DNA of 63,931 nucleotides, counting the filler, from Octopus bimaculoides (lineage: Eukaryota), in NCBI RefSeq assembly GCF_001194135.2. It is 3 parts of 3 records of this genome, joined end to end, with 100 filler letters (N's around TTAATTAATTAA, not from the genome) between each part and the next. Parts side by side here need not be neighbours in the genome. Positions count along the whole stretch, not along the records: positions 1 to 29,819 come from NC_068985.1; 2 more parts are not named here. One strand, written 5' to 3'. Positions 1 to 63,931 of this stretch are shown piece by piece. The translations under genes were made by a program, and so were the position numbers. The notes under the pieces were generated by a model. The model was not told the DNA's origin. It saw only the letters and a program-made list of their open reading frames with translations, and ran no database searches. Numbering within the stretch: the first letter of the stretch is position 1; every line of letters starts with the position of its first letter.

Positions 1-535
1 GAATGAAAATAACGACCTGTAGATTGGAAATCATCATCTTCATCATAGTTTTAACATCCACATTTTATTAGGTTTCATGAGTCTGGCAGAATTCATCCAT
101 ATAGATATTTGTTAAAGTTTAAGGACTTAATGTGTTTCCTTGGTCTTTAGACACCTATGGAAAGACAATTGGAGCTAAACAACAATAACTGTAATAGTAA
201 CAACAATAACCACAAAAGTCAAAGTCAATGCTGCTGCTGCTATTGGTGCTGCTGCTGCTGCTGAAGCTACCGGTGGTGCTGGTGCCACTGCCACTGCTAA
301 CCAACCATTATTTCAAAAAAGATAGATCCCAGTAATTCACCTTGAAAAACAAAACAATGATAAATCTAAAAACAACTGTTAAGGGCTCTGGTTTGAGATA
401 AAACAGAGATAACAAGCCTGTGATCAGGATGCTTGTCTGTTTCAGCTCACATTAACAGAGGATCTACTAACTTATTTCCAACAGCTACACAAACTCAATA
501 TGCTGCCTCGTATAAAATAAATAATAAGAACTAAC

Positions 536-569
536 CATGCTATCTCCACAATGTTTTTCTGCTTGAAAT
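536..569 (-). CDS. 34-nt exon type A, unit 1: (K)FQAEKHCGDSM, phase 2->0
   Basis: Minus strand ctttcttttgcag|ATTTCAAGCA...GATAGCATG|gttagt; homologous to 7497-7530 and 18246-18279. Confidence 0.8.
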
Positions 570-3500
570 CTGCAAAAGAAAGAAAGGAACACATATAATG
601 ACTATCATCATCAACATCATGATCATCATCATTTTTATGTCTCTAGACAAAGATAAACATCATAAGATGATAACTTTTTGTACAACTTCATCTTTAGACA
701 TGAATTCTCTTTTAATATTGGAACCTACATTTGGACTTCATTTCAATTAGTTTCATTTCTGAACCACATTACAAGTTTTATTCTTGGCTTAATGCATGGT
801 ACCAGACCATTAATATTTAGTAAAGACAGAAATATTGGTTTCAAATTTTGGCACAAGGCCTGTAATGTCAATTGGTACTTATTTTATCNNNNNNNNNNNN
901 NNNNNNNNNNNNNNNNNNNNNNNNNNNNNNNNNNNNNNNNNNNNNNNNNNNNNNNNNNNNNNNNNNNNNNNNNNNNNNNNNNNNNNNNNNNNNNNNNNNN
1001 NNNNNNNNNNNNNNNNNNNNNNNNNNNNNNNNNNNNNNNNNNNNNNNNNNNNNNNNNNAGAAATATCGATCTGATGTCACTTCTGGCCTTACTAATTGCA
1101 TTATTGGTAAGACGTATATGTCCTGATTCTTTGATTCTCATGAGTTTCCCACTTTGGAATTACGAAATCTTCATTCTATAGCATTATATTCATTCATTTC
1201 TCACTCCATATGTATTAAAATGTTTATTCTATCATTAACGCTTTTCAATATTCTTCCATCCCAACCTTTAGAACCTCTCAGTGTTTCGTGTACAAGGCCT
1301 TCCATAAATGCAGTTTTACTGTTCCAACTGAAACAATGCAGATGGAGATGCATAAAATATACATTTTCATCTCAAAAGATGAAGTTAATAATCTGAAAAT
1401 CTTATAATCACATCTGCAATAACTCATCTCAAATATTTATAAGAGTGTAATGGGTGCTTTTGCTTGCCACCTGAACGGTTGCTATTTATGTATCACTGGA
1501 TTGCTTTTATGTGCCAATTAACATGATACCGGTATTTGCTCAAACACAACATAATGCCAAAGATCTTGGACATAGCCTCATTTGATCAGGATAAAATATT
1601 GCGATTGATTTGCGGTGCAACTAGGGCCAAAGACTAACCTCACAGAGGCTAGAGTCATAGAGGTGATTAAAGCACTCAAGTGTGGCAAGGCAGATGAAGT
1701 GGATGAGATGTTAAGAAAAATAAAAAGAGAAGGTATTCTCTGGTTGATTTGTGTATAGCATGGACTTCTGGAAGGACACCAAAACAATGGCAGTCTGGGG
1801 TGATGATCCCAATTTTGAAAAAGGGAGAGAAAACTCAAGGAAACAAATGTCTGCACTCGGAATTCCTTGATTTGTATATGTGTTATTCCTTGTTTCTGTT
1901 CTGGGTTGATATAAAAACTATAAAAGTTACATGACAAGGACTTATTGAAATTAAAATAGTAGTAGTAGCAGCAGCAGCAGGCATCCGTCGGTCTTGAGCA
2001 GCCATGGATTTGCATCCAAAGAAATCATGTCCGCTGCTGATGGTGGTGCAGCGCCCGTGTTGGCTGTACAGGCCCACACGGCAGTGGCAGTCACAGATAC
2101 AGCGACTGCATTTGAAGGAGCTGATTTTTCCATCTGTCGAATGCACTTTTCTTTGATGGTGAGCACCAGTTCTTCTGCCACGTTCTTCATTCCCTCTCAC
2201 AGTATTTGCCTCCAGTGTGGGTGATCATTTGAAACTTGTTCGTGTTTTCCTTGTATCGTCTATCTGGATGTTTTGTCCCTTTCTTGTATCACCTAACCGT
2301 CTGGATGTTTTGTCCCTTTCTTGTATCACCTAACCGTCTGGATGTTTTGTGTTCTTGTCCCATTCTGTATTCATCATCATCATCATCGTTTAACGTCCGC
2401 TTTCCATGCTAGCATGGGTTGGACAATTTGACTGAGGACTGGCGAACCAGATGGCTACAACAGGCTCCAATCTGATTTGGCAGAGTTTCTACAGCCAGAT
2501 GCCCATCCTAATGCCAACCACTCCGAGAGTGTAGTGGATCCTTTTAGTCAGGTGGTACTGGCAACGGCCATGCTCAAAATGGTGTATTTTACATGCTACC
2601 TGCACAGGAGCTAGTCCAGCGGCACTGGCAACAACCTCGCTCGTGATCACATTTATACCTGATGATCTCCTCATTTCAATAAGGTAAAAATCCAATAAAA
2701 ACAAAATTTAATACAAAAACTTACTTAGCTCCTTCTCTGTCAATACTTTTACGGTTGCACAGGTTGTTCCAAAGACTTTTGTAACCCTATAAATATTCAA
2801 AATGTAAGCACATGTTTAGACTTTATAATAAAATTAATGATTTAACATCTGTAGTTCTATTTTACCATGTTTTGATTGACTCTTCAATCAAACAGAATAT
2901 TGCCTAATTTCCTGAAGCAATTGGTTGTTTTGCTTCTCTACATCTACAGCAACATCAAATTTCAGATGTTTGATTCAAAAACAGACAGAAACATTGGAAT
3001 AATTCCAGAACATATTCTTTCAACCAACTTTGTACTGTAGGAAAATTAAAGTAATAATTTATAAACAATGCACAAGATCACACATTTTGTAGGAGTCTAG
3101 TTATTTGGCCACAGAACTCAACTAATAAAGGAATGTGGTTTACTACTTAGGGTTATAACTTCACAATTATAAAGTAATGGCTTTGGTTCCTGGACCAAGA
3201 GGTACATTATGCCCCTGAGTAAAACAGTTCAGTATATTTCCCTCCAGTCTACTTAGCTGACAATAAGCAACAAATGAGTGGTNNNNNNNNNNNNNNNNNN
3301 NNNNNNNNNNNNNNNNNNNNNNNNNNNNNNNNNNNNNNNNNNNNNNNNNNNNNNNNNNNNNNNNNNNNNNNNNNNNNNNNNNNNNNNNNNNNNNNNNNNN
3401 NNNNNNNCAGGTCATATTATTTTGTGTGAGATAGCTATGGGGTTATTTTTATGGGTTATTTTTCTAAATACTTGACTGATAATTTTTTTCTGAAATCAGA

Positions 3501-6500
3501 AAAGATGAAAGACGAAATTGACAAATCTGGGATTTAAAATCAGGCAATAATCCTCCACTTCATTAAAAGAAGTTGCAAAATATTCATCACATCTTGAACA
3601 AGAGAGAAAAAACGTTAAGAGATTTGGATATACTGGATTTTACAGTATCCAGATATAGTATTTGTGTAAGAAAAGAAGACAAAATGGTATCACTTTCAAC
3701 AACATTGCTCATTCAGAAATGACCTGTGATTAAGCCTTCCTGATTGAATGCTCCCATATCCAGCCTGAATAATCTAACTGTTGTATATTCACACGAACCG
3801 TATATGACAATATCATTTTCAAAATAAATACTCTCATCATTGAAGTTTTAAAGCCACAGGATAATGCATGATTAATTCAAAACAATGTGAAAAAATAAGC
3901 ATCAATGTTATCTAAGGAAAAGACAAAGGCCAATACAGTTTCACAGTATGGCTGTGAGAAGGGAAAGGGCAGGCTGAGATATCACAAGGCATCCAATCAG
4001 GTGTTTTAACAATCCTGGACTGCTACTGTTATTATCAAATTCCAAAAGGGAAAGGTAAATATAATTTCACTGGTATTTGAACTCAGAATGTAGACAAATA
4101 TCACAAAGCCTTCCACCTGATGCTCAAATCATTCTGTGAATATACTGCACTCTAAAAGAATCATATCAACTAACCTCACAGTCTTTGAAGTATCTCACTG
4201 CCAGCTTCCTGCAAAAAATATACAAACAAATTTTCATCACATCATCACAATCATCAGCTCACAAAAAACTGTTATTTTGTGTTTGTATATTTTAACATTT
4301 TAATCTAAATCTACAATTCATTTGAATAGGTCAAATCTTTAATTATCACCAGGTATCATGTTTGTTGATGTCTGTAGTGTATCAAACTGGAATATATTTG
4401 AATTATAAGTCTTTTGAAGACCTTCATCGATAATTAATCTTTAGAGAACGCTTAAGGTTTTTGCAGTTTTTTTCCTAAATGTATTTGAATGAGTTTTTAT
4501 GGACCTTTCTTACAATCCTTGCTCTTCCCAATGCAGCAGATTTCAGAATTGATGCAATTCTTGTAATTATACAAAACTCAATAAGGAAGCCTTTAAGTCT
4601 GTTGGTGACGACTGAGATTATTAATTGTTCTAAGTTAATATCTTTATTGTCCCTTAACATTGTGCCACCTTGCTTCTCCTTGCCTGGCTGACTGAGGTAG
4701 CCAAGTACCACCTCTATAATAAGACAACTATCTCTGCCTCTCTGTCATACACTAACCTCTTCCCAGGCTCACAGCCACATCCCTCCATTCCTCCCCTTCT
4801 CTCAACCAGGAGCCCTTTGTCTTGCAAGTCACTTGGCAACTCCACAGGTGCTGGTGCCACATGATGGTATCTGTGCAACTGCCATGTAGGAAGTTCCCAT
4901 GCTACTGCTACATAAAATGCGCTGAGTACACTCTGTAAAGTAGTTGGCATTAAGAAGGGCTTCCAGCAGCATTGACCATGCCAAAACATACAACTGGAGC
5001 CTGCTGGGGCCCTCCAGCTTACCATCTGTTTTCCATGCTAGCATAGGTTGGACTGTCTGACTGGAGGTGGCAAGGTGGAGAGCTGCAACAGGGGTCAGTC
5101 CCCTACTTTGGTAGGTTTCTATACCTGGATGCACTTCTTAATGCCAACCACTTTACAGAGTGCACTGGGTGCTTTTAAAGTGGCACCAGCAGAGATACAT
5201 CTTACATGGCACCAGGAATGGGGAATTTTAATTTTAATCAGAGTTTAAAACCTTTATTGTTCAATTCATTTCAATGTGAACTGGGGAAAGAAATGATCTT
5301 GAACTAAAAATTCCCCCCTTATTCTGTTCTGTGGGTGTATGGAATAGGCTTGAGCCTTTTGTCTTGCAGTTAAATACATACAAACAAAAATAGTGTATTA
5401 AAAGTTGCATAACCAGGACTTACTGAACTTGAAATAATGAACATATAGATTCCATGTTGTCTCATATCAACAATGTCATGGCTTCTCTTACTATTTCCTA
5501 CATTTATATTTCCTTATATCGTTATCATATTTATACAACACAATCTCCTCATAATTCAAAGTCAAAATCAAAGTTAAGCAGAATGTTATATATTCACTTA
5601 CTTGGCTTCCACAAGTCCAAAAGCTTCTAGATGAGCATCCACATCCAAGAGATAATATTTATACTTCTAAAAAAGTTTACAATAAAAGCATTTGTTGTGA
5701 CTTTATAATAAAAACACTGATTTGATATTAATAATTCTCTTTTGGACTGGTTTCGACTCTTCGATGAAACAAAACATTACCTGACTCACAGAAACACTTT
5801 TAAAAAAAGCTTATCCTTTTCTCTATACATTCTAACTTCCAGTAAAGAGCTGAAATCATTGACTGATGGGGGATATTACCTAACTTGAGAAGTGATGCAG
5901 TAAAGGGACGTAACATAATACTACATGGCACTTCATCTTGCATTGTCAACTGATTTTGATATACCTCTCTTAAAAAAAGATTCAATGCAGTCACTAAAAG
6001 ATAGCAGCAAATATCTCCCTTAAATCTTGCAAAAAACTAAAAGGTGTGGCTGTGTGTTAAGTCTATTATATGTAGCAAGTTTATATTTGAAAGGAGGAAT
6101 GGGTACTTCTCCTACCAACCACAAACTCTACCTCTGCCTATCACCTGATATGTTATGTGTTGTCTTATCAGACATGAAAAGATGAAAATCTATGTTGACT
6201 TCAGTATGATTTTGAATTCAAAAGGTCAACAATGGTGTTATGCTGTCATGTGATCTGCTCATCTATACCTTCATCAACTATCATTATCATCATCACTTAA
6301 CATCCGTTTTCCATGCTGGCATGCATTGGACAGTATGACAGGATCCGACCAGGCTCCATTTCTCCATTGAATTGCTAATTCAAACCAATTTACAGAGTGT
6401 AGTGGATGATCTTATGCAGCATCAGCATGGCTGTGTATACACGGCACCAGCACCCATAAGCCTCCAAGATTATGAATGCTCAGCTAGAGAAGGATACAGT

Positions 6501-9500
6501 GAGCATGCCTGTATGCAAGGACAACCCCACCTCTGCTTAGCTTGACATGTCTTGTCAAGCACAGCAAGCCACCAGGAGCCCTAGTCCCTGTCCTGTCATT
6601 CCCTCCGTGAGACCCAACATCTGAGGATCCTCTCTCACCACTTCATCCCACATCTTCCTGGGTCTACCCTTTCCGTTTTAAAAGTGTTTAACATAAGTTT
6701 TCCTGGAGGGGACGATTAGTTTCCATTTTAATTTGGTAAAGCTGTTTGTTGCTTGGCCTCAACATCTGAACGAAAAAACAAATGGATGGAGAGGAAACTG
6801 TTGATTAGGTCCAAATGCATGAAGGTGAGAGAATTGATGCTAAAGGCACCCAAGAAGCAGATGGTGGTGTTAAACTGGGTGGTATGTAAACCCTGTACCC
6901 AGTTTCCTGATAAAGCAAAGGAGTTTGATGAAAACCAAACAACTGGTCATCTTATGTCCATATGAATGAAAATAACGACCTGTAGATTGGAAATCATCAT
7001 CTTCATCATAGTTTTAACTTCCACATTTTATAGCTTTCGCGGGTTTGGCAGAATTTATTCATATAGATATTTGTTACAGTTTAAGGACTTAATGTGTTTC
7101 CTTGGTCTTTAGACACCTATGGAAAATCAATTGGAGATAAACAAAAATAAATGTAATAGTAAAAACAACACCCACAAAAATAACAATCAATGCTGCTGCT
7201 GCTAGTGGTGGTGGCACTACTACTGAAGCTGTTGGTGGTGCTGCTGCTGCTATCCCCACTATTCTAAAAAAGAAGACCCCAACAATTCACCTTCAAAACG
7301 AAAATGATGAAAAATCTAAAAACGACTGTTAAGGGCTCTGGTTTGAGATAAAATAGAGATGAGAGATAACAAGCCTGTGATCAGGATGCTTGTCTGTTTC
7401 AGCTCACATTAACAGAGGATCTACTAACTTATTTCCAACAGCTACACAAACTCAATATGCTGCCTCCTATAAAATAAATAAATAAGAAGAACTAACCTCA
7501 TTTTCAAAAAAATGTCTTTTTACTAGAAATCTGCAAAAGAAAGAAAGGAATACATATAATGACTATCATCATCAACATCATGATCATCATCATTTTTATG
7601 TCTCTAGACAAAGATAAACATCATAAGATGATAACTTTTTGTACAACTTCATCTTTAGACATGAATTCTCTTTTAATATTGGAACCTACATTTGGACTTC
7701 ATTTCAATTAGTTTCATTTCTGAACCACATTACAAGTTTTATTCTTGGCTTAATGCATGGTACCAGACCATTGATATTTAGTAAAGACAGAAATATTGGT
7801 TTCAAATTTTGGCACAAGGCCTGTAATGTCAATTGGTATTTATTTTATCAACCCTCAAAAGAAAGAAGATGACTTTGCTGAGATATAAACTCAGAATGTG
7901 AAGATGGACAAAATNNNNNNNNNNNNNNNNNNNNNNNNNNNNNNNNNNNNNNNNNNNNNNNNNNNNNNNNNNNNNNNNNNNNNNNNNNNNNNNNNNNNNN
8001 NNNNNNNNNNNNNNNNNNNNNNNNNNNNNNNNNNNNNNNNNNNNNNNNNNNNNNNNNNNNNNNNNNNNNNNNNNNNNNNNNNNNNNNNNNNNNNNNNNNN
8101 NNNNNNNNNNNNNNNNNNNNNNNNNNNNNNNNNNNNNNNNNNNNNNNNNNNNNNNNNNNNNNNNNNNNNNNNNNNNNNNNNNNNNNNNNNNNNNNNNNNN
8201 NNNNNNNNNNNNNNNNNNNNNNNNNNNNNNNNNNNNNNNNNNNNNNNNNNNNNNNNNNNNNNNNNNNNNNNNNNNNNNNNNNNNNNNNNNNNNNNNNNNN
8301 NNNNNNNNNNNNNNNNNNNNNNNNNNNNNNNNNNNNNNNNNNNNNNNNNNNNNNNNNNNNNNNNNNNNNNNNNNNNNNNNNNNNNNNNNNNNNNNNNNNN
8401 NNNNNNNNNNNNNNNNNNNNNNNNNNNNNNNNNNNNNNNNNNNNNNNNNNNNNNNNNNNNNNNNNNNNNNNNNNNNNNNNNNNNNNNNNNNNNNNNNNNN
8501 NNNNNNNNNNNNNNNNNNNNNNNNNNNNNNNNNNNNNNNNNNNNNNNNNNNNNNNNNNNNNNNNNNNNNNNNNNNNNNNNNNNNNNNNNNNNNNNNNNNN
8601 NNNNNNNNNNNNNNNNNNNNNNNNNNNNNNNNNNNNNNNNNNNNNNNNNNNNNNNNNNNNNNNNNNNNNNNNNNNNNNNNNNNNNNNNNNNNNNGAAACA
8701 AAGAAAAAACAAAACATGTTATTGTGAATCTGTGTAGTTTGGTAGAGTTTTAGAGTAATTAAGAATGAGGCCAGACTGGAGTTTATATTCTGGCGGTCCT
8801 TGTGGTCTAAATGGACACCATACAGATTCAAGAACGAAAGCTACATAACCTTCATAAAAGAGGATCACACCTTCAACAGGTCTGAGGTGTAGAATTCCAC
8901 TTGGGGCATTTGCTTGCTCATTTCCATATGCATAACAATTTGTCTCTTTGTTAAATATTATCAATTAAGCACCAAAGATAACCTTGCAGCATGTAGAGTC
9001 CATTGACTTTGGCTCTTGTTGTACATCACAAGAACGTATTCCCAAAGATGATCATGTCTCTGAAGACTGTTCCTTAGAATTCACTTTAGCCATATTCCTG
9101 ACAATAGCATCTGGCTACACTAGCAGTCTAGGCATGACTTTTTGTCAGAACATAAGGTATAGCAACTGAGAAGTGAAAACCATTTTAACTGACCAGCTGT
9201 GGCTACTTAACTCTTTGGCATTTAAAGCAGTTATATCCAGCCCGAATGTTCCATCTGATTTATGTTGAAGATAGCCAGATCTGACATTTCACACCTACCC
9301 TACAATCTCATTCTAAAAATAAACAAACATCTCATGAAATATGCAAAGCTACAAGATAAACCATGATCAATTCAAAATGNNNNNNNNNNTGCCATGCAGT
9401 AATTGAGGATATAATTTATATATTTTTTATGTTTGTTTTGGTCATCAGACTGCAACCATGCTGGGGCATTACCTTCAAGAATTTTGGTCAAAGGTATGAA

Positions 9501-12068
9501 CCCTTGAACATATAATTGAGTAAAGACAGAGAGAGATATGGAGGGTGGTAAGTGCCAGGGCATACCCATGAGGTTTGAAGGTCATAATATAAGTGGCAGG
9601 ATATTACCAAAGAAGCGTGATTAGAGAGTGGGGAGAAGTGAGAGGTGAAAGCTTGGGTGCATATACAGTGGGGAAGGGCTACCAGGTAGCAATGATACAG
9701 AGAAACAGGGCTGTGAGGACAAGATTGAGGAGAGAGAGGTAAACATAATGCCCAAAGGAGGATATATGAGGAAGAGATGTGAAGATGTAGATTGCTTTAT
9801 TGTGGTTGGGTGTGTGGAAAGGTTTATTGTTACATGTGAGTGGAGCACACAGGTCAGGGGCTAGTGGGTAGCAATGATACAGTGAGGAAGGAGGAAATGC
9901 AAAGAAGGGAAGAAGGTAGATTGACTTGTTAAAGTAGGGTGTGAGAAATGTTTTCTTGTTACACAGTGCTTCAAGATCTCAGTTTTGTAGACATGGGTAG
10001 GTCTTCTCAAGAACATCACATCACCAAACATTTCGGTCCATTGTTATTTCTTCTGTGAAGCCCAACATTCTCAGATCCATCCTTACCCCTTCATCCCATG
10101 TCTTCCTGGGTCTTCCTACTCTGCAGGTACCATCCGTTCAGTAACTAACACTTCCTTATGCAGCTGTCCTCATTCACACGCATCACATGCCCAGACCAAT
10201 TTAGTCTTCTCTCTTTTATGATACATTTCATTCTACTTATCCCCAACATTTCTCTCAATATATTTNNNNNNNNNNNNNNNNNNNNNNNNNNNNNNNNNNN
10301 NNNNNNNNNNNNNNNNNNNNNNNNNNNNNNNNNNNNNNNNNNNNNNNNNNNNNNNNNNNNNNNNNNNNNNNNNNNNNNNNNNNNNNNNNNNNNNNNNNNN
10401 NNNNNNNNNNNNNNNNNNNNNNNNNNNNNNTGTGCATGCACACTGATGTTGCACATCCACAAAAGCATAACACCTTCATTTCTCTCCAGTCTACGCATGT
10501 CTTTTGCATTCTGAGCTCGTGTCTCAATAACATGGAGTATAACCATTCACACACAAGCATCATACAACCTACCTTTCACTCTGAGAGAGAGACCTTTTAT
10601 TGTGAAAACAGGTAATAGCTCTCTCAACTTTCTCCATCCTATTCTTATTGTAGAATAGTTTCAAATCCTGGCACAAGGCCAGCAACTTCAGGAGAGGGCT
10701 AAGTCAATTACATTGCCCCCAACTGCTCAGATTTTACTTATTCTATCAAACGTGAAAGGATGAAAGTTAAAGTCAACCTCAACAGAATTTGAACTCAGAA
10801 TGTAGAGATGGACAAAATGCCACTAAGCAATATACCTGTTGTGCTAATGGTTCTGCCAGTTCACCAGATCATCATCTTTGTCGTTAAATGTCCACTTTAA
10901 TACTGCATAGGTTGGACCGTTTGACTGATGACTGGCAAACCAGGAGGTTGCACCAAGCTCCAATCTGGTCTGGAAAAGGTTTCTACACCTGGATGCCCTT
11001 TCTAATGCCACCCACTCCAAGAGTGTAGCAGGTACTTTTTATGTGCCACCGGCATGGGGGGCCAATCAAGCAGTACTGGCACTGACCACACAGAAATGGT
11101 GCTTTTCATGTGCCACCGGCACGAGAGCCAGTCAGGCAGCACTGACAAGGTACATGCTCGAACGGTGCTTTTTATGTGCCAGCGACTTGTGACCAGTCAT
11201 GGGGCACTGGCATTAACCATGCTCGAATGGCGTTCTTAATGTGGCATGGGTGCAAGTCAAGTAGTACTGGCATCAGCCACAACAATGATTTCACTTGACT
11301 CAGCAGGTCTTTTCAAGTACATTTTATTGCCCAATGATTGAAGGTTACTCTTAAATGGGCCAGTTACAGAAAACTGACATAGGCCACGGCTATGGTCTCA
11401 CTAGGCTCGCTGAGCCTTCTCAAGCACAGCATATCTCCAAAGGTCTTGGTCAGTTGTCAGTGCCTCTGTGAGGCCCAACATTCAAAGGTCGTGCTTCACC
11501 ACTTCATCCCAGGCCTTGCTGGGTCTTCTTTCTCCGAATGTTCCCTCCACTGTTACGGTGTGACACTTATTCACACAGCTATCCTCATCCATATGCTACA
11601 AATGACCATACCAGCACAGTTGTCTCTCTTGCCCACCACATCTGATGCTTTTTATGTCCAACTTTTCACTCAGGGTGTTTACACTATGCTATGTATGCAC
11701 ACTAATCTTACACATCCAGCAGAGCATACTAGCTTCATTTCTTGTAAGCTTACGCATGTCCTCAACAGTCACAGCCTATATTGTGACCAAAGTTATACAA
11801 CACAATCTCCTCATTTCAATTAAGTAAAAATCCAATTTAAACAAAATGTGATAAAAATATTTACTTAGCTCTGTCTTTGTCAATATCTCTATTGTCCAGT
11901 TCAATGCAAAAATCTCCGTAATCCTATAAATATTCAAAATGAAAACATATGTTTAGACTTTTATGATAAAATTAATGATTTAACATTGGAGCCTGGTGTA
12001 GCCATCTGGTTCGCCAGTCCTCAGTCAAATTGTACAACCCATGCTAGCATGGAAAGTGGACGTTAAAC

Positions 12069-12121
<53 letters not shown>

Positions 12122-15100
12122 GTTCTATTTTACCATGTAACTGACGTTGAGTGTGCCAACTCTGAGGGTGTGGGAGGTGTGGGCCTGTGAGACCCTGGGA
12201 TGAGGGACAGCAGTGTCATGTACCTGAAAAGAAAGCCTGCATTTGGCAGAACTCATAGACAAACAATAGCCTACAACCTGCATACACTACACCATCTTTA
12301 TTGCAAAATAAACTTTTTAAATGCATATCAATGCTTGTGCCTGCTTTGTGGGTGTGAAAGTGGATGGCTGTATTTTAAATGGATGTGGGCATGGTTGGGT
12401 GGGTAAGACATTCAATTTGAAACCACATGATTCTTGATTCAATCCCAATGCACAGCACCTTGGGCAAGTGTTTTCTACCACAGNNNNNNNNNNTGTAGAA
12501 GACCAGCTGTTGCATCTACATTGAAGCCTCCCTCTGTCTACAGCACAATGTTATCTAAGGAAAAGACAAAGGCCAATACAGTTTCACAGTATGGCTGTGA
12601 GAAGGGAAAGGGCAGGATGAGATATCACAAGGCATCCAATCAAGTGTTTTAGCAATCCTGGACTGCTATTATTATTATTACCAAATTCAAAAAGGGAAAG
12701 GTACAATTAACTGCATTGATATTTGAACTCAGAATGTAGACAACCAAGACAAATATCGCTAAGCCTTCCACCCGATGCTCTAATCACTCTGTCAACAACA
12801 TACTGGATTGTAAATAAATCATATCAACTAACCTCAAAGTCTTTGAAGTATTTTTCTGCAAATTTTCTGCAAAAGAAAGAAACAAATTTACATCACAATC
12901 ATCATCATTATTTCTACATCAGCTCACAAAAAGAACCATTATAGAACTGTTATTTTGTGTTTGTAAATTTATTATTTCAATCTAAATCAACAATACATTT
13001 GAATAGGTTCAATTCCTGATTATCACTAAGCATTATATTTGTGGATGTCTGCATCGTATCAAACAGGAATGTATTTGAAATATCAGGTTGAGTAAAAAGT
13101 AATCAATGTTTTGAAACATGAAGGATTTGTACCAAATTTTTGCAGAGAATAAAATTTTCTTTTCACATTTTTTTTTTTGCAATTGTCTCTTTAATACAGA
13201 CATAGACTTGTCAAATGCATCAATAAATTAACATTGATATCTTTTTCACCGTTGTTATAACCATCTGAAATGGAACTGTCGAAGTGTGATATTCAAGCAA
13301 TTTTGTTATTGTTATAAACCCAAACTGGAATATCAAAATTTAAAAGGTTTTAATTGACTAAAAATACAGCAATCTACAATAGAAACAAAGATTGCTAAAT
13401 TGTAAGCAAAACCAAACTTCAACGCAATAACAGTTTTATGAAGCGAGTTGCTACAGTCTCGACTAACTAAAATCTAACACTGAACACGTCCTGCCGCAAA
13501 CAGAACAGAACTCCACACAGTTGCACTGCAAGCAAATAACAGCAATCGAGACAATCAAAGTCATGTGATCAAGACTAAAATCACAACAGTTATTCAACTT
13601 CTAAAAAGGATGTAAGGCACCTGAAACTGCTCGTGATATCAATGAAACATTTGGTGAGGAAATGACCAGTGAGTGGTCAGTTTGAAAATAGTTTAAATGA
13701 TTTCGCAGTGGAGACCTGACCGTTGAAGATTGTAAGCGTAATGGATGCCCATCTGTCATTGATGACAGTCAATTAAAGACTGTCATTGAGAAAGATCCAC
13801 GTAAGCCCACTCGAAAATTGGCAAAAGTACTTCGAGTTAGCAGAAAACTACCTGCAACAATTTGCATGCAATTGGAAAATCCAAAAAAGCTCAATAGATG
13901 GGTACCAAATGATTTGAATGAAAATCAGAAAATGCGCAGATATGAAATTTGCTCATCGCTTCTCCATTACCAGTCTGATCCATTTCTTGACCGTAGTGTA
14001 ACTTGCGATGAAAAGGGGGTTCTGTACAATAACAAAAAATGATCTTCACAGTAGTTGGTCCAAAATGAAGTCCTGAAAACTTTGGCTACACCTGAGCTCT
14101 TCAAAAAGATGGTTGTGGTGACTGTTTAATGGTGTACTGCTGGACTCATCCACTAGAACTTCTTAAAACCTGGAAAAACCATTAGTGCAGAAACATATTG
14201 CCATGAAATTGCCAAAGTGAATGGAAAGCTGCTATTCCTCTGTCCCAGACTGGTCATCAGAAGAAGGACAATTATTCTTCATGACAATGCTCAACCACAT
14301 GTTTCACTAATGATTCTCCAGAAGCTGAGGCAGCTTGGATATGAAGTTCTTCCCCACCCAGCTTATTCCCCAGACCTTTATCCTATCAACTACCACTTTT
14401 TCAAGCACCTTGATGGTTTCCTGCGAGAGAAAGCGTTCAAAAATCAAACCAATACCGAAAGAGCATTCAAAGAGTTCATAAGATCCGGAACTCCAGATTT
14501 TTATGTTACTGGAATAAACAAAGTTGTAACTTGTTGGCAAAAATGTGTTGATTGGTATTTGATGAATAAAATTTCCGTGCTGTTGAAATATATTGCGATA
14601 AATTTCATGTTTCAAAACATTGCTTACTTTTTACTCAGTCTAATATAATCTTTTGAAGATCTTCAGTGATTATTAATCTTTAGAGAATGCTGAAGGTTTT
14701 GCCAGTTTTTTTTCTAAATGTATTTGAATGAGATTTTATGGACATTTATAGGTAAATAGTATTATTCTTTCTACTTATTTTTATTATCATTCACAGTGTG
14801 CTGAATGTTTTACATTCAGAATCAGCATTCATGATAACTGGTCACAACCAGTTTCCTTAGATATCAAGGACCTTTCTTACAATCCTTGCTCTTCCCAATA
14901 CAGAAGATTTCAGAATTGATGCAATTCTTGTAATTATACAAAACTCAATAAGGGAGCCTTTAAGTCTGTTGGTGACGACTGAGATTATTAATTGTTCTAA
15001 GTTAATATCTTTATTGTCCCTTAACATTGTGCCACCTTGCTTCTCCTTGCCTGGCTGACTGAGGTAGCCAAGTACCCTCTCTATAATAAGACAACTATCT

Positions 15101-18100
15101 CTGCCTCTCTGTCATACACTAACCTCTTCGCAGTCTCACAGCCATATCCCTCAATTCCTCCCCTTCTCTTAACTAAGAGCCCTTTGTCTTGCAAGTCATT
15201 TGGCAACGCCACAGGTGCTGGTGCCACATGAGAGCACCTGTGCAACTGCCATGTAGGAAGTTCCCATGCTACTGCCACATAAAATGCGCTGAGTACACTC
15301 TGTAAAGTAGTTGGCATTAGGAAGGGCTTGCAGCAGCAGAGACCATGCCAAAACATACAACTGGAGCCTGCTGGGGCCCTCCAGCTTGCCAGTTCCTGCC
15401 AAAATATCCAATCCATGCCATTAAATGATGATGGTGATACATGATGATCATGATGAAGATGATGATGGTAATGATGATGCTGATTACCATAAAACAAACA
15501 CTTTTGAAAAATTTCTAAAGGTCTTTACTTGTAGGTAAAAAAAGTTTTACTTTTTATAATTGAATCAGGGCAAAATGAAGACAGACCAGGCTGAGATGAC
15601 AATCATGTTAACTGACAGATCTTGCAGATCTAAATAGGATTATTATATGTAATGGTATATATCTTTACATGACTTTGTAGCACAGAAGATTTAAAAGATA
15701 TAATTTCTTATACATTATTCGTTATTTGTATCAAATTTAAGATCTGTTTTCAATTTCAGTTTCATAAAAATGACACATTTTCATCATAAAGCAATCAAGA
15801 TTGGCAGATGATTTTATCCAAAGTTTGATGTCATCATCATCAACATTGTTATCATCATTGAACATCTGTTTTTATGCAAGCATAGGTTGGACAGTTTGAC
15901 TGGAACTGAAAGGTAGAGAGCTGCAACAGGCACCAGTCCTCTGCTTTAGCAAAGTTTCTACAGCTGGATGCACTTCCAACCACTTTACAGAGGGCATTGG
16001 GTACTTTTAAAGTGGCACTTTTAAAGATACATCTTACATGGCACCAGGAAATGGGGAATTTTAATTTTAATCAGAGTTTAAAACCTTTATTGTTCAATTC
16101 ATTTCAAATGTGAACTGGGGAAAGAAATGATCTTGAACTAAAAATTCTCCCCTGTCTCTGTTCTGTGGGTGTATGGAATAGGCTTGAGCCTTTTGTCTTG
16201 CAATTAAATACATACAAACAAAAATAGTGTATTAAAAGTTGCATAACCAGGACTTACTGAAGTTGAAATACTGAACATATAGATTCCATGTTGTCTCATA
16301 TCAACAATGTCATGGCTTCTCTTACTGTTTCCTACATTTATATTTCCTTATATCGTTATCATATTTATACAACACAATCTCCTCATAATTAAATATAAAA
16401 TCAAAGTTAAGCNNNNNNNNNNNNNNNNNNNNNNNNNNNNNNNNNNNNNNNNNNNNNNNNNNNNNNNNNNNNNNNNNNNNNNNNNNNNNNNNNNNNNNNN
16501 NNNNNNNNNNNNNNNNNNNNNNNNNNNNNNNNNNNNNNNNNNNNNNNNNNNNNNNNNNNNNNNNNNNNNNNNNNNNNNNNNNNNNNNNNNNNNNNNNNNN
16601 NNNNNNNNNNNNNNNNNNNNNNNNNNNNNNNNNNNNNNNNNNNNNNNNNNNNNNNNNNNNNNNNNNNNNNNNNNNNNNNNNNNNNNNNNNNNNNNNNNNN
16701 NNNNNNNNNNNNNNNNNNNNNNNNNNNNNNNNNNNNNNNNNNNNNNNNNNNNNNNNNNNNNNNNNNNNNNNNNNNNNNNNNNNNNNNNNNNNNNNNNNNN
16801 NNNNNNNNNNNNNNNNNNNNNNNNNNNNNNNNNNNNNNNNNNNNNNNNNNNNNNNNNNNNNNNNNNNNNNNNNNNNNNNNNNNNNNNNNNNNNNNNNNNN
16901 NNNNNNNNNNNNNNNNNNNNNNNNNNNNNNNNNNNNNNNNNNNNNNNNNNNNNNNNNNNNNNNNNNNNNNNNNNNNNNNNNNNNNNNNNNNNNNNNNNNN
17001 NNNNNNNNNNNNNNNNNNNNNNNNNNNNNNNNNNNNNNNNNNNNNNNNNNNNNNNNNNNNNNNNNNNNNNNNNNNNNNNNNNNNNNNNNNNNGGCTGTGT
17101 GTTAAGTCTATTATATGTAGCAAGTTTATATTTGAAAGGAGGAATGGGTACTTCTCCTACCAACCACAAACGCTACCTCTGCCTATCTCCTGAATTGTTG
17201 TATGTTGTGTTATCAGACATGAAAAGATGAAAATCTATGTTGACCTCAGCACAATTCTGAATTCAGAAATTCAAGAAAGATGTTATGTTATGCTCAGCTA
17301 AATCTTCATCATCATCATTTAAAGGATTGGATAGTCTGATAGGAGCCGACCAAGCTCCATTTCTCAGTGTTTGCAGGGTTTCTACAGCTGGATGCCCTTC
17401 CTAAAGCCAACCAATTTACAGAGTGCACTGGATGCTTTTATGCAGCACCAAAATGGGTGTGTATATGTGGCATTGGACTGGGTGGATTTTGTATGGCACC
17501 AGCACCCATGAGTCTCCAAGATTACAAATGCTGAGCTAGAGAAGGATGCAGTAGGCATTCCTGTATACAAGGACAACCACACCTCTACTTAGCTTGATGT
17601 CTCTTGTCAAGCACCGCAAACCACCAGGAACCCCGGACCCTGTCATTCCCTCCATGAGACCCAACTTCTGAAGATCCTCTCTCACCACTTCATCCCGCAT
17701 CCTGCTGGGTCTACCCCTTCCACTTTAAAAGTGTTTTAAATAACTTTTTCTGGAGGGGTGAGTTAGTTTCCATTTTCATTTGGTAAAGCTGTTTGCTGTT
17801 TGACCTCAACATCTGAAGAAAAAAACAAATGGATGGAGAGGAAACTGTTGATTTGGTCCAAAAGCAAGAAGGTTAGAGAATTAATGCTAAAGGCACCCAA
17901 GAAGCAAATGGTGGTGCTAAACAGGGTAGCACTGAAAACCAGTAGCCAGATTTCTGCTACTGGTGGTGGTGATGCTTCTGTACACATTCTTATTTTAAAA
18001 AAGGAAGACTCCCCTTCCTCCATACACAAAATGATTCACCTTTGAAAACAAAAAATTCTAAATCTAAAAACGACTGTTAAGGGCTCTGGTTTGATGAAAT

Positions 18101-18994
18101 AAAACAGACAAGAGATAACAAGTCTGTGGTTAGGATGCTTGTCTGTTTCAACTCACATTAACAGAGGATCTACTAACTTATTTCCAACAGCTACACAAAC
18201 GCAACATGTTGCCTCATATAAAATAAATAAATAATAAGAACTAACCTTGCTCTCTCCAATATAGTCTTTTGCTAGATTTCTGCAAAAGAAATAAAGGGAC
18301 ACATATCATTATCACTATCATCATCAACATCATCATCATCATTTTTATGTCTCTATAAATAAACAATTATCTCATGAAATTCTCAAAGCTACAAGATAAA
18401 CCATGATCAATTCAAAATGATGTGAATAAAGAAGCTTTACATTTCCCAGAGTAATCTGATTGCTAAACGGTTAATCATTGTATATTTTTTTAGTATCATC
18501 ATATTTAATGATGCATATTTTTAAGTCCATGTAGAGTGTATTATTTTCAAAATACAACTCATAAGGATCAGTTTGCCACTCCTTCTCGTTCATCAAGTCT
18601 GCCATGCAGTAATTGAGGATATAATTTATATATTTTTTATGTTTGTTTTGGTCATCAGACTGCAACCATGCTGGGGCATTACCTTCAAGAATTTTGGTCA
18701 AAGGTATGAACCCTTGAACATATAATTGAGTAAAGACAGAGAGAGATATGGAGGGTGGTAAGTGCCAGGGCATACCCATGAGGTTTGAAGGTCATAATAT
18801 AAGTGGCAGGATATTACCAAAGAAGCGTGATTAGAGAGTGGGGAGAAGTGAGAGGTGAAAGCTTGGGTGCATACAGAGACGTGTGGACTACCAGATAGAC
18901 AAAGCCAACCTCAACAGAATTCAAAATGTAAATATGGACGAAATGCCACTATGCATTGTGCCTGTTGTGCTAACAATCCTGTTACCTCACCATC

Positions 18995-19032
<38 letters not shown>

Positions 19033-22000
19033 NNNNNNNNNNNNNNNNNNNNNNNNNNNNNNNNNNNNNNNNNNNNNGCGTGTGTGTGTGTGTGTGTGTG
19101 TGTGTATGCATATATATATATATATATATATCAGTATATTGTGATCACATTTATACAGCACAATCTCCTCATTTTAATAAAGTAAAAATCCAATTTAAAT
19201 AAAACGTAATAGAAATATTTACTGAGCTCTTCTTTTGTCGACATCTCCTCTACTTATGTCTTTCAAAAGGTTACTGTAACCCTATAAATATTCAAAATGA
19301 AAGCATATGTTTAGACTTTATAATAAAATTAATGATTTAACATCAGTAGTTCTATTTTACCATGTAATTGACTCTTCAATCAAAATGGATATTGCCTGAC
19401 TTCCTGAAGCAATTGGTTGTTTTGCTTCTCTACATCCACAGGAAGATCAACTTTCAGATGTTTGATTCAAAAACAGACAGAAACATTGGAATAATTCCAG
19501 AACATATTCTTTCAACCAACTTTGTACTGTAGGAAAGTAATAATTTCTAAACAAAGCACAAAATCACACATTTTGTAGGAGTCTAGTTATTTGCCCACAG
19601 AACTCAACTAATAAAGGAATGTGGTTTACTACTTAGGGTTATAACTTCACAATTATAAAGTAATGGCTTTGGTTCCTGGACCAAGAGGTACATTATGCCC
19701 CTGAGTAAAACAGTTCAGTATATTTCCCTCCAGTCTACTTAGCTGACAATAAGCAACAAATGAGTGGTGCAGGAGCACTCTCTCAATCCAGCTATCATGT
19801 CCTCACTGTTGGGTGAAAGGTAGGATGGTTGAGAAGTTATTTGTATTGAATTCTCATTGAATAGAAACATAAAACACTTAGTGAACGTACAGTTTCATGC
19901 TACCAGGTCATATTATTTTGTGTGAGATAGCTATGGGGTTATTTTTATGGGTTATTTTTCTAAATACTTGACTGATAATTTTTTTCTGAAATCAGAAAAG
20001 ATGAAAGACGAAATTGACAAATCTGGGATTCAAAATCAGGCAATAATCCTCCACTTCATTAAAAGAAGTTGCAAAATATTCATCACATCTTGAACAAGAG
20101 AGAAAAAAACGTTAAGAGATTTGGATATACTGGATTTTACAGTATCCAGATATAGTATTTGTGTAAGAAAAGAAGACAAAATGGTATCACTTTCAACAAC
20201 ATTGCTCATTCAGAAATGACCTGTGATTAAGCCTTCCTGATTGAATGCTCCCATATCCAGCTCAAATATTCTACCTGTTCTATATTTACATGCATCTAAC
20301 TTCTCATACCTACCCTACAATGTCATCCTAAAAGTAAATAATATGATCATTGAAGTCTTAAAGCTACAAGATAATGCATGATTAATTCAAAACTGTGAAT
20401 AAATAAGCATTACCTTTGACAGAGGAATCTGAATTGTTTAAAGGATTAAACAAGAATAACAAAAATAGGAAAATTAAATAGAAGTCCAATACAAGAAACA
20501 AAGGCTTTCTCCTTCATCAGTTTCAATATCAAAGCTGCTGTGTCTACCAACACAACTTCAATAACTTTACTTGTGTTATCAAGCTTCAATAAATGGGATG
20601 CTACACTGAACTCACTGGCATTTCAATTCAGAAATTGTAAACATTGAACTAGTAAATCGAAATCTTGTATACTATGAAGTCTGTTCCCCTTAATGCTTCA
20701 CCAAATTACCAATATTCAAAAAACATGTAAAATTCCAAAACAAAGCAGAGAAGCAAAATAAGTTTGGAGAAGGGAATATATTTCATCTCTAGTCCCTAAC
20801 AGAACAAGGCCCTCACAGAAGGCAGCATATAATCATTTCATTTGCTCCATCATAGCAACTAAATCCTCGTCGACTGCCATCTTTGAAATGGCATCCACTT
20901 GCACTACGTTCTTAAGTTTCAGACATCGATCCAAAAAAAAGACAATACTTTTATGTATTTTTATAAGTCTGTCAGATGAAGCAAGTTAGTTTCTGTTGTG
21001 CGAGAGTATGATACCCTCTGGCGAGAAAGGACTGGACCATTACATATAAATAGTAGCCGTCTGAGTAAGTGAGTATTTCATGCTTGTTCCACAGTTTGTG
21101 TGTTGTTAGTTCAAAGTTTACAGTTTGAGTTAGCATCTTGGATTGTTGGTTCTTAAAACAATGATGTTACATTTGTGTGGTTACATTCTATTTGTTTCGA
21201 TTATATTGTTATTACACTGTTGCAGTGCATGTTTTTTTATCCACAAGGGTATAACATCTGTTGACAAGGATTGTTCGAAACTCACAATGGTTATTTGACA
21301 ATTTCTGCATTATGGCAAACCTATTAGCCACAGTAGTATAGTTTCAAGAGAAGCAACAGGAACAACCACAGGAATTGCAAAAACAAATACTACAACATCA
21401 ACAATTAACTGAGTTACAGTCAGCGAAGTCCAGTAATTTCAAAGCACCTGAAGATAGAGAAATTCAGGCAAAGATTATCTCGATAATGGAGCAAGTGAAT
21501 CAGGATTTATCTCAACAGACCATCACAGAAGAATATCAGACTCTGGTAAATCTTGAACTTGATGTGAAAAAATTACAACATAAAGACTCTGCAAAAATTC
21601 AAATGTATCGTCCCAGGTGGCAAAATCAAAAACAAAGTGTCAGGGCCCAATCCATGTTATGGTTGTGGGGAGGGGGGCCTACACTACAAAAAGGATTGTC
21701 TGTTTAAAAACAAAAAAGTGCTATAGTTGTCAGAAGCTGGGACACATGAGTCATTGTGGAACTATGAGTCTCAAACACAGAAAGTTCCAAGGTGTTTTCA
21801 GTGGAGAGTGATTGTGATGGGAAAACAAAAAAATTTATGCACATAAAAATAAATGATATGGATACCAAATTACAGTTAGACATAGGTAGTAACATCACGA
21901 TTATAAAAGCGGATACTTGGAAAATATTGACAAACTGAGATTATGTAAAACAGCAAGAATAGCAGGTGGTTTAACAGGCGATAAATTACATTTCATGAGC

Positions 22001-25000
22001 AAAACATTTGTTGATGTCACGTTTTGAGGCAAAGACACACGAAACAGGCTCCAATCTGATTTGGCAGAGTTTCTACAGCTGGATGCCCTTCCTAACGCCA
22101 ACAACTCAGAGAGTGTAGTGGGTGCTTTTACATGTCACCTGCACGAAGGCCAGTCAGGCGGTACTGGCAACAGCCATGCTCAAAATGTTACATTTTATGT
22201 GCCACCTGCACAAGAGCCAGTCCAGGGGCACTGGCAATGATCTCGCTTGAAAATCCTACGAAGGCCAGTCAGGTGGTAAAAATAAAAGAAGCTTTAGAAA
22301 ATAAACAGAATAAATATACGAATGCCTGTAGTTTTTCACTTTGCGATGATATTTTGATGTGTGCCCAAAGGGGTGGTGGTTCCAACTACATTACAAAAAA
22401 GTGTACTGCAACAATTTCACATCCAGGAATGGCAAAGATGAAGGCCCAAACGAAGAGTCATATCTATTGGCCATCTATGGACTGAGATATCGAAAGCTTG
22501 GTGAGAATGTGGTAAGTTTGTATGCTCACAGCCAAAGCCCTGCCAATAAACTATCAATCATGGCCAGAGAGGCAGAACCCATGGTCTAGGTTACACACTG
22601 ACGATGCCAAACCAGTAAACAGTGATTACTACCTAATCATAGTGGATAGCTGTACTAAGTGGCTGGACGTTTGCAGGTGCTATAGACAAACATCTAAGAT
22701 AACTATAAAGTTCTTATATGAATAGTCTGATGAAACGGTGTCCCTGACACCCTAGTTTCAAACAACAGAATGCAGTTCTCTGGGTATGAATTTAAGAACT
22801 TCACCCTACCACCTGAGCTCAAACGGGCACTTAGAAAGATTAGTGGACACTTTCAAAAGAGTGTTAAGAAAATGTGGAATGAATTAAGAAGCTCTGAAGC
22901 AGTGAGAAATTTCTTAATAAACAGAATGACCCCCAGTCCCAGAATAAATTCGAAGAAGTCTCCTGCAGGATTGAGGTTCACAAGAAGAATAAAATCCATT
23001 TCTGATAAGCTGTTACCGGAGAAAAAAAGATGTAAAGAAAATACGAAAGAGCTACTAAAATACATCAAGACAGATGATAAAGTGCATTTCAAAACTAATA
23101 GAAATGTTAGGACTAGGAAGATGGCCTTGTTACCAGAAAAACTGGAAGTATGATGTATCTAATTAAAGGGACATATAAACCAACTATGGAAGAGGAATAC
23201 CCAAGTTCAGGAAGAAATTCCCATGGAAGTATTCTGCGAAATATTCAATGTACCTGTACCAAAAGTAATAGAGCCCCAAAGAACCAGTATGAGAAAAAGG
23301 CAGATGAAACACCTTGAGATAAGTGAAAGAAATACTATATTAGTATATATATATGAGTAAAAAATTTCTTTATTTCTTTGAAACACTAAATCTCAGAAGA
23401 GGAGATGTTGTGTGAGAGTATCGACTGGTGAGAATGGATTGGACCACTACATATAAATAGCAGTAGTCTCAGAAAGTGAGTAGTTCATGCTAGTTCCACA
23501 GTTCATGTATTGGTGGTCCAAAGTTTACACTTTGAGTTAGCATGTTGGATTGTTGGTTTTTAATAGAATGATGTTACGTTCTGTGTGTTTACTGCCGTTT
23601 GTTTCAATTAGATTGTTATTACACTTGCAGTGTATTCGTTTAACCATAAACATATTACAGTCTCCATGACATTTTGGTAGCCCTGCCTCAGACTTGTAAG
23701 AATTTCAGTGTAGGATGTTCAACCTGAATATCTGAAGGTAAACAATAATCGGTGGAGAGGAAATCCTGATTTGGTTCAAATGCATGAAAGTGAGGGAATT
23801 CTCAGTAAAGTCACCCAAGAACCAATCTTTTAAATTATTCTGGTAGAAAACATGAGAAATCTCAGTCATGACATCTCTAATTAGAAACACATCAGAATGA
23901 ACAGGTGACTTAGATGAAACTGCACCTTGTTACCTAATGTGATGCCACAGGTAGGCTAATGATATCGTTTACCTTATTTCTTAAATGAATTCTTAAGTCT
24001 TTAGAAAAACCTTCATAGATGACAGAATGTTGAAGGTTTTTGCAGGTTTATTTTTAACCATTTAACAGATCATTCAATCAAATGCAATGGATATTTATCT
24101 ATATTGTTCTGAATTCCTAAAGCATTATCTTGTAGATCCAGTGTCACTACTAGTATTGCTGCTACTAATACTACCAGCAACAGCACCAGCACCACCATCA
24201 CAACCATTAGTACAACAACAGCTGCTGCCACTACCAATATATTCAACACAGGACTTACATTGCTGCAAGTGTCATCTGTAGTTAGGTTGCTGCCCAATTT
24301 CAGACAGCATTAAGAGATTATCTGCAAAATTAATCCCAACACTGACATGAATTGAGGTAGAGGACGGGCAAATGCACAGGATTTGATCCTACGACCTAAG
24401 AACGTAAAATCCAATATTTTATTCCGACAACCATAGCATTTTTGCAGGTGTATCTACTTTGGCAGTCTATAATTAAATAATACCAGATTTTGTAACAAAT
24501 TAGTTATTTTAAGCTTTTTAGTAATTGTTTAGCCCTAGGTCAGTCCTCTTCCAGCAGACCTATTATCCCAAAAGTATGTTTCTTATGATAAAACCCAAAA
24601 AGGACAATTTTGTAGGACCTCCATCACTGGTAGGAAAAAGTGAGGATGGAACCATCACTTGTTTGGTATCATCAGACCATATACCTCAAGTGAATGCTTA
24701 CTACAGGAGGAATTCCACTGAATGCATCACTGGTACAGGTGGATAACACCTTAGACAAGTGTGTTCTACCACAGTAATTGCTTGACCAATTCCTTGTGAA
24801 TAAAATTTGGTAGATGGAAACTGTGTAGAAGACCAGCTGTTGCATCTACATTGAAGCCTCCCTCTGTCTACAGCACAATGTTATCTAAGGAAAAGACAAA
24901 GGCCAATACAGTTTCACAGTATGGCTGTGAGAAGGGAAAGGGCAGGATGAGATATCACAAGGCATCCAATCAAGTGTTTTAACAACCCTGAACTGCTACT

Positions 25001-26616
25001 ATTATTATTATTACCTAATTCAAAAAGGGAAAGGTACAATTAACTGCATTGATATTTGAACTCAGAATGTAGACAACCAAGACAAATACCGCAAAGCCTT
25101 CAAACCAATGCTCTAATCACTCTGCCAACGTACTGAACTGTAAATAAATTGTATCAACAAACCTTATGTCCTTCAAAGTATGTCTTTGCTAGTTTTCTGC
25201 AAAAAAAAAAACAAACATATTTTCATCACATCATCACAATCACCATCATTACTTCTACATTAGCTTACAAAAAGAACCATTACAGAATTATTATTTTGTG
25301 TTTGTACATTTTAATATTTTAATCTAAATCTACAATTCATTTGAATAGGTCTAATCTTTAATTATCACCAGGTATCATATTTGTGGATGCCTGTAAAGCA
25401 TCAAACTGGAATGTATTTGAATTATAAGTCTTTTGAAGACCTTCATCCATCAATAATCTTTAGAGAATGTTGAAGGTTTTTATTATCATTGCTGGTGCAC
25501 ATGAATGTTTTACATTCATAATCAGTGTTCTTGATAATTGGTCACAACCACTTTACTCAGATGTCAAGAACCTTTCTTACAATCCTTGCTCTTCCCAATA
25601 CAGCAGATTTCAGAATTGATGCAATTCTTGTAATTATACAAAACTCAATAAGGGAGCCTTTAAGTCTGTTGGTGACGACTGAGATTATTAATTGTTCTAA
25701 GTTAATATCTTCATTGTCCCTTAACATTGTGCCACCTTGCTTCTCCTTGCCTGGCTGACTGAGGTAGCCAAGTACCCCCTCTATAATAAGACAACTATCT
25801 CTGCCTCTCTGTCATACACTAACCTCTTGCCAGGCTCACAGCCACATCCCTCCATTCCTCCCCTTCTCTCAACTAAGAGCCCTTTGTCTTGCAAGTCATT
25901 TGGCAACTCCACTGGTGCTGGTGCCACGTGACAGCACCTGTGCCACTGCCATGTAGGAAGTTCCCATGCTACTGCCACATAAAATGCGCTGAGTACACTC
26001 TGTAAAGTAGTTGGCATTAAGAAGGGCTCCCAGCAGCAGAGACCATGCCAAAACATACAACTGGAGCCTGCTGGGGCCCTCCAGCTTGCCAGTTCCTGCC
26101 AAAATATCCAATCCATGCCATTAAATGATGATGGTGATACATGATGATCATGATGAAGATGATGATGGTAATGATGATGCTGATTACCATAAAACAAACA
26201 CTTTTGTAGGTAAAAAAAAAGTTTTACTTTTTAAATTGAATCAGGGCAAAATGAAGACAGACCAGGCTCAGATGACAATCAAGTTAACTGACAGATCTTG
26301 CAGATCTAAACAGGATTATNNNNNNNNNNNNNNNNNNNNNNNNNNNNNNNNNNNNNNNNNNNNNNNNNNNNNNNNNNNNNNNNNNNNNNNNNNNNNNNNN
26401 NNNNNNNNNNNNNNNNNNNACAATGTCATGGCTTCTCTTACTATTTCCTACATTTATATTTCCTTATATTGTTATCATATTTATACATCACAATCTCCTC
26501 ATAATTCAAAGTCAAAATCAAACTTAAGTAGAATGTTATATATTCACTTACTTTGCCTCCGCCTGTCCAAAATTTTGCTGATAAGCATCCACTTCCCATT
26601 CAAACTTTTTATATTC
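536..26616 (-). CDS. Partial multi-exon gene encoding a tandem 31-33-aa repeat protein of unknown family; start and stop lie outside the window or contig
   Basis: Eleven exons with AG/GT ends and compatible phases splice into an open frame: EYKKFEWEVDAYQQNFGQAEAK-KLAKTYFEGHK-GYSNLLKDISRGDVDKRRAQ-NLAKDYIGESK-[exon in N gap]-KFAEKYFKDFE-DYGDFCIELDNRDIDKDRAK-FLVKRHFFENE-KYKYYLLDVDAHLEAFGLVEAK-KLAVRYFKDCE-GYKSLWNNLCNRKSIDREGAK-FQAEKHCGDSM. Joining into a single transcript is inferred. Confidence 0.8.
1640..1850 (+). mobile_element. Degenerate non-LTR (RTE-like) reverse transcriptase N-terminal fragment
   Basis: EVIKALKCGKADEVDEMLRKIKREGILWL, then frameshift to IAWTSGRTPKQWQSGVMIPILKKGEK, typical LINE RT domain 0/1 motifs. 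Confidence 0.75.
1960..2230 (-). mobile_element. RTE LINE 3' end with C-terminal Cys/His motif and (CTG/CTA)n tail
   Basis: FKCSRCICDCHCRVGLYSQHGRC followed by ...GACGGATGCC-(TGC/TAC)n on the minus strand. Confidence 0.65.
2372..2645 (-). mobile_element. Non-autonomous (GAT)n-tailed RTE-related/SINE-like repeat
   Basis: ...CCAACCCATGCTAGCATGGAAAGCGGACGTTAAACGATGATGATG tail; related copies at about 6290-6680, 10880-11330, 11987-12120, 17310-17720, 22045-22280 and 28410-28860. Confidence 0.8.
2725..2786 (-). CDS. 62-nt exon type B, unit 1: GYKSLWNNLCNRKSIDREGA(K), phase 0->2
   Basis: atatttatag|GGTTACAAA...GGAGCTAA|gtaagt; one codon longer than its two paralogs, frame kept. Confidence 0.8.
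4175..4208 (-). CDS. 34-nt exon type A', unit 1: (K)KLAVRYFKDCE
   Basis: ttttttgcag|GAAGCTGGCA...GACTGTGAG|gttagt. Confidence 0.8.
5602..5666 (-). CDS. 65-nt exon type B', unit 1: KYKYYLLDVDAHLEAFGLVEA(K)
   Basis: aaacttttttag|AAGTATAAA...GAAGCCAA|gtaagt. Confidence 0.8.
7497..7530 (-). CDS. 34-nt exon type A, unit 2: (K)FLVKRHFFENE
   Basis: ctttcttttgcag|ATTTCTAGTA...GAAAATGAG|gttagt. Confidence 0.8.
10050..10620 (-). mobile_element. RTE LINE RT C-terminal fragment, interrupted by a gap
   Basis: DMRRLERNE..MLLWMCNISVH...LREMLGI...IKERRLNWSGHVMR, matching the RTE RRL.W.GHV.R motif. Confidence 0.75.
11865..11923 (-). CDS. 59-nt exon type B, unit 2: DYGDFCIELDNRDIDKDRA(K)
   Basis: atatttatag|GATTACGGA...AGAGCTAA|gtaaat. 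Confidence 0.8.
11987..12120 (+). mobile_element. 5'-truncated (GAT)n-tailed insertion specific to unit 2
   Basis: Interrupts tttaacat|agttctattttacc; the site is empty in paralogs at about 2845 and 19340. Confidence 0.85.
12833..12866 (-). CDS. 34-nt exon type A', unit 2: KFAEKYFKDFE
   Basis: ctttcttttgcag|AAAATTTGCA...GACTTTGAG|gttagt. Confidence 0.8.
13083..14643 (+). mobile_element. Mariner (Tc1/mariner, DD34D, Hsmar1/cecropia-like) with disrupted transposase
   Basis: About 40-bp TIRs (tcaggttgagtaaaaagtaa.. / ..ttactttttactcagtctaa), TA TSD at 13081-82 and 14644-45; motifs WVPNDL, TCDEK, HDNAQPH, HPAYSPDL; empty site in units 1 and 3. Confidence 0.95.
13310..13588 (-). mobile_element. 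Solo LTR nested in the mariner transposase
   Basis: 279 bp, minus-strand ends TGTTGTG...TATAACA, 5-bp TSD GTTAT at 13305-13309 and 13589-13593. Confidence 0.8.
18246..18279 (-). CDS. 34-nt exon type A, unit 3: (Q)NLAKDYIGESK
   Basis: ttcttttgcag|AAATCTAGCA...GAGAGCAAG|gttagt. Confidence 0.8.
19223..19281 (-). CDS. 59-nt exon type B, unit 3: GYSNLLKDISRGDVDKRRA(Q)
   Basis: atatttatag|GGTTACAGT...AGAGCTCA|gtaaat. Confidence 0.8.
20994..23659 (+). mobile_element. Internally deleted Ty3/Gypsy LTR retrotransposon
   Basis: LTRs 20994-21256 and 23406-23659 (TG...CA), PPT agaagaggaga, near-TSD gtttc/gtctc, gag knuckle CYSCQKLGHMSHC, protease LQLDIGS, integrase HPGMAKMK..IYWP and PWSRLHTD..YYLIIVDS; no RT/RNase H seen. 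Confidence 0.9.
25163..25196 (-). CDS. 34-nt exon type A', unit 3: (K)KLAKTYFEGHK
   Basis: ttttttttgcag|AAAACTAGCA...GGACATAAG|gtttgt; donor weaker than the paralogs but still GT. Confidence 0.75.
26552..26616 (-). CDS. 65-nt exon type B', unit 3: EYKKFEWEVDAYQQNFGQAEA(K)
   Basis: aaacttttctag|GAATATAAA...GAGGCAAA|gtaagt. Confidence 0.8.
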
Positions 26617-26689
26617 CTAGAAAAGTTTATAACGAAAGCATTTGTTGTAACTTAATAATAAAAGTAATGATTTGACATTAATAGTTCTA

Positions 26690-27870
26690 TCAGGATGAAT
26701 AAAGCGTAAGCAACGTTTTGACCCATGAAGAATTTGTACTGGATTTTGGCAGTTTGGAATTTTTTTAAACCATTTTTTTTCAATCATCTTATTAATACAG
26801 ACATAAATTTGCCAAATGCATCAATAAATTAACATTGATATTTTTTTCACCTTTGTTACAATCATCCGAAATAGAAGGATGTAAAGCAGCTGAAACTGCT
26901 TGCGATATCAATGAAACACTTGGTGAAGAAATGACCAGTGAGTGGTCAGCTCAAAAATGATTTAAATAATTTCAAAGCAGAGACCTGAGCCTTGAAGATC
27001 GCAAGCATAGTGGATGCCCATCTATCATCGATGACAGTCAACTAAGGACTGTCATTGAGAAAGATACCCATAAATCCATTCAAGAACTGGCAAAAGAACT
27101 TCAAGTTAGCCAGAAAACTGCCTGCAACCATTTACATGCAATTGGAAAATCAAAAAAAGCTCAATAGATGTGTACCACATGATTTGAATGAAAATCAGAA
27201 AATACACAGATACGAAATGTACAGACCAATCCATTTCTCGACCATATTGCAACTTGTAATGAAAAGTGGATTCTGTACAATAATAAAAACATTCTTCACA
27301 GTGGTTGAACCAAAATGTAGCACTGAAAACCTTCCCTAAACCCGAGCACTTCAAATAGGTCATGGTGACTGTTTAATGGTGTACTGCTGGACTCATCCTC
27401 TATAACTTCTTAAAACAAGGAAAAACCATTACTGTAGAAACATATTGCCATGAAATTGCCAAAATAAATGAAAAACTGCTACTGCTCCAGCTGGGACAGG
27501 TCATCAGAAGAGGGCCAATCATTCTTCAGGACAATGCTCAGCCACATGTTTCACTAATGACACTCTATAAATTGAGGGAATTTGGCTACGAATTTCTTCC
27601 ACACCCAGCTTATTCCCACTGACTACCACTTTTTCAAGCACCTTCATGGTTTCCTTCAAGAGAAGGAGTACAAAAATTAAACTGATGCTGAAAGTGCATT
27701 CAGCTTCAGAATTCTAGATTTTTATGTTACCAGAATAAACAAACTAGTAACTCGTTGGCTAAAATGTGTTAATTGTAATGGTAATTTGATGAACAAAATT
27801 TCCGCACTGTTGAAATATATTGTGATGAGTTTCATATTTCAAAACGTCTCTTACTTTTCACTCTGCCTGA
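26690..27870 (+). mobile_element. Mariner of the same family as 13083-14643, independent insertion, decayed
   Basis: TIRs tcaggatgaataaagcgtaagcaacgtttt / aaaacgtctcttacttttcactctgcctga, TA TSD at 26688-89 and 27871-72; CVPHDL, QDNAQPH, HPAYS motifs. Confidence 0.92.
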
Positions 27871-29171
27871 TATTTTGGACTGGTTTGGACTCTTCAATGA
27901 AACAAAACATTACCTGACTCACAGAAACACTTTAAAAAAACAAAACTAATCCTTTTCTCTATACATTCTAACTTTTAGTAAAGAGCTAAAATAATTGACT
28001 GATGGAGGATATGGCCTAACTTGAGAAGTGATGCAGTAAAGGGACGTAACACAATACTACAAGGCATTTAATTTTGCACTGTCAACTGATTTTGATATTC
28101 CCTTCTAAAAAGAAAATTCTATGCAGTCACTAAAAGATAGCAGCAAATATCTCCCTTAAATCTAGCAAAAAACTAAAAGGTGTGGCTGTGTGGTAAGTCT
28201 GTTAGTTTATATTTGAAAGGAGGAATGGGTACTTCTCCTACCAACCACAAACTCTACCGCTGCCTATCAGCTAAATTGTTGTATGTTGTGTTATCAGACA
28301 TGAAAAGATGAAAAGCTAATGTTGACCTCAGCATGATTTTGGATTCAGAAATTCAAGAAAGGTGTTATGCTGTCATTTGATCAGCTCAGCTACATCTTCA
28401 TCAACTATCATCATCATCATCAGCATCATTCAACGTCTGTTTTCCATGCTGGCATGGGTTGGACCGTCTGACAGTAGCTGTCTAAGTTCAGTCTCAGTTT
28501 TTGCATGGTTTCTACAGCTGGATGTCATTCCTAACACCAACCACTTTACAGAGTGTACTGGATGCTTTTACACAGCATCAGCATGGGTGTGTATACGTGA
28601 CACTAGAGTTGGTGGATTTTGTATGGCACCAACACGCATGAGTCTCCAAGATTATGAATGCTCAGCTAGGAAAGGATGCTGTGAGTATGCCAGTATGTAA
28701 GGACAACTACACCTCTGCATAGCTTGACATATCTTGTCAAGCACAGCAAACCACCAGGAGTCCCAGACCCTGTCCTGTCATCCCCTCTGTGAGACCCAAC
28801 TTCTGAAGATCTTCTCTCACCACTTCATCTCACATCCTCCTGGGTCTACTCCTTCCACTTTAAAGTGTTTTAAATAAGTTTTTCAGTAGGGACAGCTTAG
28901 TTTCCATTTTAATTTGGTAAAGCTGTTTGTTGCTTGACCTCAACATCTGAAGGAAAAAACAAATGGATGGAGAGGAAACTGTTGATTTGGTCCAAATGCA
29001 TGAAGGTGAGAGAATTGATGCTAAAGGCACCCAAGAAGCAGATGGTGGTGTTAAACTGGGAGGCATGTAAACCCTGTACCCAGCTTCTTAATAAAGCAAA
29101 GGAGTTTGATGAAAACCAAACAGCTGGTCATCTTATGTCCATATAAATGAAAATAACGATCTGTAGATTGG

Positions 29172-29205
<34 letters not shown>

Positions 29206-29637
29206 AGTTTTAATATTCACATTTTATAGCTTTCATGGGTTTGGCAGAATTCATTCATGTAGGTATTTTTTATAGTGTCAGGATTTAACGTGTTTCCTTG
29301 GTCTTTAGATTCCCAGGGAAAGACAATTGGAGCGAAACAACAATAACCATAACTAACAACAACAGCCACAAAAATCACAGTCAATGCTGCTGCTGCTACT
29401 GGTGCTACCCCCACTATTTTAGGTAAGGAAGAACTCCAGTAATTCACTTTCAAAATCAACAAATACTAAATCTAAAAACGACCGTTAAAAGGCTTTGGCT
29501 TTTTGTCATAAAACAGATGAAGGATAACAAGTCTGTGGTTAGGATGCTTGTCTGTTTCAACTCACATTAACAGAGGGTCGACTAACTTATTTCCAACAGC
29601 TACACAAACTCAATATGCTGCCATGTATAAAATAAAT

Positions 29638-29800
29638 AGGAGTGGCTGTGTGATAAGTAGCTTGCTTACCAATCACATGGTTCCGAGTTCAGTCCCACTG
29701 CGTGGCACCTTGGGCAAGTGTCTTCTACTATAGCCTCGGGCCGATCAAAACCTTGTGAGTGGATTTGGTAGACGGAAACTGAAAGAAGCCCGTCGTATAT
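29638..29800 (+). mobile_element. tRNA-derived SINE followed by (TA)n
   Basis: ggagtggctgtgtgataag (A box)...ggttccgagttcagtcccactgcgtggcaccttgggcaagtg (B box); related minus-strand copy at about 37275-37415. Confidence 0.8.
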
Positions 29801-29819
29801 ATGTATGTATATATATATA

Positions 29820-29919
29820 NNNNNNNNNNNNNNNNNNNNNNNNNNNNNNNNNNNNNNNNNNNNTTAATTAATTAANNNNNNNNNNNNNNNNNNNNNNNNN
29901 NNNNNNNNNNNNNNNNNNN
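29820..29919. other. Artificial 100-bp contig/scaffold spacer
   Basis: 44 N + TTAATTAATTAA (stop codons in all six frames) + 44 N. Confidence 0.95.
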
Positions 29920-29987
29920 TTAAGTGGCAATATACTACACTTTATCGTGCAGTTACTGTTAATACTTCATTTAGAGAATTAACATTG

Positions 29988-30022
<35 letters not shown>

Positions 30023-30544
30023 TATATTCCGCAATATCAGTATTATCCTTCCAGGCTCGAGAAAATAACAAGTAGTTAGAAAGTTGATTTGATCTTAACT
30101 TTAGTTCATCAATTCTTAAAGTTGAAGTTTGTAGTAATGACAGAACTGAATATTAAGAATTATATCCATGATCCTTCTCTCAAATTCTATTCAGCAGCTT
30201 AATTTTAGAGTGTAGTTGATGATAGTGGGTTAACAAAAATGGAAGCCTCTAATACTGTTTAAAGTAGGGGTGGAGAAACTTTTTAGTGCAGCGAACAAAT
30301 GGTTCCTAAGAAAAAGGTCTGCGGGTGGATCAAAGTTTCTAACTCTTATATCTGTGTAAATCTTGTATATATCTATGTATAATTTAATATTTCCCACCTC
30401 TGGTTTAAACCATATTAAAGAAATTATCAATAAAGAGTGGAAACAGCCAAGTGTCCACTGGACCTGTTAGAAATAGCAACCGAATCTGCATATAAACTTA
30501 CTATTGGACATATTTTCCTCTAAGAACCATTAGCAAACCGTGCA

Positions 30545-30725
30545 GCATGCTTAGCGGCATTTTGCCCAGCTTACGTTATGAGTTCCAGTTCTTCATAGGT
30601 CTCGACTTAGCTTTTCATCCTTCCGGGATCGATAAAATAAGTACCGGTTGAGCACTGAGGGCCATATAAACGACTTACCTATTCTCCAAAATTGCTGTCC
30701 TTCTGCCAAAATTTGAAACCATTAT
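30545..30725 (+). mobile_element. Decayed tRNA-derived SINE with central conserved box
   Basis: cgacttagcttttcatccttccgggatcgataaaataagtaccggttgagcactg; similar minus-strand copy at 58020-58185. Confidence 0.6.
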
Positions 30726-31166
30726 TTCTAAGCAGTATATGACGCAAATTCTCAAATATTTAGTGTTGCACGGTTGCTCGACAAACAGTAAAAGACTAAT
30801 TCAGTTCCTGACACTATGTATTTTGGCAGTGTCTACTTTCCAAATTCTTGCTAAATGTTTGATATTTACTTTAAAATTCTTTATAAAATATCTTATAGTA
30901 ATCAATGATGAATGTATAATATATGTATATAATGTAGCAATTTAACATTTTGTTTTCCGAATCTTTGCTTCCCAGTTCCTGTGTATCTTATGTATGCAAG
31001 TATGCTTATATATATATACAAGCACACACACTATACATATGTGTGTGTATGTGTGTATGCATTCTTACACACATATATACGTATATATGCTTCTCAATAT
31101 CTATTTCTTTATCTATCTTTGTATATTCATACATGCGCATAGAAACATATACATACATTCATACAA

Positions 31167-31227
<61 letters not shown>

Positions 31228-32062
31228 TGAAAGGAACAATATGGAGAAGAGTAACTAAGTTTAAATCATCTTAGAGAAAACCTAGAAGTTTGAGATATGT
31301 AATAAAAGAGGAAATAAGGACTTATAATGCATTTTCAAAAATGCATTAACCATCTAAGTGGTGCCATAGCGTTTCGTTTGTGAACGGAAACCAAATCGCT
31401 GTTACATCTCACACTAGGAAATGAAAGTATAATACATTACACTTTCATTTCATTTTCTTTCTTTGAATTTATTTATGTAAATGGAACCCATAAATTTACA
31501 CATGCTTGTTTGTTTGCTAAGACAGTTACACTCAGAAAACAACGTGCAGATACTTAACTTCCATAATAATATATATGAATATATGTATACAGAGGTATGT
31601 GTCTATAGATATGAACCAATATTTTTCAGAATATCCATAACTGTACGTGTATATGGAAACAAAGAATTCCAAGATATTATACGGAACAAATTTATTTGCA
31701 TCTGTAGTTTTAGAGACGAAATTAGTAATATGTGACAAACATGACTTTCATTATGTTTCGAGAAGCATTGCAGCATCATACGTCAAAGGGTGCCCTAATG
31801 GTCCACGCTGAAACTTCCATTTTAGAGTAATCTATGTTTGTTTCGCAACTGAACTGGTTATTGTTGCCCACCAGGCCAGCGTAGACTTGACTACCCTATA
31901 TTTTTATATATCCAAGACAATATTATCAAATTTGTTCGAAAATACTGTTTACACTCACTCCGAATTAAGGCTTTAGCTATTAAATCATGAGAAATTTATT
32001 CCAAAGGGTATCACTCAGCGTTTTACTGAATACAGTTTACAAATCATAGGGGGGAATAGGTA

Positions 32063-33283
32063 TGAGGGTGGGCTGAACGGTTCATAGGCTGAATATGAAC
32101 GAATAATGCAAGAGTTTTGAAATTTTGCATGCATTAATTTCAACTCACCTTATAAATAACTGCATTGTTTCTTTCTAGCTAAACTGACATCTGATTGTTC
32201 TCAGAAGAATTCAAATGTAACTAGTATTGACTTTTTAACATGGACAAAATTTAGCATCGTGGTGTTGTCAAGTACCTGCAGAAAAAGAGTTTAGATCTGA
32301 AGGACATTCACACTGACATGATTACTACATTAGGGGATGACGCTCCATCTTTGTCAACAGTGAAAAAATGGACAGCTGAATTTAAGAGTGGAAGGGTGAG
32401 TCTTTAAGAGGATCCAAGATCTGGACGTCCTGCAACTGAAACTAACGAGGAAAACTTTGATTGTGTTCACCACATGATGATAAATGACAGGTGATTACAA
32501 TTAATTAAATAACCAATGATAATAGCATATCATGTGAGAGAATTGAGAACATTCTGCTCAATGTACTCGGCATAACAAGGGTTGGTGCAGACATCTGATC
32601 AAAATCGCACCAATCTGGACACATAACGAGAAAATCCCACATCGTCTGAGGCAGATCTAGCTGGTTTCCATCAACGTTTCCTAACCCAGGACGAGTCTTG
32701 GATTCATCACTTTGATTCAGAAACAAAGAAACAATCCATTAAGTGGAAACATCCCTCCGCATCCGCTCCAAAGAAAGCCAGAATCGTTTCATATGCAAGG
32801 AAGGCAATGGTCTCAGAATTTTGGAATGAAAACATACATTGTGTTTATTGACTATCTTCAAAATGGTCCCTCCATCAGTGGAGAGTATTATGCCAAATTG
32901 CTACAGCAGTTACGAAAGACTATCAAAGCCAAACTTCCACGAAGACTGAAGAAAGTGGTCTTGCTTCGTCGGGACAGAGCTCCAGAGTACAAGTCCTTGG
33001 TTTCAGTGCCTGCTGTGCATGATTGTGGCTTTGAATTGATTGACCGCTCGCCTCATTTTCTTGATTTGGCTGCATCTGACTCTCTGTTCCTCAACATGAA
33101 AAAGCACTTGACAGGATTCAGTGATTATGACGTCCGAACTGATTTTGCTCCCTGTTACTTTTAAAGTCAGGTATCAGAGTACCTGGAAAGAAAAAATGCG
33201 GCTATTAATAAGAAGAACTGAAATTAATGCAAGTAAGAATTACTCCTTCATACTCACCCTATGAAGTCTTCAGCCCGCCCACA
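32063..33283 (+). mobile_element. Mariner (irritans-like), decayed
   Basis: TIRs tgagggtgggctgaacggttcatag / ctatgaagtcttcagcccgcccaca, TA flanks; MDKI*HRGVVKYL..LGDDAPSLSTVKKWTAEFKSGR..EDPRSGRP; TQDESWIHHFD; PHFLDLAASD. Confidence 0.92.
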
Positions 33284-36200
33284 TAGTTGAAGTAAAATGG
33301 CCTTTATTGCACCCTCTAATTTCTATACGCTTGTATCCAGTCTACATGATATGCACATGCTCGTTAACTGTAGTCAACAATATACAACTGAACTTATCAA
33401 TCATTTTTAGAAATTTACTATTAGGAAATTATAAATCGTGAATGAAGACATGTGAATCAAAGAATCACTTATCACGGATGAAGAATCAGATACACAACGA
33501 CTGTGCACGACGAAATTTAGATCGAAACACATTTTTAGATAAATCTTAATCAATGAATTCCGAAGTGGTGTGTTATAAATATTTTGGATCTACGCTCAAT
33601 ATATAGCCTTTGGAAAATATTAAACAAAACTTGACAATAAACGTACATACTTCCCTACACACGTGCGCGTGCACACACGTACATACACACATATACACAC
33701 ATACACACATACATATACATGCATACATATATGTGTATATATATGTATTTGTATGTGTGTGTGTGTATATGTATATGTGTGTGCGTATGTGTGTATGTGC
33801 ATATTAGTAGTAATTGTCGAATTTATCGAGGATTGTACAAGAAAGATTCATATGGGAAAATTACTTGGCGCTGGGCTATTTACTGTCAGTGGAAAGTAGA
33901 TTGTTTAATTGGAGTTGGAAATGGGCCAGAGAATTTCTAGGAAGCAACAGTAGTGATAGTAATGATAGAAGAATAGAAAGACGTGTTGTTCATCAGCAGT
34001 GACAAGGCATGCAATATCCAGAAGCTACTTCAGACGGAAATAATCTCAGAAGGACATTACAATAAAAAGATTTAATTAAGCAAATATTGAGCTTAACATA
34101 AACTAACAGTTACGCTGTCCGCGTATGACAGGCCTTGAAACATGTAACTACCTGATACATAATATCGACCTAAACATAAACTGAAATTTATCTATCCAAG
34201 TATGACAAGACTTGATACATGTAGTTACCTGATAATTAATAAACATCTCCGACAGGAATGAATATCGCTATCCAGTAGAAATCTCGTTAACTTAAGAATG
34301 AAATCCTGAAAGTTTAGGCTATCAGCAATCATGTTAGGAAAACTATTGACCAAATCATGAATAGTCAAACGATTATGGTTTCGAGTACTGCAGTCACCAA
34401 CTTTAATACAGTTGGTATTTGGTCATAGAAACATGAATGCTGCATATTCGATTTACTATGGTATATGGTATGAGTATAACATGTAAATTATTGTGGTTTA
34501 TATTCCATCTCAGTTGTTTTCTTCTTTACATTAGTGAATGCAAATATTCCGATTCATGTGAACTCTGTGAAATTTTTTTTCCTGCGACATCTGCAAAATG
34601 TGTTTATATCGTGTTTTTGCTTCTATTATCTAGAAACAACGTTGACCTAGGGACCATGGTATTCGAAGCAGTGTCAATCGGAAGTTTATTACATTTTAAA
34701 TCTCTCCGTTTATTATCATGTAATAATAAGGAGTAAGCAAAGTTTGTGATATGTGTAGTGTTATGAAGATGAGGAAAATTGTAATGTCAGAAGAAAATTG
34801 TAATAAAGAACAAGCAAGGGGAGGTACTAATTTTAAAATAGGTCAATACCACATCATAAGTGAATCAGTGCTGCTCGTTATTATTCAGAATGTAAAGCTT
34901 TTTAAAGAACAGGGATAAATTACTCTTTCATAATTGAATTATTTCTAAACATCAAGAAACAAAAGCGCCGAAATGATTGAAATCAAACGTTTTGTCATCT
35001 TGCATCGACGATTACAATACAAACGCATTCTTTAAGTCAAGTGATAAACAAAACAAAAGTTCTCGATCTGTTTACAACAGTTCAAAGAAAACGAAATTAA
35101 AGGAGAAAACTAACAAAGCATTTTCTGGGTACTATTTGACTTTTAAAAAACATTATGCAATATTTTGGAGTTATAGAGAAAATTTTCAGATGTGATGCCG
35201 ATAATATAATTTATTGAAGATTGTTGTGATGTTAGTGAGCAAATTTTATGTTGAAGGAAAGCAATTGCTTTTCGAAACGAATAACTAATAACACAACTTG
35301 GCATAAATAAAGGTTTCGTAATCTTTATTTGAATTGTCTGTGCAGGATATTTTAAGTATGAATTTTCTAAATTTAAAAAAAAATAAAATTCAGTAGTGCT
35401 TCGAGTCATCCGCTGCATTTAGTGACTTATGTCAAAATGGCAATGTCTTACCTTTACTACCAATACATCACTGTTGCACTAAAAATGCAACAATAACATT
35501 TGGTATTTAATGTATAAATAAAGGGCATTTCACTAATTCAAATGAGCCAGGTAGTAATACAGTGGAATAAGCTCTATTATTTACACAAAATTTCTGTCTA
35601 GGTTATTTAATAAACAGCAGAAAATTGTAATTAAGCTTACGGAGATTTCGAAAAACTTTAATGTGAAGAATGTATTAAAAGTACTAACCGTGCATTGCAG
35701 GAAGTAACATCTGGTAATATGTGAACTCTATGGAACAAAATTGATGAATTCGTGTATGAAATTACAAGTATCACGGTGACAATGCCTTAGTTTACTTTAC
35801 ACTTGAACATGACTACAAAAAACTAGCTTTGTCAGAGAATTGCATAACTCGCATGATTAGATCATCTATGATTTACACCTTTTAAATTTAGATCATACAC
35901 GTGCATATTTTCAAAATGATAGCCAGAAGAGAATAGATAAAGCTCAAATTGGAACGAACGAATTATCAGTTAAAGAATTCAATATTCTGAAATCTTTGGA
36001 GACGGAAAACATATAACGATGGATGCAAATCCGAAGGTAGTGACAGTGTGAGTGAAACAAGCCAGAAGACAAATTGAAAATGTACTCGGTTACTATAGAC
36101 CAAGTAAAAATAAACAAATAAATGAATAACAAACAAAAATTCTACAAAACCAATAAAATTGCTTTGTTTTGTATATGCAGTTGCAATAAACTCAATAAAA

Positions 36201-37215
36201 CTCTGTCCAATTCATTTATATCGATTTTTTTTTTCGTAAAGTATTTAGGAAAATTAAAATTTTAGTATTTTTTCAAAGTCTAGACATCAATCGTTGATTT
36301 TACATGTATTCATATAATGCGGGAGTTTTCGGCACGCATTACCCGCAATAATCGAGATATTTCTTCATACAGATAAAGTAAAGACATTTAATTGCTAAAA
36401 GTCAGTTTATCTGCCGTAACGTCTCTGAAGAAAAAAAATAAAAGCTAATTCTGTGTAGGCTTTGTATATTCTCTCTTTAAAGATGTTCGAATTTTATAGC
36501 TGTTATTGATAATTTGTAATCGATAATATTGATTTAAAAGCTTCCTACTAGTTTATTTTATTGTATATGACTAGCGAATAAATTACAGCAATTCTATATC
36601 CGCCATTAAAAACAATACAATATCACCCGTCGCTTGTGACTTTACATAGAATGTCTCAAAGGATGTAAAGTATGGCAGACGAACTATTTTGTAATAATTG
36701 ATTTTTTTTGTGGTCAAATACAAATATATTTTGTTGATTATATCGTTTTCAAAAGTAAGGCCGGTGAGTTTTTGAAGGCAGCAAACCGAAATATATATAC
36801 CTTATATTAACTCATTAAATTCCCTTATGTGACGAGCTCTAACCACATCAGCGTCGATTATGAATTTAATCGATAAAATAAATACCCACAATACATACAT
36901 ATTTAGACGTGTATGTGTGTCTGTGTGTGTGTATATATACACATTCACACACGCACACATGTTTGTATATATATATATATATATTCTGTTTTATCTCTTA
37001 CTTATTTCAGTCATTAAACTGCGGCTATGCTGGGGCACCGCCTTGAATTTTGAGTTGAATGAATAAATTTCAGTACTCATTTTTTAACGGCTGCTACTTA
37101 TGCTATCGGACTATTTTGCTGAACATTTAAGCTACGGAAAAAAAAAGACATATCAACAATGGTTGATAAGCGGTGCTGGTGGGACAGACAGAGACACAGA
37201 AGCATAGATGTATAT

Positions 37216-37256
<41 letters not shown>

Positions 37257-39798
37257 AGCGCGCACACACACATACACGATCCGCTTCTTTCAGTTCCGTC
37301 TACCAAAGCCTTGTGAGAGGCTTTGGTCGACACGAGGCTGTAGTAGAAAGCACTTGCCCAAGGTGCCACACAGTGGGACCTCACGCGGGACTATCTCTCT
37401 TGGAAAGCAAACTTCTTACCACACATATTCATACACACACACACACATATATATATGCATGTGTGTATGTATGTGTGCGTATACGTATGTGAGTGTGTGT
37501 ATATTTATAGATGTATTGAATCAGATGCGTAATTGAAACTTTGTAGTTCTAACTTGTTAAAAGTAATCTATATATCTTGTTACAAGTGTATTTCTTGAAC
37601 ATAACAATATTGACAAAATACTGTATATTTTGGAGGGATTAAAGGTTAGTATTCTTGCTTTTGCAATGACTTGAGTGCCATAAATGAAGTTCAGTGTGAG
37701 GCATATGTTTAGATCTTTACACAGTAAGAACGTTTATCAATACAAGCTAGATCGATTACATCAATTACTAAAGTGCCTTTATATTTTATCTTCAGCCAAG
37801 TATTATGTTACAGTTCATCATTGATTTTTTTTTTGTTTCTATTGGAAAAAAATGTCATTTGTCGTATCAGAATTCGCACATAACATTATAGTAACGTATG
37901 TTGTTCTATACACACATATAATACACACATATAATACGCACTATAATACGCACATATATACACACATACACACACATACGCACAAACAAACAAACACACA
38001 TACATACATATAAATATATATAAATATATAGATAGATTAGATATAGATATTTATCACACATATACATATAAATATCGTGTGCGCACGTACATACACCTGA
38101 ACAGATACACATATGAGGGTATCTCTGTGAGTATGTGTGTATGTATTACATAAACACAAGTATAGTCATAAAACACACATAGAGGCTGTTTTTGTCTATT
38201 TATGAAAACAAAAATAACGTCAAAATGTTTTAACATATATCGATGAGTCGGTTGCTGACAATATTTTAGTATGGCGTTTGTTGACAATCAACCGTGAATA
38301 GCTTAAAAGAGAGAGTGGGCGATTCGTTTATTCATTCATTATCTTTTTTCATTGTTTCATATATTATTTAAATATTTTCAATTTTGAATTTCATTAGCCT
38401 TTATTTATAGGAGTGGTTAATGCTATTTTCATGTCATTTTGATAGAAGTAGTAATTCTTTTGTGATAGAGATTTTGTCGGCTGCTTTGGGAAGCAAACTG
38501 CGAGGTAGAGTACATTTTTTTGGTATGTAGGTCTCTGAATTTATTCTTTTATTCATCCTTCTTAGATGTGTAAGCGTGTGTTTATAGGTGAGTGCAGGAC
38601 TAAGATTTTTTCAGGTAGTTTCTAACTGCTAATGGTTTTTGCTTTCAAATCTAATATTTTTGGCTTTTATTTTCTAAAATAGTAACTGATTTGTATAGTA
38701 TTAAATATTTTACCATATGCCCTCAAGGTAAGTGAAAAAGCCGACCACCCTTGCATTATATTTCGAATGTTATGTTTCTATATATTACTAACATTACCAA
38801 GTATACCTAGATCTATTAGATTTGTCTGCAGGTCGGCAGGCATTATAAAGCTAAATTCTAAAACACGATCAGATTTATGTATATATGCATCTGTATGTGT
38901 ATATATGTGAGTGTATATCTTGTTGAATATGCATATACGTATGTTATAAATAAATACATACGTATGCTGTTTAACAAAAGAATTTATCAAAAGCAGATGC
39001 TATAAATATGAGACCTATCATAAATCCAGATTAAGAAGCGTCTATTAGTTATCGCCAAATAATAGCAAATGCACAACCCAGACAGCAGAATGAGAAGATG
39101 CTAAATATTAAAACACAAGAACATATGAAATTACCTTTACACTTGCACAAACTCACTAGCATTATTAGGATGAACTAAAATATAAATTCGCAGCCTACAT
39201 GCCAGACTTCAAACTTAAGTTTCTGTTCTTATATAGACAGTGAAAAGCACCATAACAGAGATATACGTACCAAATCTGGGCATACATTACAATGATGTTA
39301 GGGACCATGATATAGATGCACGAGAAATTAGTTTTGTCCTTTATAGTATACACATCTATCATAAAAGTAAAAGGAATACAAAATTTCATATTAAGTTATG
39401 CATTTGTTTTACATGGCTATCAACTCTTTAGCGATCTCACTGGTTTAGTGTCATCATTTAAAATCGGAACAAATAACCTCCCAAACAATGTGTGGGGGGG
39501 AGGCCTACGTGTGTGTGTGTGTGTGTGTTGTTGTGTGTGTTCATGTCTGTTCATTTGTGTGTGTGTGTGTGTGTGTGTGTGTTTATGATTTTATAGATAT
39601 ATGATTCACTTTAAACTTCTAAAGATCTTACGTTTTAGAATAACCCTGAAATTTTCACGTTTTATGCTAGTGCATGTACTTGTATAAACAACTGAATACA
39701 TTTTTAAAATGAATATATATATATATCATCTGCTATTGATACACGATCAGATTTATGTATATATGCGTCTGTATGTGCATGTATACAAAGGTATATGC

Positions 39799-39851
<53 letters not shown>

Positions 39852-39949
39852 GGGGGGGGTTATATCTTGTTGAATTTGCATCTACGTATGTTATAAATAA
39901 ATACATACGTATGCTGTCTAACTCAACATTAAGATTGTTGAAAAGCCAG

Positions 39950-40300
39950 GGAAATCCGTCAAATCACAACGATGTAGGACTACCCCTTTGAGAATACCAT
40001 ATGCACCAATGATAACTGCATGGTATGTAGGATTAGAACTAGAAATGTAGTTTACAGCATAAGATGCATAGAAGGTGCTTGTAAAGACATGAACATGACA
40101 TGCATAGGGGAGACATTTAGCAGCATTGCGGAACGACTAAATGTACATTTGAGACATGACAACAAAAGCAGTCCACCATACTCTACCAACATTCCAAGGA
40201 CCAACATGGAGGCAACATGGGTCAACTTGATGTCTGCATCTCATCCAAGTACCCAAAGGACCCAACACTCAGACAAATACAGGAGTAGATCCTCATAAAC
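39950..40300 (+). mobile_element. Penelope-like element GIY-YIG endonuclease fragment
   Basis: NVVYSIRCIEGAC..CIGETFSSIAERLNVH resembles the PLE NVVY.I.C..C...YIGET...L..R..EH motif. Confidence 0.7.
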
Positions 40301-41028
40301 GAAACTTCCCCAATACTAAATAAGAAATATACGTGGTAGATATCATACCCTCATACCCACAGTCTATACAGGTAGAATAGAATAGTTAGTGGGCTGTCAT
40401 GTAGATAGATGTATGTATGTGCGTGTGTAGGTGTTTGTATATATGTATATGCACATGTATGTAAGCATATGGATAGGAAAATAAACAGATAAACATACAG
40501 ACGGATAGGTACATAGGTTATATGAACAGACAAACACNNNNNNNNNNNNNNNNNNNNNNNNNNNNNNNNNNNNNNNNNNNNNNNNNNNNNNNNNNNNNNN
40601 NNNNNNNNNNNNNNNNNNNNNNNNNNNNNNNNNNNNNNNNNNNNNNNNNNNNNNNNNNNNNNNNNNNNNNNNNNNNNNNNNNNNNNNNNNNNNNNNNNNN
40701 NNNNNNNNNNNNNNNNNNNNNNNNNNNNNNNNNNNNNNNNNNNNNNNNNNNNNNNNNNNNNNNNNNNNNNNNNNNNNNNNNNNNNNNNNNNNNNNNNNNN
40801 NNNNNNNNNNNNNNNNNNNNNNNNNNNNNNNNNNNNNNNNNNNNNNNNNNNNNNNNNNNNNNNNNNNNNNNNNNNNNNNNNNNNNNNNNNNNNNNNNNNN
40901 NNNNNNNNNNNNNNNNNNNNNNNNNNNNNNNNNNNNNNNNNNNNACGAAGGAAATGAGTGCAAATGTTACCGATGAGTGTGCTAAATTATAAGGCAGTAA
41001 AAGAGAATGACTCTCCCCAGACACGACA

Positions 41029-41063
<35 letters not shown>

Positions 41064-41134
41064 CACACATGTTATTTTTAACAAGAATATCATTGACAGT
41101 GACTTCGAAAATTCGGCCCGCTAAGACATCATCG

Positions 41135-41175
41135 GACTCTCTGATGACGGTTTAGCTGGCCGAAATTTCGGAGTT
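41135..41175 (+). ncRNA. Minimal type I hammerhead ribozyme-like motif (PLE type)
   Basis: Stem I GACUCU/GGAGUU, core CUGAUGA, short stem II (GG..CC), GAAA, palindromic AAUU stem III, UC cleavage site; activity untested. Confidence 0.5.
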
Positions 41176-42115
41176 ATTATGAACATATACTTGTTAAAGA
41201 ATAATAAAAATAATGTACTCTACAAAACTATGGAGTAAACCTTGAGATCAATCAATGTGAAATTTCTTTTATTATAACTTAATATAAAAGCGAATATTAA
41301 TATATGATTGACCGTTGACTGAACACTATTCAATTTTTTTTCTCCGTGTTTTTCTCCTTGTCTCCGTATTCTTTCTGTTGAAGAGCGTAGCTCGAAACGT
41401 GAAAGACTTTCCGTATTCCCGAGCGTCATACTAATACATCCTTTTGTTGTTTACACCACCTGTCCTCGTCTGTTGTTGTTTTTTTCGTACATTCCCCCTC
41501 AATATATATATATACATATACTAGATCATTAATATTAATTTTCATCTGATAAAGCCGATTGTTCGCTTAAGATGAAGCAGCCTTTGATTTCTTCTTCCTG
41601 CTTTTCCATAAAGTGGAACAAAATTGAAAAAGGATAGAGTAATGCAACATGAGAAACCGGTAGAGAGTTCATGTGGGTGAAGGCTAAGTATATCGGTGAC
41701 CTTCTCTCCACTGCTTATAAGACTTGGCCAACTAAGTAGCTTAACAAACAGTGGATGAATGTAGTTCTTTAGTTGAAATTTATTGCTCATGAATAGGGCC
41801 ATACCAGAGCACTATCTTCGAGGTTATCACTGTTCATGCCATAGATTTAAGGCGAATGGCTGTCCAACTAATAATCTGTTTTGTTTTGAAAATATTGATA
41901 TACAATATGTGAATGGAGTTGTGTCTGCTTTCAATGTCGAAACGCATACTTGTGTGTTTATACACATATTATGTACATGTTATGTGTGTGTGAGTATGTA
42001 TTTGTGAAATAACTCTCTCTTTTTATCTCTCTGTCCTTATTTCCCACACTTCCTTTTATAAATATTCATTCATAGACATTCAAGCACATAAAGATATGCA
42101 CGCATAAAATGTGTA

Positions 42116-42148
<33 letters not shown>

Positions 42149-43618
42149 CCGCGCGCGCACGCGTGTGTGTATGTATATCTTCTTGTTTTTTCTAGCAGGA
42201 CTGTAGTATATAATAAAAGAGTCATGAATATATATTTGAAGTAAATAGCTAAGTTTTTCGTTCGCATCGTATGAAAACGAGGAAATTACTTCCAGATAAT
42301 TCTGAACAGTTGAACAGTTTGTTTAATATAAGGTCAAAATATATTATATCCACGGTTGAATGAAAACGATGAAATGTGCAATTAATTCATAACTCCGTTT
42401 GTGACCCATGAAATAAAAATCAAGCCAAAATTAACCTCATATCAAACTAGGTGTAACATATTCATTGATATTAACTGAGAATATAAAAAACATTATTATT
42501 GTCTCACAGTATGTACGTGATTCTTTATTATGAGAAATATATGAACGCGATGCTACAGCTGGTCTTAGCTGTGATAGCTGAAAAACTAAAACAACCTAAT
42601 AGTTTGTGTATGTAAGATATCAGCATTATAAATAACCGTCTTTCTAAATATTTGGCTGCCAAATCATATATTTATCTTACGATGTACAATCTTGTACATT
42701 TACTTAATGATTCTGCTTCTGCTATCATCACTTTGACAAATACATTAGTCTTCTTCGCTAATGAGGTCATGATAATGTTAATATATAAGTCCAATCTTAT
42801 CTCCCGTCGTTGACGAAAACTAATACTAATCAGTATTTTTTAATTACTGCATAATTATTTCTAGCTAGTTAACGGTGCTTGTCTTTTATACTATGACGCT
42901 AATTTAACTGGTATTGGAAATAGATAATAAAGATGAGTTAATGTGAATGCATTGGATTCAAAATACACACGGTCGAAATTATAAATACAACATAAGGAAA
43001 ATGTTCATTGGATGTCGGGATTCAGATTTCATTTAATATTCTCAGCGTGTCACATAGATCATATACATGTTACATAACGGTTATCTAATAGATGAATAGA
43101 GTGAGTTTATTAGATGAACTAACCCAAGGAATTTTAACTCATTAATTTTATGCAATTAATAACAAGTGCTATTATTTTTTAAATAGTTGATTCTGTTAAA
43201 AAATGGCACTGAAAGGCAACTTTGATATTTTAATTATCTAAAATCAATAAATATGTATGACAGGAGAAAGTAAATAAGATCTTTAGCAGTTATATAGTAA
43301 CCCCAAATATGATCATTAGCAGTTATATAATAACCCCGGAAATGTTTCGATTTTGTTAAACCTCATCAGTGAAGCAGAGTCTAACCATTGTTGTAAGAAC
43401 ATAACATCAGTACAGAGTAATATAGAAATGTACAATTAAAGGCATAACAGTATTTACGTCCCACTAGATTCCGATTACACTGTTTAGTTTCATTTTCTAA
43501 TCAAAACATAGTGAAATAAATACAATTTATTAGTTTCGATAGTATATGATTAACCCCAACTATACGAAACGTAATTAAAGTAAACCAACTTTTGTATTTT
43601 GTGTATTTATTTATTCAT

Positions 43619-43654
<36 letters not shown>

Positions 43655-46571
43655 TTAGCTGTGTCTTGTATAGATATATGCACGCAACAAGTTAAAATGA
43701 AACGCCGGTTTTTCCGTTGTGTTTGTGACACAGTCTAAGAAATATAAAGATACTTTGTATAGAGTGGAATGGGTCAACTATATGATATTGACAAATGAAG
43801 AAGAGATAACATTAGAATTTAAATTTCAAAATTAATTTTGGAAATCGCAAATCTAATATAAGAAGCTCTTTCTAAATGAAAAGGAATCTTATTTCCATTT
43901 AGATAACTATGTTTATAAAAATATTCATTTCCTGAATTCATATTGCTCATCAAATTTATATAAAGGGCTCACTATAATTATATTAACTGAAATGACTTGC
44001 TACAACCTCATCAAATGTTAACTGGTCATTCTAAATGGGTTTGTTGTCTGTGTTTGACCCGATGTAGAATTCTAGCTGGATTTCTTCGCCTTAAAATACT
44101 AATCTTTTTTTTTTTGTTTTTGTGTAATTTAACCTGAGTGAAAAGGTTGGCTATTATAAATGATAACTACCTAAAAATGTATCCAGTATCATCCACAAAA
44201 TGATAGTTGTTAATTATATTATATTTCAACAGATCAGTATTTCCAGTCACCATGAGTTATATGAACAGTTATTTGTAAAACGCAAAGCACTTTAGATTAA
44301 ATCAGGATTTATTACACTCTTGGAATATTGTTATTGATGACACGGCAAAAACTTGCTGTAGAAAAGAAAACAGTGTTTATGTTGGAGAATGTTGTGCCAA
44401 GTTGAAGTTAGTCTTTACAAATGAATATTATTCACAGAGGAGAAAAGACAATCCAGAGGAGAAGGTGTTAGAGTCACGGCGAAAAGTCTGTTGGTGATAG
44501 TTGTCACAGTTGCCATTCTAGAGGAGTTAAAACCTCCCCTTCTCCTTTTGTAAACTGCAATGTAGGAAAGGACAGAAGGAAATAGAACTCATTGAACAAA
44601 ACGAAACTGTTAAATTACAGTCAGTATTCATAAGCTAGAAGCTCCTGATATTTTCACAAACATAATAGCCAACACAAGAAAACTATGTGGTCATTTGAAT
44701 TTCTAGAAATAGAAATGAAATCCCCCTCTTTTATCTCATGTGCCTCTCTTAAGAAAGGGCTATGCCTCACAAAAGGAGAAAAGATTGTGGTTGAATTTGT
44801 AGTGATTGTCGACAAAAAAAAACATCAAATGGAATAAGTCATTATTGAACTAGTATTTTAACAAGGTTAAAGGACGACATTCGTTGAGACGCAATCATTT
44901 ACTAATTTAATCAGTGCTGCTCTGATACTAAGACAATATTTTTTTAACAAATGAAGGTCAACTCTGGTAATATTTGAGCTGGAAATCTAGTGGAACGTAA
45001 ATAGTGTAACGCATTTAATCCGGAAATCTCGTATTTCCGTAAGCACTTTGTCTTTAAAACATAGATATAATATTGATCAAATTTATATGAAATATTTATT
45101 CTGACACCATAATTTATCTGCCTTTTTCCTAGGAGGTTAATTAAAGTAAAAGTGTTGAAATGTTATAGCATAAATCATTGAAATGTAATTTAATATCTAC
45201 AATAATATTTTCTGTCTACAAACCTCAAAAGGATACAGATGTAGATTAATGTGTTAAAATGTCAGGCTTAACAACAACCTACGTTAGGTTATAAGTCAGT
45301 CAACTTTCTACGTAGCTAAGACAGCGTTGCATCAATAAAGCAAGGCTGCAAGAAATACTTGTACTTTGAATACTTTGCGCACACTTTATGACGTGCAAAA
45401 AATACCCAACCTTACATAAAGGACAAATACACCTCATGGTATTGTGACTGATGATGCAGTTGTGGTATTTCGTGTAAGGTAGAGAAAGCATGTTGTAAAT
45501 TGCAAAATAACGTTTACTCACCGTTTTAAATCATGACAGAGTGGCATTCTTTTCTAAAGGTACTACAATTATATCTACTTCTTACATAATTGTTGTACAG
45601 CGTAATCAAAAGTCCTAGAGACTAGTGCTCTAAAGCTCTTTCTTCAGTTGGTGAGAAAAGTAGAAAAAAAAGTCTCTCCAAATGAAATACTGCTGAAAAA
45701 AAAATCAACGCATTAAATTCCGAACATGCTACAAAATAAGGCATGTTCCGTATACATGTAAAATAGAGTGATCCCAGTTAAATGTTCTAAGGGATTGATG
45801 GTGAGACAATTATGCGTTACTGTCAGATGAATACAATATTTCGACATCCCGAATTCTCACTGTATGCGCTATGATCTCAACGATAACACTATATACATTT
45901 AGTGTTCAATTTCTCTAGAACATGATCTTCTTAAACAACTGACATTCAGTAATATTTTTTAGGAAAATCCGCACCTTCATTAATTGAAACCTAACATACA
46001 TATCGTTATTTATAAGAGTATTCAAGCTGCAGTGGTATTAGCAATGTGTGCAACATCTCTTGTCTTCAAAGAAACGAATGTAGAACTTTAATTAAGATAG
46101 AAACAAAATATTACTCATAACGCAAAAGTAGTGGCACAAGTAAATCTACTTCAACGCGTTAGTAATTAGTTATCTCGTTCCAGTTTCTATGATTTGACAC
46201 ATACAAACAAGTTTTCAGTTTTGGAAGGGGAGTATAGTAAATTAATTGACTCGACCTGATACTAATTTTTTATTGATCTAGCAAGGATGAAGAGCAGAGT
46301 TGACCCCGTCGGAAATAAAAGTCAAAATGTAAAGATCCACAAACAAATACAACATGCCATTTTCTTGCAAATCTGTACCAGTTGTGATAAGACAATGCTC
46401 TTACGGCGGTAGACTGGCAAAATCAATCGAGTATCGGGCAACATACAAAATACAAAACTGTACTAAGTAGCCTTCCTTCATCTGCTGAGTTCACATCCCA
46501 AGGAAATATAGATTCGAATGATTTACCATGAACTCATCAAATGTAACCCTCACCTAAATTTGACTACTGCT

Positions 46572-46624
<53 letters not shown>

Positions 46625-47109
46625 GTGATCAAGAATTTTGGTTGCTGTTTACATTTAGTTGTTCTTTCATACTCTTCCTATATATTACCTTTGTACTACT
46701 CCAAGAATTTCTTTAGCATCGTCTTGAATCAAGACTCTTGACTAGTTAACTTGTCACTCAATTAAATTCCCAATTATTTTCATTAAAATCTGAATTTGTC
46801 TCTTCATCACAGTTAAATTTTGTTCATAACATATCATTTAACAAGTACACCATTCAGCGCATTCCACCGTCTACCTAATATATATATATTTATGCATATA
46901 TATACGGGGTAGGGTGCACGCACAGACATAAATCACCCCCCTCCAGACCCATAGATATATATATATATATATACATATATTTTTGCCGGAGAAACTTGAA
47001 CATCTCCAAAGAATATTAAGAAAGAATAACATTAAACGAAGCCATGTAATAAAACAGCAACACAGAGAGAATAAAAAGAGGAAGGGAGATAGATAGATAG
47101 AGAGAGAAA

Positions 47110-47142
<33 letters not shown>

Positions 47143-48584
47143 TGAGAGAGAGATTGAGAGAAGAAAGAACGAAAGAAAGAAAGAAAGATCAGAAAAAAAA
47201 GAGAGGAAAAAGATGATAAATGAAGAGATGAAGTGAGAAGGAGAGAGAGAAATAATGGAAAGTGAGCTCTATCTGATCTGAAAAGATATCGCGCTATTTC
47301 CAGGAAGCAGCTACTAATTTATTGTCCAAAGCTGTTAAACGAGCTGAGCTAAGATGATGAAATCTGAAATAACAAGACATTTTAATTAAAACTTTGGTAA
47401 CATTTCAGAATGGTACATGTTTGGCAATTGCCTGGATCCGAGATCGTTCACCGAAAAAAAAAAAAAACCCAGAAAAATTGTGGAAGAGGTAATTTTAACC
47501 ATTCAAAAAACACATATATAAAGTGATTCTTTTGTTTATTTTTTTATTCAAGCGGATCTACATTACGCCTCAGTAACTTTGTTCTGATATCAAGTTGATG
47601 AAATAAGTATGGAAAAAGAAAATGGACTGAGCTCGATATACTTGGTCACTAAAAATTCCTAGAAGTGTTTTCCAAATATAGACACTCTTGAATGACTGTA
47701 ACATCTAAAAAAAACAACGCAGGTGAATGGAGAGAAAATAAGTCATGTGAAATATAAAACAAAACACTAAATAATAATTCTTTGTATTATACACACAATG
47801 CCTGAAATTTGAATGGAAGGAGCTAAACTATTCTATTAACTTCAGTGCTTTCTAGTTTATTGACTTTGAAATCAGAAAAAGCAAAGTGGATTTCAGCAGC
47901 ATTTGAGCTCAGAATGTATAGCCAAAAGAAATGCTGGTAATGATTCTGCCAAGTAACCAGTTTAGCAAACACTGTTCGTGTCTCAACCTGGACAACGAAT
48001 ATATAAAGTAGATATAGAATTTAGTGCGATGTACAAGCATTTCAAGGAGCCTAGAAGATAGAACAGGTAATACCTTGCAAGCCTTTTTATTTCGAACAGA
48101 GTATTATTTCTATAAGTAACACGAGAAGTGATTTCATTCAAAATGAAAGAAATGAGAAATAACTACTACAAATATCTTCATTTATAGAATTCTATCTATT
48201 TAATTATAGACATTTCCAACATCAAGAGATGTATTTCAGTATATCTTTCCGAAAGTATCACCCGTTGCCTTTGAATATTATTATATCTCATTTACGAAGT
48301 GAATTTTGCGTTGAAAATAAACGACATGTTAAATGAGACATAATTATCTGTCGCTTTGGATTTCGTTTGATTTATTAACTATAACAACTAAAAGTAGGAA
48401 TAATAGGTATTGCACCAAAATGGTTTCTAAAGACATTTTGTGACTTACAGATAACATGGAATTATTATTCATGATAATTAAAATATGTTAATAACGAATT
48501 ACTTTCATTATATAGAGATCTGTGTAATAATATATGTATATGTTTATGTATATGTATATCTATATGTATGTGTATATATATATG

Positions 48585-48637
<53 letters not shown>

Positions 48638-48737
48638 NNNNNNNNNNNNNNNNNNNNNNNNNNNNNNNNNNNNNNNNNNNNTTAATTAATTAANNNNNNN
48701 NNNNNNNNNNNNNNNNNNNNNNNNNNNNNNNNNNNNN
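48638..48737. other. Artificial 100-bp contig/scaffold spacer
   Basis: 44 N + TTAATTAATTAA + 44 N, identical to 29820-29919. Confidence 0.95.
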
Positions 48738-49099
48738 GAAATATCTGTTTTATATAAATGAACAAGCTGTTTTTAAATTCACAAAATTGCATTTGACAAG
48801 TTTTAGAACGGAACGAAAACGTTAATAATAATGAAGTAATAAAAGTTTTTTTTTTCCAAAATTCTGAGGTCTTTTTTCTCAAAATATATAAAAGAATAAA
48901 TGAGACCACAATATTATGTAAAACAGAAGAATTTATCTATAAATATAATATGTGACAATTAGTTGCTTGTCATAATAAAACTCGGATAAATTTGGGATAC
49001 CGGAGATGAAGTCCGCTCCGGCATCTCATCAGTTATTATGACAAGACGTTATGAAAAGAACCGTTAACTAAAGGGAAATTACTTCAATAGACATGGTGA

Positions 49100-49508
49100 A
49101 AGTAATACATCATTCATAGAATCCGCATATGCACACATATACATGTACACACACCTGCACATGTATGCATATATATATATATATAAATATGGTTTTAATG
49201 GTGGCAGCTGATGAAGGGTATGTTTCTATGTGGCCTGCTTGTTTGTTGCACCATGTTTACCATTTTGTCCATGTTCTTTTGCCACGTCATGTACCCAGTT
49301 ATGTATCTATATGTACATGTGGATGAAGGTATATACATACATGTACATATATATGCATATACTCATATATTGTTTATATATATATATATATATATCTACA
49401 TACACACGCGTGAACATATGCATAGAAATACGCATATATACATATATATGTATACGTACACACGCACATGCACCCGCAAATATCCTCATGCACGCATCAC
49501 TACGCTCG

Positions 49509-49539
<31 letters not shown>

Positions 49540-50189
49540 ACACGCACACACACATACAGATCGAACCTGCTGTTTATATTATATAATGTCCATGTATTAA
49601 CCTTTTACATGCCTTAACATCTCTTATATGTTTATTTTTTTTATATATATTATATTACTTTGTATATCTTTTCTGTATATTATGTAACTTATACGTGTGT
49701 ACTATTTGTTTAATGTATATGTGCGTGCATATATAAATTGTGTACGAATGATTGTATACATACGAGTGTAATGCTCTAACTGTTGTACTTGTGTCCTTCC
49801 TACATACACACATATATGTATGCATATATGTTATATGTCTGCAGTGTAGATGTGTTTGTCTGACAGGGGCTGTATTAGCGTATATACATATATAACGCAA
49901 TCGTATATTCACGTTTTGCGGCGATGGTGAATATTTTACGGTTTATGTTTTTTTTTTGCGTACGTGTATTTATTTATATTTACGTCTATCCGGGTATGCA
50001 TGTGCGTATAGACTACGTTTTTGTATATCCGCGTATGTATGTGTATGTGCATATAGAGATGAGTATATGAGCGTTTTGATGCGTGCGTTTTTACGTATGT
50101 GTTTTTATTTGTATACACGTTTTCCGCGTATATATATGCATATGTATATAAACCACGTTTTGTACATTTGCGCTTGTATGTGTGTGTGC

Positions 50190-50276
<87 letters not shown>

Positions 50277-50300
50277 TACATGTGTATGTGTGTGTGTATG
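49100..50300. repeat. Compound (TA)n/(CA)n/(CG) alternating purine-pyrimidine microsatellite field
   Basis: Long (TA)n at about 50195-50270 plus degenerate RY tracts; source of the YI/HT-rich spurious ORFs. Confidence 0.9.
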
Positions 50301-52111
50301 TGTGCATATGCGGATTCTATGAATGAAGTATTATTTTCATCATGCCTATTGGAGTAATTTCCCTTTATTTAACGATTCTTTTCATAGCATTTTGTCTTAA
50401 CAACTGATGACAAATAACTAATTGTCACATATTATATTTATAGATAAATTTCTCTATTTTACATAATACCGGGGTCTCATTCATACTTTCATATATATTG
50501 AGAACAACGTCGTTAGAATTTTGTAAGAAAATCCTTGTATTCCTTCATTATTATTAGCGCTTTCGTTCCTCTCTAGAAGGTGTTAAATGCAATTTTAGGA
50601 AAAAAGAAAAGCAGCTTGTTCATTTATATAAAACAGATGTTTCGGGGAGGGGGGTGTTTAGTAGAAAACATTGTCACATTTTACACACACACACACAAAC
50701 ACACACACGTATCTATCTATATATATATATGTAAACAAATAATAAATGAGTATATGCATATATACATACAGGTATGTGCATACCTACGTCTACCTGTATA
50801 TATAGGTGCATATCTGGGTACAGGACATTGCAAACAAAACGTAGAGAAAAATATAATAATAACCAGAGTACAGAACACACAGAGGCCACATAGAGAACAG
50901 TTTCCTGCATCAGCTACCCCAATTCTAACAGAGGCGTTTTGAAGAGTAGGGCAGGACGCATCGTTAAAATGGCACTTCCCATGGATCACAAATTAAATTT
51001 GTGTACACGAATTAAACTGTACCGTGGAGGAATGTAGTGGCGGACAGAAAACAAGACAGGAAAACAAACGGAAAAGAAAAACAAGACAGGAATATATATA
51101 TATATATATATATAGGGAAATCCAAAGTTAAAAACGGAAATCTACCAAAGTTAAAAACGGAAATCTACGAAAGTTTAAAGGTCGTACACATGGAATGTAT
51201 TACCTTGTATGCACCAAATGTTACGCTATATTACTATTTTCACCGAAATTCCAAACCTTGCCCTGCAAAGAAATCACTTACGTTCAAAGGATGTAATTCA
51301 TTCTGTACATATCTCCTATCAGTATTTGTTATTTGAGCATAGAAAATCAAATAATTCCTCTCCTCTAAAATTACTTAAACCCACGTAAACCTAAATAAGT
51401 AATAGCATATTATCATTTTAGTAAATACTATCTAGGTGCCAAGTAGGATATCGCTATGGGATAGATTTCAAAACAAGTAATTTACAGGTGAATTTATAGA
51501 AGCCCCTCCTTCAATATAAAACAAATTGTATTAACATGTAGATTTTTCTAATCTGTTCCACACGAAGAAATCAATTGCAAAAAACGAAACATCTCTATTT
51601 GAAGTCCAAGTTTTCTCTTAACTTTTTACAAATCTATCATATTAATTAATAATAATACATAGAAATATAGCCAAGCCGCAGAAAGAAAATTCGTTTGTTC
51701 TTTTTTTTTTGAGGAATGCTGAAGATTTAACGTAAATAAAACAAATATAGAATTATATACACTTTCCATTAGTTATGCCAGATGAAAAATAATATGTGCA
51801 AAACATTTCCATTAGTCTAAATGTTTTGTTTATTATTTGCATATGCACTTTTGTTCTTCTGCGTGCATGCATATGCGTGCATAAGCGTGTGAGTAATTAT
51901 GTCTCTTTCACACCGTGACTCTATTTCTCTCTCTCTCGTAAACATACATACATATATATGCGCGTGTGTGTGTGCGTGTGTATGTATATATGTACAGAGT
52001 GTTCGATGGATAGATACATGTGTGTGTATGTGTGTGTGTGTATGTGTGTATGTAATATGTTGCAACACTCACACACACACACACACAAATACTCGCACAC
52101 ACACTCTCACA

Positions 52112-52180
<69 letters not shown>

Positions 52181-52413
52181 TATTTTGTTTAAAAGAATTC
52201 CAACACTGTTTTTTATGTTTTATTTATATTCCTGCAAAACCAAAGTGGGATATAGAATATGGAATATACAATATATAATATAAAATAAAAATGGATGGTA
52301 CAATGAAATAAAGTATTGAATGTCTTATTGAATATATGGAATATGTCTTATTGAATAGATGAAATATTGAGTGTTCAATATAAAGGATTAAATATATAAA
52401 GGCGAATACGTAT

Positions 52414-52520
52414 TTTCTATACCTTGTGGTATTTCATCATGGCCGGTATGACAGACTTTAACAGACTGTCTGTTAAAGTCTGTCATACCGGCCATGATGA
52501 AATACCACAAGGTATAGAAA
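52414..52520. repeat. Perfect 107-bp palindrome abutting an N gap
   Basis: 53-nt arms with a single T centre at 52467; right arm ends exactly at the gap. Confidence 0.95.
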
Positions 52521-54023
52521 NNNNNNNNNNNNNNNNNNNNNNNNNNNNNNNNNNNNNNNNNNNNNNNNNNNNNNNNNNNNNNNNNNNNNNNNNNNNNNNN
52601 NNNNNNNNNNNNNNNNNNNNNNNNNNNNNNNNNNNNNNNNNNNNNNNNNNNNNNNNNNNNNNNNNNNNNNNNNNNNNNNNNNNNNNNNNNNNNNNNNNNN
52701 NNNNNNNNNNNNNNNNNNNNNNNNNNNNNNNNNNNNNNNNNNNNNNNNNNNNNNNNNNNNNNNNNNNNNNNNNNNNNNNNNNNNNNNNNNNNNNNNNNNN
52801 NNNNNNNNNNNNNNNNNNNNNNNNNNNNNNNNNNNNNNNNNNNNNNNNNNNNNNNNNNNNNNNNNNNNNNNNNNNNNNNNNNNNNNNNNNNNNNNNNNNN
52901 NNNNNNNNNNNNNNNNNNNNNNNNNNNNNNNNNNNNNNNNNNNNNNNNNNNNNNNNNNNNNNNNNNNNNNNNNNNNNNNNNNNNNNNNNNNNNNNNNNNN
53001 NNNNNNNNNNNNNNNNNNNNNNNNNNNNNNNNNNNNNNNNNNNNNNNNNNNNNNNNNNNNNNNNNNNNNNNNNNNNNNNNNNNNNNNNNNNNNNNNNNNN
53101 NNNNNNNNNNNNNNNNNNNNNNNNNNNNNNNNNNNNNNNNNNNNNNNNNNNNNNNNNNNNNNNNNNNNNNNNNNNNNNNNNNNNNNNNNNNNNNNNNNNN
53201 NNNNNNNNNNNNNNNNNNNNNNNNNNNNNNNNNNNNNNNNNNNNNNNNNNNNNNNNNNNNNNNNNNNNNNNNNNNNNNNNNNNNNATATATATATATATA
53301 CATATATATATTCATTTCATTTTTAAAGAAAAATTACACAGAACATAAAGACGCGTCTTGAATTTTCTTAACGCATGTTACATGGGTGCGGATGTACGAA
53401 TAATTCATCAAGATTTGATTGGTTGCCAAAGTATCGTTAGAATATGTGTTGCGAGGTCTTCAACATGCTTCCTATCAAAAGGAAACGAAAAGCTTATACT
53501 CAGCATTATTCGTATAAGAATCTCTAATGACCACTTGCTAGTGCACTTTTACCGAGGGTTATGAAGCTTGCTTCCCAACCATATGATTTTAGGTTCCATT
53601 CTTCTTCTTGGACAGGTATCTTCTGTTATAACTACGCGACGATCAAACACTTGTGAACGGATGTGGTAGACTGAAGTACAGTGTACATTTAAACAAATAA
53701 GATGTATCCATTATAGGATTCCTTGCATGCTAGAAATAACAGCTAAGTTCCAATCCACTATTAGCGAAAAATAAAAACTGTTACCATGTAACTCCTGGAC
53801 AATATATTCAGACTTATTTTAGCAAATAAAATAATTTGCCCGCCGAAGACTTCTTCAGCAGGTACACCTAGATTAAACATATATATATAAGGCAATCCAG
53901 TATATGCTCCTGCTTATACATTCCAATTTTTCAAATCTACAGCGCAAGCGCAGCTCCTTGTCGCCAGAAAATAGAAAATGCTGGAGTTTCAATTCGAAAA
54001 TTATCCAGAAAAAATTATTAATA

Positions 54024-55372
54024 ACTAGCAGAAATACCCGCCTTTGCCCGGGTTAAAGAGAATAATGAAATCTAAAAACGCCGTCTAGACTACGCAACCC
54101 TCAACTGTTAGTAGCTATGATACCATATTTCTACATTAATAACTCTCCAATCCATGCCAGCATGGAACATAGACATTAAGTGGAATGCCAGTCTCTCATC
54201 TAGGAAGGCCTTGAAATCAATGTTACCAACTGGGGACTATGTGTGTCGCAGTGATAATAAAAAGACTCAAAGGAGGTCTGCAACGAAATAATTTTACTCA
54301 ACACTTTGCAAGTGAATCAGTGGAGGCAAAGATGCGTCTCATTTACTTGACAATTTATGCACCACATTGCAGAAATCACAATANNNNNNNNNNNNNNNNN
54401 NNNNNNNNNNNNNNNNNNNNNNNNNNNNNNNNNNNNNNNNNNNNNNNNNNNNNNNNNNNNNNNNNNNNNNNNNNNNNNNNNNNNNNNNNNNNNNNNNNNN
54501 NNNNNNNNNNNNNNNNNNNNNNNNNNNNNNNNNNNNNNNNNNNNNNNNNNNNNNNNNNNNNNNNNNNNNNNNNNNNNNNNNNNNNNNNNNNNNNNNNNNN
54601 NNNNNNNNNNNNNNNNNNNNNNNNNNNNNNNNNNNNNNNNNNNNNNNNNNNNNNNNNNNNNNNNNNNNNNNNNNNNNNNNNNNNNNNNNNNNNNNNNNNN
54701 NNNNNNNNNNNNNNNNNNNNNNNNNNNNNNNNNNNNNNNNNNNNNNNNNNNNNNNNNNNNNNNNNNNNNNNNNNNNNNNNNNNNNNNNNNNNNNNNNNNN
54801 NNNNNNNNNNNNNNNNNNNNNNNNNNNNNNNNNNNNNNNNNNNNNNNNNNNNNNNNNNNNNNNNNNNNNNNNNNNNNNNNNNNNNNNNNNNNNNNNNNNN
54901 NNNNNNNNNNNNNNNNNNNNATACATCTACACATATGTATACATATACATGTATGCATATAGATCTATATCTATATATATATATCTATGCATATACGTGT
55001 ACATATACATGTATATGTATACATATAGATCCCTCTTTCTCTCTTTCTCTCTGAAAGTATCTGTCATTACAGTATCGAAATATGATTGTTTCAGTTAGTA
55101 GAATAGTTTCATTTTTAAAGTGAAAGTACTTGACATGAGTGTTTTTGCTTCACTTTTGACACGTAATACTTAAATAGTGGAGGCGATATTATGTTGCTGT
55201 GGGCTCGAACTCTGCAAGAAGTTAAAATTTTTTTTGACTAAAACACAACTGGAACCCTAAGTAAGGCATCTGTAAAAGTTGAATGAAATTGGTTGCGTAG
55301 TTCTCGAGTTTTAGGGATTCACACAGACAGACAGACAGACTGACACACGTTCTCATTTTTATATATATAGAT
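54024..55372 (+). mobile_element. Non-autonomous Helentron/DINE-1-like element, spanning a gap
   Basis: 5' ACTAGCAG..ACCCGCCTTTGCCCGGG hairpin; 3' ..gttctcgagttttag..(ACAG)n..ttttatatatatagat. Confidence 0.55.
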
Positions 55373-55373
55373 T

Positions 55374-55670
55374 AATAATATCAAGGGTAATAAGAAATAT
55401 TAGAAATTTCTAATACCTGTTGCCTAGCGTGTAAAACTTTAGTCAATAGACTATATATTGTTCATATAAATACAAATGGTAGTAAAAATAGTGGTTTGGA
55501 AGTTAGCTGTCCTTTCTAGCGTGCAAAAAATCCTATGATGGATACCTCTTATGTGTCTAAATGTACGCTGTATTTATATGAATAATATTTAGTCGATTGA
55601 CTAAAGTTTTACACGCTAGGCCACTGGTGGTAGAAATTTCTAATATTTCTTATTACCCTTGATATTATTA
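55374..55670. mobile_element. MITE with about 100-bp TIRs
   Basis: aataatatcaagggtaataagaaatattagaaatttc... / ...gaaatttctaatatttcttattacccttgatattatt; a related right end recurs at 55950-56133. Confidence 0.8.
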
Positions 55671-56899
55671 TTAAATACTAATAATTTTTTGTGGATAATT
55701 TTCTAACTGAAACGCCAGCAGTTTTTATTTACTGCCGAGAAGGAACTGCGCTTCCGCGGTAGATTTGAAAAATCAGACCGTATAAGCAGGGGCACATAGT
55801 GGATTGCCTCGTGTATATATGTTTAATCTAGGTGTACCTCCGGAAGAAGACTTCGCCGGTCAAATTATTTTATTTGCTAAAATAAGTCTGAAACCACAGT
55901 CCAGGAATTAAATGGTAAATGTTCTTATTTTTCATTTCCTTCGAAGTTTTGTCCCTAATAGTGGTCTGGAACTTAGCTGTTCTTTCTAGCGTGCAGGAAA
56001 TCCTATGATGGATACTTCTTATGTGTTTAAATGTAGACTGTATTTGTATGAATAATATAGTCTATTGACTAAACTTTTACACACCAGGCCACTGGTAGTA
56101 GAAATCTTTGATATTTCCTATTACCCTTGATTTTATATATATNNNNNNNNNNNNNNNNNNNNNNNNNNNNNNNNNNNNNNNNNNNNNNNNNNNNNNNNNN
56201 NNNNNNNNNNNNNNNNNNNNNNNNNNNNNNNNNNNNNNNNNNNNNNNNNNNNNNNNNNNNNNNNNNNNNNNNNNNNNNNNNNNNNNNNNNNNNNNNNNNN
56301 NNNNNNNNNNNNNNNNNNNNNNNNNNNNNNNNNNNNNNNNNNNNNNNNNNNNNNNNNNNNNNNNNNNNNNNNNNNNNNNNNNNNNNNNNNNNNNNNNNNN
56401 NNNNNNNNNNNNNNNNNNNNNNNNNNNNNNNNNNNNNNNNNNNNNNNNNNNNNNNNNNNNNNNNNNNNNNATATATATATATATATATATATAGGCTAAA
56501 GGTGATAGGCAAGTCTATGTTTGAAAATGGTATAATATTTAAGTAAAAATGTAGATAGAAGCAGAAAGAAACCGAAAAGAAATTAACATAGAAAACACAT
56601 CGATCACAGACCGGACCGGTCGGTGTATTCAAGATAGTTACCTTACTCAAAACTAGCCCGGTGTAGGGGAGATAAATAGAAGAATATAGGGACAAGAACG
56701 AATATATGAAAGAGAAAATTATTATAAATTTACTATAGAAAAAACGCACAAACTCAACAGACAAGGATATACAGTCACACATATACATACATACACACCA
56801 CACACATACGCACATACACAATGGTGCATATACTCATATATACATATACAAGGGTGCAAGTGAAAGGGAGGATACAGGGAGTAAAATAAGATAAAGTTT

Positions 56900-57700
56900 A
56901 CATCATACTTCGTCTCGACCTTTAAATTTGAAGCTCAGAACATAGGGTTGCTGAAGTCGTAGAAATTATCCGACTACCATTTTTCACTCTTCCCGGACGT
57001 GTAGCAAGTAGATGCTCCCGGTAGTAATATTTTTTGGCAAAGATTATGGGGAGCGTGATTAAAATTCCCGCCCAAGCTGCAGTAACTTCTGCCACCTCTG
57101 CAAAAGGCATGCACTCTTGTATTATCGTGATGAAAGAAAATTCCCTTACGATTTGGAAGTGCCGGACATGTGTTTTAGATCAATGCCATTAATTTGCATA
57201 GCTGGTTACCGTACAAATCCAAATTGATGATCGTGTCTATAGACAGAAACTTGTAAAAGAGTACACCGCTCCGATCATACCAAATAGAAATCATAGCCTT
57301 CTTTGGGTAAAGTTTTAGTTTCGAATTTGTTTGTGGTGGTCCACCGCTCCTCCTACGAACGTTTTTCACTACAAATATTGTTATAGATATTTCAGCTTTT
57401 TCCTTGGCAGCATTCTCTTGAAAAACAGGATGGATGCTTTTCATATTTCTGCAAAAAATAGTAGATAGAAATCCATTGTAGGTCCCAATGCTCAAGGGTG
57501 GTGACGTAATCAAGTTGATACACATAGTTTTTCAGAATTCGATTTTGACATATGATAAATATTTGCAATCATCCTGTTCATATAAAGGTGTTAACGTCGC
57601 TGTTAATCTTAGTTCCCGGGGCAAAAAGGAGTTGCTCCTTGAAGGCGAAACATTTCCTCATCGAAATCTTGAAAACTAATTCTGGCACACACATTCCAGA
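56900..57700 (-). mobile_element. Highly decayed mariner transposase
   Basis: KLYPKKAMISIWYDRSGVLFYKFL..TIN.DLYGNQLCKL..PNRKGIFFHHDNTRVHA. Confidence 0.8.
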
Positions 57701-58363
57701 ACAGGATTCCCTCCGTAGACAGCGCATATCGTCCTGCAAGTTCCTGTGATTTCTTGCTTAACCTTTTCTTAAAACAGAAAAGCATGCGGTGTCGGTAACG
57801 TTCGTTTGGCTCTCTATTTTCAGTGTGACTATAAGGTATGCCTTATAGAACCTTTCTTGTCGCAGGTTTCGCCTCAAATTAAGCTGAAATGGCAAGTATC
57901 TAAGGAATGTCCACGGAAAATATGCAAACGTATGTTAACTACTTGTTAGTACACAATACGTGAAGTTCAGTGTCGCCAAAAACTGAACTGACATTTTGGT
58001 CAACTCAATATATGGTCTTTTCTATTCTAGGCACAAGGCTAGGAATTTTTGGAGAGTTGGCCAGGCGAGTAGATCAACCCCAGTACGCAACTGGTATTTA
58101 ATTTATCGACTTCGAGAGGATGAAAGGCAAAGTCGGCTTCGGCGGAATTTAAGCTCAGAACGTAAAGACAGACGGAATCAACCTAATATATATTACATCA
58201 GTTCCTACGAAACAGCCAAAATACAGTGGCGAGAGACATTACATATATATATATATATATANNNNNNNNNNNNNNNNNNNNNNNNNNNNNNNNNNNNNNN
58301 NNNNNNATATATGTGTGTGTGTGTGTGCGTGTGCGTTTGTGCGTGTGTGTGTGTATGTGTGTG

Positions 58364-58403
<40 letters not shown>

Positions 58404-60117
58404 GTCTTTCTAAATGTTGATATATACATCAACTTTAACACATATCTTCTTGACTCTACGCGTTAAAATATGCATATGGTGTTCACGCAAGAGTGGTTAT
58501 TTTCTGTTCTTTAGTATTCACGGGAATATATGTTAAAATACGGAAAACAAGACATTCAGGATTTACCATCTCATTTTAGACTTATAAAGGATGCTTCATG
58601 TAAATCTTTGAGAATTGAGAAAACCGCCAATATCCGAGAACATGCTTAGCTGTCTGTCCCTAGATAATCTGAGTTCAAATTCTACCAGCAGCAATCTTTA
58701 ATCTTCTAAACTACGCATACTACATATGTATTGATATTACGTTTAAGAAATATGAATTAAAAATTCAGAATTCAGGGATCATACGATAATGCTGTTGGTT
58801 TGATAAGAGTTTATTGCAGCCTCGTGTTTCTTTATTCTTGAATGCGAATGAGTGAAGTTCCTCAACTCAGGTGTGACACCACGAGCAATGTAAGTTTATG
58901 TATGATCGGGCATACTTTATAGTGTTGATGTTAAATATCTTTAGACATTTCACAAATGATTTTGTTGCACATTAAATTGAACTGCAATGTTTTAAATTAA
59001 AATATATTGTATTATCGTCTCCTTAACTCGGAGAAATAAGTGAATTATTGTTTTTCATATAATATTATGGCAGGCAAATCATACCAACGAAAAAATAAAA
59101 AAATCGAACTAAAACGAATGCCTGTAAGTCAGTTATTTGTCATTTCCAAAATATCCAGAAATTATTTTCTTACAGAAAATTAATAATGCTTTTAAATGCA
59201 GCTGCATACAGAATGCATAGCTTGTTATTATCGAGGCTATGCACATTTGAACACATTTCATGTGCATCGGATATAAAATCACAATTGTCTTGATTGCTTA
59301 ACAATTAGTATAGGCGTTTTGCATTTACAATTTTATTGTAATTTACATGCGTTACGATATGCCTACGTAAAGACCCATGAAACTCCTAACGAGAAGAGAG
59401 AGTCTTGCGATGGCTTTCTCATGCAATCCAATTGTATGTTCATTATAATATATTCAAATGATTAAAGTATACATTTGTTTTAAATAACAATTTCCGAAAC
59501 ATTCCTTTGAACAATACACAGAACAATGCAGAATATAATGAATAGATCTGGTCAAGGGGAATGTTATAGCAAATTTACTTCCAACCAAGCTTTCCAATAC
59601 CTTTTCTCTCTGTCATTGACAGGAACCATCTAAATGCTAATATAAAGGCAAAGATATTAAAGATATTTTTAATCAAAGAACTAATAAATTTTCTTTGATG
59701 AATCTGAGTTTGACGTCACTAACCATTGTCTAGCGATGTTCTGCTTTTTAAATGATATTCTGCGTTATAGAAACATAGATCTACAAGATAACTTGGCATG
59801 GCTTAATAAAAATACAAACCTTTTACAATTGTTGTAGATTGATCGTCTCTAAATTCAAACAAACGATAACAGCGATTAACTCCTTTACAACTGCTATTTA
59901 ATTGCCATATTGATTTATGTAGCATGTATATTAATCAAAGTAAACCGGTTACATTATTCGGGGGTATTCTTTCCGCAAAATAAATATGCATCGATCATAG
60001 ATAATATACAAAAGTCATGTTGGTTGTTATGTCAAAAACTATGTATAAAAAAAATATTGCTCAGTTTTAAATATGTGTTAAAGTTGATGTATATATCAAC
60101 ATTTACAAAGACACACG

Positions 60118-60160
<43 letters not shown>

Positions 60161-60539
60161 GACGCACACACACATACATACACACACACACACGCACACA
60201 CACATATATATGTAATGTCTCTCGCCACTGTATTTTGGCTGTTTCGTAGGAACTGGTGTTACTATCATTTTAACGTCAGAAGGAGGCCTGGTTATTCATT
60301 GCAATCTACACGCGTTATAAATTGCAAGTAGAGTAGCGATGACCTACCATCTTCCAGCGAGAGGATCACAAGACCGTAAGGATTCGAGTTCATTGCGAAT
60401 ATTCTCTGTGGTGGATACCTGTCCACTAGAGATAGCAATAGTTCGATCCAGCTTGCAATATATAGAAAATAAATAACAACCAGTCACAGATCTTGCAAAT
60501 TGGCTAGTTAGAAAATCGCTTTTTCTTCTAATGCCTTTG

Positions 60540-60724
60540 TCATATGGGTGTATATTTCTTTTTTCCAGAGATAAAAGCTTATTCGCCAATGGGAATCAAG
60601 CACTGCAACACCGCTGGAAGAAGGGTGTGGACTGCAAGGAATATTATGTTTAAAAATAAATCCCATTCGGTAAGATTTCAAGTGCGTATTTTGGACAGTA
60701 CCTAAACTTTTCAATCGTCCCTCG
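60540..60724 (+). mobile_element. Mariner 3' fragment with right TIR
   Basis: GNQALQHRWKKGVDCKEYYV then aaacttttcaatcgtccctcg + TA. Confidence 0.75.
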
Positions 60725-61235
60725 TATATGACGAAATGAGGTTTATTTCCACGCAGGACAGAATATATGAGATCTGGTTTGGAGTTTGGAAATGCACATG
60801 CGTCTTAAAATTAATTTTAGGTTGTGATTCTGATAATTTTATTAAAATGTAATACGGTTTCATCAATATATAGAAATATATATATTGTTTTTAATTGTAA
60901 AAATAGAAAATATATTTAAAAATAAATTGAACATATAAATTGAAATATATACTAGGTTTCACAGTAATAGAAAATAACGAAAATTCAAATATTGGATGAA
61001 TGTCATGACAATATATATGATTGATAGTTCAGTTGGTCTCAATGCAATTGGTTATGTTGAGAATTAGATACGATTAGATGAAGTTTTAAAAAGTATGAAA
61101 ATAAATAAGGACAGAATCTAAAGGTTTTGTTTCTACAATTTCTGTTGTAGTACAGGAAGGAGAAATCTTCGACATCGGTTTTCCTGTTAAGGACTTAAAC
61201 CGTTTTAAGCTGAAATTGCTTTGTAAGACATAAGT

Positions 61236-61700
61236 TCAAGTCTTGATTGGTTTGGAACTTAATGGTTTTACGTCCTCCGCTAATTTTAATTTGTGTTTGG
61301 TTAACTGCATGAATATATCATTTGTTCGGATCGACTGGTCATATTTTTGTTTGGCAATATTCTGGGTTTGAGTGGAAGGGGTGTGATTTCGCCGAAACAA
61401 TTTCTCAGTTATAGTAGCTTCCAGCAATTGGCGTGACTTTGCGGAAATTAGCTGAAAGCATCCCATGATTAGTGGGGTGGGGTGCAAGTAATGTCTATTT
61501 GATGAAAATATGGTTTGTTTGTGGAGGCTTTGGCGGCCCCTATTTATGGAACCAATCACAGTTTGGGCAGTGGTGTCTAGATTGCAATGGTGTAGTGCAT
61601 GGCTGAACATTGTTAGGAAAAATTGAAGGGTTGTATCATCTGTATACAGATTAAGAGTTTGATTCGGCAGCGAGGAAGACATTGGTATAAAAAAAGATGT
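61236..61700 (-). mobile_element. Decayed LINE (CR1/L2/Jockey-like) RT fragment
   Basis: LNLYTDDTTL (YADD-type) and downstream LLEATI..KL resembling RT domains 5-7. Confidence 0.6.
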
Positions 61701-62434
61701 GGAATGTGGGATAAAACCGAATCTTGAGACACGTAGAAGGGGATAAAGCGACTGACAAAAAGAGTTCCGTCAGCACATACAACAATAGTGCGATATGATT
61801 AAAGTTACTGATTCAAGAACGGGTTGGAAACGATAGGGAAAATGTGCCGAAGAAGATTTGCATGCTACATACGGTTGGGAGTTTTGGTGAGGTTCCGGAA
61901 GACAAAATTTCTTTCTGCAGATATCAAGAAACAGGACTGCACAGCTATATAACAGAGGAGAGTAGGTTAGTGGTGTATCTCCTCTTCTGTGAACGGTATT
62001 CATTTTCATTAAAAAGGTGGTGGAAGATTTAATGCTTTGGAGAAATTAATTGCTAATTGCTTTTTCCAGTACCGTTGGAGTATTAGAAGTGGAAACAAAA
62101 TGTTGATATTTGATGGCTCCAAAACAATTATCGTTTTTAACACCAAGGCTAGTTATAATTCATTTGTTAAAAAAAAATCAAGCTTGAAACTTGTGGGTAA
62201 AAGATAAAAAAAGAGAAAGAATAGAGACAGAAAGACAGCAAAAGAAAAGAGCGAAGGTTTTGGCATGAATAGTAGTTAGCACTTGGGTGCTGTATCCGAT
62301 ATCAGCCGATAACAAGTAGTATATTCGATCTTCTATTTGTTTCACTCATTTGGCTGCGGCTCTATTGGGGCATATCCTTGAGAGATTTTAGTTACATGAA
62401 TCGACACCCTAGTACTTATTTTTGTTAAGTGAAG

Positions 62435-62580
62435 GCGCGTGGCTTAGTGGTTAGGGCATTCGGCTCGCGATTGTAAGGTCATGAGTTCGATTTCAAGCGA
62501 TGCGTTGTGTCCTTGAGCAAGACACTTTATTTCACGTTGCTCCAGTCCACTCAGCTGGCAAAAATGAGTAGTACCACAGT
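62435..62580 (+). mobile_element. tRNA-derived SINE
   Basis: ggcgcgtggcttagtggttagg A box, gagttcgat B box, ttgtgtccttgagcaagacacttt core, followed by (CA)n. Confidence 0.8.
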
Positions 62581-62633
62581 CAAACACATACACACACACA
62601 CGCACACTCAAACACACACACACACACACTCAA

Positions 62634-62666
<33 letters not shown>

Positions 62667-63019
62667 CACACACACTCAAACACACACACATACACACTCA
62701 AACACACACACACACGAAACAGAAGTGAACAATGGCATTAATTAGCACCAGCATTCGTAGAAATAAGAGTGAAAACAACTCAATAAACAACAAAAACATT
62801 CTCTTAATGTGCTGATATGGGAGAGATTGTCAGCCTTGCCATTTCCTTAAGGGAGAGCTTTGTCTCCTTGGTCACCTCGTTATGATAGTGATTTTGCTGG
62901 CTACTGAATTGCTTTGACTCTTATTTCTAGCAATACTGGTGTTGATTAATGTCCTTTTCACTTTAGTGATGTATATATTTTTACTTTTATGTTGTAAAAG
63001 TGCGAATTATCAATCCGTA

Positions 63020-63382
63020 TTATATATGGTTAGGGCAGCGGACTCGCGGTCATAGGATCGCGGTTTCGATTCCCAGACCGGCGTTGTGAGTGTTTATTGA
63101 GCGAAAACACTAAAACCTCCACGAGGCTCCGGCAGGGAATGGTGCCGAACCCTGCTGTACTCTTTCACCACAACTTTCTCTCACTCTTATTTCCTGTTTC
63201 TGTTGTGCCTGTAATCCAAAGGGTCAGCCTTGTCACACTGTGTCACGCTAAATATCCCCGAGAACTACGTTAAAGGTACACGTGTCTGTGGAGTGCTCAG
63301 CCACTTGCACGTTAATTTCACGAGCAGGCTCTTCCGTTGATCAGATCAACTGGAACCCTCGATGTCTTAAGCGACGGAGTGC

Positions 63383-63392
<10 letters not shown>
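63020..63392 (+). mobile_element. tRNA-derived SINE with (ACA)n tail
   Basis: tggttagggcagcggactcgcggtc..ggtttcgattccc tRNA-like head; 3' ..gacggagtgccaacaacaacaa. Confidence 0.75.
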
Positions 63393-63413
<21 letters not shown>

Positions 63414-63931
63414 TATTATATGTATTTCTTCTATCTTAACGAATAATAATTCTTCGGATAGAATAAATGGGTTAATAGAAACCAATGTATCAAAGAACAC
63501 AAAATAACGTTGGTGTTGTTCCTGTTTTTAAGGCAGGAAGACCTTGAAATTTTGGGTATTTGAGTATATTTAAAAAATTAAGGAATGGAGAAAACGCATG
63601 TTATAATTGCATACTTTATTCCTACATATGTTTCAAAGGATTACAACCTATATGATCCATAGGGATCTGTGATATTAAAATTGTAACCTTCTCATCAGGG
63701 AAAGCATGGGAATCATCTTAAACGATATATGTACATACATACAGAACCTAATAACGCATACATATGGATTTATACAAATACATACACAATTATATATACA
63801 TACATATACATAGATATGTACACATATACACACATATATACCTACAAACATACGTACACACACCCACACAAGTATACATATATACATACATACACACAGA
63901 TACACTCACACACACACATATCCATATGTAT

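What the first reader, a model, noticed from the sequence alone, without database searches (positions are those of the whole stretch)
536..26616. Hidden micro-exon repeat-protein gene on the minus strand, invisible to ORF calling
Seen: eleven exons of 34, 59, 62 or 65 nt recur at homologous positions in the tandem units. Each has a pyrimidine tract + AG and a GT(A/T)AG/GTAAA-type donor. Type B/B' exons run phase 0->2 and type A/A' exons phase 2->0, strictly alternating, with no stop codon despite heavy substitution; the single indel is one whole codon. Each B+A pair encodes a 31-33-aa module, roughly Y..F/L...[VLI]D....[IVF][DG]...AK.LA..YF.D.E. Inference: a functional, probably lineage-specific repeat protein whose start and stop are outside this contig. 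I do not recognise the family.
Basis: partly seen in the sequence, partly recalled or inferred. Interest (0 to 1): 0.92.

Follow-up and report, generated by a model that had tools for sequence, protein, structure and literature searches.

The report
Split-exon repeat gene of octopus
The eleven tiny exons are real: RNA reads join them exactly as predicted into the middle of a very large Octopus-only repeat protein of unknown function, and its repeat exons differ far more from one another than the introns around them do.

Summary
Observation confirmed and interpretation supported. All 11 minus-strand exons (34/59/62/65 nt) lie at the stated coordinates, with polypyrimidine-AG acceptors, GT donors, alternating phases and no stop codon. 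RNA-seq shows eight of the nine junctions that have both exons in the window directly, and the ninth indirectly. Read depth falls to zero in the flanking introns wherever this was looked at. A twelfth exon seen in RNA is missing from the window, probably in the N gap 16413-17092.

The organism is Octopus bimaculoides. Seven of the exons are already in a fragmentary RefSeq model (XP_014787006.1, uncharacterised). The window is colinear with residues about 911-1112 of a 2076-aa O. vulgaris protein. The O. sinensis orthologue is 1935 aa and its gene spans about 310 kb. These proteins have N-terminal UBA-like domains, then 32-36 modules of about 32 aa (two helices each), then an Ala/Glu/Lys-rich tail. 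The module matches no Pfam family, PDB sequence or PDB fold. The only other database hit is one weak match, probably spurious, outside Octopus.

Paralogous exons are about 65% identical while their flanking introns are about 90% identical, and up to 99%. Yet each module has its own orthologue in the other species. I infer that the introns were homogenised by gene conversion or unequal crossing-over and the exons were not. Function is unknown.

The parts
26552..26616 (-). B' exon of unit 3 (65 nt, phase 0->2), encoding EYKKFEWEVDAYQQNFGQAEAK
   Evidence: RNA depth is confined to the exon. Upstream, the RNA continues into an A-type exon (..LAEKHFGICK) that is not in the window. Most reads carry four linked variants.
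25163..25196 (-). A' exon of unit 3 (34 nt, phase 2->0), encoding (K)KLAKTYFEGHK
   Evidence: Joint 19281|25163 has 39/36/10 reads plus a contig.
19223..19281 (-). B exon of unit 3 (59 nt)
   Evidence: Junction 18279|19223 is shown by the loose-end consensus.
18246..18279 (-). A exon of unit 3 (34 nt)
   Evidence: Downstream, the RNA continues into the missing B' exon (GAATATATAGAG...).
16413..17092 (.). Assembly gap that probably holds the B' exon of unit 2. The exon is seen in RNA and encodes EYIEFKKEV...PETFGRRQAK.
   Evidence: Loose ends at 12866 and 18245. The sequence is absent from the window. It is orthologous to O. sinensis residues 844-865.
12833..12866 (-). A' exon of unit 2 (34 nt)
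   Evidence: Depth is exactly exon-wide, and the X25 contig joins it to exon 11865-11923.
11865..11923 (-). B exon of unit 2 (59 nt)
   Evidence: Joint 7530|11865.
7497..7530 (-). A exon of unit 2 (34 nt)
   Evidence: Joints 5666|7497 and 7530|11865.
5602..5666 (-). B' exon of unit 1 (65 nt)
   Evidence: Joints 4208|5602 and 5666|7497.
4175..4208 (-). A' exon of unit 1 (34 nt)
   Evidence: Joints 2786|4175 and 4208|5602.
2725..2786 (-). B exon of unit 1 (62 nt, one extra codon)
   Evidence: Joints 569|2725 and 2786|4175.
536..569 (-). A exon of unit 1 (34 nt). The transcript continues beyond the window's low end.
   Evidence: Joint 569|2725. The 434-nt RNA contig is about 86 nt longer than the exons it covers in the window, so it appears to run on past this exon (my arithmetic).
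1..29638 (-). Three and a bit tandem copies of a 4-exon, roughly 10-11 kb unit (B'-A'-B-A). The introns share 75-97% identity over hundreds of bases, TE fragments included.
122..154 (-). Terminal exon of the RefSeq model (VSKDQGNTLSP*), repeated at 7084-7116 and 29280-29309. Not supported by RNA here.
   Evidence: no joint 154|536; depth near 0.
16257..16289 (-). Start exon of the RefSeq and JGI models (MESICSVFQLQ). Probably an artefact of the neighbouring gap.
   Evidence: RNA shows exon 12833-12866 preceded by a B' exon instead.

Best explanation
The window is an internal piece of one very large protein-coding gene of Octopus bimaculoides on the minus strand. Its orthologues are O. sinensis LOC115212235 (1935 aa, gene about 310 kb) and an O. 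vulgaris hypothetical protein (2076 aa).

The protein. It has N-terminal UBA-like domains, then 32-36 tandem modules of 31-33 aa, then a C-terminal region ending in a roughly 325-aa tail rich in Ala, Glu and Lys. Each module is predicted to be a helix-loop-helix. Each is encoded by two small exons: a B exon of 59-65 nt (phase 0->2) and an A exon of 34 nt (phase 2->0). The intron between them interrupts the second helix. Two module types alternate, so the genomic repeat unit holds four exons in about 10-11 kb.

Shown here: the exons, eight junctions, the missing exon, the colinear orthology, the helical prediction, and the lack of any known family for the module.

Inferred: the modules arose by old tandem duplication, before these Octopus species split, and each kept its own sequence. 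The introns between them have since been homogenised by gene conversion or unequal crossing-over among units. Either selection removes exchange tracts that would overwrite an exon, or the mismatch-rich exons stop the tracts. The result is islands of diverged exon in near-identical intron.

Function is not shown. My working guess is an intracellular scaffold or spacer: UBA-like protein-binding heads, a long alpha-helical array as platform, and a helical Ala-rich tail.
For: Gene and splicing.
- Joints 569|2725, 2786|4175, 4208|5602 and 5666|7497 are, 7530|11865 and 19281|25163. All read CT..AC on the + strand, which is GT..AG on the minus strand, with 10-56 reads per run in three raw RNA-seq runs plus Logan RNA contigs.
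- Junctions 11923|12833 and 18279|19223 come from loose-end consensus.
- Depth is zero in the intron next to the exons.

Identity.
- The spliced peptide is 100% identical to XP_014787006.1 of O. bimaculoides.
- An exhaustive phmmer search finds the O. sinensis protein at E = 2e-146 in 12 stretches.
- The O. vulgaris protein is.
- The window is colinear and ungapped with O. sinensis 856-971 (82/116 identical) and with O. vulgaris 911-1112.
- The O. sinensis gene range is about 310 kb.
- UBA_4 and UBA_8 score above their Pfam cut-offs.

Module.
- There are 32 modules in O. sinensis, alternating 33 and 31-32 aa.
- AlphaFold2 with an in-register repeat alignment gives pLDDT 83.7 and two helices per module.

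Introns versus exons.
- Paralogous exons are 264/405 = 65% identical. Their 150-nt flanks are 2087/2323 = 90% identical (Fisher p = 1e-32).
- For the A exons of units 1 and 2, the exon is 21/34 identical and the flanks are 99% and 98% (p = 1e-11). The change is sharp at the splice sites.
- Exon dS of 0.2-1.4 far exceeds the intron divergence.
- Each A exon is closer to its orthologue (5-7 of 11 residues) than to its paralogues (2-3 of 11).
- Which units are most alike changes along the unit.
- O. sinensis and O. vulgaris differ by exactly four modules, which fits unequal exchange.
Against: - No intron DNA from another Octopus species could be fetched, because the gene range was too long. The key comparison was therefore not made: paralogous introns within a species against orthologous introns between species.
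- dN/dS is 0.9-2.9 for the B-A modules, and orthologue identity is only 49-71%. Fast evolution of the exons therefore contributes as well.
- The window comes from a gappy short-read assembly. Near-identical intron copies are the hardest thing for such an assembly to resolve, and I had no calls left to check them against DNA reads.
- Nothing here bears directly on function: tissue of expression, binding partners and localisation are all unknown.
- Junction 25196|26552 was seen only indirectly.
Confidence: 0.8

Rival explanations
1. The units are young duplicates and the exons have diverged very fast since then. The cause would be diversifying selection or an exon-focused mutation process, as proposed for venom toxin genes. 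On this reading the introns simply show the true young age of the copies.
For: - dN/dS is 0.93-2.85 in the three B-A module comparisons.
- Orthologue identity is low, at 49-71%.
- A cluster of three non-synonymous changes and one synonymous change within 20 nt of exon 26552-26616 is seen in RNA reads.
Against: - Each module has its own colinear orthologue in O. sinensis and O. vulgaris and is much closer to it than to its paralogues. For example, the B-A module of unit 2 is 81% identical to its orthologue and 29-32% to its paralogues. The exons were therefore already distinct before the species split.
- Synonymous divergence in the exons is also far above the intron divergence.
- The B'-A' modules give dN/dS of 0.15-0.46.
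Confidence: 0.15
2. The intron flanks have been kept alike since an old duplication by purifying selection, for example as splicing enhancers that very small exons in very long introns would need.
For: - Similarity runs right up to the splice sites.
- The acceptor tracts and donors are nearly invariant within each exon type.
Against: - Similarity of 80-97% extends for hundreds to over a thousand bases and includes transposon fragments at matching positions.
- There is no steady fall of identity with distance from the exon. Identity drops only at insertion breakpoints.
- The flanks of the A and A' exon types, which stem from the older duplication, are only 62-78% alike (family D9).
Confidence: 0.08
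3. The pattern is an artefact: repeated introns were collapsed or copied during short-read assembly, or the small exons are pieces of a transposable element.
For: - The scaffold has nine N gaps, and contigs break at matching positions in different units.
- The introns are full of SINE, LINE and mariner fragments.
Against: - All 11 exon sequences are transcribed; those that were laid down alone on short stretches show exon-wide depth and none in the adjacent intron.
- A single 434-nt RNA contig strings together seven exons plus part of the missing one.
- The two exon sequences that were searched for (the missing B' exon and the upstream A-type exon) occur nowhere else in the window.
- Independent DNA runs hold 50-67% of the 31-mers of 4000-7900.
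Confidence: 0.04

Closest known systems
Octopus sinensis LOC115212235 (XP_036358878.1, 1935 aa) and the O. vulgaris hypothetical protein (2076 aa); fragmentary O. bimaculoides models XP_014787006.1 and A0A0L8FTR5
   Same: This is the same gene family, and the window is the O. bimaculoides orthologue. The modules are colinear at 49-81% identity per module. The 33 / 31-32 aa alternation matches the 99 / 93-96 nt exon pairs.
   Different: All of these records are named uncharacterised or hypothetical. The O. bimaculoides models hold only 7 of the 11 exons and add a start exon, and in the RefSeq model also a terminal exon. RNA contradicts the start exon and does not support the terminal exon. No paper names these accessions.
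Spider flagelliform silk gene (Flag) and Argiope MaSp2: concerted evolution of introns within a gene (Hayashi & Lewis 2000, as cited in PMC3563967)
   Same: These genes have iterated exon-intron units whose introns are nearly identical within one gene, while the exons are less uniform.
   Different: Silk exons are long, of low complexity and prone to slippage, which was offered as the reason for their variability. Here the exons are 34-65 nt of complex sequence, and each module has a conserved orthologue. Selection for module identity is therefore the more likely reason. The proteins are unrelated.
Schistosoma micro-exon genes (MEGs)
   Same: Both have many very short exons separated by long introns, are restricted to one lineage and are hard to annotate (bioRxiv 10.1101/2023.06.21.545858, abstract seen).
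   Different: - MEG introns are described as symmetrically inserted, which I take to mean exon lengths in multiples of three, so that exons can be skipped one at a time. Here the lengths are 34, 59, 62 and 65 nt, and only a B+A pair keeps the frame.
- MEG products are secreted. The octopus orthologue starts MGFNKALVVKRF..., with no obvious signal peptide by eye.
- There is no sequence similarity.
Alpha-helical hairpin repeat proteins (TPR, HEAT, Sel1, PPR and similar)
   Same: The module is about 32 aa and is predicted as two helices, repeated dozens of times in tandem.
   Different: There is no Pfam match at E <= 10. A module profile finds nothing significant among PDB sequences. Foldseek against the PDB gives a best E of 2.4 and TM below 0.3.
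Venom and toxin genes with introns more conserved than exons (snake PLA2, conotoxins; from my own knowledge, not checked here)
   Same: The exons are much more diverged than the flanking introns, and synonymous sites are elevated as well.
   Different: In those cases separate genes diversify after recent duplication. Here internal repeats of a single gene keep their one-to-one orthology between species.

Membership tests
Octopus LOC115212235-type protein (UBA-like domains + array of ~32-aa modules + Ala-rich tail) | Tandem 31-33 aa modules with the pattern xYxxFxxELxxx..ID..AKxLAxxYFxxx, the two types alternating | tested here: met
   The window's modules align with the 32 O. sinensis modules. 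The phmmer search gives E = 2e-146.
Octopus LOC115212235-type protein (UBA-like domains + array of ~32-aa modules + Ala-rich tail) | Colinear one-to-one orthology of successive modules | tested here: met
   There is a 116-aa ungapped match to O. sinensis 856-971 (71% identical). The unit 3 part matches O. vulgaris 911-993 (49%), which lies directly upstream of 997-1112.
Octopus LOC115212235-type protein (UBA-like domains + array of ~32-aa modules + Ala-rich tail) | N-terminal UBA-like domains and a C-terminal Ala/Glu/Lys-rich tail | not testable with these tools
   These parts lie outside the window and were seen only in the orthologues.
Schistosome-type micro-exon gene (MEG) | Symmetric micro-exons (length a multiple of 3), so that single exons can be skipped in frame | tested here: not met
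   Exon lengths are 34, 59, 62 and 65 nt, with phases alternating 0->2 and 2->0.
Schistosome-type micro-exon gene (MEG) | Secreted product with a signal peptide | not tested
   No signal-peptide predictor was available. By eye, the orthologue's N-terminus MGFNKALVVKRFSIDNW is not hydrophobic.
Known helical repeat families in Pfam (TPR, HEAT, Sel1, PPR, ANK and others) | A significant match to the family profile | tested here: not met
   There are no Pfam hits for the window peptides at E <= 10. None falls in the repeat region of P0003 apart from chance-level matches.
UBA-like domain (PF14555 / PF22566) as the origin of the modules | Profile-profile similarity between the modules and the protein's own UBA-like domains | tested here: not met
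   hhalign gives probability 0.4% and E = 0.16 over 9 columns.
Concerted evolution of introns within a gene (Flag-silk type) | Paralogous introns of one gene nearly identical, and more alike than the exons they flank | tested here: met
   The flanks are 90% identical against 65% for the exons, and 98-99% against 62% for the A exons of units 1 and 2.
Concerted evolution of introns within a gene (Flag-silk type) | Paralogous introns within a species more alike than orthologous introns between species | not testable with these tools
   The O. sinensis locus could not be fetched because its gene range exceeds 100 kb. The point is inferred only from the exon orthology.
Exons derived from a transposable element | The exon sequence is part of a dispersed repeat, and RNA coverage continues into the flanks | tested here: not met
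   RNA depth is confined to the exons. The neighbouring SINE-like repeats show a quite different depth, above 1000.

The most novel reading that the evidence does not exclude
The module array may be a diversity-generating surface. On this reading the exons are held apart, or actively driven apart, by diversifying or balancing selection, while the intron scaffold is kept uniform by frequent exchange. Modules would then vary between alleles as well as between repeats. The linked QQN->RKY variant of exon 26552-26616, present alongside the reference form in all three RNA samples, would be a first example. The number of modules would also vary between individuals and species, as in the four-module difference between O. 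sinensis and O. vulgaris. That would make this an Octopus-specific hypervariable intracellular repeat protein built on a previously undescribed two-helix module.
Probability: 0.15. Interest if true: 0.75.

Novelty: new variant of a known kind. Interest (0 to 1): 0.55.

Why it matters
- It confirms that reading raw sequence can pick out a gene made almost entirely of 34-65 nt exons scattered over hundreds of kilobases. ORF scanning misses such a gene, and gene predictors captured only part of it.
- It ties three database entries named uncharacterised or hypothetical together into one Octopus-restricted family. The family has a defined architecture and a repeat module that matches no known family or solved fold.
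- It gives a clean example of diverged exons sitting in homogenised introns inside a single gene. With chromosome-scale assemblies of three Octopus species, this can be used to measure gene-conversion tract lengths and the strength of selection that keeps internal repeats distinct.
- It corrects the current O. bimaculoides gene model, which lacks four upstream exons and one exon lost in a gap, and carries a start exon that RNA contradicts and a terminal exon that RNA does not support.

Tried and rejected
- **Pfam on the spliced peptides and on the repeat region of the orthologue:** nothing.
- **Module profile against PDB sequences:** only chance-level hits, the best being ribosomal protein L12 at E = 0.047.
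- **Foldseek of the 4-module model against the PDB:** nothing. The single-sequence AlphaFold2 model was too poor to use (pLDDT 57.6).
- **Modules as degenerate UBA-like domains:** I suspected this from a shared "ID..AK" motif. hhalign does not support it.
- **A SEP-like motif in the orthologue's C-terminal region** (LILYKNGVLFDGGMFRYDW, spotted by eye): neither Pfam nor PDB sequence search supports it.
- **The RefSeq terminal exon at 122-154:** no spliced reads join it to exon 536-569.
- **The second exhaustive-search hit, P0004** (2956 aa, E = 1.5e-4): an acidic repeat protein from an unnamed ENA contig, most likely a compositional match. I did not pursue it.
- **Fetching the O. sinensis locus for intron comparison:** failed because the gene range was too long. 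P0002 is not on record in the contig index.
- **Literature searches for the accession numbers:** nothing found.
- **Rfam and tRNA scans of the window:** nothing found.
- **Global alignments of +/-400 nt around the exons:** uninformative, because insertions break the homology. I replaced them with local alignments and distance-binned alignments.
Full report
**What is in the sequence**

The 29.8-kb piece holds nine runs of N. It consists of a little more than three tandem copies of a roughly 10-11 kb unit, whose copies share 75-97% identity over hundreds of bases.

| Unit | B' | A' | B | A |
|---|---|---|---|---|
| 3 | 26552-26616 | 25163-25196 | 19223-19281 | 18246-18279 |
| 2 | not in the window | 12833-12866 | 11865-11923 | 7497-7530 |
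| 1 | 5602-5666 | 4175-4208 | 2725-2786 | 536-569 |

- Every exon follows a pyrimidine tract plus AG.
- Every exon precedes a GT donor: GTAAGT, GTAAAT, GTTAGT, and once GTTTGT.
- B-type exons (59, 62 or 65 nt) run from phase 0 to phase 2. A-type exons (34 nt) run from phase 2 to phase 0.
- The spliced frame has no stop codon.
- The only length difference among the B exons is one codon.
- No ORF of the six-frame scan corresponds to the gene, so it is indeed invisible to ORF calling.

**Is it transcribed and spliced as predicted?**

Yes. I used three raw RNA-seq runs of the same organism and the Logan contigs of a fourth run.

| Junction | Evidence |
|---|---|
| 569\|2725 | spliced reads and contig |
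| 2786\|4175 | spliced reads and contig |
| 4208\|5602 | spliced reads and contig |
| 5666\|7497 | spliced reads and contig |
| 7530\|11865 | spliced reads and contig |
| 19281\|25163 | spliced reads and contig |
| 11923\|12833 | consensus of read or contig parts hanging off the exon |
| 18279\|19223 | consensus of read or contig parts hanging off the exon |
| 25196\|26552 | indirect only |

- Each directly seen joint has 10-56 reads per run. Each skips a segment that reads CT..AC on the + strand, which is GT..AG on the minus strand.
- When short stretches around three exons were laid down alone, depth was exon-wide and zero in the adjacent intron. The signal is therefore mature mRNA and not DNA contamination.
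- One 434-nt RNA contig strings together seven exons plus part of the missing exon.
- For 25196|26552, a 179-nt contig extends 119 nt beyond 18279, which equals 59 + 34 + 26 nt. It ends where a variant bubble begins in exon 26552-26616.

**The assembly gaps**

All six gaps flagged by the scan program lie in introns that are bridged by confirmed junctions, so the exons on either side are continuous and in frame in the mRNA. Three further gaps lie inside the finding:

- Gap 19033-19077 is bridged by junction 18279|19223.
- Gap 26320-26419 is bridged only indirectly.
- Gap 16413-17092 is different. RNA shows that exon 18246-18279 is followed by, and exon 12833-12866 is preceded by, a B' exon. This exon begins GAATATATAGAGTTCAAAAAGGAAGT and ends TCCAGAAACATTTGGAYGCAGACAAGCCAA, encoding EYIEFKKEV...PETFGRRQAK. 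It occurs nowhere in the window, even allowing five mismatches. So a twelfth exon is missing from the assembly, most probably in that gap.

Upstream of 26616 the mRNA continues into an A-type exon (...LAEKHFGICK) that is also not in the window. Downstream of 536 it continues as well. The gene therefore runs off both ends of the window.

**What gene is it?**

The 107-aa spliced peptide is 100% identical to XP_014787006.1, "uncharacterized protein LOC106881215" of Octopus bimaculoides. It is 83% identical to A0A0L8FTR5_OCTBM. Both are fragmentary models.

- They contain seven of the eleven exons.
- They add a start exon (16257-16289) beside the gap. The RefSeq model also adds a terminal exon (122-154, repeated in every unit).
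- RNA contradicts the start exon and gives no support to the terminal exon.

An exhaustive phmmer search of 1.84 billion representative proteins found only one substantial relative. This is XP_036358878.1 of O. sinensis, at 1935 aa, E = 2e-146, in 12 matched stretches. There was also one weak, probably compositional, hit. A word-indexed search with the O. sinensis protein added a 2076-aa O. vulgaris hypothetical protein. The O. sinensis gene spans about 310 kb.

The window peptide aligns without gaps to O. sinensis 856-971 (82/116 identical). Together with the unit 3 modules, it aligns colinearly to O. vulgaris 911-1112. The window is therefore an internal part of the O. bimaculoides orthologue. 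No paper in the library mentions any of these accessions.

**Architecture of the protein (from the orthologues)**

- **N-terminus.** The N-terminal 380 residues carry UBA-like domains. UBA_4 scores 43 bits against a cut-off of 21.8, and UBA_8 scores 38 bits against 26. By eye there are four copies.
- **Module array.** Residues 395-1422 of the O. sinensis protein are 32 tandem modules, alternating 33 aa and 31-32 aa. This matches the window's 99-nt (B'+A') and 93-96-nt (B+A) exon pairs. The consensus is xYxxFxxELxxx(P)xxIDxxxAKxLAxxYFxxx.
- **C-terminus.** It ends in a tail of about 325 residues that is 42% Ala, 16% Glu and 12% Lys.
- **Species difference.** O. sinensis and O. vulgaris are 98% identical but differ by one 129-aa block, which is exactly four modules.

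**The module is not a known repeat**

- Pfam finds nothing.
- A 38-module profile finds nothing significant among PDB sequences.
- AlphaFold2 on one sequence gave a poor model (pLDDT 57.6).
- With an alignment of in-register 4-module windows, AlphaFold2 gave pLDDT 83.7 and eight helices, two per module. The model's pTM is only 0.53, so the packing between modules is uncertain.
- Foldseek of that model against the PDB gave no match (best E = 2.4, TM below 0.3).
- The phase-2 intron falls inside the second helix.
- My idea that the modules derive from the UBA-like domains was not supported (hhalign probability 0.4%).
- A SEP-like motif that I thought I saw in the C-terminal region was not supported either.

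**The unusual part: diverged exons in near-identical introns**

Between the units, homologous exons are only 56-76% identical, 264/405 overall. The 150 nt on either side are 2087/2323 = 90% identical (Fisher p = 1e-32).

The extreme case is the A exons of units 1 and 2. They match at 21 of 34 bases, while their flanks are 99% and 98% identical (p = 1e-11). The alignments show the change of regime exactly at the AG and at the GT.

Both synonymous and non-synonymous divergence are high in the exons: dS 0.2-1.4 and dN 0.16-0.63. dN/dS is 0.93-2.85 for the B-A modules and 0.15-0.46 for the B'-A' modules. The sequences are very short, so these ratios are noisy.

The orthologues decide between "young copies with fast exons" and "old exons with homogenised introns":

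- Each module of the window is much closer to its colinear orthologue than to its paralogues. Unit 2 B-A is 81% identical to its orthologue, unit 1 B'-A' 73% and unit 1 B-A 62%, against 22-45% between paralogues.
- At the level of the A exon alone, the figures are 5-7 of 11 residues to the orthologue and 2-3 of 11 to the paralogues.

So the exons were already distinct before O. bimaculoides separated from the O. sinensis/vulgaris lineage. Intron flanks that are 98-99% identical cannot be that old. I therefore infer that the introns have been homogenised since then, by gene conversion or unequal crossing-over between units, and that the exons escaped. Three further observations fit exchange between units:

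- The pair of units that is most alike changes along the unit. It is units 1 and 2 around exon A, units 1 and 3 around exon B, and units 2 and 3 around exon A'.
- The homology includes transposon fragments at matching positions.
- The sister species differ by a whole number of units.

Why the exons escape is not shown. Selection against overwriting a module that has its own role is the simplest reason. Termination of exchange tracts at the mismatch-rich exons would reinforce the effect.

The direct test could not be run, because the O. sinensis locus could not be fetched. That test compares paralogous introns within a species with orthologous introns between species.

**Comparison with what is known**

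- **Spider silk genes.** The closest described pattern is in Flag and Argiope MaSp2, whose multiple introns are nearly identical within one gene while the exons vary more (Hayashi & Lewis 2000, as cited in PMC3563967). There the exon variability was put down to slippage in low-complexity repeats, which does not apply here.
- **Schistosome micro-exon genes.** They share the tiny exons and long introns. Their introns are described as symmetrically inserted, which I take to mean exons in multiples of three, and their products are secreted (bioRxiv 10.1101/2023.06.21.545858, abstract). The octopus exons are asymmetric and must be used in pairs, so this is not a gene of that type.
- **Toxin genes.** Genes with introns more conserved than exons are a looser analogy, which I give from memory only.

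**Function**

Nothing here tests function. The facts available are these:

- The orthologue's N-terminus shows no obvious signal peptide by eye.
- The orthologues carry UBA-like domains, a roughly 1000-residue helical repeat array and an Ala/Glu/Lys-rich tail.
- Exon depth was 30-55 reads with about 6% of each run sampled.

These suggest an intracellular scaffold or spacer protein. This is a guess with low confidence.

**Verdict**

- The gene is real but not wholly new to the databases. Part of it is annotated as an uncharacterised protein, and full-length orthologues exist in two sister species.
- New here: four unannotated exons confirmed, one exon lost in a gap recovered from RNA, and the model's start exon contradicted and its terminal exon left unsupported.
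- Also new: the family and its module are defined and have no known relatives, and the intron-exon divergence pattern is shown.
The gene exists in annotation, and the evolutionary pattern has a precedent. It remains above ordinary because of the novel module, the extreme gene architecture and the clean, testable case of selective homogenisation.

Noticed in passing
window 2157-2658, 11935-12060, 21918-22385: SINE-like repeats carry RNA depth of roughly 1000-3500 reads, against 30-55 for the gene's exons. Hundreds of reads 'go back' about 111-115 nt (for example 22259->22149, with AGGA in between). This suggests that the expressed copies elsewhere in the genome are tandem arrays of a unit of about 115 nt. 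There is no Rfam or tRNA match.
   Followed up: partly
window 26552-26616: Most RNA reads differ from the window at four linked positions: 26560 C>T, 26574 T>A, 26577 G>T and 26579 T>C. On the coding strand this changes QQN to RKY and adds one synonymous change. Both forms occur in all three raw runs. Whether this is an allele or a close paralogue is unresolved. Only one of the four changes is of the A-to-G type, so RNA editing cannot explain the set.
   Followed up: partly
window 122-154, 7084-7116, 29280-29309: Every unit carries a copy of a potential terminal exon (VSKDQGNTLSP, then a stop codon). For the copy at 122-154, an AATAAA lies about 50 nt downstream. The RefSeq model uses the copy at 122-154. 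No spliced reads support it in the runs examined.
   Followed up: yes
window 14217-14648 (+): This ORF has the C-terminal motifs of a mariner/Tc1 transposase (HDNAQPH...PHPAYSPDL). It is a transposon remnant inside an intron.
   Followed up: no
window 6594-6675, 10042-10123, 11455-11536, 17641-17722, 28776-28857: These are five copies of an 82-nt segment. On the minus strand it reads as a peptide of the ..GRPRKMWDEVV.. type that I recognise from memory as the C-terminal end of LINE reverse transcriptases. Three of the copies sit at matching positions in the three units, so the insertion is part of the repeated unit (family D13).
   Followed up: no
P0003 versus P0005 (O. sinensis versus O. vulgaris proteins): The two orthologues are 98% identical but differ by one block of 129 aa, which is exactly four modules. 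Some of the extra O. vulgaris modules look like mosaics of B and A exons from other modules. This could be a real copy-number difference or an annotation artefact.
   Followed up: partly
window 15081-15497 and 25781-26197 (-): Two duplicated 138-aa ORFs begin with a His-rich stretch (MFYGNQHHHYHHHLHHDHH). They arise from the imperfect ATG/CAT microsatellite in matching introns and are probably non-coding.
   Followed up: no
window 29640-29819: In the fourth partial unit the sequence downstream of the A exon is present (29488-29638), but a SINE-like insertion replaces the place where the A exon would be. The real upstream A exon seen in RNA must lie beyond the end of the contig.
   Followed up: partly

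What the first reader, a model, noticed from the sequence alone, without database searches (positions are those of the whole stretch)
536..7849. Exons diverge 10-40x more than their own flanking introns (type A, unit 1 vs 2)
Seen, by manual count: exon 536-569 vs 7497-7530 differ at 13/34 nt, and 9 of 11 codons change, all to a different amino acid (FQAEKHCGDSM vs FLVKRHFFENE). The adjacent intron 570-888 vs 7531-7849 differs at only 3/319 nt. This inverts the normal pattern. Established: the same signature (conserved introns, hypervariable exons) is known for conotoxins, snake-venom PLA2s and some immune or gamete-recognition genes. Inference: strong diversifying selection, or selection resisting gene-conversion homogenisation, on a ligand-binding surface.
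Basis: partly seen in the sequence, partly recalled or inferred. Interest (0 to 1): 0.9.

Follow-up and report, generated by a model that had tools for sequence, protein, structure and literature searches.

The report
Old exons, homogenised introns, octopus gene
A giant repeat-protein gene found only in Octopus is built from tandem four-exon units whose introns are far more alike than their tiny exons, most likely because gene conversion keeps copying the introns while each exon stays distinct, not because the exons are hypermutating.

Summary
Exon 536-569 and exon 7497-7530 (minus strand) differ at 13/34 nt and 9/11 codons. The adjoining intron differs at 3/319 nt (Fisher p about 1e-12).

The window is Octopus bimaculoides DNA. 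It carries 11 micro-exons of LOC106881215, a fragment of the ortholog of O. sinensis LOC115212235 (1935 aa, about 33 tandem 32-33 aa helical repeats). Each repeat is encoded by two exons (59-65 nt plus 34 nt). A four-exon unit of 7-11 kb is repeated at least three times.

Every exon class is an island of divergence: about 37% for exons against about 8% for introns. The 10-40x ratio holds only for this one pair.

- dN/dS is about 1.
- Third-position transitions are 3.6x more diverged than introns.
- The exons match the O. sinensis and O. vulgaris proteins collinearly (72% against 45% or less out of register), so they were already distinct about 34 Mya.

This resembles the primate LW/MW opsin genes.

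Caveats: the 99-100% blocks lie beside assembly gaps, and no DNA from another species could be obtained.

The parts
536..569 (-). 34-nt exon, class A, unit I (FQAEKHCGDSM), phase 1; one of the two exons in the finding
   Evidence: AG|..|GT sites and open frame. Present in XP_014787006.1. Best match at O. sinensis residues 962-972, NLAEKYCGDSN, 7/11.
7497..7530 (-). 34-nt exon, class A, unit II (FLVKRHFFENE); the other exon in the finding
   Evidence: Best match at O. sinensis 897-907, ILAKRHFFDNQ, 7/11.
18246..18279 (-). 34-nt exon, class A, unit III (NLAKDYIGESK)
   Evidence: Keeps the frame in the spliced chain.
2725..2786 (-). 62-nt exon, class L62/59, unit II (GYKSLWNNLCNRKSIDREGA-)
   Evidence: O. 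sinensis 941-961, 13/21.
11865..11923 (-). 59-nt exon, class L62/59, unit III (DYGDFCIELDNRDIDKDRA-)
   Evidence: O. sinensis 877-896, 18/20.
19223..19281 (-). 59-nt exon, class L62/59, unit IV (GYSNLLKDISRGDVDKRRA-)
   Evidence: Collinear with O. vulgaris 954-973.
4175..4208 (-). 34-nt exon, class Y, unit II (KLAVRYFKDCE)
   Evidence: O. sinensis 930-940, 9/11.
12833..12866 (-). 34-nt exon, class Y, unit III (KFAEKYFKDFE)
25163..25196 (-). 34-nt exon, class Y, unit IV (KLAKTYFEGHK)
5602..5666 (-). 65-nt exon, class L65, unit II (KYKYYLLDVDAHLEAFGLVEA-)
   Evidence: O. sinensis 908-929, 15/22.
26552..26616 (-). 65-nt exon, class L65, unit IV (EYKKFEWEVDAYQQNFGQAEA-)
16413..17092 (.). Assembly gap that should contain the 65-nt exon of unit III
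   Evidence: Unit II 5470-5579 aligns to 16304-16412 and unit II 6048-6242 aligns to 17093-17287. The exon lies between these two blocks in unit II.
570..888 (-). Intron block 99.1% identical to 7531-7849 (3/319)
7531..7849 (-). Paralogous intron block of unit II, partner of 570-888
431..535 (-). Intron block on the other side of the exon, 98% identical to its unit II partner (2/105)
2643..3902 (-). Unit II intron stretch homologous to unit IV 19141-20410. It is 90-92% identical overall and 100% identical on both sides of gap 3283-3407. The only strong dips are at the exon and at 3767-3842.
4501..5024 (-). Intron block shared by units II, III (14868-15391) and IV (25570-26091) at 95-97% identity
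889..1058 (.). Assembly gap inside the intron between exons 2725-2786 and 536-569
   Evidence: The flanking exons are adjacent in the protein models.
3283..3407 (.). Assembly gap inside the intron between exons 4175-4208 and 2725-2786. Collinear with a gap-free paralog.

Best explanation
What the window is. It is part of one very large Octopus-restricted gene: O. bimaculoides LOC106881215, a fragmentary model of the ortholog of O. sinensis LOC115212235. The O. sinensis protein has N-terminal UBA-like domains, then about 33 tandem 32-33 aa all-helical repeats, then an Ala/Glu/Lys-rich tail.

How the gene is built. Each protein repeat is encoded by a long exon (59, 62 or 65 nt) plus a 34-nt exon. 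Two such repeats form a four-exon genomic unit of 7-11 kb, tandemly repeated. The window holds parts of four units.

Shown. The exons of different units are old and individually conserved. They already differed before O. bimaculoides split from O. sinensis and O. vulgaris.

Inferred. The introns of different units are kept similar by repeated non-allelic (intragenic) gene conversion or unequal exchange between neighbouring units. Conversion tracts that would overwrite an exon are either removed by purifying selection on position-specific repeat sequences, or aborted because heteroduplex cannot extend through an exon that is 25-45% diverged. The result is a mosaic of intron blocks at 85-100% identity, interrupted at every exon by a sharp peak of divergence. 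The inverted pattern therefore reflects 'young' introns, not unusually fast exons.
For: 1. The exons are real and belong to one reading frame.
- All 11 have AG/GT splice sites, and the spliced chain stays open.
- The chain matches XP_014787006.1 at 96%.

2. Orthology.
- Six consecutive exons (11865-11923 down to 536-569) have their best hits at collinear O. sinensis positions 877, 897, 908, 930, 941 and 962. That is 69/96 residues, 72% identity.
- The best out-of-register alignment is 45% or less.
- The upstream four exons are collinear with O. vulgaris 921-984, leaving exactly the 22-aa space expected for the exon hidden in the gap.
- The species split is dated at about 34 Mya (PMC10700109).

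3. Silent sites are older than the introns.
- Third-position transitions are 25/149 = 16.8% against intron transitions 355/7705 = 4.6% (p = 4e-8).
- Nei-Gojobori pS is 0.24-0.64 against intron divergence of 0.01-0.15.

4. There is no excess of replacement changes. dN/dS is 0.15-1.8, and codon positions differ equally.

5. Intron identity is mosaic and topologies conflict.
- Units I-II go from 7% (1-200) to 1.9% (431-535) to 0.9% (570-888); p = 2e-4.
- Units II-IV are 100% identical around gap 3283-3407 but differ at 10-15% elsewhere.
- The closest pair is III-IV in most blocks but II-IV in 6443-6906.

6. A rate argument (inference). If the 570-888 block were as old as its exons (at least 34 My), 0.9% divergence would imply a rate of 1.4e-10 per site per year or less. 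That is far below usual animal rates.

7. A documented precedent has the same diagnostic. In primate LW/MW opsins the introns are homogenised by conversion, there is a divergence peak at exon 5, and the exons cluster by ortholog (PMC3924837, section 3.2).
Against: - The second half of the diagnostic could not be tested. That test asks whether introns are more alike between paralogs within a species than between orthologs across species. The O. sinensis gene spans 310 kb and its DNA was not delivered.
- At codons whose amino acid is conserved between paralogs, only 10/52 use a different codon. In the class containing the finding's exons the figure is only 2/26. That is close to intron divergence and is what recent duplication plus replacement-driven change would give. 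These codons do cluster at exon edges, which may lie inside conversion tracts.
- Conversion tracts ending within a few nucleotides of both sides of a 34-nt exon need either many events or a heteroduplex barrier. Neither is demonstrated.
- The 99-100% identical blocks abut N gaps in a short-read assembly. Gap closing with pooled reads could have erased real differences.
- Orthologous repeats are only 48-72% identical after about 34 My, so the exons do evolve fast. Some positive selection is not excluded.
Confidence: 0.6

Rival explanations
1. Recent duplication of the units followed by accelerated, selection-driven or mutation-driven change confined to the exons. This is the conotoxin / snake-venom PLA2 type and was the reader's first reading.
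For: - The exon islands are sharply bounded by the splice sites.
- For the class containing the finding's exons, dN/dS by Nei-Gojobori is 1.3-1.8 or undefined in some pairs.
- Conserved-residue codons in that class show only 2/26 silent differences, similar to introns.
- Orthologous repeats are only 48-72% identical between congeners, so the protein evolves fast.
Against: - The exons are collinear with, and closest to, their positional counterparts in O. sinensis and O. vulgaris. The units therefore predate a split of about 34 My, while some of their introns differ by 0-1%.
- Pooled third-position transitions are 3.6x intron transitions.
- Codon positions are equally diverged.
- Overall dN/dS is about 1, and 0.15-0.46 for the Y and L65 classes.
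- There is no signal peptide or Cys framework. The protein has UBA-like domains, which suggests an intracellular protein.
Confidence: 0.12
2. Assembly artefact. The near-identical introns come from repeat collapse, or from gap closing or scaffolding with pooled reads, in the short-read O. bimaculoides assembly. The true introns would be much more diverged.
For: - There are nine N gaps in 29.8 kb.
- The 99% block 570-888 ends at a gap.
- Both flanks of gap 3283-3407 are 100% identical to unit IV.
- 9390-9663 is 100% identical to 18600-18873 and sits next to a 10-N gap.
Against: - Most intron blocks differ at 4-15% between units, with unit-specific indels and transposon insertions. They are therefore distinct copies, yet still 3-4x less diverged than the exons.
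- Block 570-888 is contiguous with a unique exon and carries 3 private differences.
- An artefact can explain the extreme 10-40x ratio. It cannot explain the general pattern.
Confidence: 0.13
3. The introns are functionally constrained, so paralogous introns never diverged while weakly constrained exons did. Candidate functions are splicing control of micro-exons, hosted non-coding RNAs, or partner strands for RNA editing.
For: - 34-nt micro-exons in long introns usually need strong flanking signals.
- The 20-40 nt next to every splice site are nearly invariant across units, and are even similar between exon classes.
- Cephalopod RNA editing is known to constrain flanking sequence (general knowledge; not tested here).
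Against: - Similarity extends over hundreds of nucleotides and includes SINE-like and transposase-like sequence.
- Identity is mosaic rather than graded from the splice sites.
- No Rfam family reaches threshold in the window.
- RNA folds around two exons are no more stable than shuffles: z = -0.2 and +0.9.
Confidence: 0.05

Closest known systems
Primate LW/MW (red/green) opsin genes: introns homogenised by gene conversion, with a divergence peak at exon 5 (Shyue et al. 1994; Teshima & Innan 2008; reviewed in PMC3924837)
   Same: Paralogous introns are less diverged than the exons they flank. Exon sequences group with orthologs in other species. Sharp divergence peaks sit inside long low-divergence tracts. 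The accepted explanation there is conversion plus selection against converting functionally distinct sites.
   Different: The opsins are two separate genes about 24 kb apart, with one or two peaks caused by a few tuning residues. Here the duplicates are repeat units inside one gene. Every one of the 11 exons is a peak, and whole 34-65 nt exons differ at 24-44%. Intron grouping by species is shown for the opsins but could not be tested here.
Iterated homogenised introns in spider silk genes (flagelliform spidroin; Argiope MaSp2, PMC9779670)
   Same: A repetitive protein is encoded by tandem exon-intron units within one gene. Introns of the same class are strongly similar across units. [quoted passage not shown] Here the core unit is four exons and four intron classes.
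   Different: In spidroins the exons are homogenised together with the introns, and intron identity averages 97.6%. Here the exons are not homogenised, intron identity is a mosaic of 85-100%, and the introns are kilobases long and full of transposon remnants.
Accelerated evolution of exons in conotoxin and snake-venom PLA2 genes
   Same: Introns are conserved and coding exons are highly diverged between paralogs.
   Different: Those cases are secreted, Cys-framework toxins from recent lineage-specific gene duplications with dN/dS above 1. Here dN/dS is about 1, silent sites are also diverged, the copies have positional orthologs in other species, and the protein looks intracellular (UBA-like domains).
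Islands of divergence persisting under gene conversion in GOT1 paralogs of Tigriopus californicus (PMC3728101)
   Same: The concept is the same: short diverged islands survive inside converted paralogous sequence and mark selected regions.
   Different: That case is a two-gene system in which conversion acts on coding sequence. It is not an intragenic repeat array.

Membership tests
Duplicates under gene conversion with selected divergence peaks (opsin LW/MW type) | Paralogous non-coding sequence is less diverged than the coding sequence it flanks | tested here: met
   Exons differ at 37% and introns at 8.1% pooled. Units I-II differ at 38% in the exon and 1.2% in the flanks, p = 1e-12.
Duplicates under gene conversion with selected divergence peaks (opsin LW/MW type) | Exon sequences are closer to orthologs in other species than to paralogs in the same genome | tested here: met
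   At protein level only. Identity is 72% to collinear O. sinensis repeats and 45% or less out of register. Paralogs within the window share 2-5 of 11 residues.
Duplicates under gene conversion with selected divergence peaks (opsin LW/MW type) | Intron sequences are closer between paralogs within a species than between orthologs across species | not testable with these tools
   The O. sinensis locus spans 310 kb and no DNA was returned. No cephalopod genome collection is on hand.
Duplicates under gene conversion with selected divergence peaks (opsin LW/MW type) | Mosaic tracts: significant heterogeneity of divergence along the duplicate, and conflicting topologies | tested here: met
   Units I-II differ at 0.9% in one block and 7% in another, p = 2e-4. 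There are 100% identical blocks among blocks at 10-15%. The closest pair changes between blocks.
Accelerated-evolution toxin-type genes (conotoxin / PLA2) | dN/dS clearly above 1 between paralogs | tested here: not met
   Values are 0.15-1.8, about 1 overall, with equal divergence at all three codon positions. The samples are small.
Accelerated-evolution toxin-type genes (conotoxin / PLA2) | Silent sites are as conserved as the introns | tested here: inconclusive
   Third-position transitions are 3.6x intron transitions, which argues against. Conserved-residue codons differ in only 10/52 cases, and 2/26 in one class, which argues for.
Accelerated-evolution toxin-type genes (conotoxin / PLA2) | Recent, lineage-specific duplicates | tested here: not met
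   There are collinear counterparts in O. sinensis and O. vulgaris.
Iterated homogenised introns of repetitive-protein genes (spidroin type) | Tandem exon-intron units within one gene, with introns of one class similar across units | tested here: met
   There are four intron classes, each recurring in units I-IV at 85-100% identity.
Iterated homogenised introns of repetitive-protein genes (spidroin type) | Coding repeats are homogenised together with the introns | tested here: not met
   Exons of one class differ at 24-44% of nucleotides.
TPR or another known helical repeat family (my first impression by eye) | Match to a family profile or to a solved repeat fold | tested here: not met
   - Pfam: no repeat family.
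- PDB sequence search: nothing.
- AlphaFold model with alignment: pLDDT 85, all helical.
- Foldseek against the PDB: best E = 2.2, TM 0.35 or less.
- hhalign of the repeat against the protein's own UBA-like domains: probability 0.3%.

The most novel reading that the evidence does not exclude
The micro-exons of this Octopus-restricted repeat protein might really change faster than their neutral surroundings. The cause could be an exon-targeted mutational process or pervasive diversifying selection on a binding surface. This would act in addition to, or instead of, intron homogenisation, and would make the gene a non-toxin, intragenic analogue of conotoxin-type accelerated evolution. The low silent divergence at conserved codons and the fast divergence of orthologs (48-72% identity) leave room for this reading.
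Probability: 0.12. Interest if true: 0.75.

Novelty: new member of a known kind. Interest (0 to 1): 0.4.

Why it matters
If confirmed with long reads and cross-species introns, this would be an unusually clean natural example of conversion acting on introns while exons escape it. The same gene carries dozens of exon 'islands' in a 300-kb array, with four alternating intron classes.

It would allow three things to be measured inside one locus: conversion tract lengths, the barrier effect of sequence divergence, and selection on individual protein repeats.

The authors of the Argiope spider silk study (PMC9779670) said they knew of no other eukaryotic gene with alternating homogenised introns. 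This gene would be a second case in a different phylum, with the difference that its exons are not homogenised.

It is also a practical warning. In such arrays intron similarity badly underestimates the age of a duplication, and an 'inverted' exon/intron divergence pattern is not by itself evidence of positive selection. The gene itself, an Octopus-only UBA-like plus helical-repeat protein, is uncharacterised.

Tried and rejected
- TPR-like or Sel1-like repeat (my impression by eye). Rejected. Pfam, PDB sequence search and Foldseek gave nothing.
- Repeats derived from the protein's own N-terminal UBA-like domains. hhalign probability 0.3%.
- A SEP-like domain in the ortholog's C-terminal part (recalled resemblance). 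No Pfam hit at E of 1 or less, so it is not claimed.
- Mutually exclusive alternative exons. Rejected. All the exons are included, in order, in the O. sinensis and O. vulgaris proteins.
- Introns conserved because they host known RNAs or stable structures. Rfam gave only a sub-threshold mir-297-like hit on a simple repeat. Fold z-scores were -0.2 and +0.9.
- Obtaining genomic DNA for the models or orthologs. P0001 and P0002 are not on record. The P0003 gene range is too long.
- Gapped global alignment of exons understated exon differences, so it was replaced by codon-registered comparison.
- The Nei-Gojobori pS values are inflated by multi-hit codons. I therefore added two cleaner silent-site measures, which partly disagree with each other.
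- Pfam confirmation of the transposon remnants was weak or absent.
- Wider homolog searches found nothing outside Octopus. The hit P0004 (E = 1.5e-4, acidic low-complexity repeats) is probably spurious.
- No paper mentions these loci.

Full report
WHAT THE WINDOW IS

The sequence is AT-rich eukaryotic DNA with nine N gaps. It contains large direct repeats with a period of 7-11 kb: 1-888 matches 6964-7849, 2643-3902 matches 19141-20410, and 3898-7210 matches 12542-17954 and 24872-29404.

A protein search with spliced candidate exons hit Octopus bimaculoides XP_014787006.1 (LOC106881215, 'uncharacterized', 129 aa, 96% identity) and A0A0L8FTR5_OCTBM. The gene is on the minus strand.

CHECKING THE OBSERVATION

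On the minus strand, 536-569 and 7497-7530 are 34-nt exons with identical acceptor (tttcttttgcag) and donor (gttagt) contexts. They differ at 13/34 nt. In phase 1 they encode FQAEKHCGDSM and FLVKRHFFENE, with 9/11 residues different.

The intron block 570-888 vs 7531-7849 differs at 3/319 nt, and the other flank 431-535 at 2/105. Fisher's test for exon against flanks gives p = 1.2e-12.

The '10-40x' ratio applies only to these immediate flanks. The same pair differs at 7% in 1-200 and at 25% in the microsatellite-rich 201-360.

THE GAPS

- Gap 3283-3407 is bridged by the gap-free paralog 19670-20006. That paralog is 100% identical on both sides and has 135 nt where the window has 125 N.
- Gap 889-1058 cannot be bridged by paralogy. 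It lies in an intron whose flanking exons are joined in the RefSeq model and are adjacent in the O. sinensis protein.
- No reading frame crosses either gap.

ANATOMY OF THE GENE

A scan for AG...GT open segments, combined with the unit alignments, gave 11 exons in four classes:
- Class A, 34 nt: 536-569, 7497-7530, 18246-18279.
- Class L62/59: 2725-2786, 11865-11923, 19223-19281.
- Class Y, 34 nt: 4175-4208, 12833-12866, 25163-25196.
- Class L65: 5602-5666, 26552-26616.

The unit III copy of L65 should lie in gap 16413-17092.

Read 5' to 3' on the minus strand, the order is L65, Y, L62/59, A, repeated. A long exon plus a 34-nt exon makes 93-99 nt, so each pair encodes one 31-33 aa repeat. The spliced chain stays open. 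About 170 codons without a stop in sequence of 35% GC, together with invariant splice sites, makes chance very unlikely (inference).

WHAT THE PROTEIN IS

An exhaustive search with the 139-aa model found O. sinensis XP_036358878.1 (LOC115212235, 1935 aa, 12 matched stretches, E = 2e-146). A further search found an O. vulgaris protein of 2076 aa. Nothing was found outside Octopus.

The O. sinensis gene spans 310 kb. Its protein has:
- UBA-like domains at the N-terminus (Pfam UBA_4 at 33.8 bits and UBA_8 at 29.3 bits, both above cutoff).
- About 33 tandem repeats with consensus xYxxFxxELx(8-11)AKxLAxxxFxxxx.
- An Ala/Glu/Lys-rich tail.

An AlphaFold model of 3.3 repeats, built with a paralog alignment, is confidently all-helical (pLDDT 85). 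It has no significant PDB fold match, and there is no Pfam or PDB sequence relative for the repeat. My first impression of a TPR-like repeat is therefore not supported. A link to the protein's own UBA-like domains is not supported either.

THE PATTERN IS GENERAL BUT WEAKER THAN IN THE FINDING'S PAIR

Sliding-window identity between units dips at every exon. Exons of one class differ at 24-44% of nucleotides. Their 100-nt flanks differ at 1-30%, and the upper values come from flanks that run off the homologous block. Homologous intron blocks differ at 3-15%. Pooled, exons differ at 164/443 = 37% and introns at 624/7705 = 8.1%, a ratio of about 4.6.

IS IT DIVERSIFYING SELECTION?

Three results argue against it.
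- Nei-Gojobori dN/dS between paralogous exons ranges from 0.15 to 1.8 and is about 1 overall.
- Differences are spread evenly over codon positions: 0.37, 0.37 and 0.34.
- Third-position transitions, almost always silent, reach 16.8% against 4.6% for intron transitions (p = 4e-8, although the pairs are not independent). Silent sites in the exons are therefore older than the introns look.

One result cuts the other way. Among codons whose amino acid is the same in both paralogs, only 10/52 differ, and only 2/26 in the class that contains the finding's exons. These codons cluster at exon edges, which may lie inside converted tracts, but the discrepancy is real and is recorded as evidence against my preferred explanation.

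CROSS-SPECIES EVIDENCE

Six consecutive window exons, from 11865-11923 down to 536-569, have their single best matches at O. sinensis residues 877, 897, 908, 930, 941 and 962. This is perfectly collinear, with 69/96 identical residues (72%). As a block the identity is 70.8%, against 45% for the best out-of-register placement.

The four upstream exons are less conserved (48%). Their best placement in the O. vulgaris protein (921-984) is nevertheless exactly collinear, leaving 22 residues for the exon hidden in the gap.

The two exons of the finding correspond to different O. sinensis repeats:
- FQAEKHCGDSM matches NLAEKYCGDSN.
- FLVKRHFFENE matches ILAKRHFFDNQ.

They share 7/11 residues with those counterparts but only 2/11 with each other. 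The units, with their distinct exons, therefore existed before O. bimaculoides separated from the O. sinensis/O. vulgaris clade. That split is dated at about 34 Mya (PMC10700109, citing Jiang et al. 2022).

If the 570-888 intron block were equally old, its 0.9% divergence would imply a rate of about 1.4e-10 per site per year or less, which is implausibly low (inference).

MOSAIC INTRONS

Intron identity is patchy:
- Units I-II go from 7% to 1.9% to 0.9% divergence along 900 nt (p = 2e-4).
- Units II-IV are 100% identical around gap 3283-3407 but differ at 10-15% elsewhere.
- One 524-nt block is 95-97% identical in all three units.
- The closest pair of units is III-IV in most blocks but II-IV in 6443-6906.

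This is what repeated, independent conversion tracts produce.

BEST EXPLANATION

The exons are old, position-specific and moderately conserved. The introns are repeatedly homogenised by intragenic gene conversion or unequal exchange between neighbouring units. The exons escape because conversions that overwrite them are selected against, and/or because heteroduplex cannot pass through 25-45% divergence.

The same logic and the same diagnostic (exons group by ortholog, introns are kept alike) are documented for primate LW/MW opsins (PMC3924837). Iterated homogenised introns inside repetitive genes, including alternating intron classes, are documented for spider silk genes (PMC9779670), although there the exons are homogenised too.

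I give this explanation a confidence of 0.6. The intron half of the diagnostic could not be tested, and the most extreme identities sit beside assembly gaps.

RIVALS

- Recent duplication plus exon-specific acceleration: 0.12.
- Assembly artefact as the main cause: 0.13. It can explain the 99-100% blocks but not the 4-15% blocks, which are still 3-4x less diverged than the exons.
- Functional constraint on the introns: 0.05. No Rfam family reaches threshold, there is no unusual RNA stability, and the similarity includes transposon-like sequence.

VERDICT

The conotoxin-like reading is not supported.

It is a new and rather striking instance of a known evolutionary mechanism, in an uncharacterised gene found only in Octopus.

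Noticed in passing
9390-9663 and 18600-18873; also 3180-3282 and 3408-3510 vs 19670-19768 and 19904-20006: Paralogous stretches of 100-274 nt are 100% identical and directly adjoin N gaps. They could be very recent conversion. They could also be a repeat contig, or pooled reads, used twice by the scaffolder or gap closer.
   Followed up: partly
16257-16289 (-) and 122-154 (-); cryptic twin at 7084-7116 (-): The first exon (MESICSVFQLQ) and last exon (VSKDQGNTLSP, then stop) of RefSeq model XP_014787006.1 have no counterpart in the O. sinensis or O. vulgaris proteins. The first lies just below the gap that should hide the real 65-nt exon. An identical copy of the last exon in unit II is not used. 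Both ends of the model look like artefacts of the fragmented assembly.
   Followed up: partly
O. vulgaris protein P0005, roughly residues 845-985, vs O. sinensis P0003 after residue 832: The O. vulgaris protein has 141 aa (about four repeats) more than the O. sinensis protein, although the two are about 99% identical elsewhere and the species split only about 2.5 Mya. This is either a repeat-number change or a collapse in one assembly or annotation. The window's upstream exons match the extra O. vulgaris repeats best.
   Followed up: partly
13701-14645 (+) and 26970-27900 (+): Transposase-like ORF remnants sit at homologous positions of units III and IV. By motif they look mariner-like (recalled, e.g. 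HDNAQPH...PYSPDL). They are only about 80% identical, while neighbouring blocks are 93-96% identical. Pfam gave no significant hit.
   Followed up: partly
21342-23150 (+): ORFs resembling retroelement gag and integrase lie inside the long intron of unit IV. Pfam support is weak and sub-threshold: zf-CCHC and Integrase_H2C2, both at E = 0.004. This insertion is absent from unit II.
   Followed up: partly
1609-1931 (+): A short ORF fragment looks like reverse transcriptase by eye (…PILKKGEKTQ…). It lies in the unit I/II intron and has no paralogous counterpart in the other units. Pfam does not support it.
   Followed up: partly
2371-2641, 10868-11028, 11985-12085 (-), 15851-15971, 22043-22247, 29640-29819 and others: There are many copies of a short interspersed repeat (…catcatcatcgtttaacgtccgctttccatgctagcatgggttggac…). 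One copy interrupts unit IV exactly where its class A exon would be expected, which pushes that exon beyond the window edge.
   Followed up: no
about 20300 in unit IV (within 20264-20352), and near 9330: A 14-nt segment has good splice-like borders (ag|GATGACATTGTAGG|gtaggt) and is conserved in two copies. It is destroyed in unit II (3767-3842), where it makes the only strong non-exon dip in identity. It is out of frame with the repeat and is probably a pseudo-exon or nothing.
   Followed up: no
5499-5590 vs 11777-11853 and 19119-19198: The introns flanking the two different long-exon classes (L65 and L62/59) are still 78-80% identical to each other, although the exons they flank are barely alignable. 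This is the same inverted pattern, one level deeper in the repeat hierarchy.
   Followed up: no
19086-19157 (+): There is a sub-threshold Rfam hit to mir-297 (35.5 bits against a gathering score of 90) on a simple-repeat stretch next to gap 19033-19077. It is almost certainly a low-complexity artefact.
   Followed up: yes

Follow-up and report, generated by a model that had tools for sequence, protein, structure and literature searches.

In the window analysed here, a 63,931-nt stretch of Octopus bimaculoides DNA (filler included), positions 1-29,819, from NC_068985.1, are an internal piece of the very large gene LOC106881215, on the minus strand. This piece comprises three tandem units of 7-10 kb, each with four mini-exons (B' of 65 nt, A' of 34 nt, B of 59-62 nt and A of 34 nt) set among kilobase introns (Table 1). 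One B+A pair encodes one two-helix repeat of 31-33 residues, and a genomic unit corresponds to two repeats, B'A' followed by BA. The B-type exons run from phase 0 to 2 and the A-type exons from phase 2 to 0; since these phases fix the frame, the reading frame is independent of gap lengths. The spliced window shares 96% identity with XP_014787006.1 of O. bimaculoides. In all units, (GAU)n tracts are located 5' of the A exons, along with splice-site-proximal motifs.

Table 1. Positions of the mini-exons, the exon-concealing gap and the homogenised intron tracts
Feature	Position	Strand	Description
Exon B'3	26552..26616	-	65 nt, phase 0 to 2, EYKKFEWEVDAYQQNFGQAEA(K); canonical ag/gtaagt, frame open
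Exon A'3	25163..25196	-	34 nt, phase 2 to 0, (K)KLAKTYFEGHK
Exon B3	19223..19281	-	59 nt, GYSNLLKDISRGDVDKRRA(Q)
Exon A3	18246..18279	-	34 nt, NLAKDYIGESK
Assembly gap	16413..17092		conceals exon B'2 and ~380 nt of its 5' intron
Exon A'2	12833..12866	-	34 nt, KFAEKYFKDFE; part of XP_014787006.1
Exon B2	11865..11923	-	59 nt, DYGDFCIELDNRDIDKDRA(K)
Exon A2	7497..7530	-	34 nt, FLVKRHFFENE
Exon B'1	5602..5666	-	65 nt, KYKYYLLDVDAHLEAFGLVEA(K)
Homogenised intron 3' of B'1	5471..5601	-	vs 26421-26551, 4/132 mismatches
Homogenised B'-A' intron	4501..5024	-	vs 14868-15391, 95.4%
Exon A'1	4175..4208	-	34 nt, (K)KLAVRYFKDCE
Homogenised intron 5' of B1	2787..3282	-	vs 19282-19768, 0-5 mismatches per 40 nt; none in 3123-3282
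Exon B1	2725..2786	-	62 nt, GYKSLWNNLCNRKSIDREGA(K)
Homogenised intron 5' of A1	570..888	-	vs 7531-7849, ~1% mismatches; 1/200 beside exon
Exon A1	536..569	-	34 nt, FQAEKHCGDSM

The missing B'2 exon is assigned to the tabulated gap because the homologous intron (16304-16411, 92.7% identical to 26420-26528) enters the gap 24 nt short of the expected exon; in O. sinensis, a B'A' repeat (residues 844-876) sits directly upstream of the B2A2 orthologue. The other gaps are intronic, none is spanned by the exons and introns compared, and the one at 26320-26419 shortens the intron comparison at 26420. Judged by the O. sinensis protein, there are no coding exons hidden between B2, A2, B'1, A'1, B1 and A1. 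Two candidate exons were rejected: an extra A exon near 9206-9239 is absent, as homology stops at 9312 and restarts at 7606, and the A1/A2 intron owes another region of raised divergence (201-350) to an unstable (GCA/GTG)n tract.

The full-length homologue of O. sinensis (LOC115212235, gene range 310 kb) has 1935 residues, which are organized into N-terminal UBA-like domains, ~33 serial repeats and a C-terminal domain with an Ala/Glu/Lys-rich tail. Pfam recognizes UBA_4 and UBA_8 among its four UBA-like domains; segmentation yields about 30 regular repeats, and the profile search against 1.84e9 proteins gave 21 repeat hits in this protein. The gene encodes a protein of ~2000 residues that is probably intracellular. 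A secreted or venom-like product finds no support in the O. sinensis protein, which carries UBA-like domains in its N-terminal part and whose first residues (MGFNKALVVKRFSIDNW...) show no hydrophobic signal-peptide-like leader when this one sequence is read by eye. The O. bimaculoides models of 129, 139 and 250 residues are pieces of one gene that is split by assembly gaps.

In the gene models of three species, the annotated proteins carry the exon copies strung in series, and the repeat order of the 33-repeat O. sinensis protein equals the genomic order in the window. Both argue against mutually exclusive, Dscam-like cassettes of which each transcript would include one version, as do the single exons of 65 and 34 nt, which are not frame-neutral, and the copies themselves, which are 7-10 kb apart and interleaved with other classes. 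Although the B+A pairs are multiples of 3 nt (93-99) and skippable in frame, and the O. bimaculoides model A0A0L8FTR5 omits B1 and A1, such an arrangement is hardly credible here.

The profile search, with a profile built from a MAFFT alignment, found the repeat solely in Octopus. The remaining matches (P0004-P0010) cover part of the profile and were taken as chance, judged on P0004 and P0005, both leucine-rich-repeat proteins that fit just the 'GAKxLAE' of the profile. No repeat family was found in Pfam for either the window peptide (E up to 10, chance matches alone) or the O. sinensis protein (E up to 1), and a PDB sequence search with the spliced window peptide gave chance matches alone. 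A match of this peptide to TRAP1 was discarded, as it straddles the point where the peptide was joined artificially across the absent exon B'2, and the likeness of 'LYKNGVLFDGG' to a SEP domain is unsupported by Pfam or the PDB sequence search. Foldseek against the PDB produced nothing significant (E 2.3 and TM 0.44 for the top match), the Rfam scan of the window found no RNA families, and a literature search on the locus name returned nothing. Altogether, the repeat protein is unstudied, matches no Pfam or PDB repeat type and is restricted to Octopus within the searches made.

The scaffold of the repeat consists of Y2, hydrophobic residues at 5 and 9, I/F16, A21, L24, A25, Y/H28 and F/C29. 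This conserved scaffold, already noted in the preliminary description, is real across about 35 repeats. An AlphaFold2 model (pLDDT 80.8) has two helices per repeat, and the invariant positions, 3-4 residues apart, fit one face of each predicted helix. The two helices, the length of 31-33 residues and the small or hydrophobic residues at i, i+3/4 and i+7 resemble TPR, Sel1 and HEAT-like solenoids; however, in contrast to TPR and Sel1, the octopus repeat has no Pfam family or significant PDB fold match.

Comparison of the units revealed a sharp contrast between exons and introns. The B' exons at 5602-5666 and 26552-26616 differ at 21/65 positions, with 12 non-synonymous and 2 synonymous changes among 21 codons, whereas the adjoining introns (5471-5601 against 26421-26551) show only 4 differences over 131-132 nt; the A' exons at 4175-4208 and 25163-25196 differ at 13/34. 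These counts, first given in the preliminary description, were all reproduced. Overall, same-class exon copies differ at 24-44% of bases (116/328 pooled), compared to 0.5-17% (208/2196 pooled) in the flanking introns, which were compared by gapped alignment, as T-run indels distort ungapped 40-nt comparisons. The excess in exons is significant in seven of the eight pairs with colinear flanks (one-sided Fisher p from 7e-4 to 3.5e-10) and the contrast is present in 4/4 exon classes, in agreement with the earlier claim that it exceeds chance and recurs in independent classes. The sole non-significant pair is A'1/A'2 (exon 8/34, intron 53/353), and the extreme pair is A1/A2, with 13/34 in the exon, 1/200 in the 5' intron and 9/189 in the 3' intron. 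Divergence is maximal on the exons and has an intron shoulder of 100-150 nt.

The exon differences fall evenly on the three codon positions (56/55/51), with NG86 dN/dS of 0.7-1.3 between exon copies. Synonymous sites have diverged as well: between units 1 and 3, synonymous differences are present at 7/24 amino-acid-conserved codons, compared to 9% in introns (p=0.006), and in the remaining unit pairs at 1/15 and 2/13, the counts being small (12 fourfold sites, and 13-24 conserved codons in each pair). The combination expected of diversifying selection, namely dN clearly above dS and exon dS similar to the intron divergence, was not found.

The age of the exons was read from other octopuses. 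The B2A2 repeat corresponds to O. sinensis residues 877-907 (25/30 identical), B'1A'1 to 908-940 (24/32) and B1A1 to 941-972 (20/31), whereas the next-best O. sinensis repeats for each score 12-16. Orthologues of these three repeats thus share 65-83% of residues, against 23-45% for paralogues, and O. vulgaris has colinear orthologues as well. As the orthologues are colinear and far closer than the paralogues, the differences among the unit-1 and unit-2 exons predate the species split, for which the genome-wide dS is 0.123 over 13-34 My (PMC10925132). By contrast, unit 3 has no clear one-to-one O. sinensis orthologue, being about 50% identical to several repeats, and the unit-3 exons may be younger or may have been reshuffled. 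Exon-specific hypervariability, in the sense of exposed faces that diversify rapidly, is not supported by these data: the copies follow one another as repeats in a single long protein, the differences among B2A2, B'1A'1 and B1A1 are older than the split, and synonymous sites share in the divergence. A greater exon age, which the preliminary description had itself set down as the contrary outcome, is what was found, and the anomaly left over is the youth of the introns.

If whole units had duplicated recently and their exons had then evolved at an accelerated rate, through either strong diversifying selection or mutation targeted to the mini-exons, as has been proposed for conotoxin or snake-venom PLA2 genes, the outcome would likewise be diverged exons in similar introns. 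This course accords with an exon divergence that is 3-15 times that of the introns and has its borders at the splice sites, with the 28/1070 changes between O. sinensis and O. vulgaris in the repeats as against 2/570 in the remaining protein, and with the lack of a clear orthologue for unit 3; moreover, the mere 65-83% identity of orthologous repeats, set against the dS of 0.123, suggests a between-species dN/dS near 1. However, the colinear orthologues of units 1 and 2 put the exon differences before any recent duplication, and synonymous divergence similar to the non-synonymous, with equal codon positions, is unexpected under selection on amino acids. The intron shoulder and the switches of topology described below fit recombination instead, and the N-terminus of the O. 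sinensis protein, read by eye, shows no signal-peptide-like leader. We regard this course of events as quite unlikely.

The introns present the reverse picture. Introns of different units are 95-100% identical across long stretches, with 0.5-5% mismatch over hundreds of nucleotides. This mismatch is far below the species dS while the exons predate the split, and the introns are therefore too young for the age of the paralogues. Their identity comes in blocks of 80% to 100%; the B'-A' tract at 4501-5024, for instance, shows about 1/40 mismatches in the alignment of unit 1 with unit 3 (24872-26097). Around A', the unit that stands apart from the other two changes from unit 2 in the 5' intron to unit 3 in the exon and to unit 1 in the 3' intron, all inside 500 bp (chi-square p=2e-5). 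Exon flanks from a unit lying far away in this gene are just 67-72% identical to the window; the homogenisation is local within the gene.

The same low identity at equivalent positions of the distant unit speaks against ancient introns that are kept near-constant by purifying selection, for example as splicing signals for the 34-nt exons or as RNA-editing duplexes. Mini-exons of 34 nt in kilobase introns do need strong definition, and the splice-proximal motifs and (GAU)n tracts recur in every unit; yet the distal intron is the most conserved part and the 100-150 nt beside the exons the least, and the conserved tracts contain copies of dispersed repeats and microsatellites. Such constraint is a very improbable cause of the intron identity.

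It is unlikely, too, that the units are real and distinct and that the near-identity of their introns was made or inflated by collapse of the array or gap filling from short reads. The underlying assembly was built from short reads and has gaps, and closing gaps of a tandem array can carry reads across units and so raise intron identity; ten N runs are present in 29.8 kb, several of them exactly at the ends of homologous tracts (26320-26419 and 16413-17092, for instance), some intron stretches are 100% identical for >150 nt, and the chromosome-level record has similar gaps. On the other hand, the identity is graded and mosaic, each unit having indels and private substitutions of its own in place of block identity, and the divergence climbs smoothly toward the exons. 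In addition, three topologies in 500 bp are unexpected from consensus gap filling, and copying between units presupposes that the true copies were already near-identical.

Taken together, these results probably reflect old, distinct exons whose introns have been homogenised by gene conversion between units, the exons being kept distinct by selection. The exons seem hypervariable, on this explanation, because they are old and distinct, with the intervening introns lately copied onto one another. At least in units 1 and 2, the repeats already had sequences of their own when O. bimaculoides parted from O. sinensis and have retained them since, while the introns of neighbouring units would have been repeatedly overwritten by each other through gene conversion or unequal exchange in the array, a form of concerted evolution. 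A tract entering an exon would swap the residues of one repeat for those of another; such tracts may be purged by selection, or may abort at the mismatched exon through heteroduplex rejection. The expected outcome is exons that stand as sharp islands of divergence, each with a short intron shoulder, surrounded by near-identical intron.

Three known systems bear comparison. In venom genes such as those of conotoxins and snake PLA2, exons are accelerated and introns are more conserved than the mature-peptide exons; the products are secreted, dN/dS is above 1 and the copies are lineage-specific. The octopus array is similar in that duplicated exons are more diverged than the adjoining introns, whereas its unit-1 and unit-2 exons keep orthologues, its dN/dS is about 1, synonymous sites have diverged and the O. 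sinensis N-terminus lacks, by eye, a signal-peptide-like leader. A closer parallel is offered by the primate LW/MW (red/green) opsins, in which introns are homogenised by gene conversion and exons are separated by selection (PMC3924837). That review also covers Teshima & Innan 2008 and their 'peak of divergence', a signature of duplicates under conversion and selection (PMC3924837). Both loci have tandem paralogues, introns more alike than exons and a sharp peak on the selected coding segment, the likeness of the octopus introns being drawn from O. bimaculoides paralogues alone; as in the opsins, the octopus exons of units 1 and 2 resemble their orthologues more than their paralogues, which is not clear for unit 3. 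They differ in that the octopus partners are many repeat units within one gene rather than two genes, with exons of only 34-65 nt and a much larger contrast (about 35% versus 0.5-10%). In the KRTAP1 tandem genes, the evolutionary mode flips abruptly at the coding borders under short-tract conversion and selection (bioRxiv 10.1101/282418). The borders likewise coincide with the coding limits in octopus, but the polarity is reversed, as the KRTAP1 coding regions are homogenised and their flanks diverge.

The mini-exons might instead encode interaction surfaces that truly evolve fast, in a UBA-domain scaffold protein restricted to Octopus, with a between-species dN/dS near or above 1 and with repeat numbers and exon mosaics that change between sister species, which we consider doubtful; in a stronger version, exon-targeted mutagenesis might conceivably apply to unit 3. 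If true, the array would join short-tract conversion with selection that keeps each repeat individual, and resistance to conversion by islands the size of an exon could be followed there, in a natural setting, at nucleotide resolution.

Under the favoured explanation of old exons and converted introns, the phrase 'hypervariable exons in conserved introns' is open to misreading, as the unusual partner here is the intron. The locus would then represent an unusually clean case of intragenic concerted evolution that halts at splice sites, with 34-nt exons differing by 38% within introns differing by 0.5-5%. Given its ~33 repeats and the availability of several octopus genomes, the locus would lend itself to measuring the conversion tract length and the strength of the selection that protects the exons.

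The window, which is AT-rich, gapped and eukaryotic DNA, contains three tandem units of 7-10 kb each, whose non-coding parts are 80-97% identical in self-comparison and are broken by ten N runs. Four mini-exons lie on the minus strand of each unit: B' (65 nt), A' (34 nt), B (59-62 nt) and A (34 nt). All have open frames and are bordered by canonical ag/gt. The B-type exons begin in phase 0 and finish two bases into a codon, the third base of which comes from the A-type exon; each B+A pair thus comprises 31-33 codons (93-99 nt). When all exons are spliced in series, the frame is kept and no stop arises. The reading frame is fixed by the exon phases, independently of gap lengths. The intron 3' of B'2 (16304-16411) enters a gap 24 nt short of the expected exon, which places B'2 inside this gap; the remaining gaps are intronic. 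An additional A exon was sought near 9206-9239 and none was found; the homology of unit 2 to unit 3 stops at 9312 and restarts at 7606, which identifies A2 as the A exon of unit 2. Unit 3 has a tract of ~4.4 kb between A'3 and B3 (20410-24872) that lacks a unit-1 counterpart. It possesses an internal direct repeat (20994-21230 against 23406-23635, 82%) and a segment resembling the A-to-B' intron (23722-23824, against 6757-6859), and the tract yielded no open exon candidates.

Coordinates of the mini-exons and other sequence features (window positions unless L001, a distant locus of the same gene in the chromosome-level record, is named)
Feature	Position	Strand	Transcription order
B'3	26616-26552	-	1
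A'3	25196-25163	-	2
B3	19281-19223	-	3
A3	18279-18246	-	4
B'2	hidden in gap 16413-17092	-	5
A'2	12866-12833	-	6
B2	11923-11865	-	7
A2	7530-7497	-	8
B'1	5666-5602	-	9
A'1	4208-4175	-	10
B1	2786-2725	-	11
A1	569-536	-	12
Source sequence of 'VSKDQGNTLSP*'	120-154, 7082-7116, 29278-29309	-	
(GAU)n, A exons	604-630, 7565-7591, 18317-18337		
(GAU)n, upstream of A' exons	4215-4245, 25205-25260		
Dispersed repeat, ~170-200 nt	2371-2546, 5019-5191, 10868-11055, 11985-12085, 15267-15478, 15831-16019, 17349-17450, 22045-22247, 25947-26120, 28393-28590	both	
Second dispersed element	29639-29819; L001 10838-11006, 21753-21882, 26295-26478, 36534-36673		

The spliced window peptide matches O. bimaculoides XP_014787006.1 (LOC106881215, 129 aa) at 96%, a model that splices A'2-B2-A2-B'1-A'1-B1-A1 serially, and also matches A0A0L8FTR5. 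A third model, LOC128247888 (250 aa), covers the C-terminal portion of this gene. These three entries (129, 139 and 250 aa), each annotated as 'uncharacterized protein', are fragments of one gene, which gaps break up in either version of the assembly. The C-terminus of XP_014787006.1, 'VSKDQGNTLSP*', corresponds to an intronic sequence ('ag|GTGTCTAAAGACCAAGG...TAA') that each unit contains; a spurious terminal exon in a scaffold-broken model is the probable explanation, or possibly a recurrent cryptic terminal exon. A profile of six repeats, searched against 1.84 billion representative proteins, retrieved a single large related protein, O. sinensis LOC115212235 (1935 aa), with E 1.5e-82 and 21 repeat hits; its O. 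vulgaris counterpart has 2076 aa. The other matches were partial, and the two that were read are leucine-rich-repeat proteins sharing only a 'GAKxLAE' stretch. In O. sinensis the gene covers 310 kb. At the N-terminus its product carries UBA-like domains (above-threshold Pfam hits to UBA_4 and UBA_8), with no signal-peptide-like hydrophobic leader by eye. These are followed by ~33 repeats of 33 aa alternating with 31-32 aa (~residues 370-1422), a non-repeat domain and an Ala/Glu/Lys-rich low-complexity tail of ~290 residues (1641-1935). A likeness of the motif 'DLILYKNGVLFDGGMFRYDWL' (residues 1565-1610) to a SEP domain found no support in Pfam or a PDB sequence search; its exon in O. bimaculoides is 29/30 identical (L001 27131-27220). 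Judged by this homologue, the whole O. bimaculoides gene would encode ~2000 aa and extend over ~300 kb.

When each exon was aligned, gaps allowed, together with its 200-nt flanks, the mismatch counts of the preliminary description were reproduced. The exons of B'1/B'3 differ at 21/65 positions against 4/132 in the 3' flanking intron, those of A'1/A'3 at 13/34 against 14/169 and 32/185, those of B1/B3 at 23/59 against 13/197 in the 5' intron, and those of A1/A2 at 13/34 against 1/200 and 9/189. None of the compared exons and introns is crossed by a gap, and gap 26320-26419 shortens the intron comparison beside B'3. Taken together, the pairs that have colinear flanks show mismatches at 116/328 positions (35%) in exons versus 208/2196 (9.5%) in introns, and seven of the eight pairs are individually significant (p 7e-4 to 3.5e-10). 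In sliding windows, divergence peaks on the exons, with a 3'-intron shoulder ~100-150 nt long; farther from the exons, intron stretches show 0-3% mismatches, and some show zero across 160 nt. The A1/A2 intron has another divergent patch; considered as an exon, it proved to be an unstable (GCA/GTG)n tract.

The exon/intron contrast is therefore confirmed. Its reading as exon hypervariability is only partly supported, and three lines of evidence speak against it. Exon differences spread evenly over the codon positions (56/55/51), with a Nei-Gojobori dN/dS of 0.7-1.3 between copies. Codons differ despite a conserved amino acid at 7/24 sites between units 1 and 3, 1/15 between units 1 and 2 and 2/13 between units 2 and 3, and 3/12 fourfold sites differ. 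Synonymous-type divergence between units 1 and 3 is significantly greater than that of the introns (p=0.006 and 0.013), a result not expected if selection favoured new amino acids. The exon pairs B2A2, B'1A'1 and B1A1, each encoding one repeat, map in colinear order to O. sinensis residues 877-907 (25/30 identical), 908-940 (24/32) and 941-972 (20/31), the next-best repeat reaching only 12-16; two extra repeats found only in A0A0L8FTR5 are colinear with residues 1067-1119. This mapping is the decisive argument against hypervariability. Read from the sequences, A1 and A2 alone each share 7/11 residues with their own orthologue and 2/11 with the other's, despite flanking introns that differ by only 0.5% and 4.8% in O. 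bimaculoides. Unit 3 lacks a clear O. sinensis orthologue (about 50% identity to several repeats). The two species split 13-34 My ago, with a mean autosomal dS of 0.123 (PMC10925132), so units already distinct in the common ancestor are expected at a neutral divergence of at least ~12%. Compared with the exons beside them, the introns are much younger.

The relationships along the sequence point to recombination between units. Around A', the odd unit out is unit 2 in the 5' intron (20/33 informative sites), unit 3 in the exon and unit 1 in the 3' intron (20/34), a switch with chi-square p=2e-5, and inter-unit identity shifts blockwise from about 80% to 100%. Gap closure in this gapped, short-read assembly may inflate some of the 100% intron stretches; a pure artefact is disfavoured by an identity pattern that is graded, contains indels and is topologically mosaic. 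We propose that introns are repeatedly overwritten between neighbouring units by non-allelic gene conversion or unequal exchange. Tracts entering an exon would replace the residues of one repeat by those of another; purifying selection on the individuality of the repeats would purge such tracts, or they would abort at the mismatched segment. Differences at synonymous sites would persist because many non-synonymous ones lie within the same 34-65 nt, leaving exon-sized islands of divergence with short shoulders. Homogenisation is local: between L001, at the 3' end of the gene, and the window, the sole colinear match is one exon with its flanks (67-72%), and other sharing consists of dispersed repeats.

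Units have evidently also been duplicated and recombined with their exons included. O. vulgaris carries a 129-aa (four-repeat) insertion at ~842-970, after O. sinensis residue 829, that holds a second, nearly exact copy of repeats 523-575 along with chimeric repeats such as EYKDFLKEVNDYPKAFDSIKAKKLAEKYFKGRQ; it reflects genuine turnover of units between the sister species or else an error of assembly or annotation. The two proteins differ at 28/1070 positions in the repeat region versus 2/570 in the N-terminal and middle domains, and orthologous repeats of O. bimaculoides and O. sinensis are 65-83% identical; the repeats are not slow-evolving. The non-scaffold faces may thus be under relaxed constraint or some positive selection, which would belong to the whole repeat region between species rather than cause the exon/intron contrast of the array.

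AlphaFold2 modelling of three-repeat blocks from a seven-row alignment gave two helices per repeat (pLDDT 80.8), a pattern unchanged from a prior run with three rows (pLDDT 72.1). The low-entropy positions Y2, F/L5, E8, L9, I/F16, A21, L24, A25, Y/H28 and F/C29 are spaced by 3-4 residues, a periodicity (rather than a burial calculation) that points to one face of each helix. The suggested conserved scaffold with variable faces is accordingly correct, and is common to any helical repeat protein. Foldseek against the PDB returned nothing significant (best E 2.3, TM 0.44), and no Pfam repeat family was matched.

The sequence bears several further features. In the pre-mRNA, each mini-exon of types A and A' is preceded by an imperfect (GAU)n tract, 30-70 nt upstream of its 3' splice site; the units share this tract in conserved form, and it could contribute to the definition of the 34-nt exons or be a microsatellite passed on by inheritance. 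A dispersed repeat with copies 70-97% identical, often with (ATC)n at its start and with many copies in L001, probably represents a SINE or MITE family, to which many off-diagonal self-matches are due. A second dispersed element starts exactly where window homology to other units ends, at the expected site of the next upstream A exon (about 29655-29688); this exon is presumably displaced past the piece edge. The B1-A1 intron has a perfect 37-nt tandem repeat of 2.4 copies (2263-2350).

A pattern like that of this array occurs in the primate LW/MW opsin genes, as modelled by Teshima and Innan (reviewed in PMC3924837), and the KRTAP1 genes exhibit the same kind of process with reverse polarity. 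The array, part of an uncharacterised repeat protein found only in Octopus by our searches, is best filed as a new, unusually sharp intragenic case of a known phenomenon, the concerted evolution of introns around selection-protected exons.
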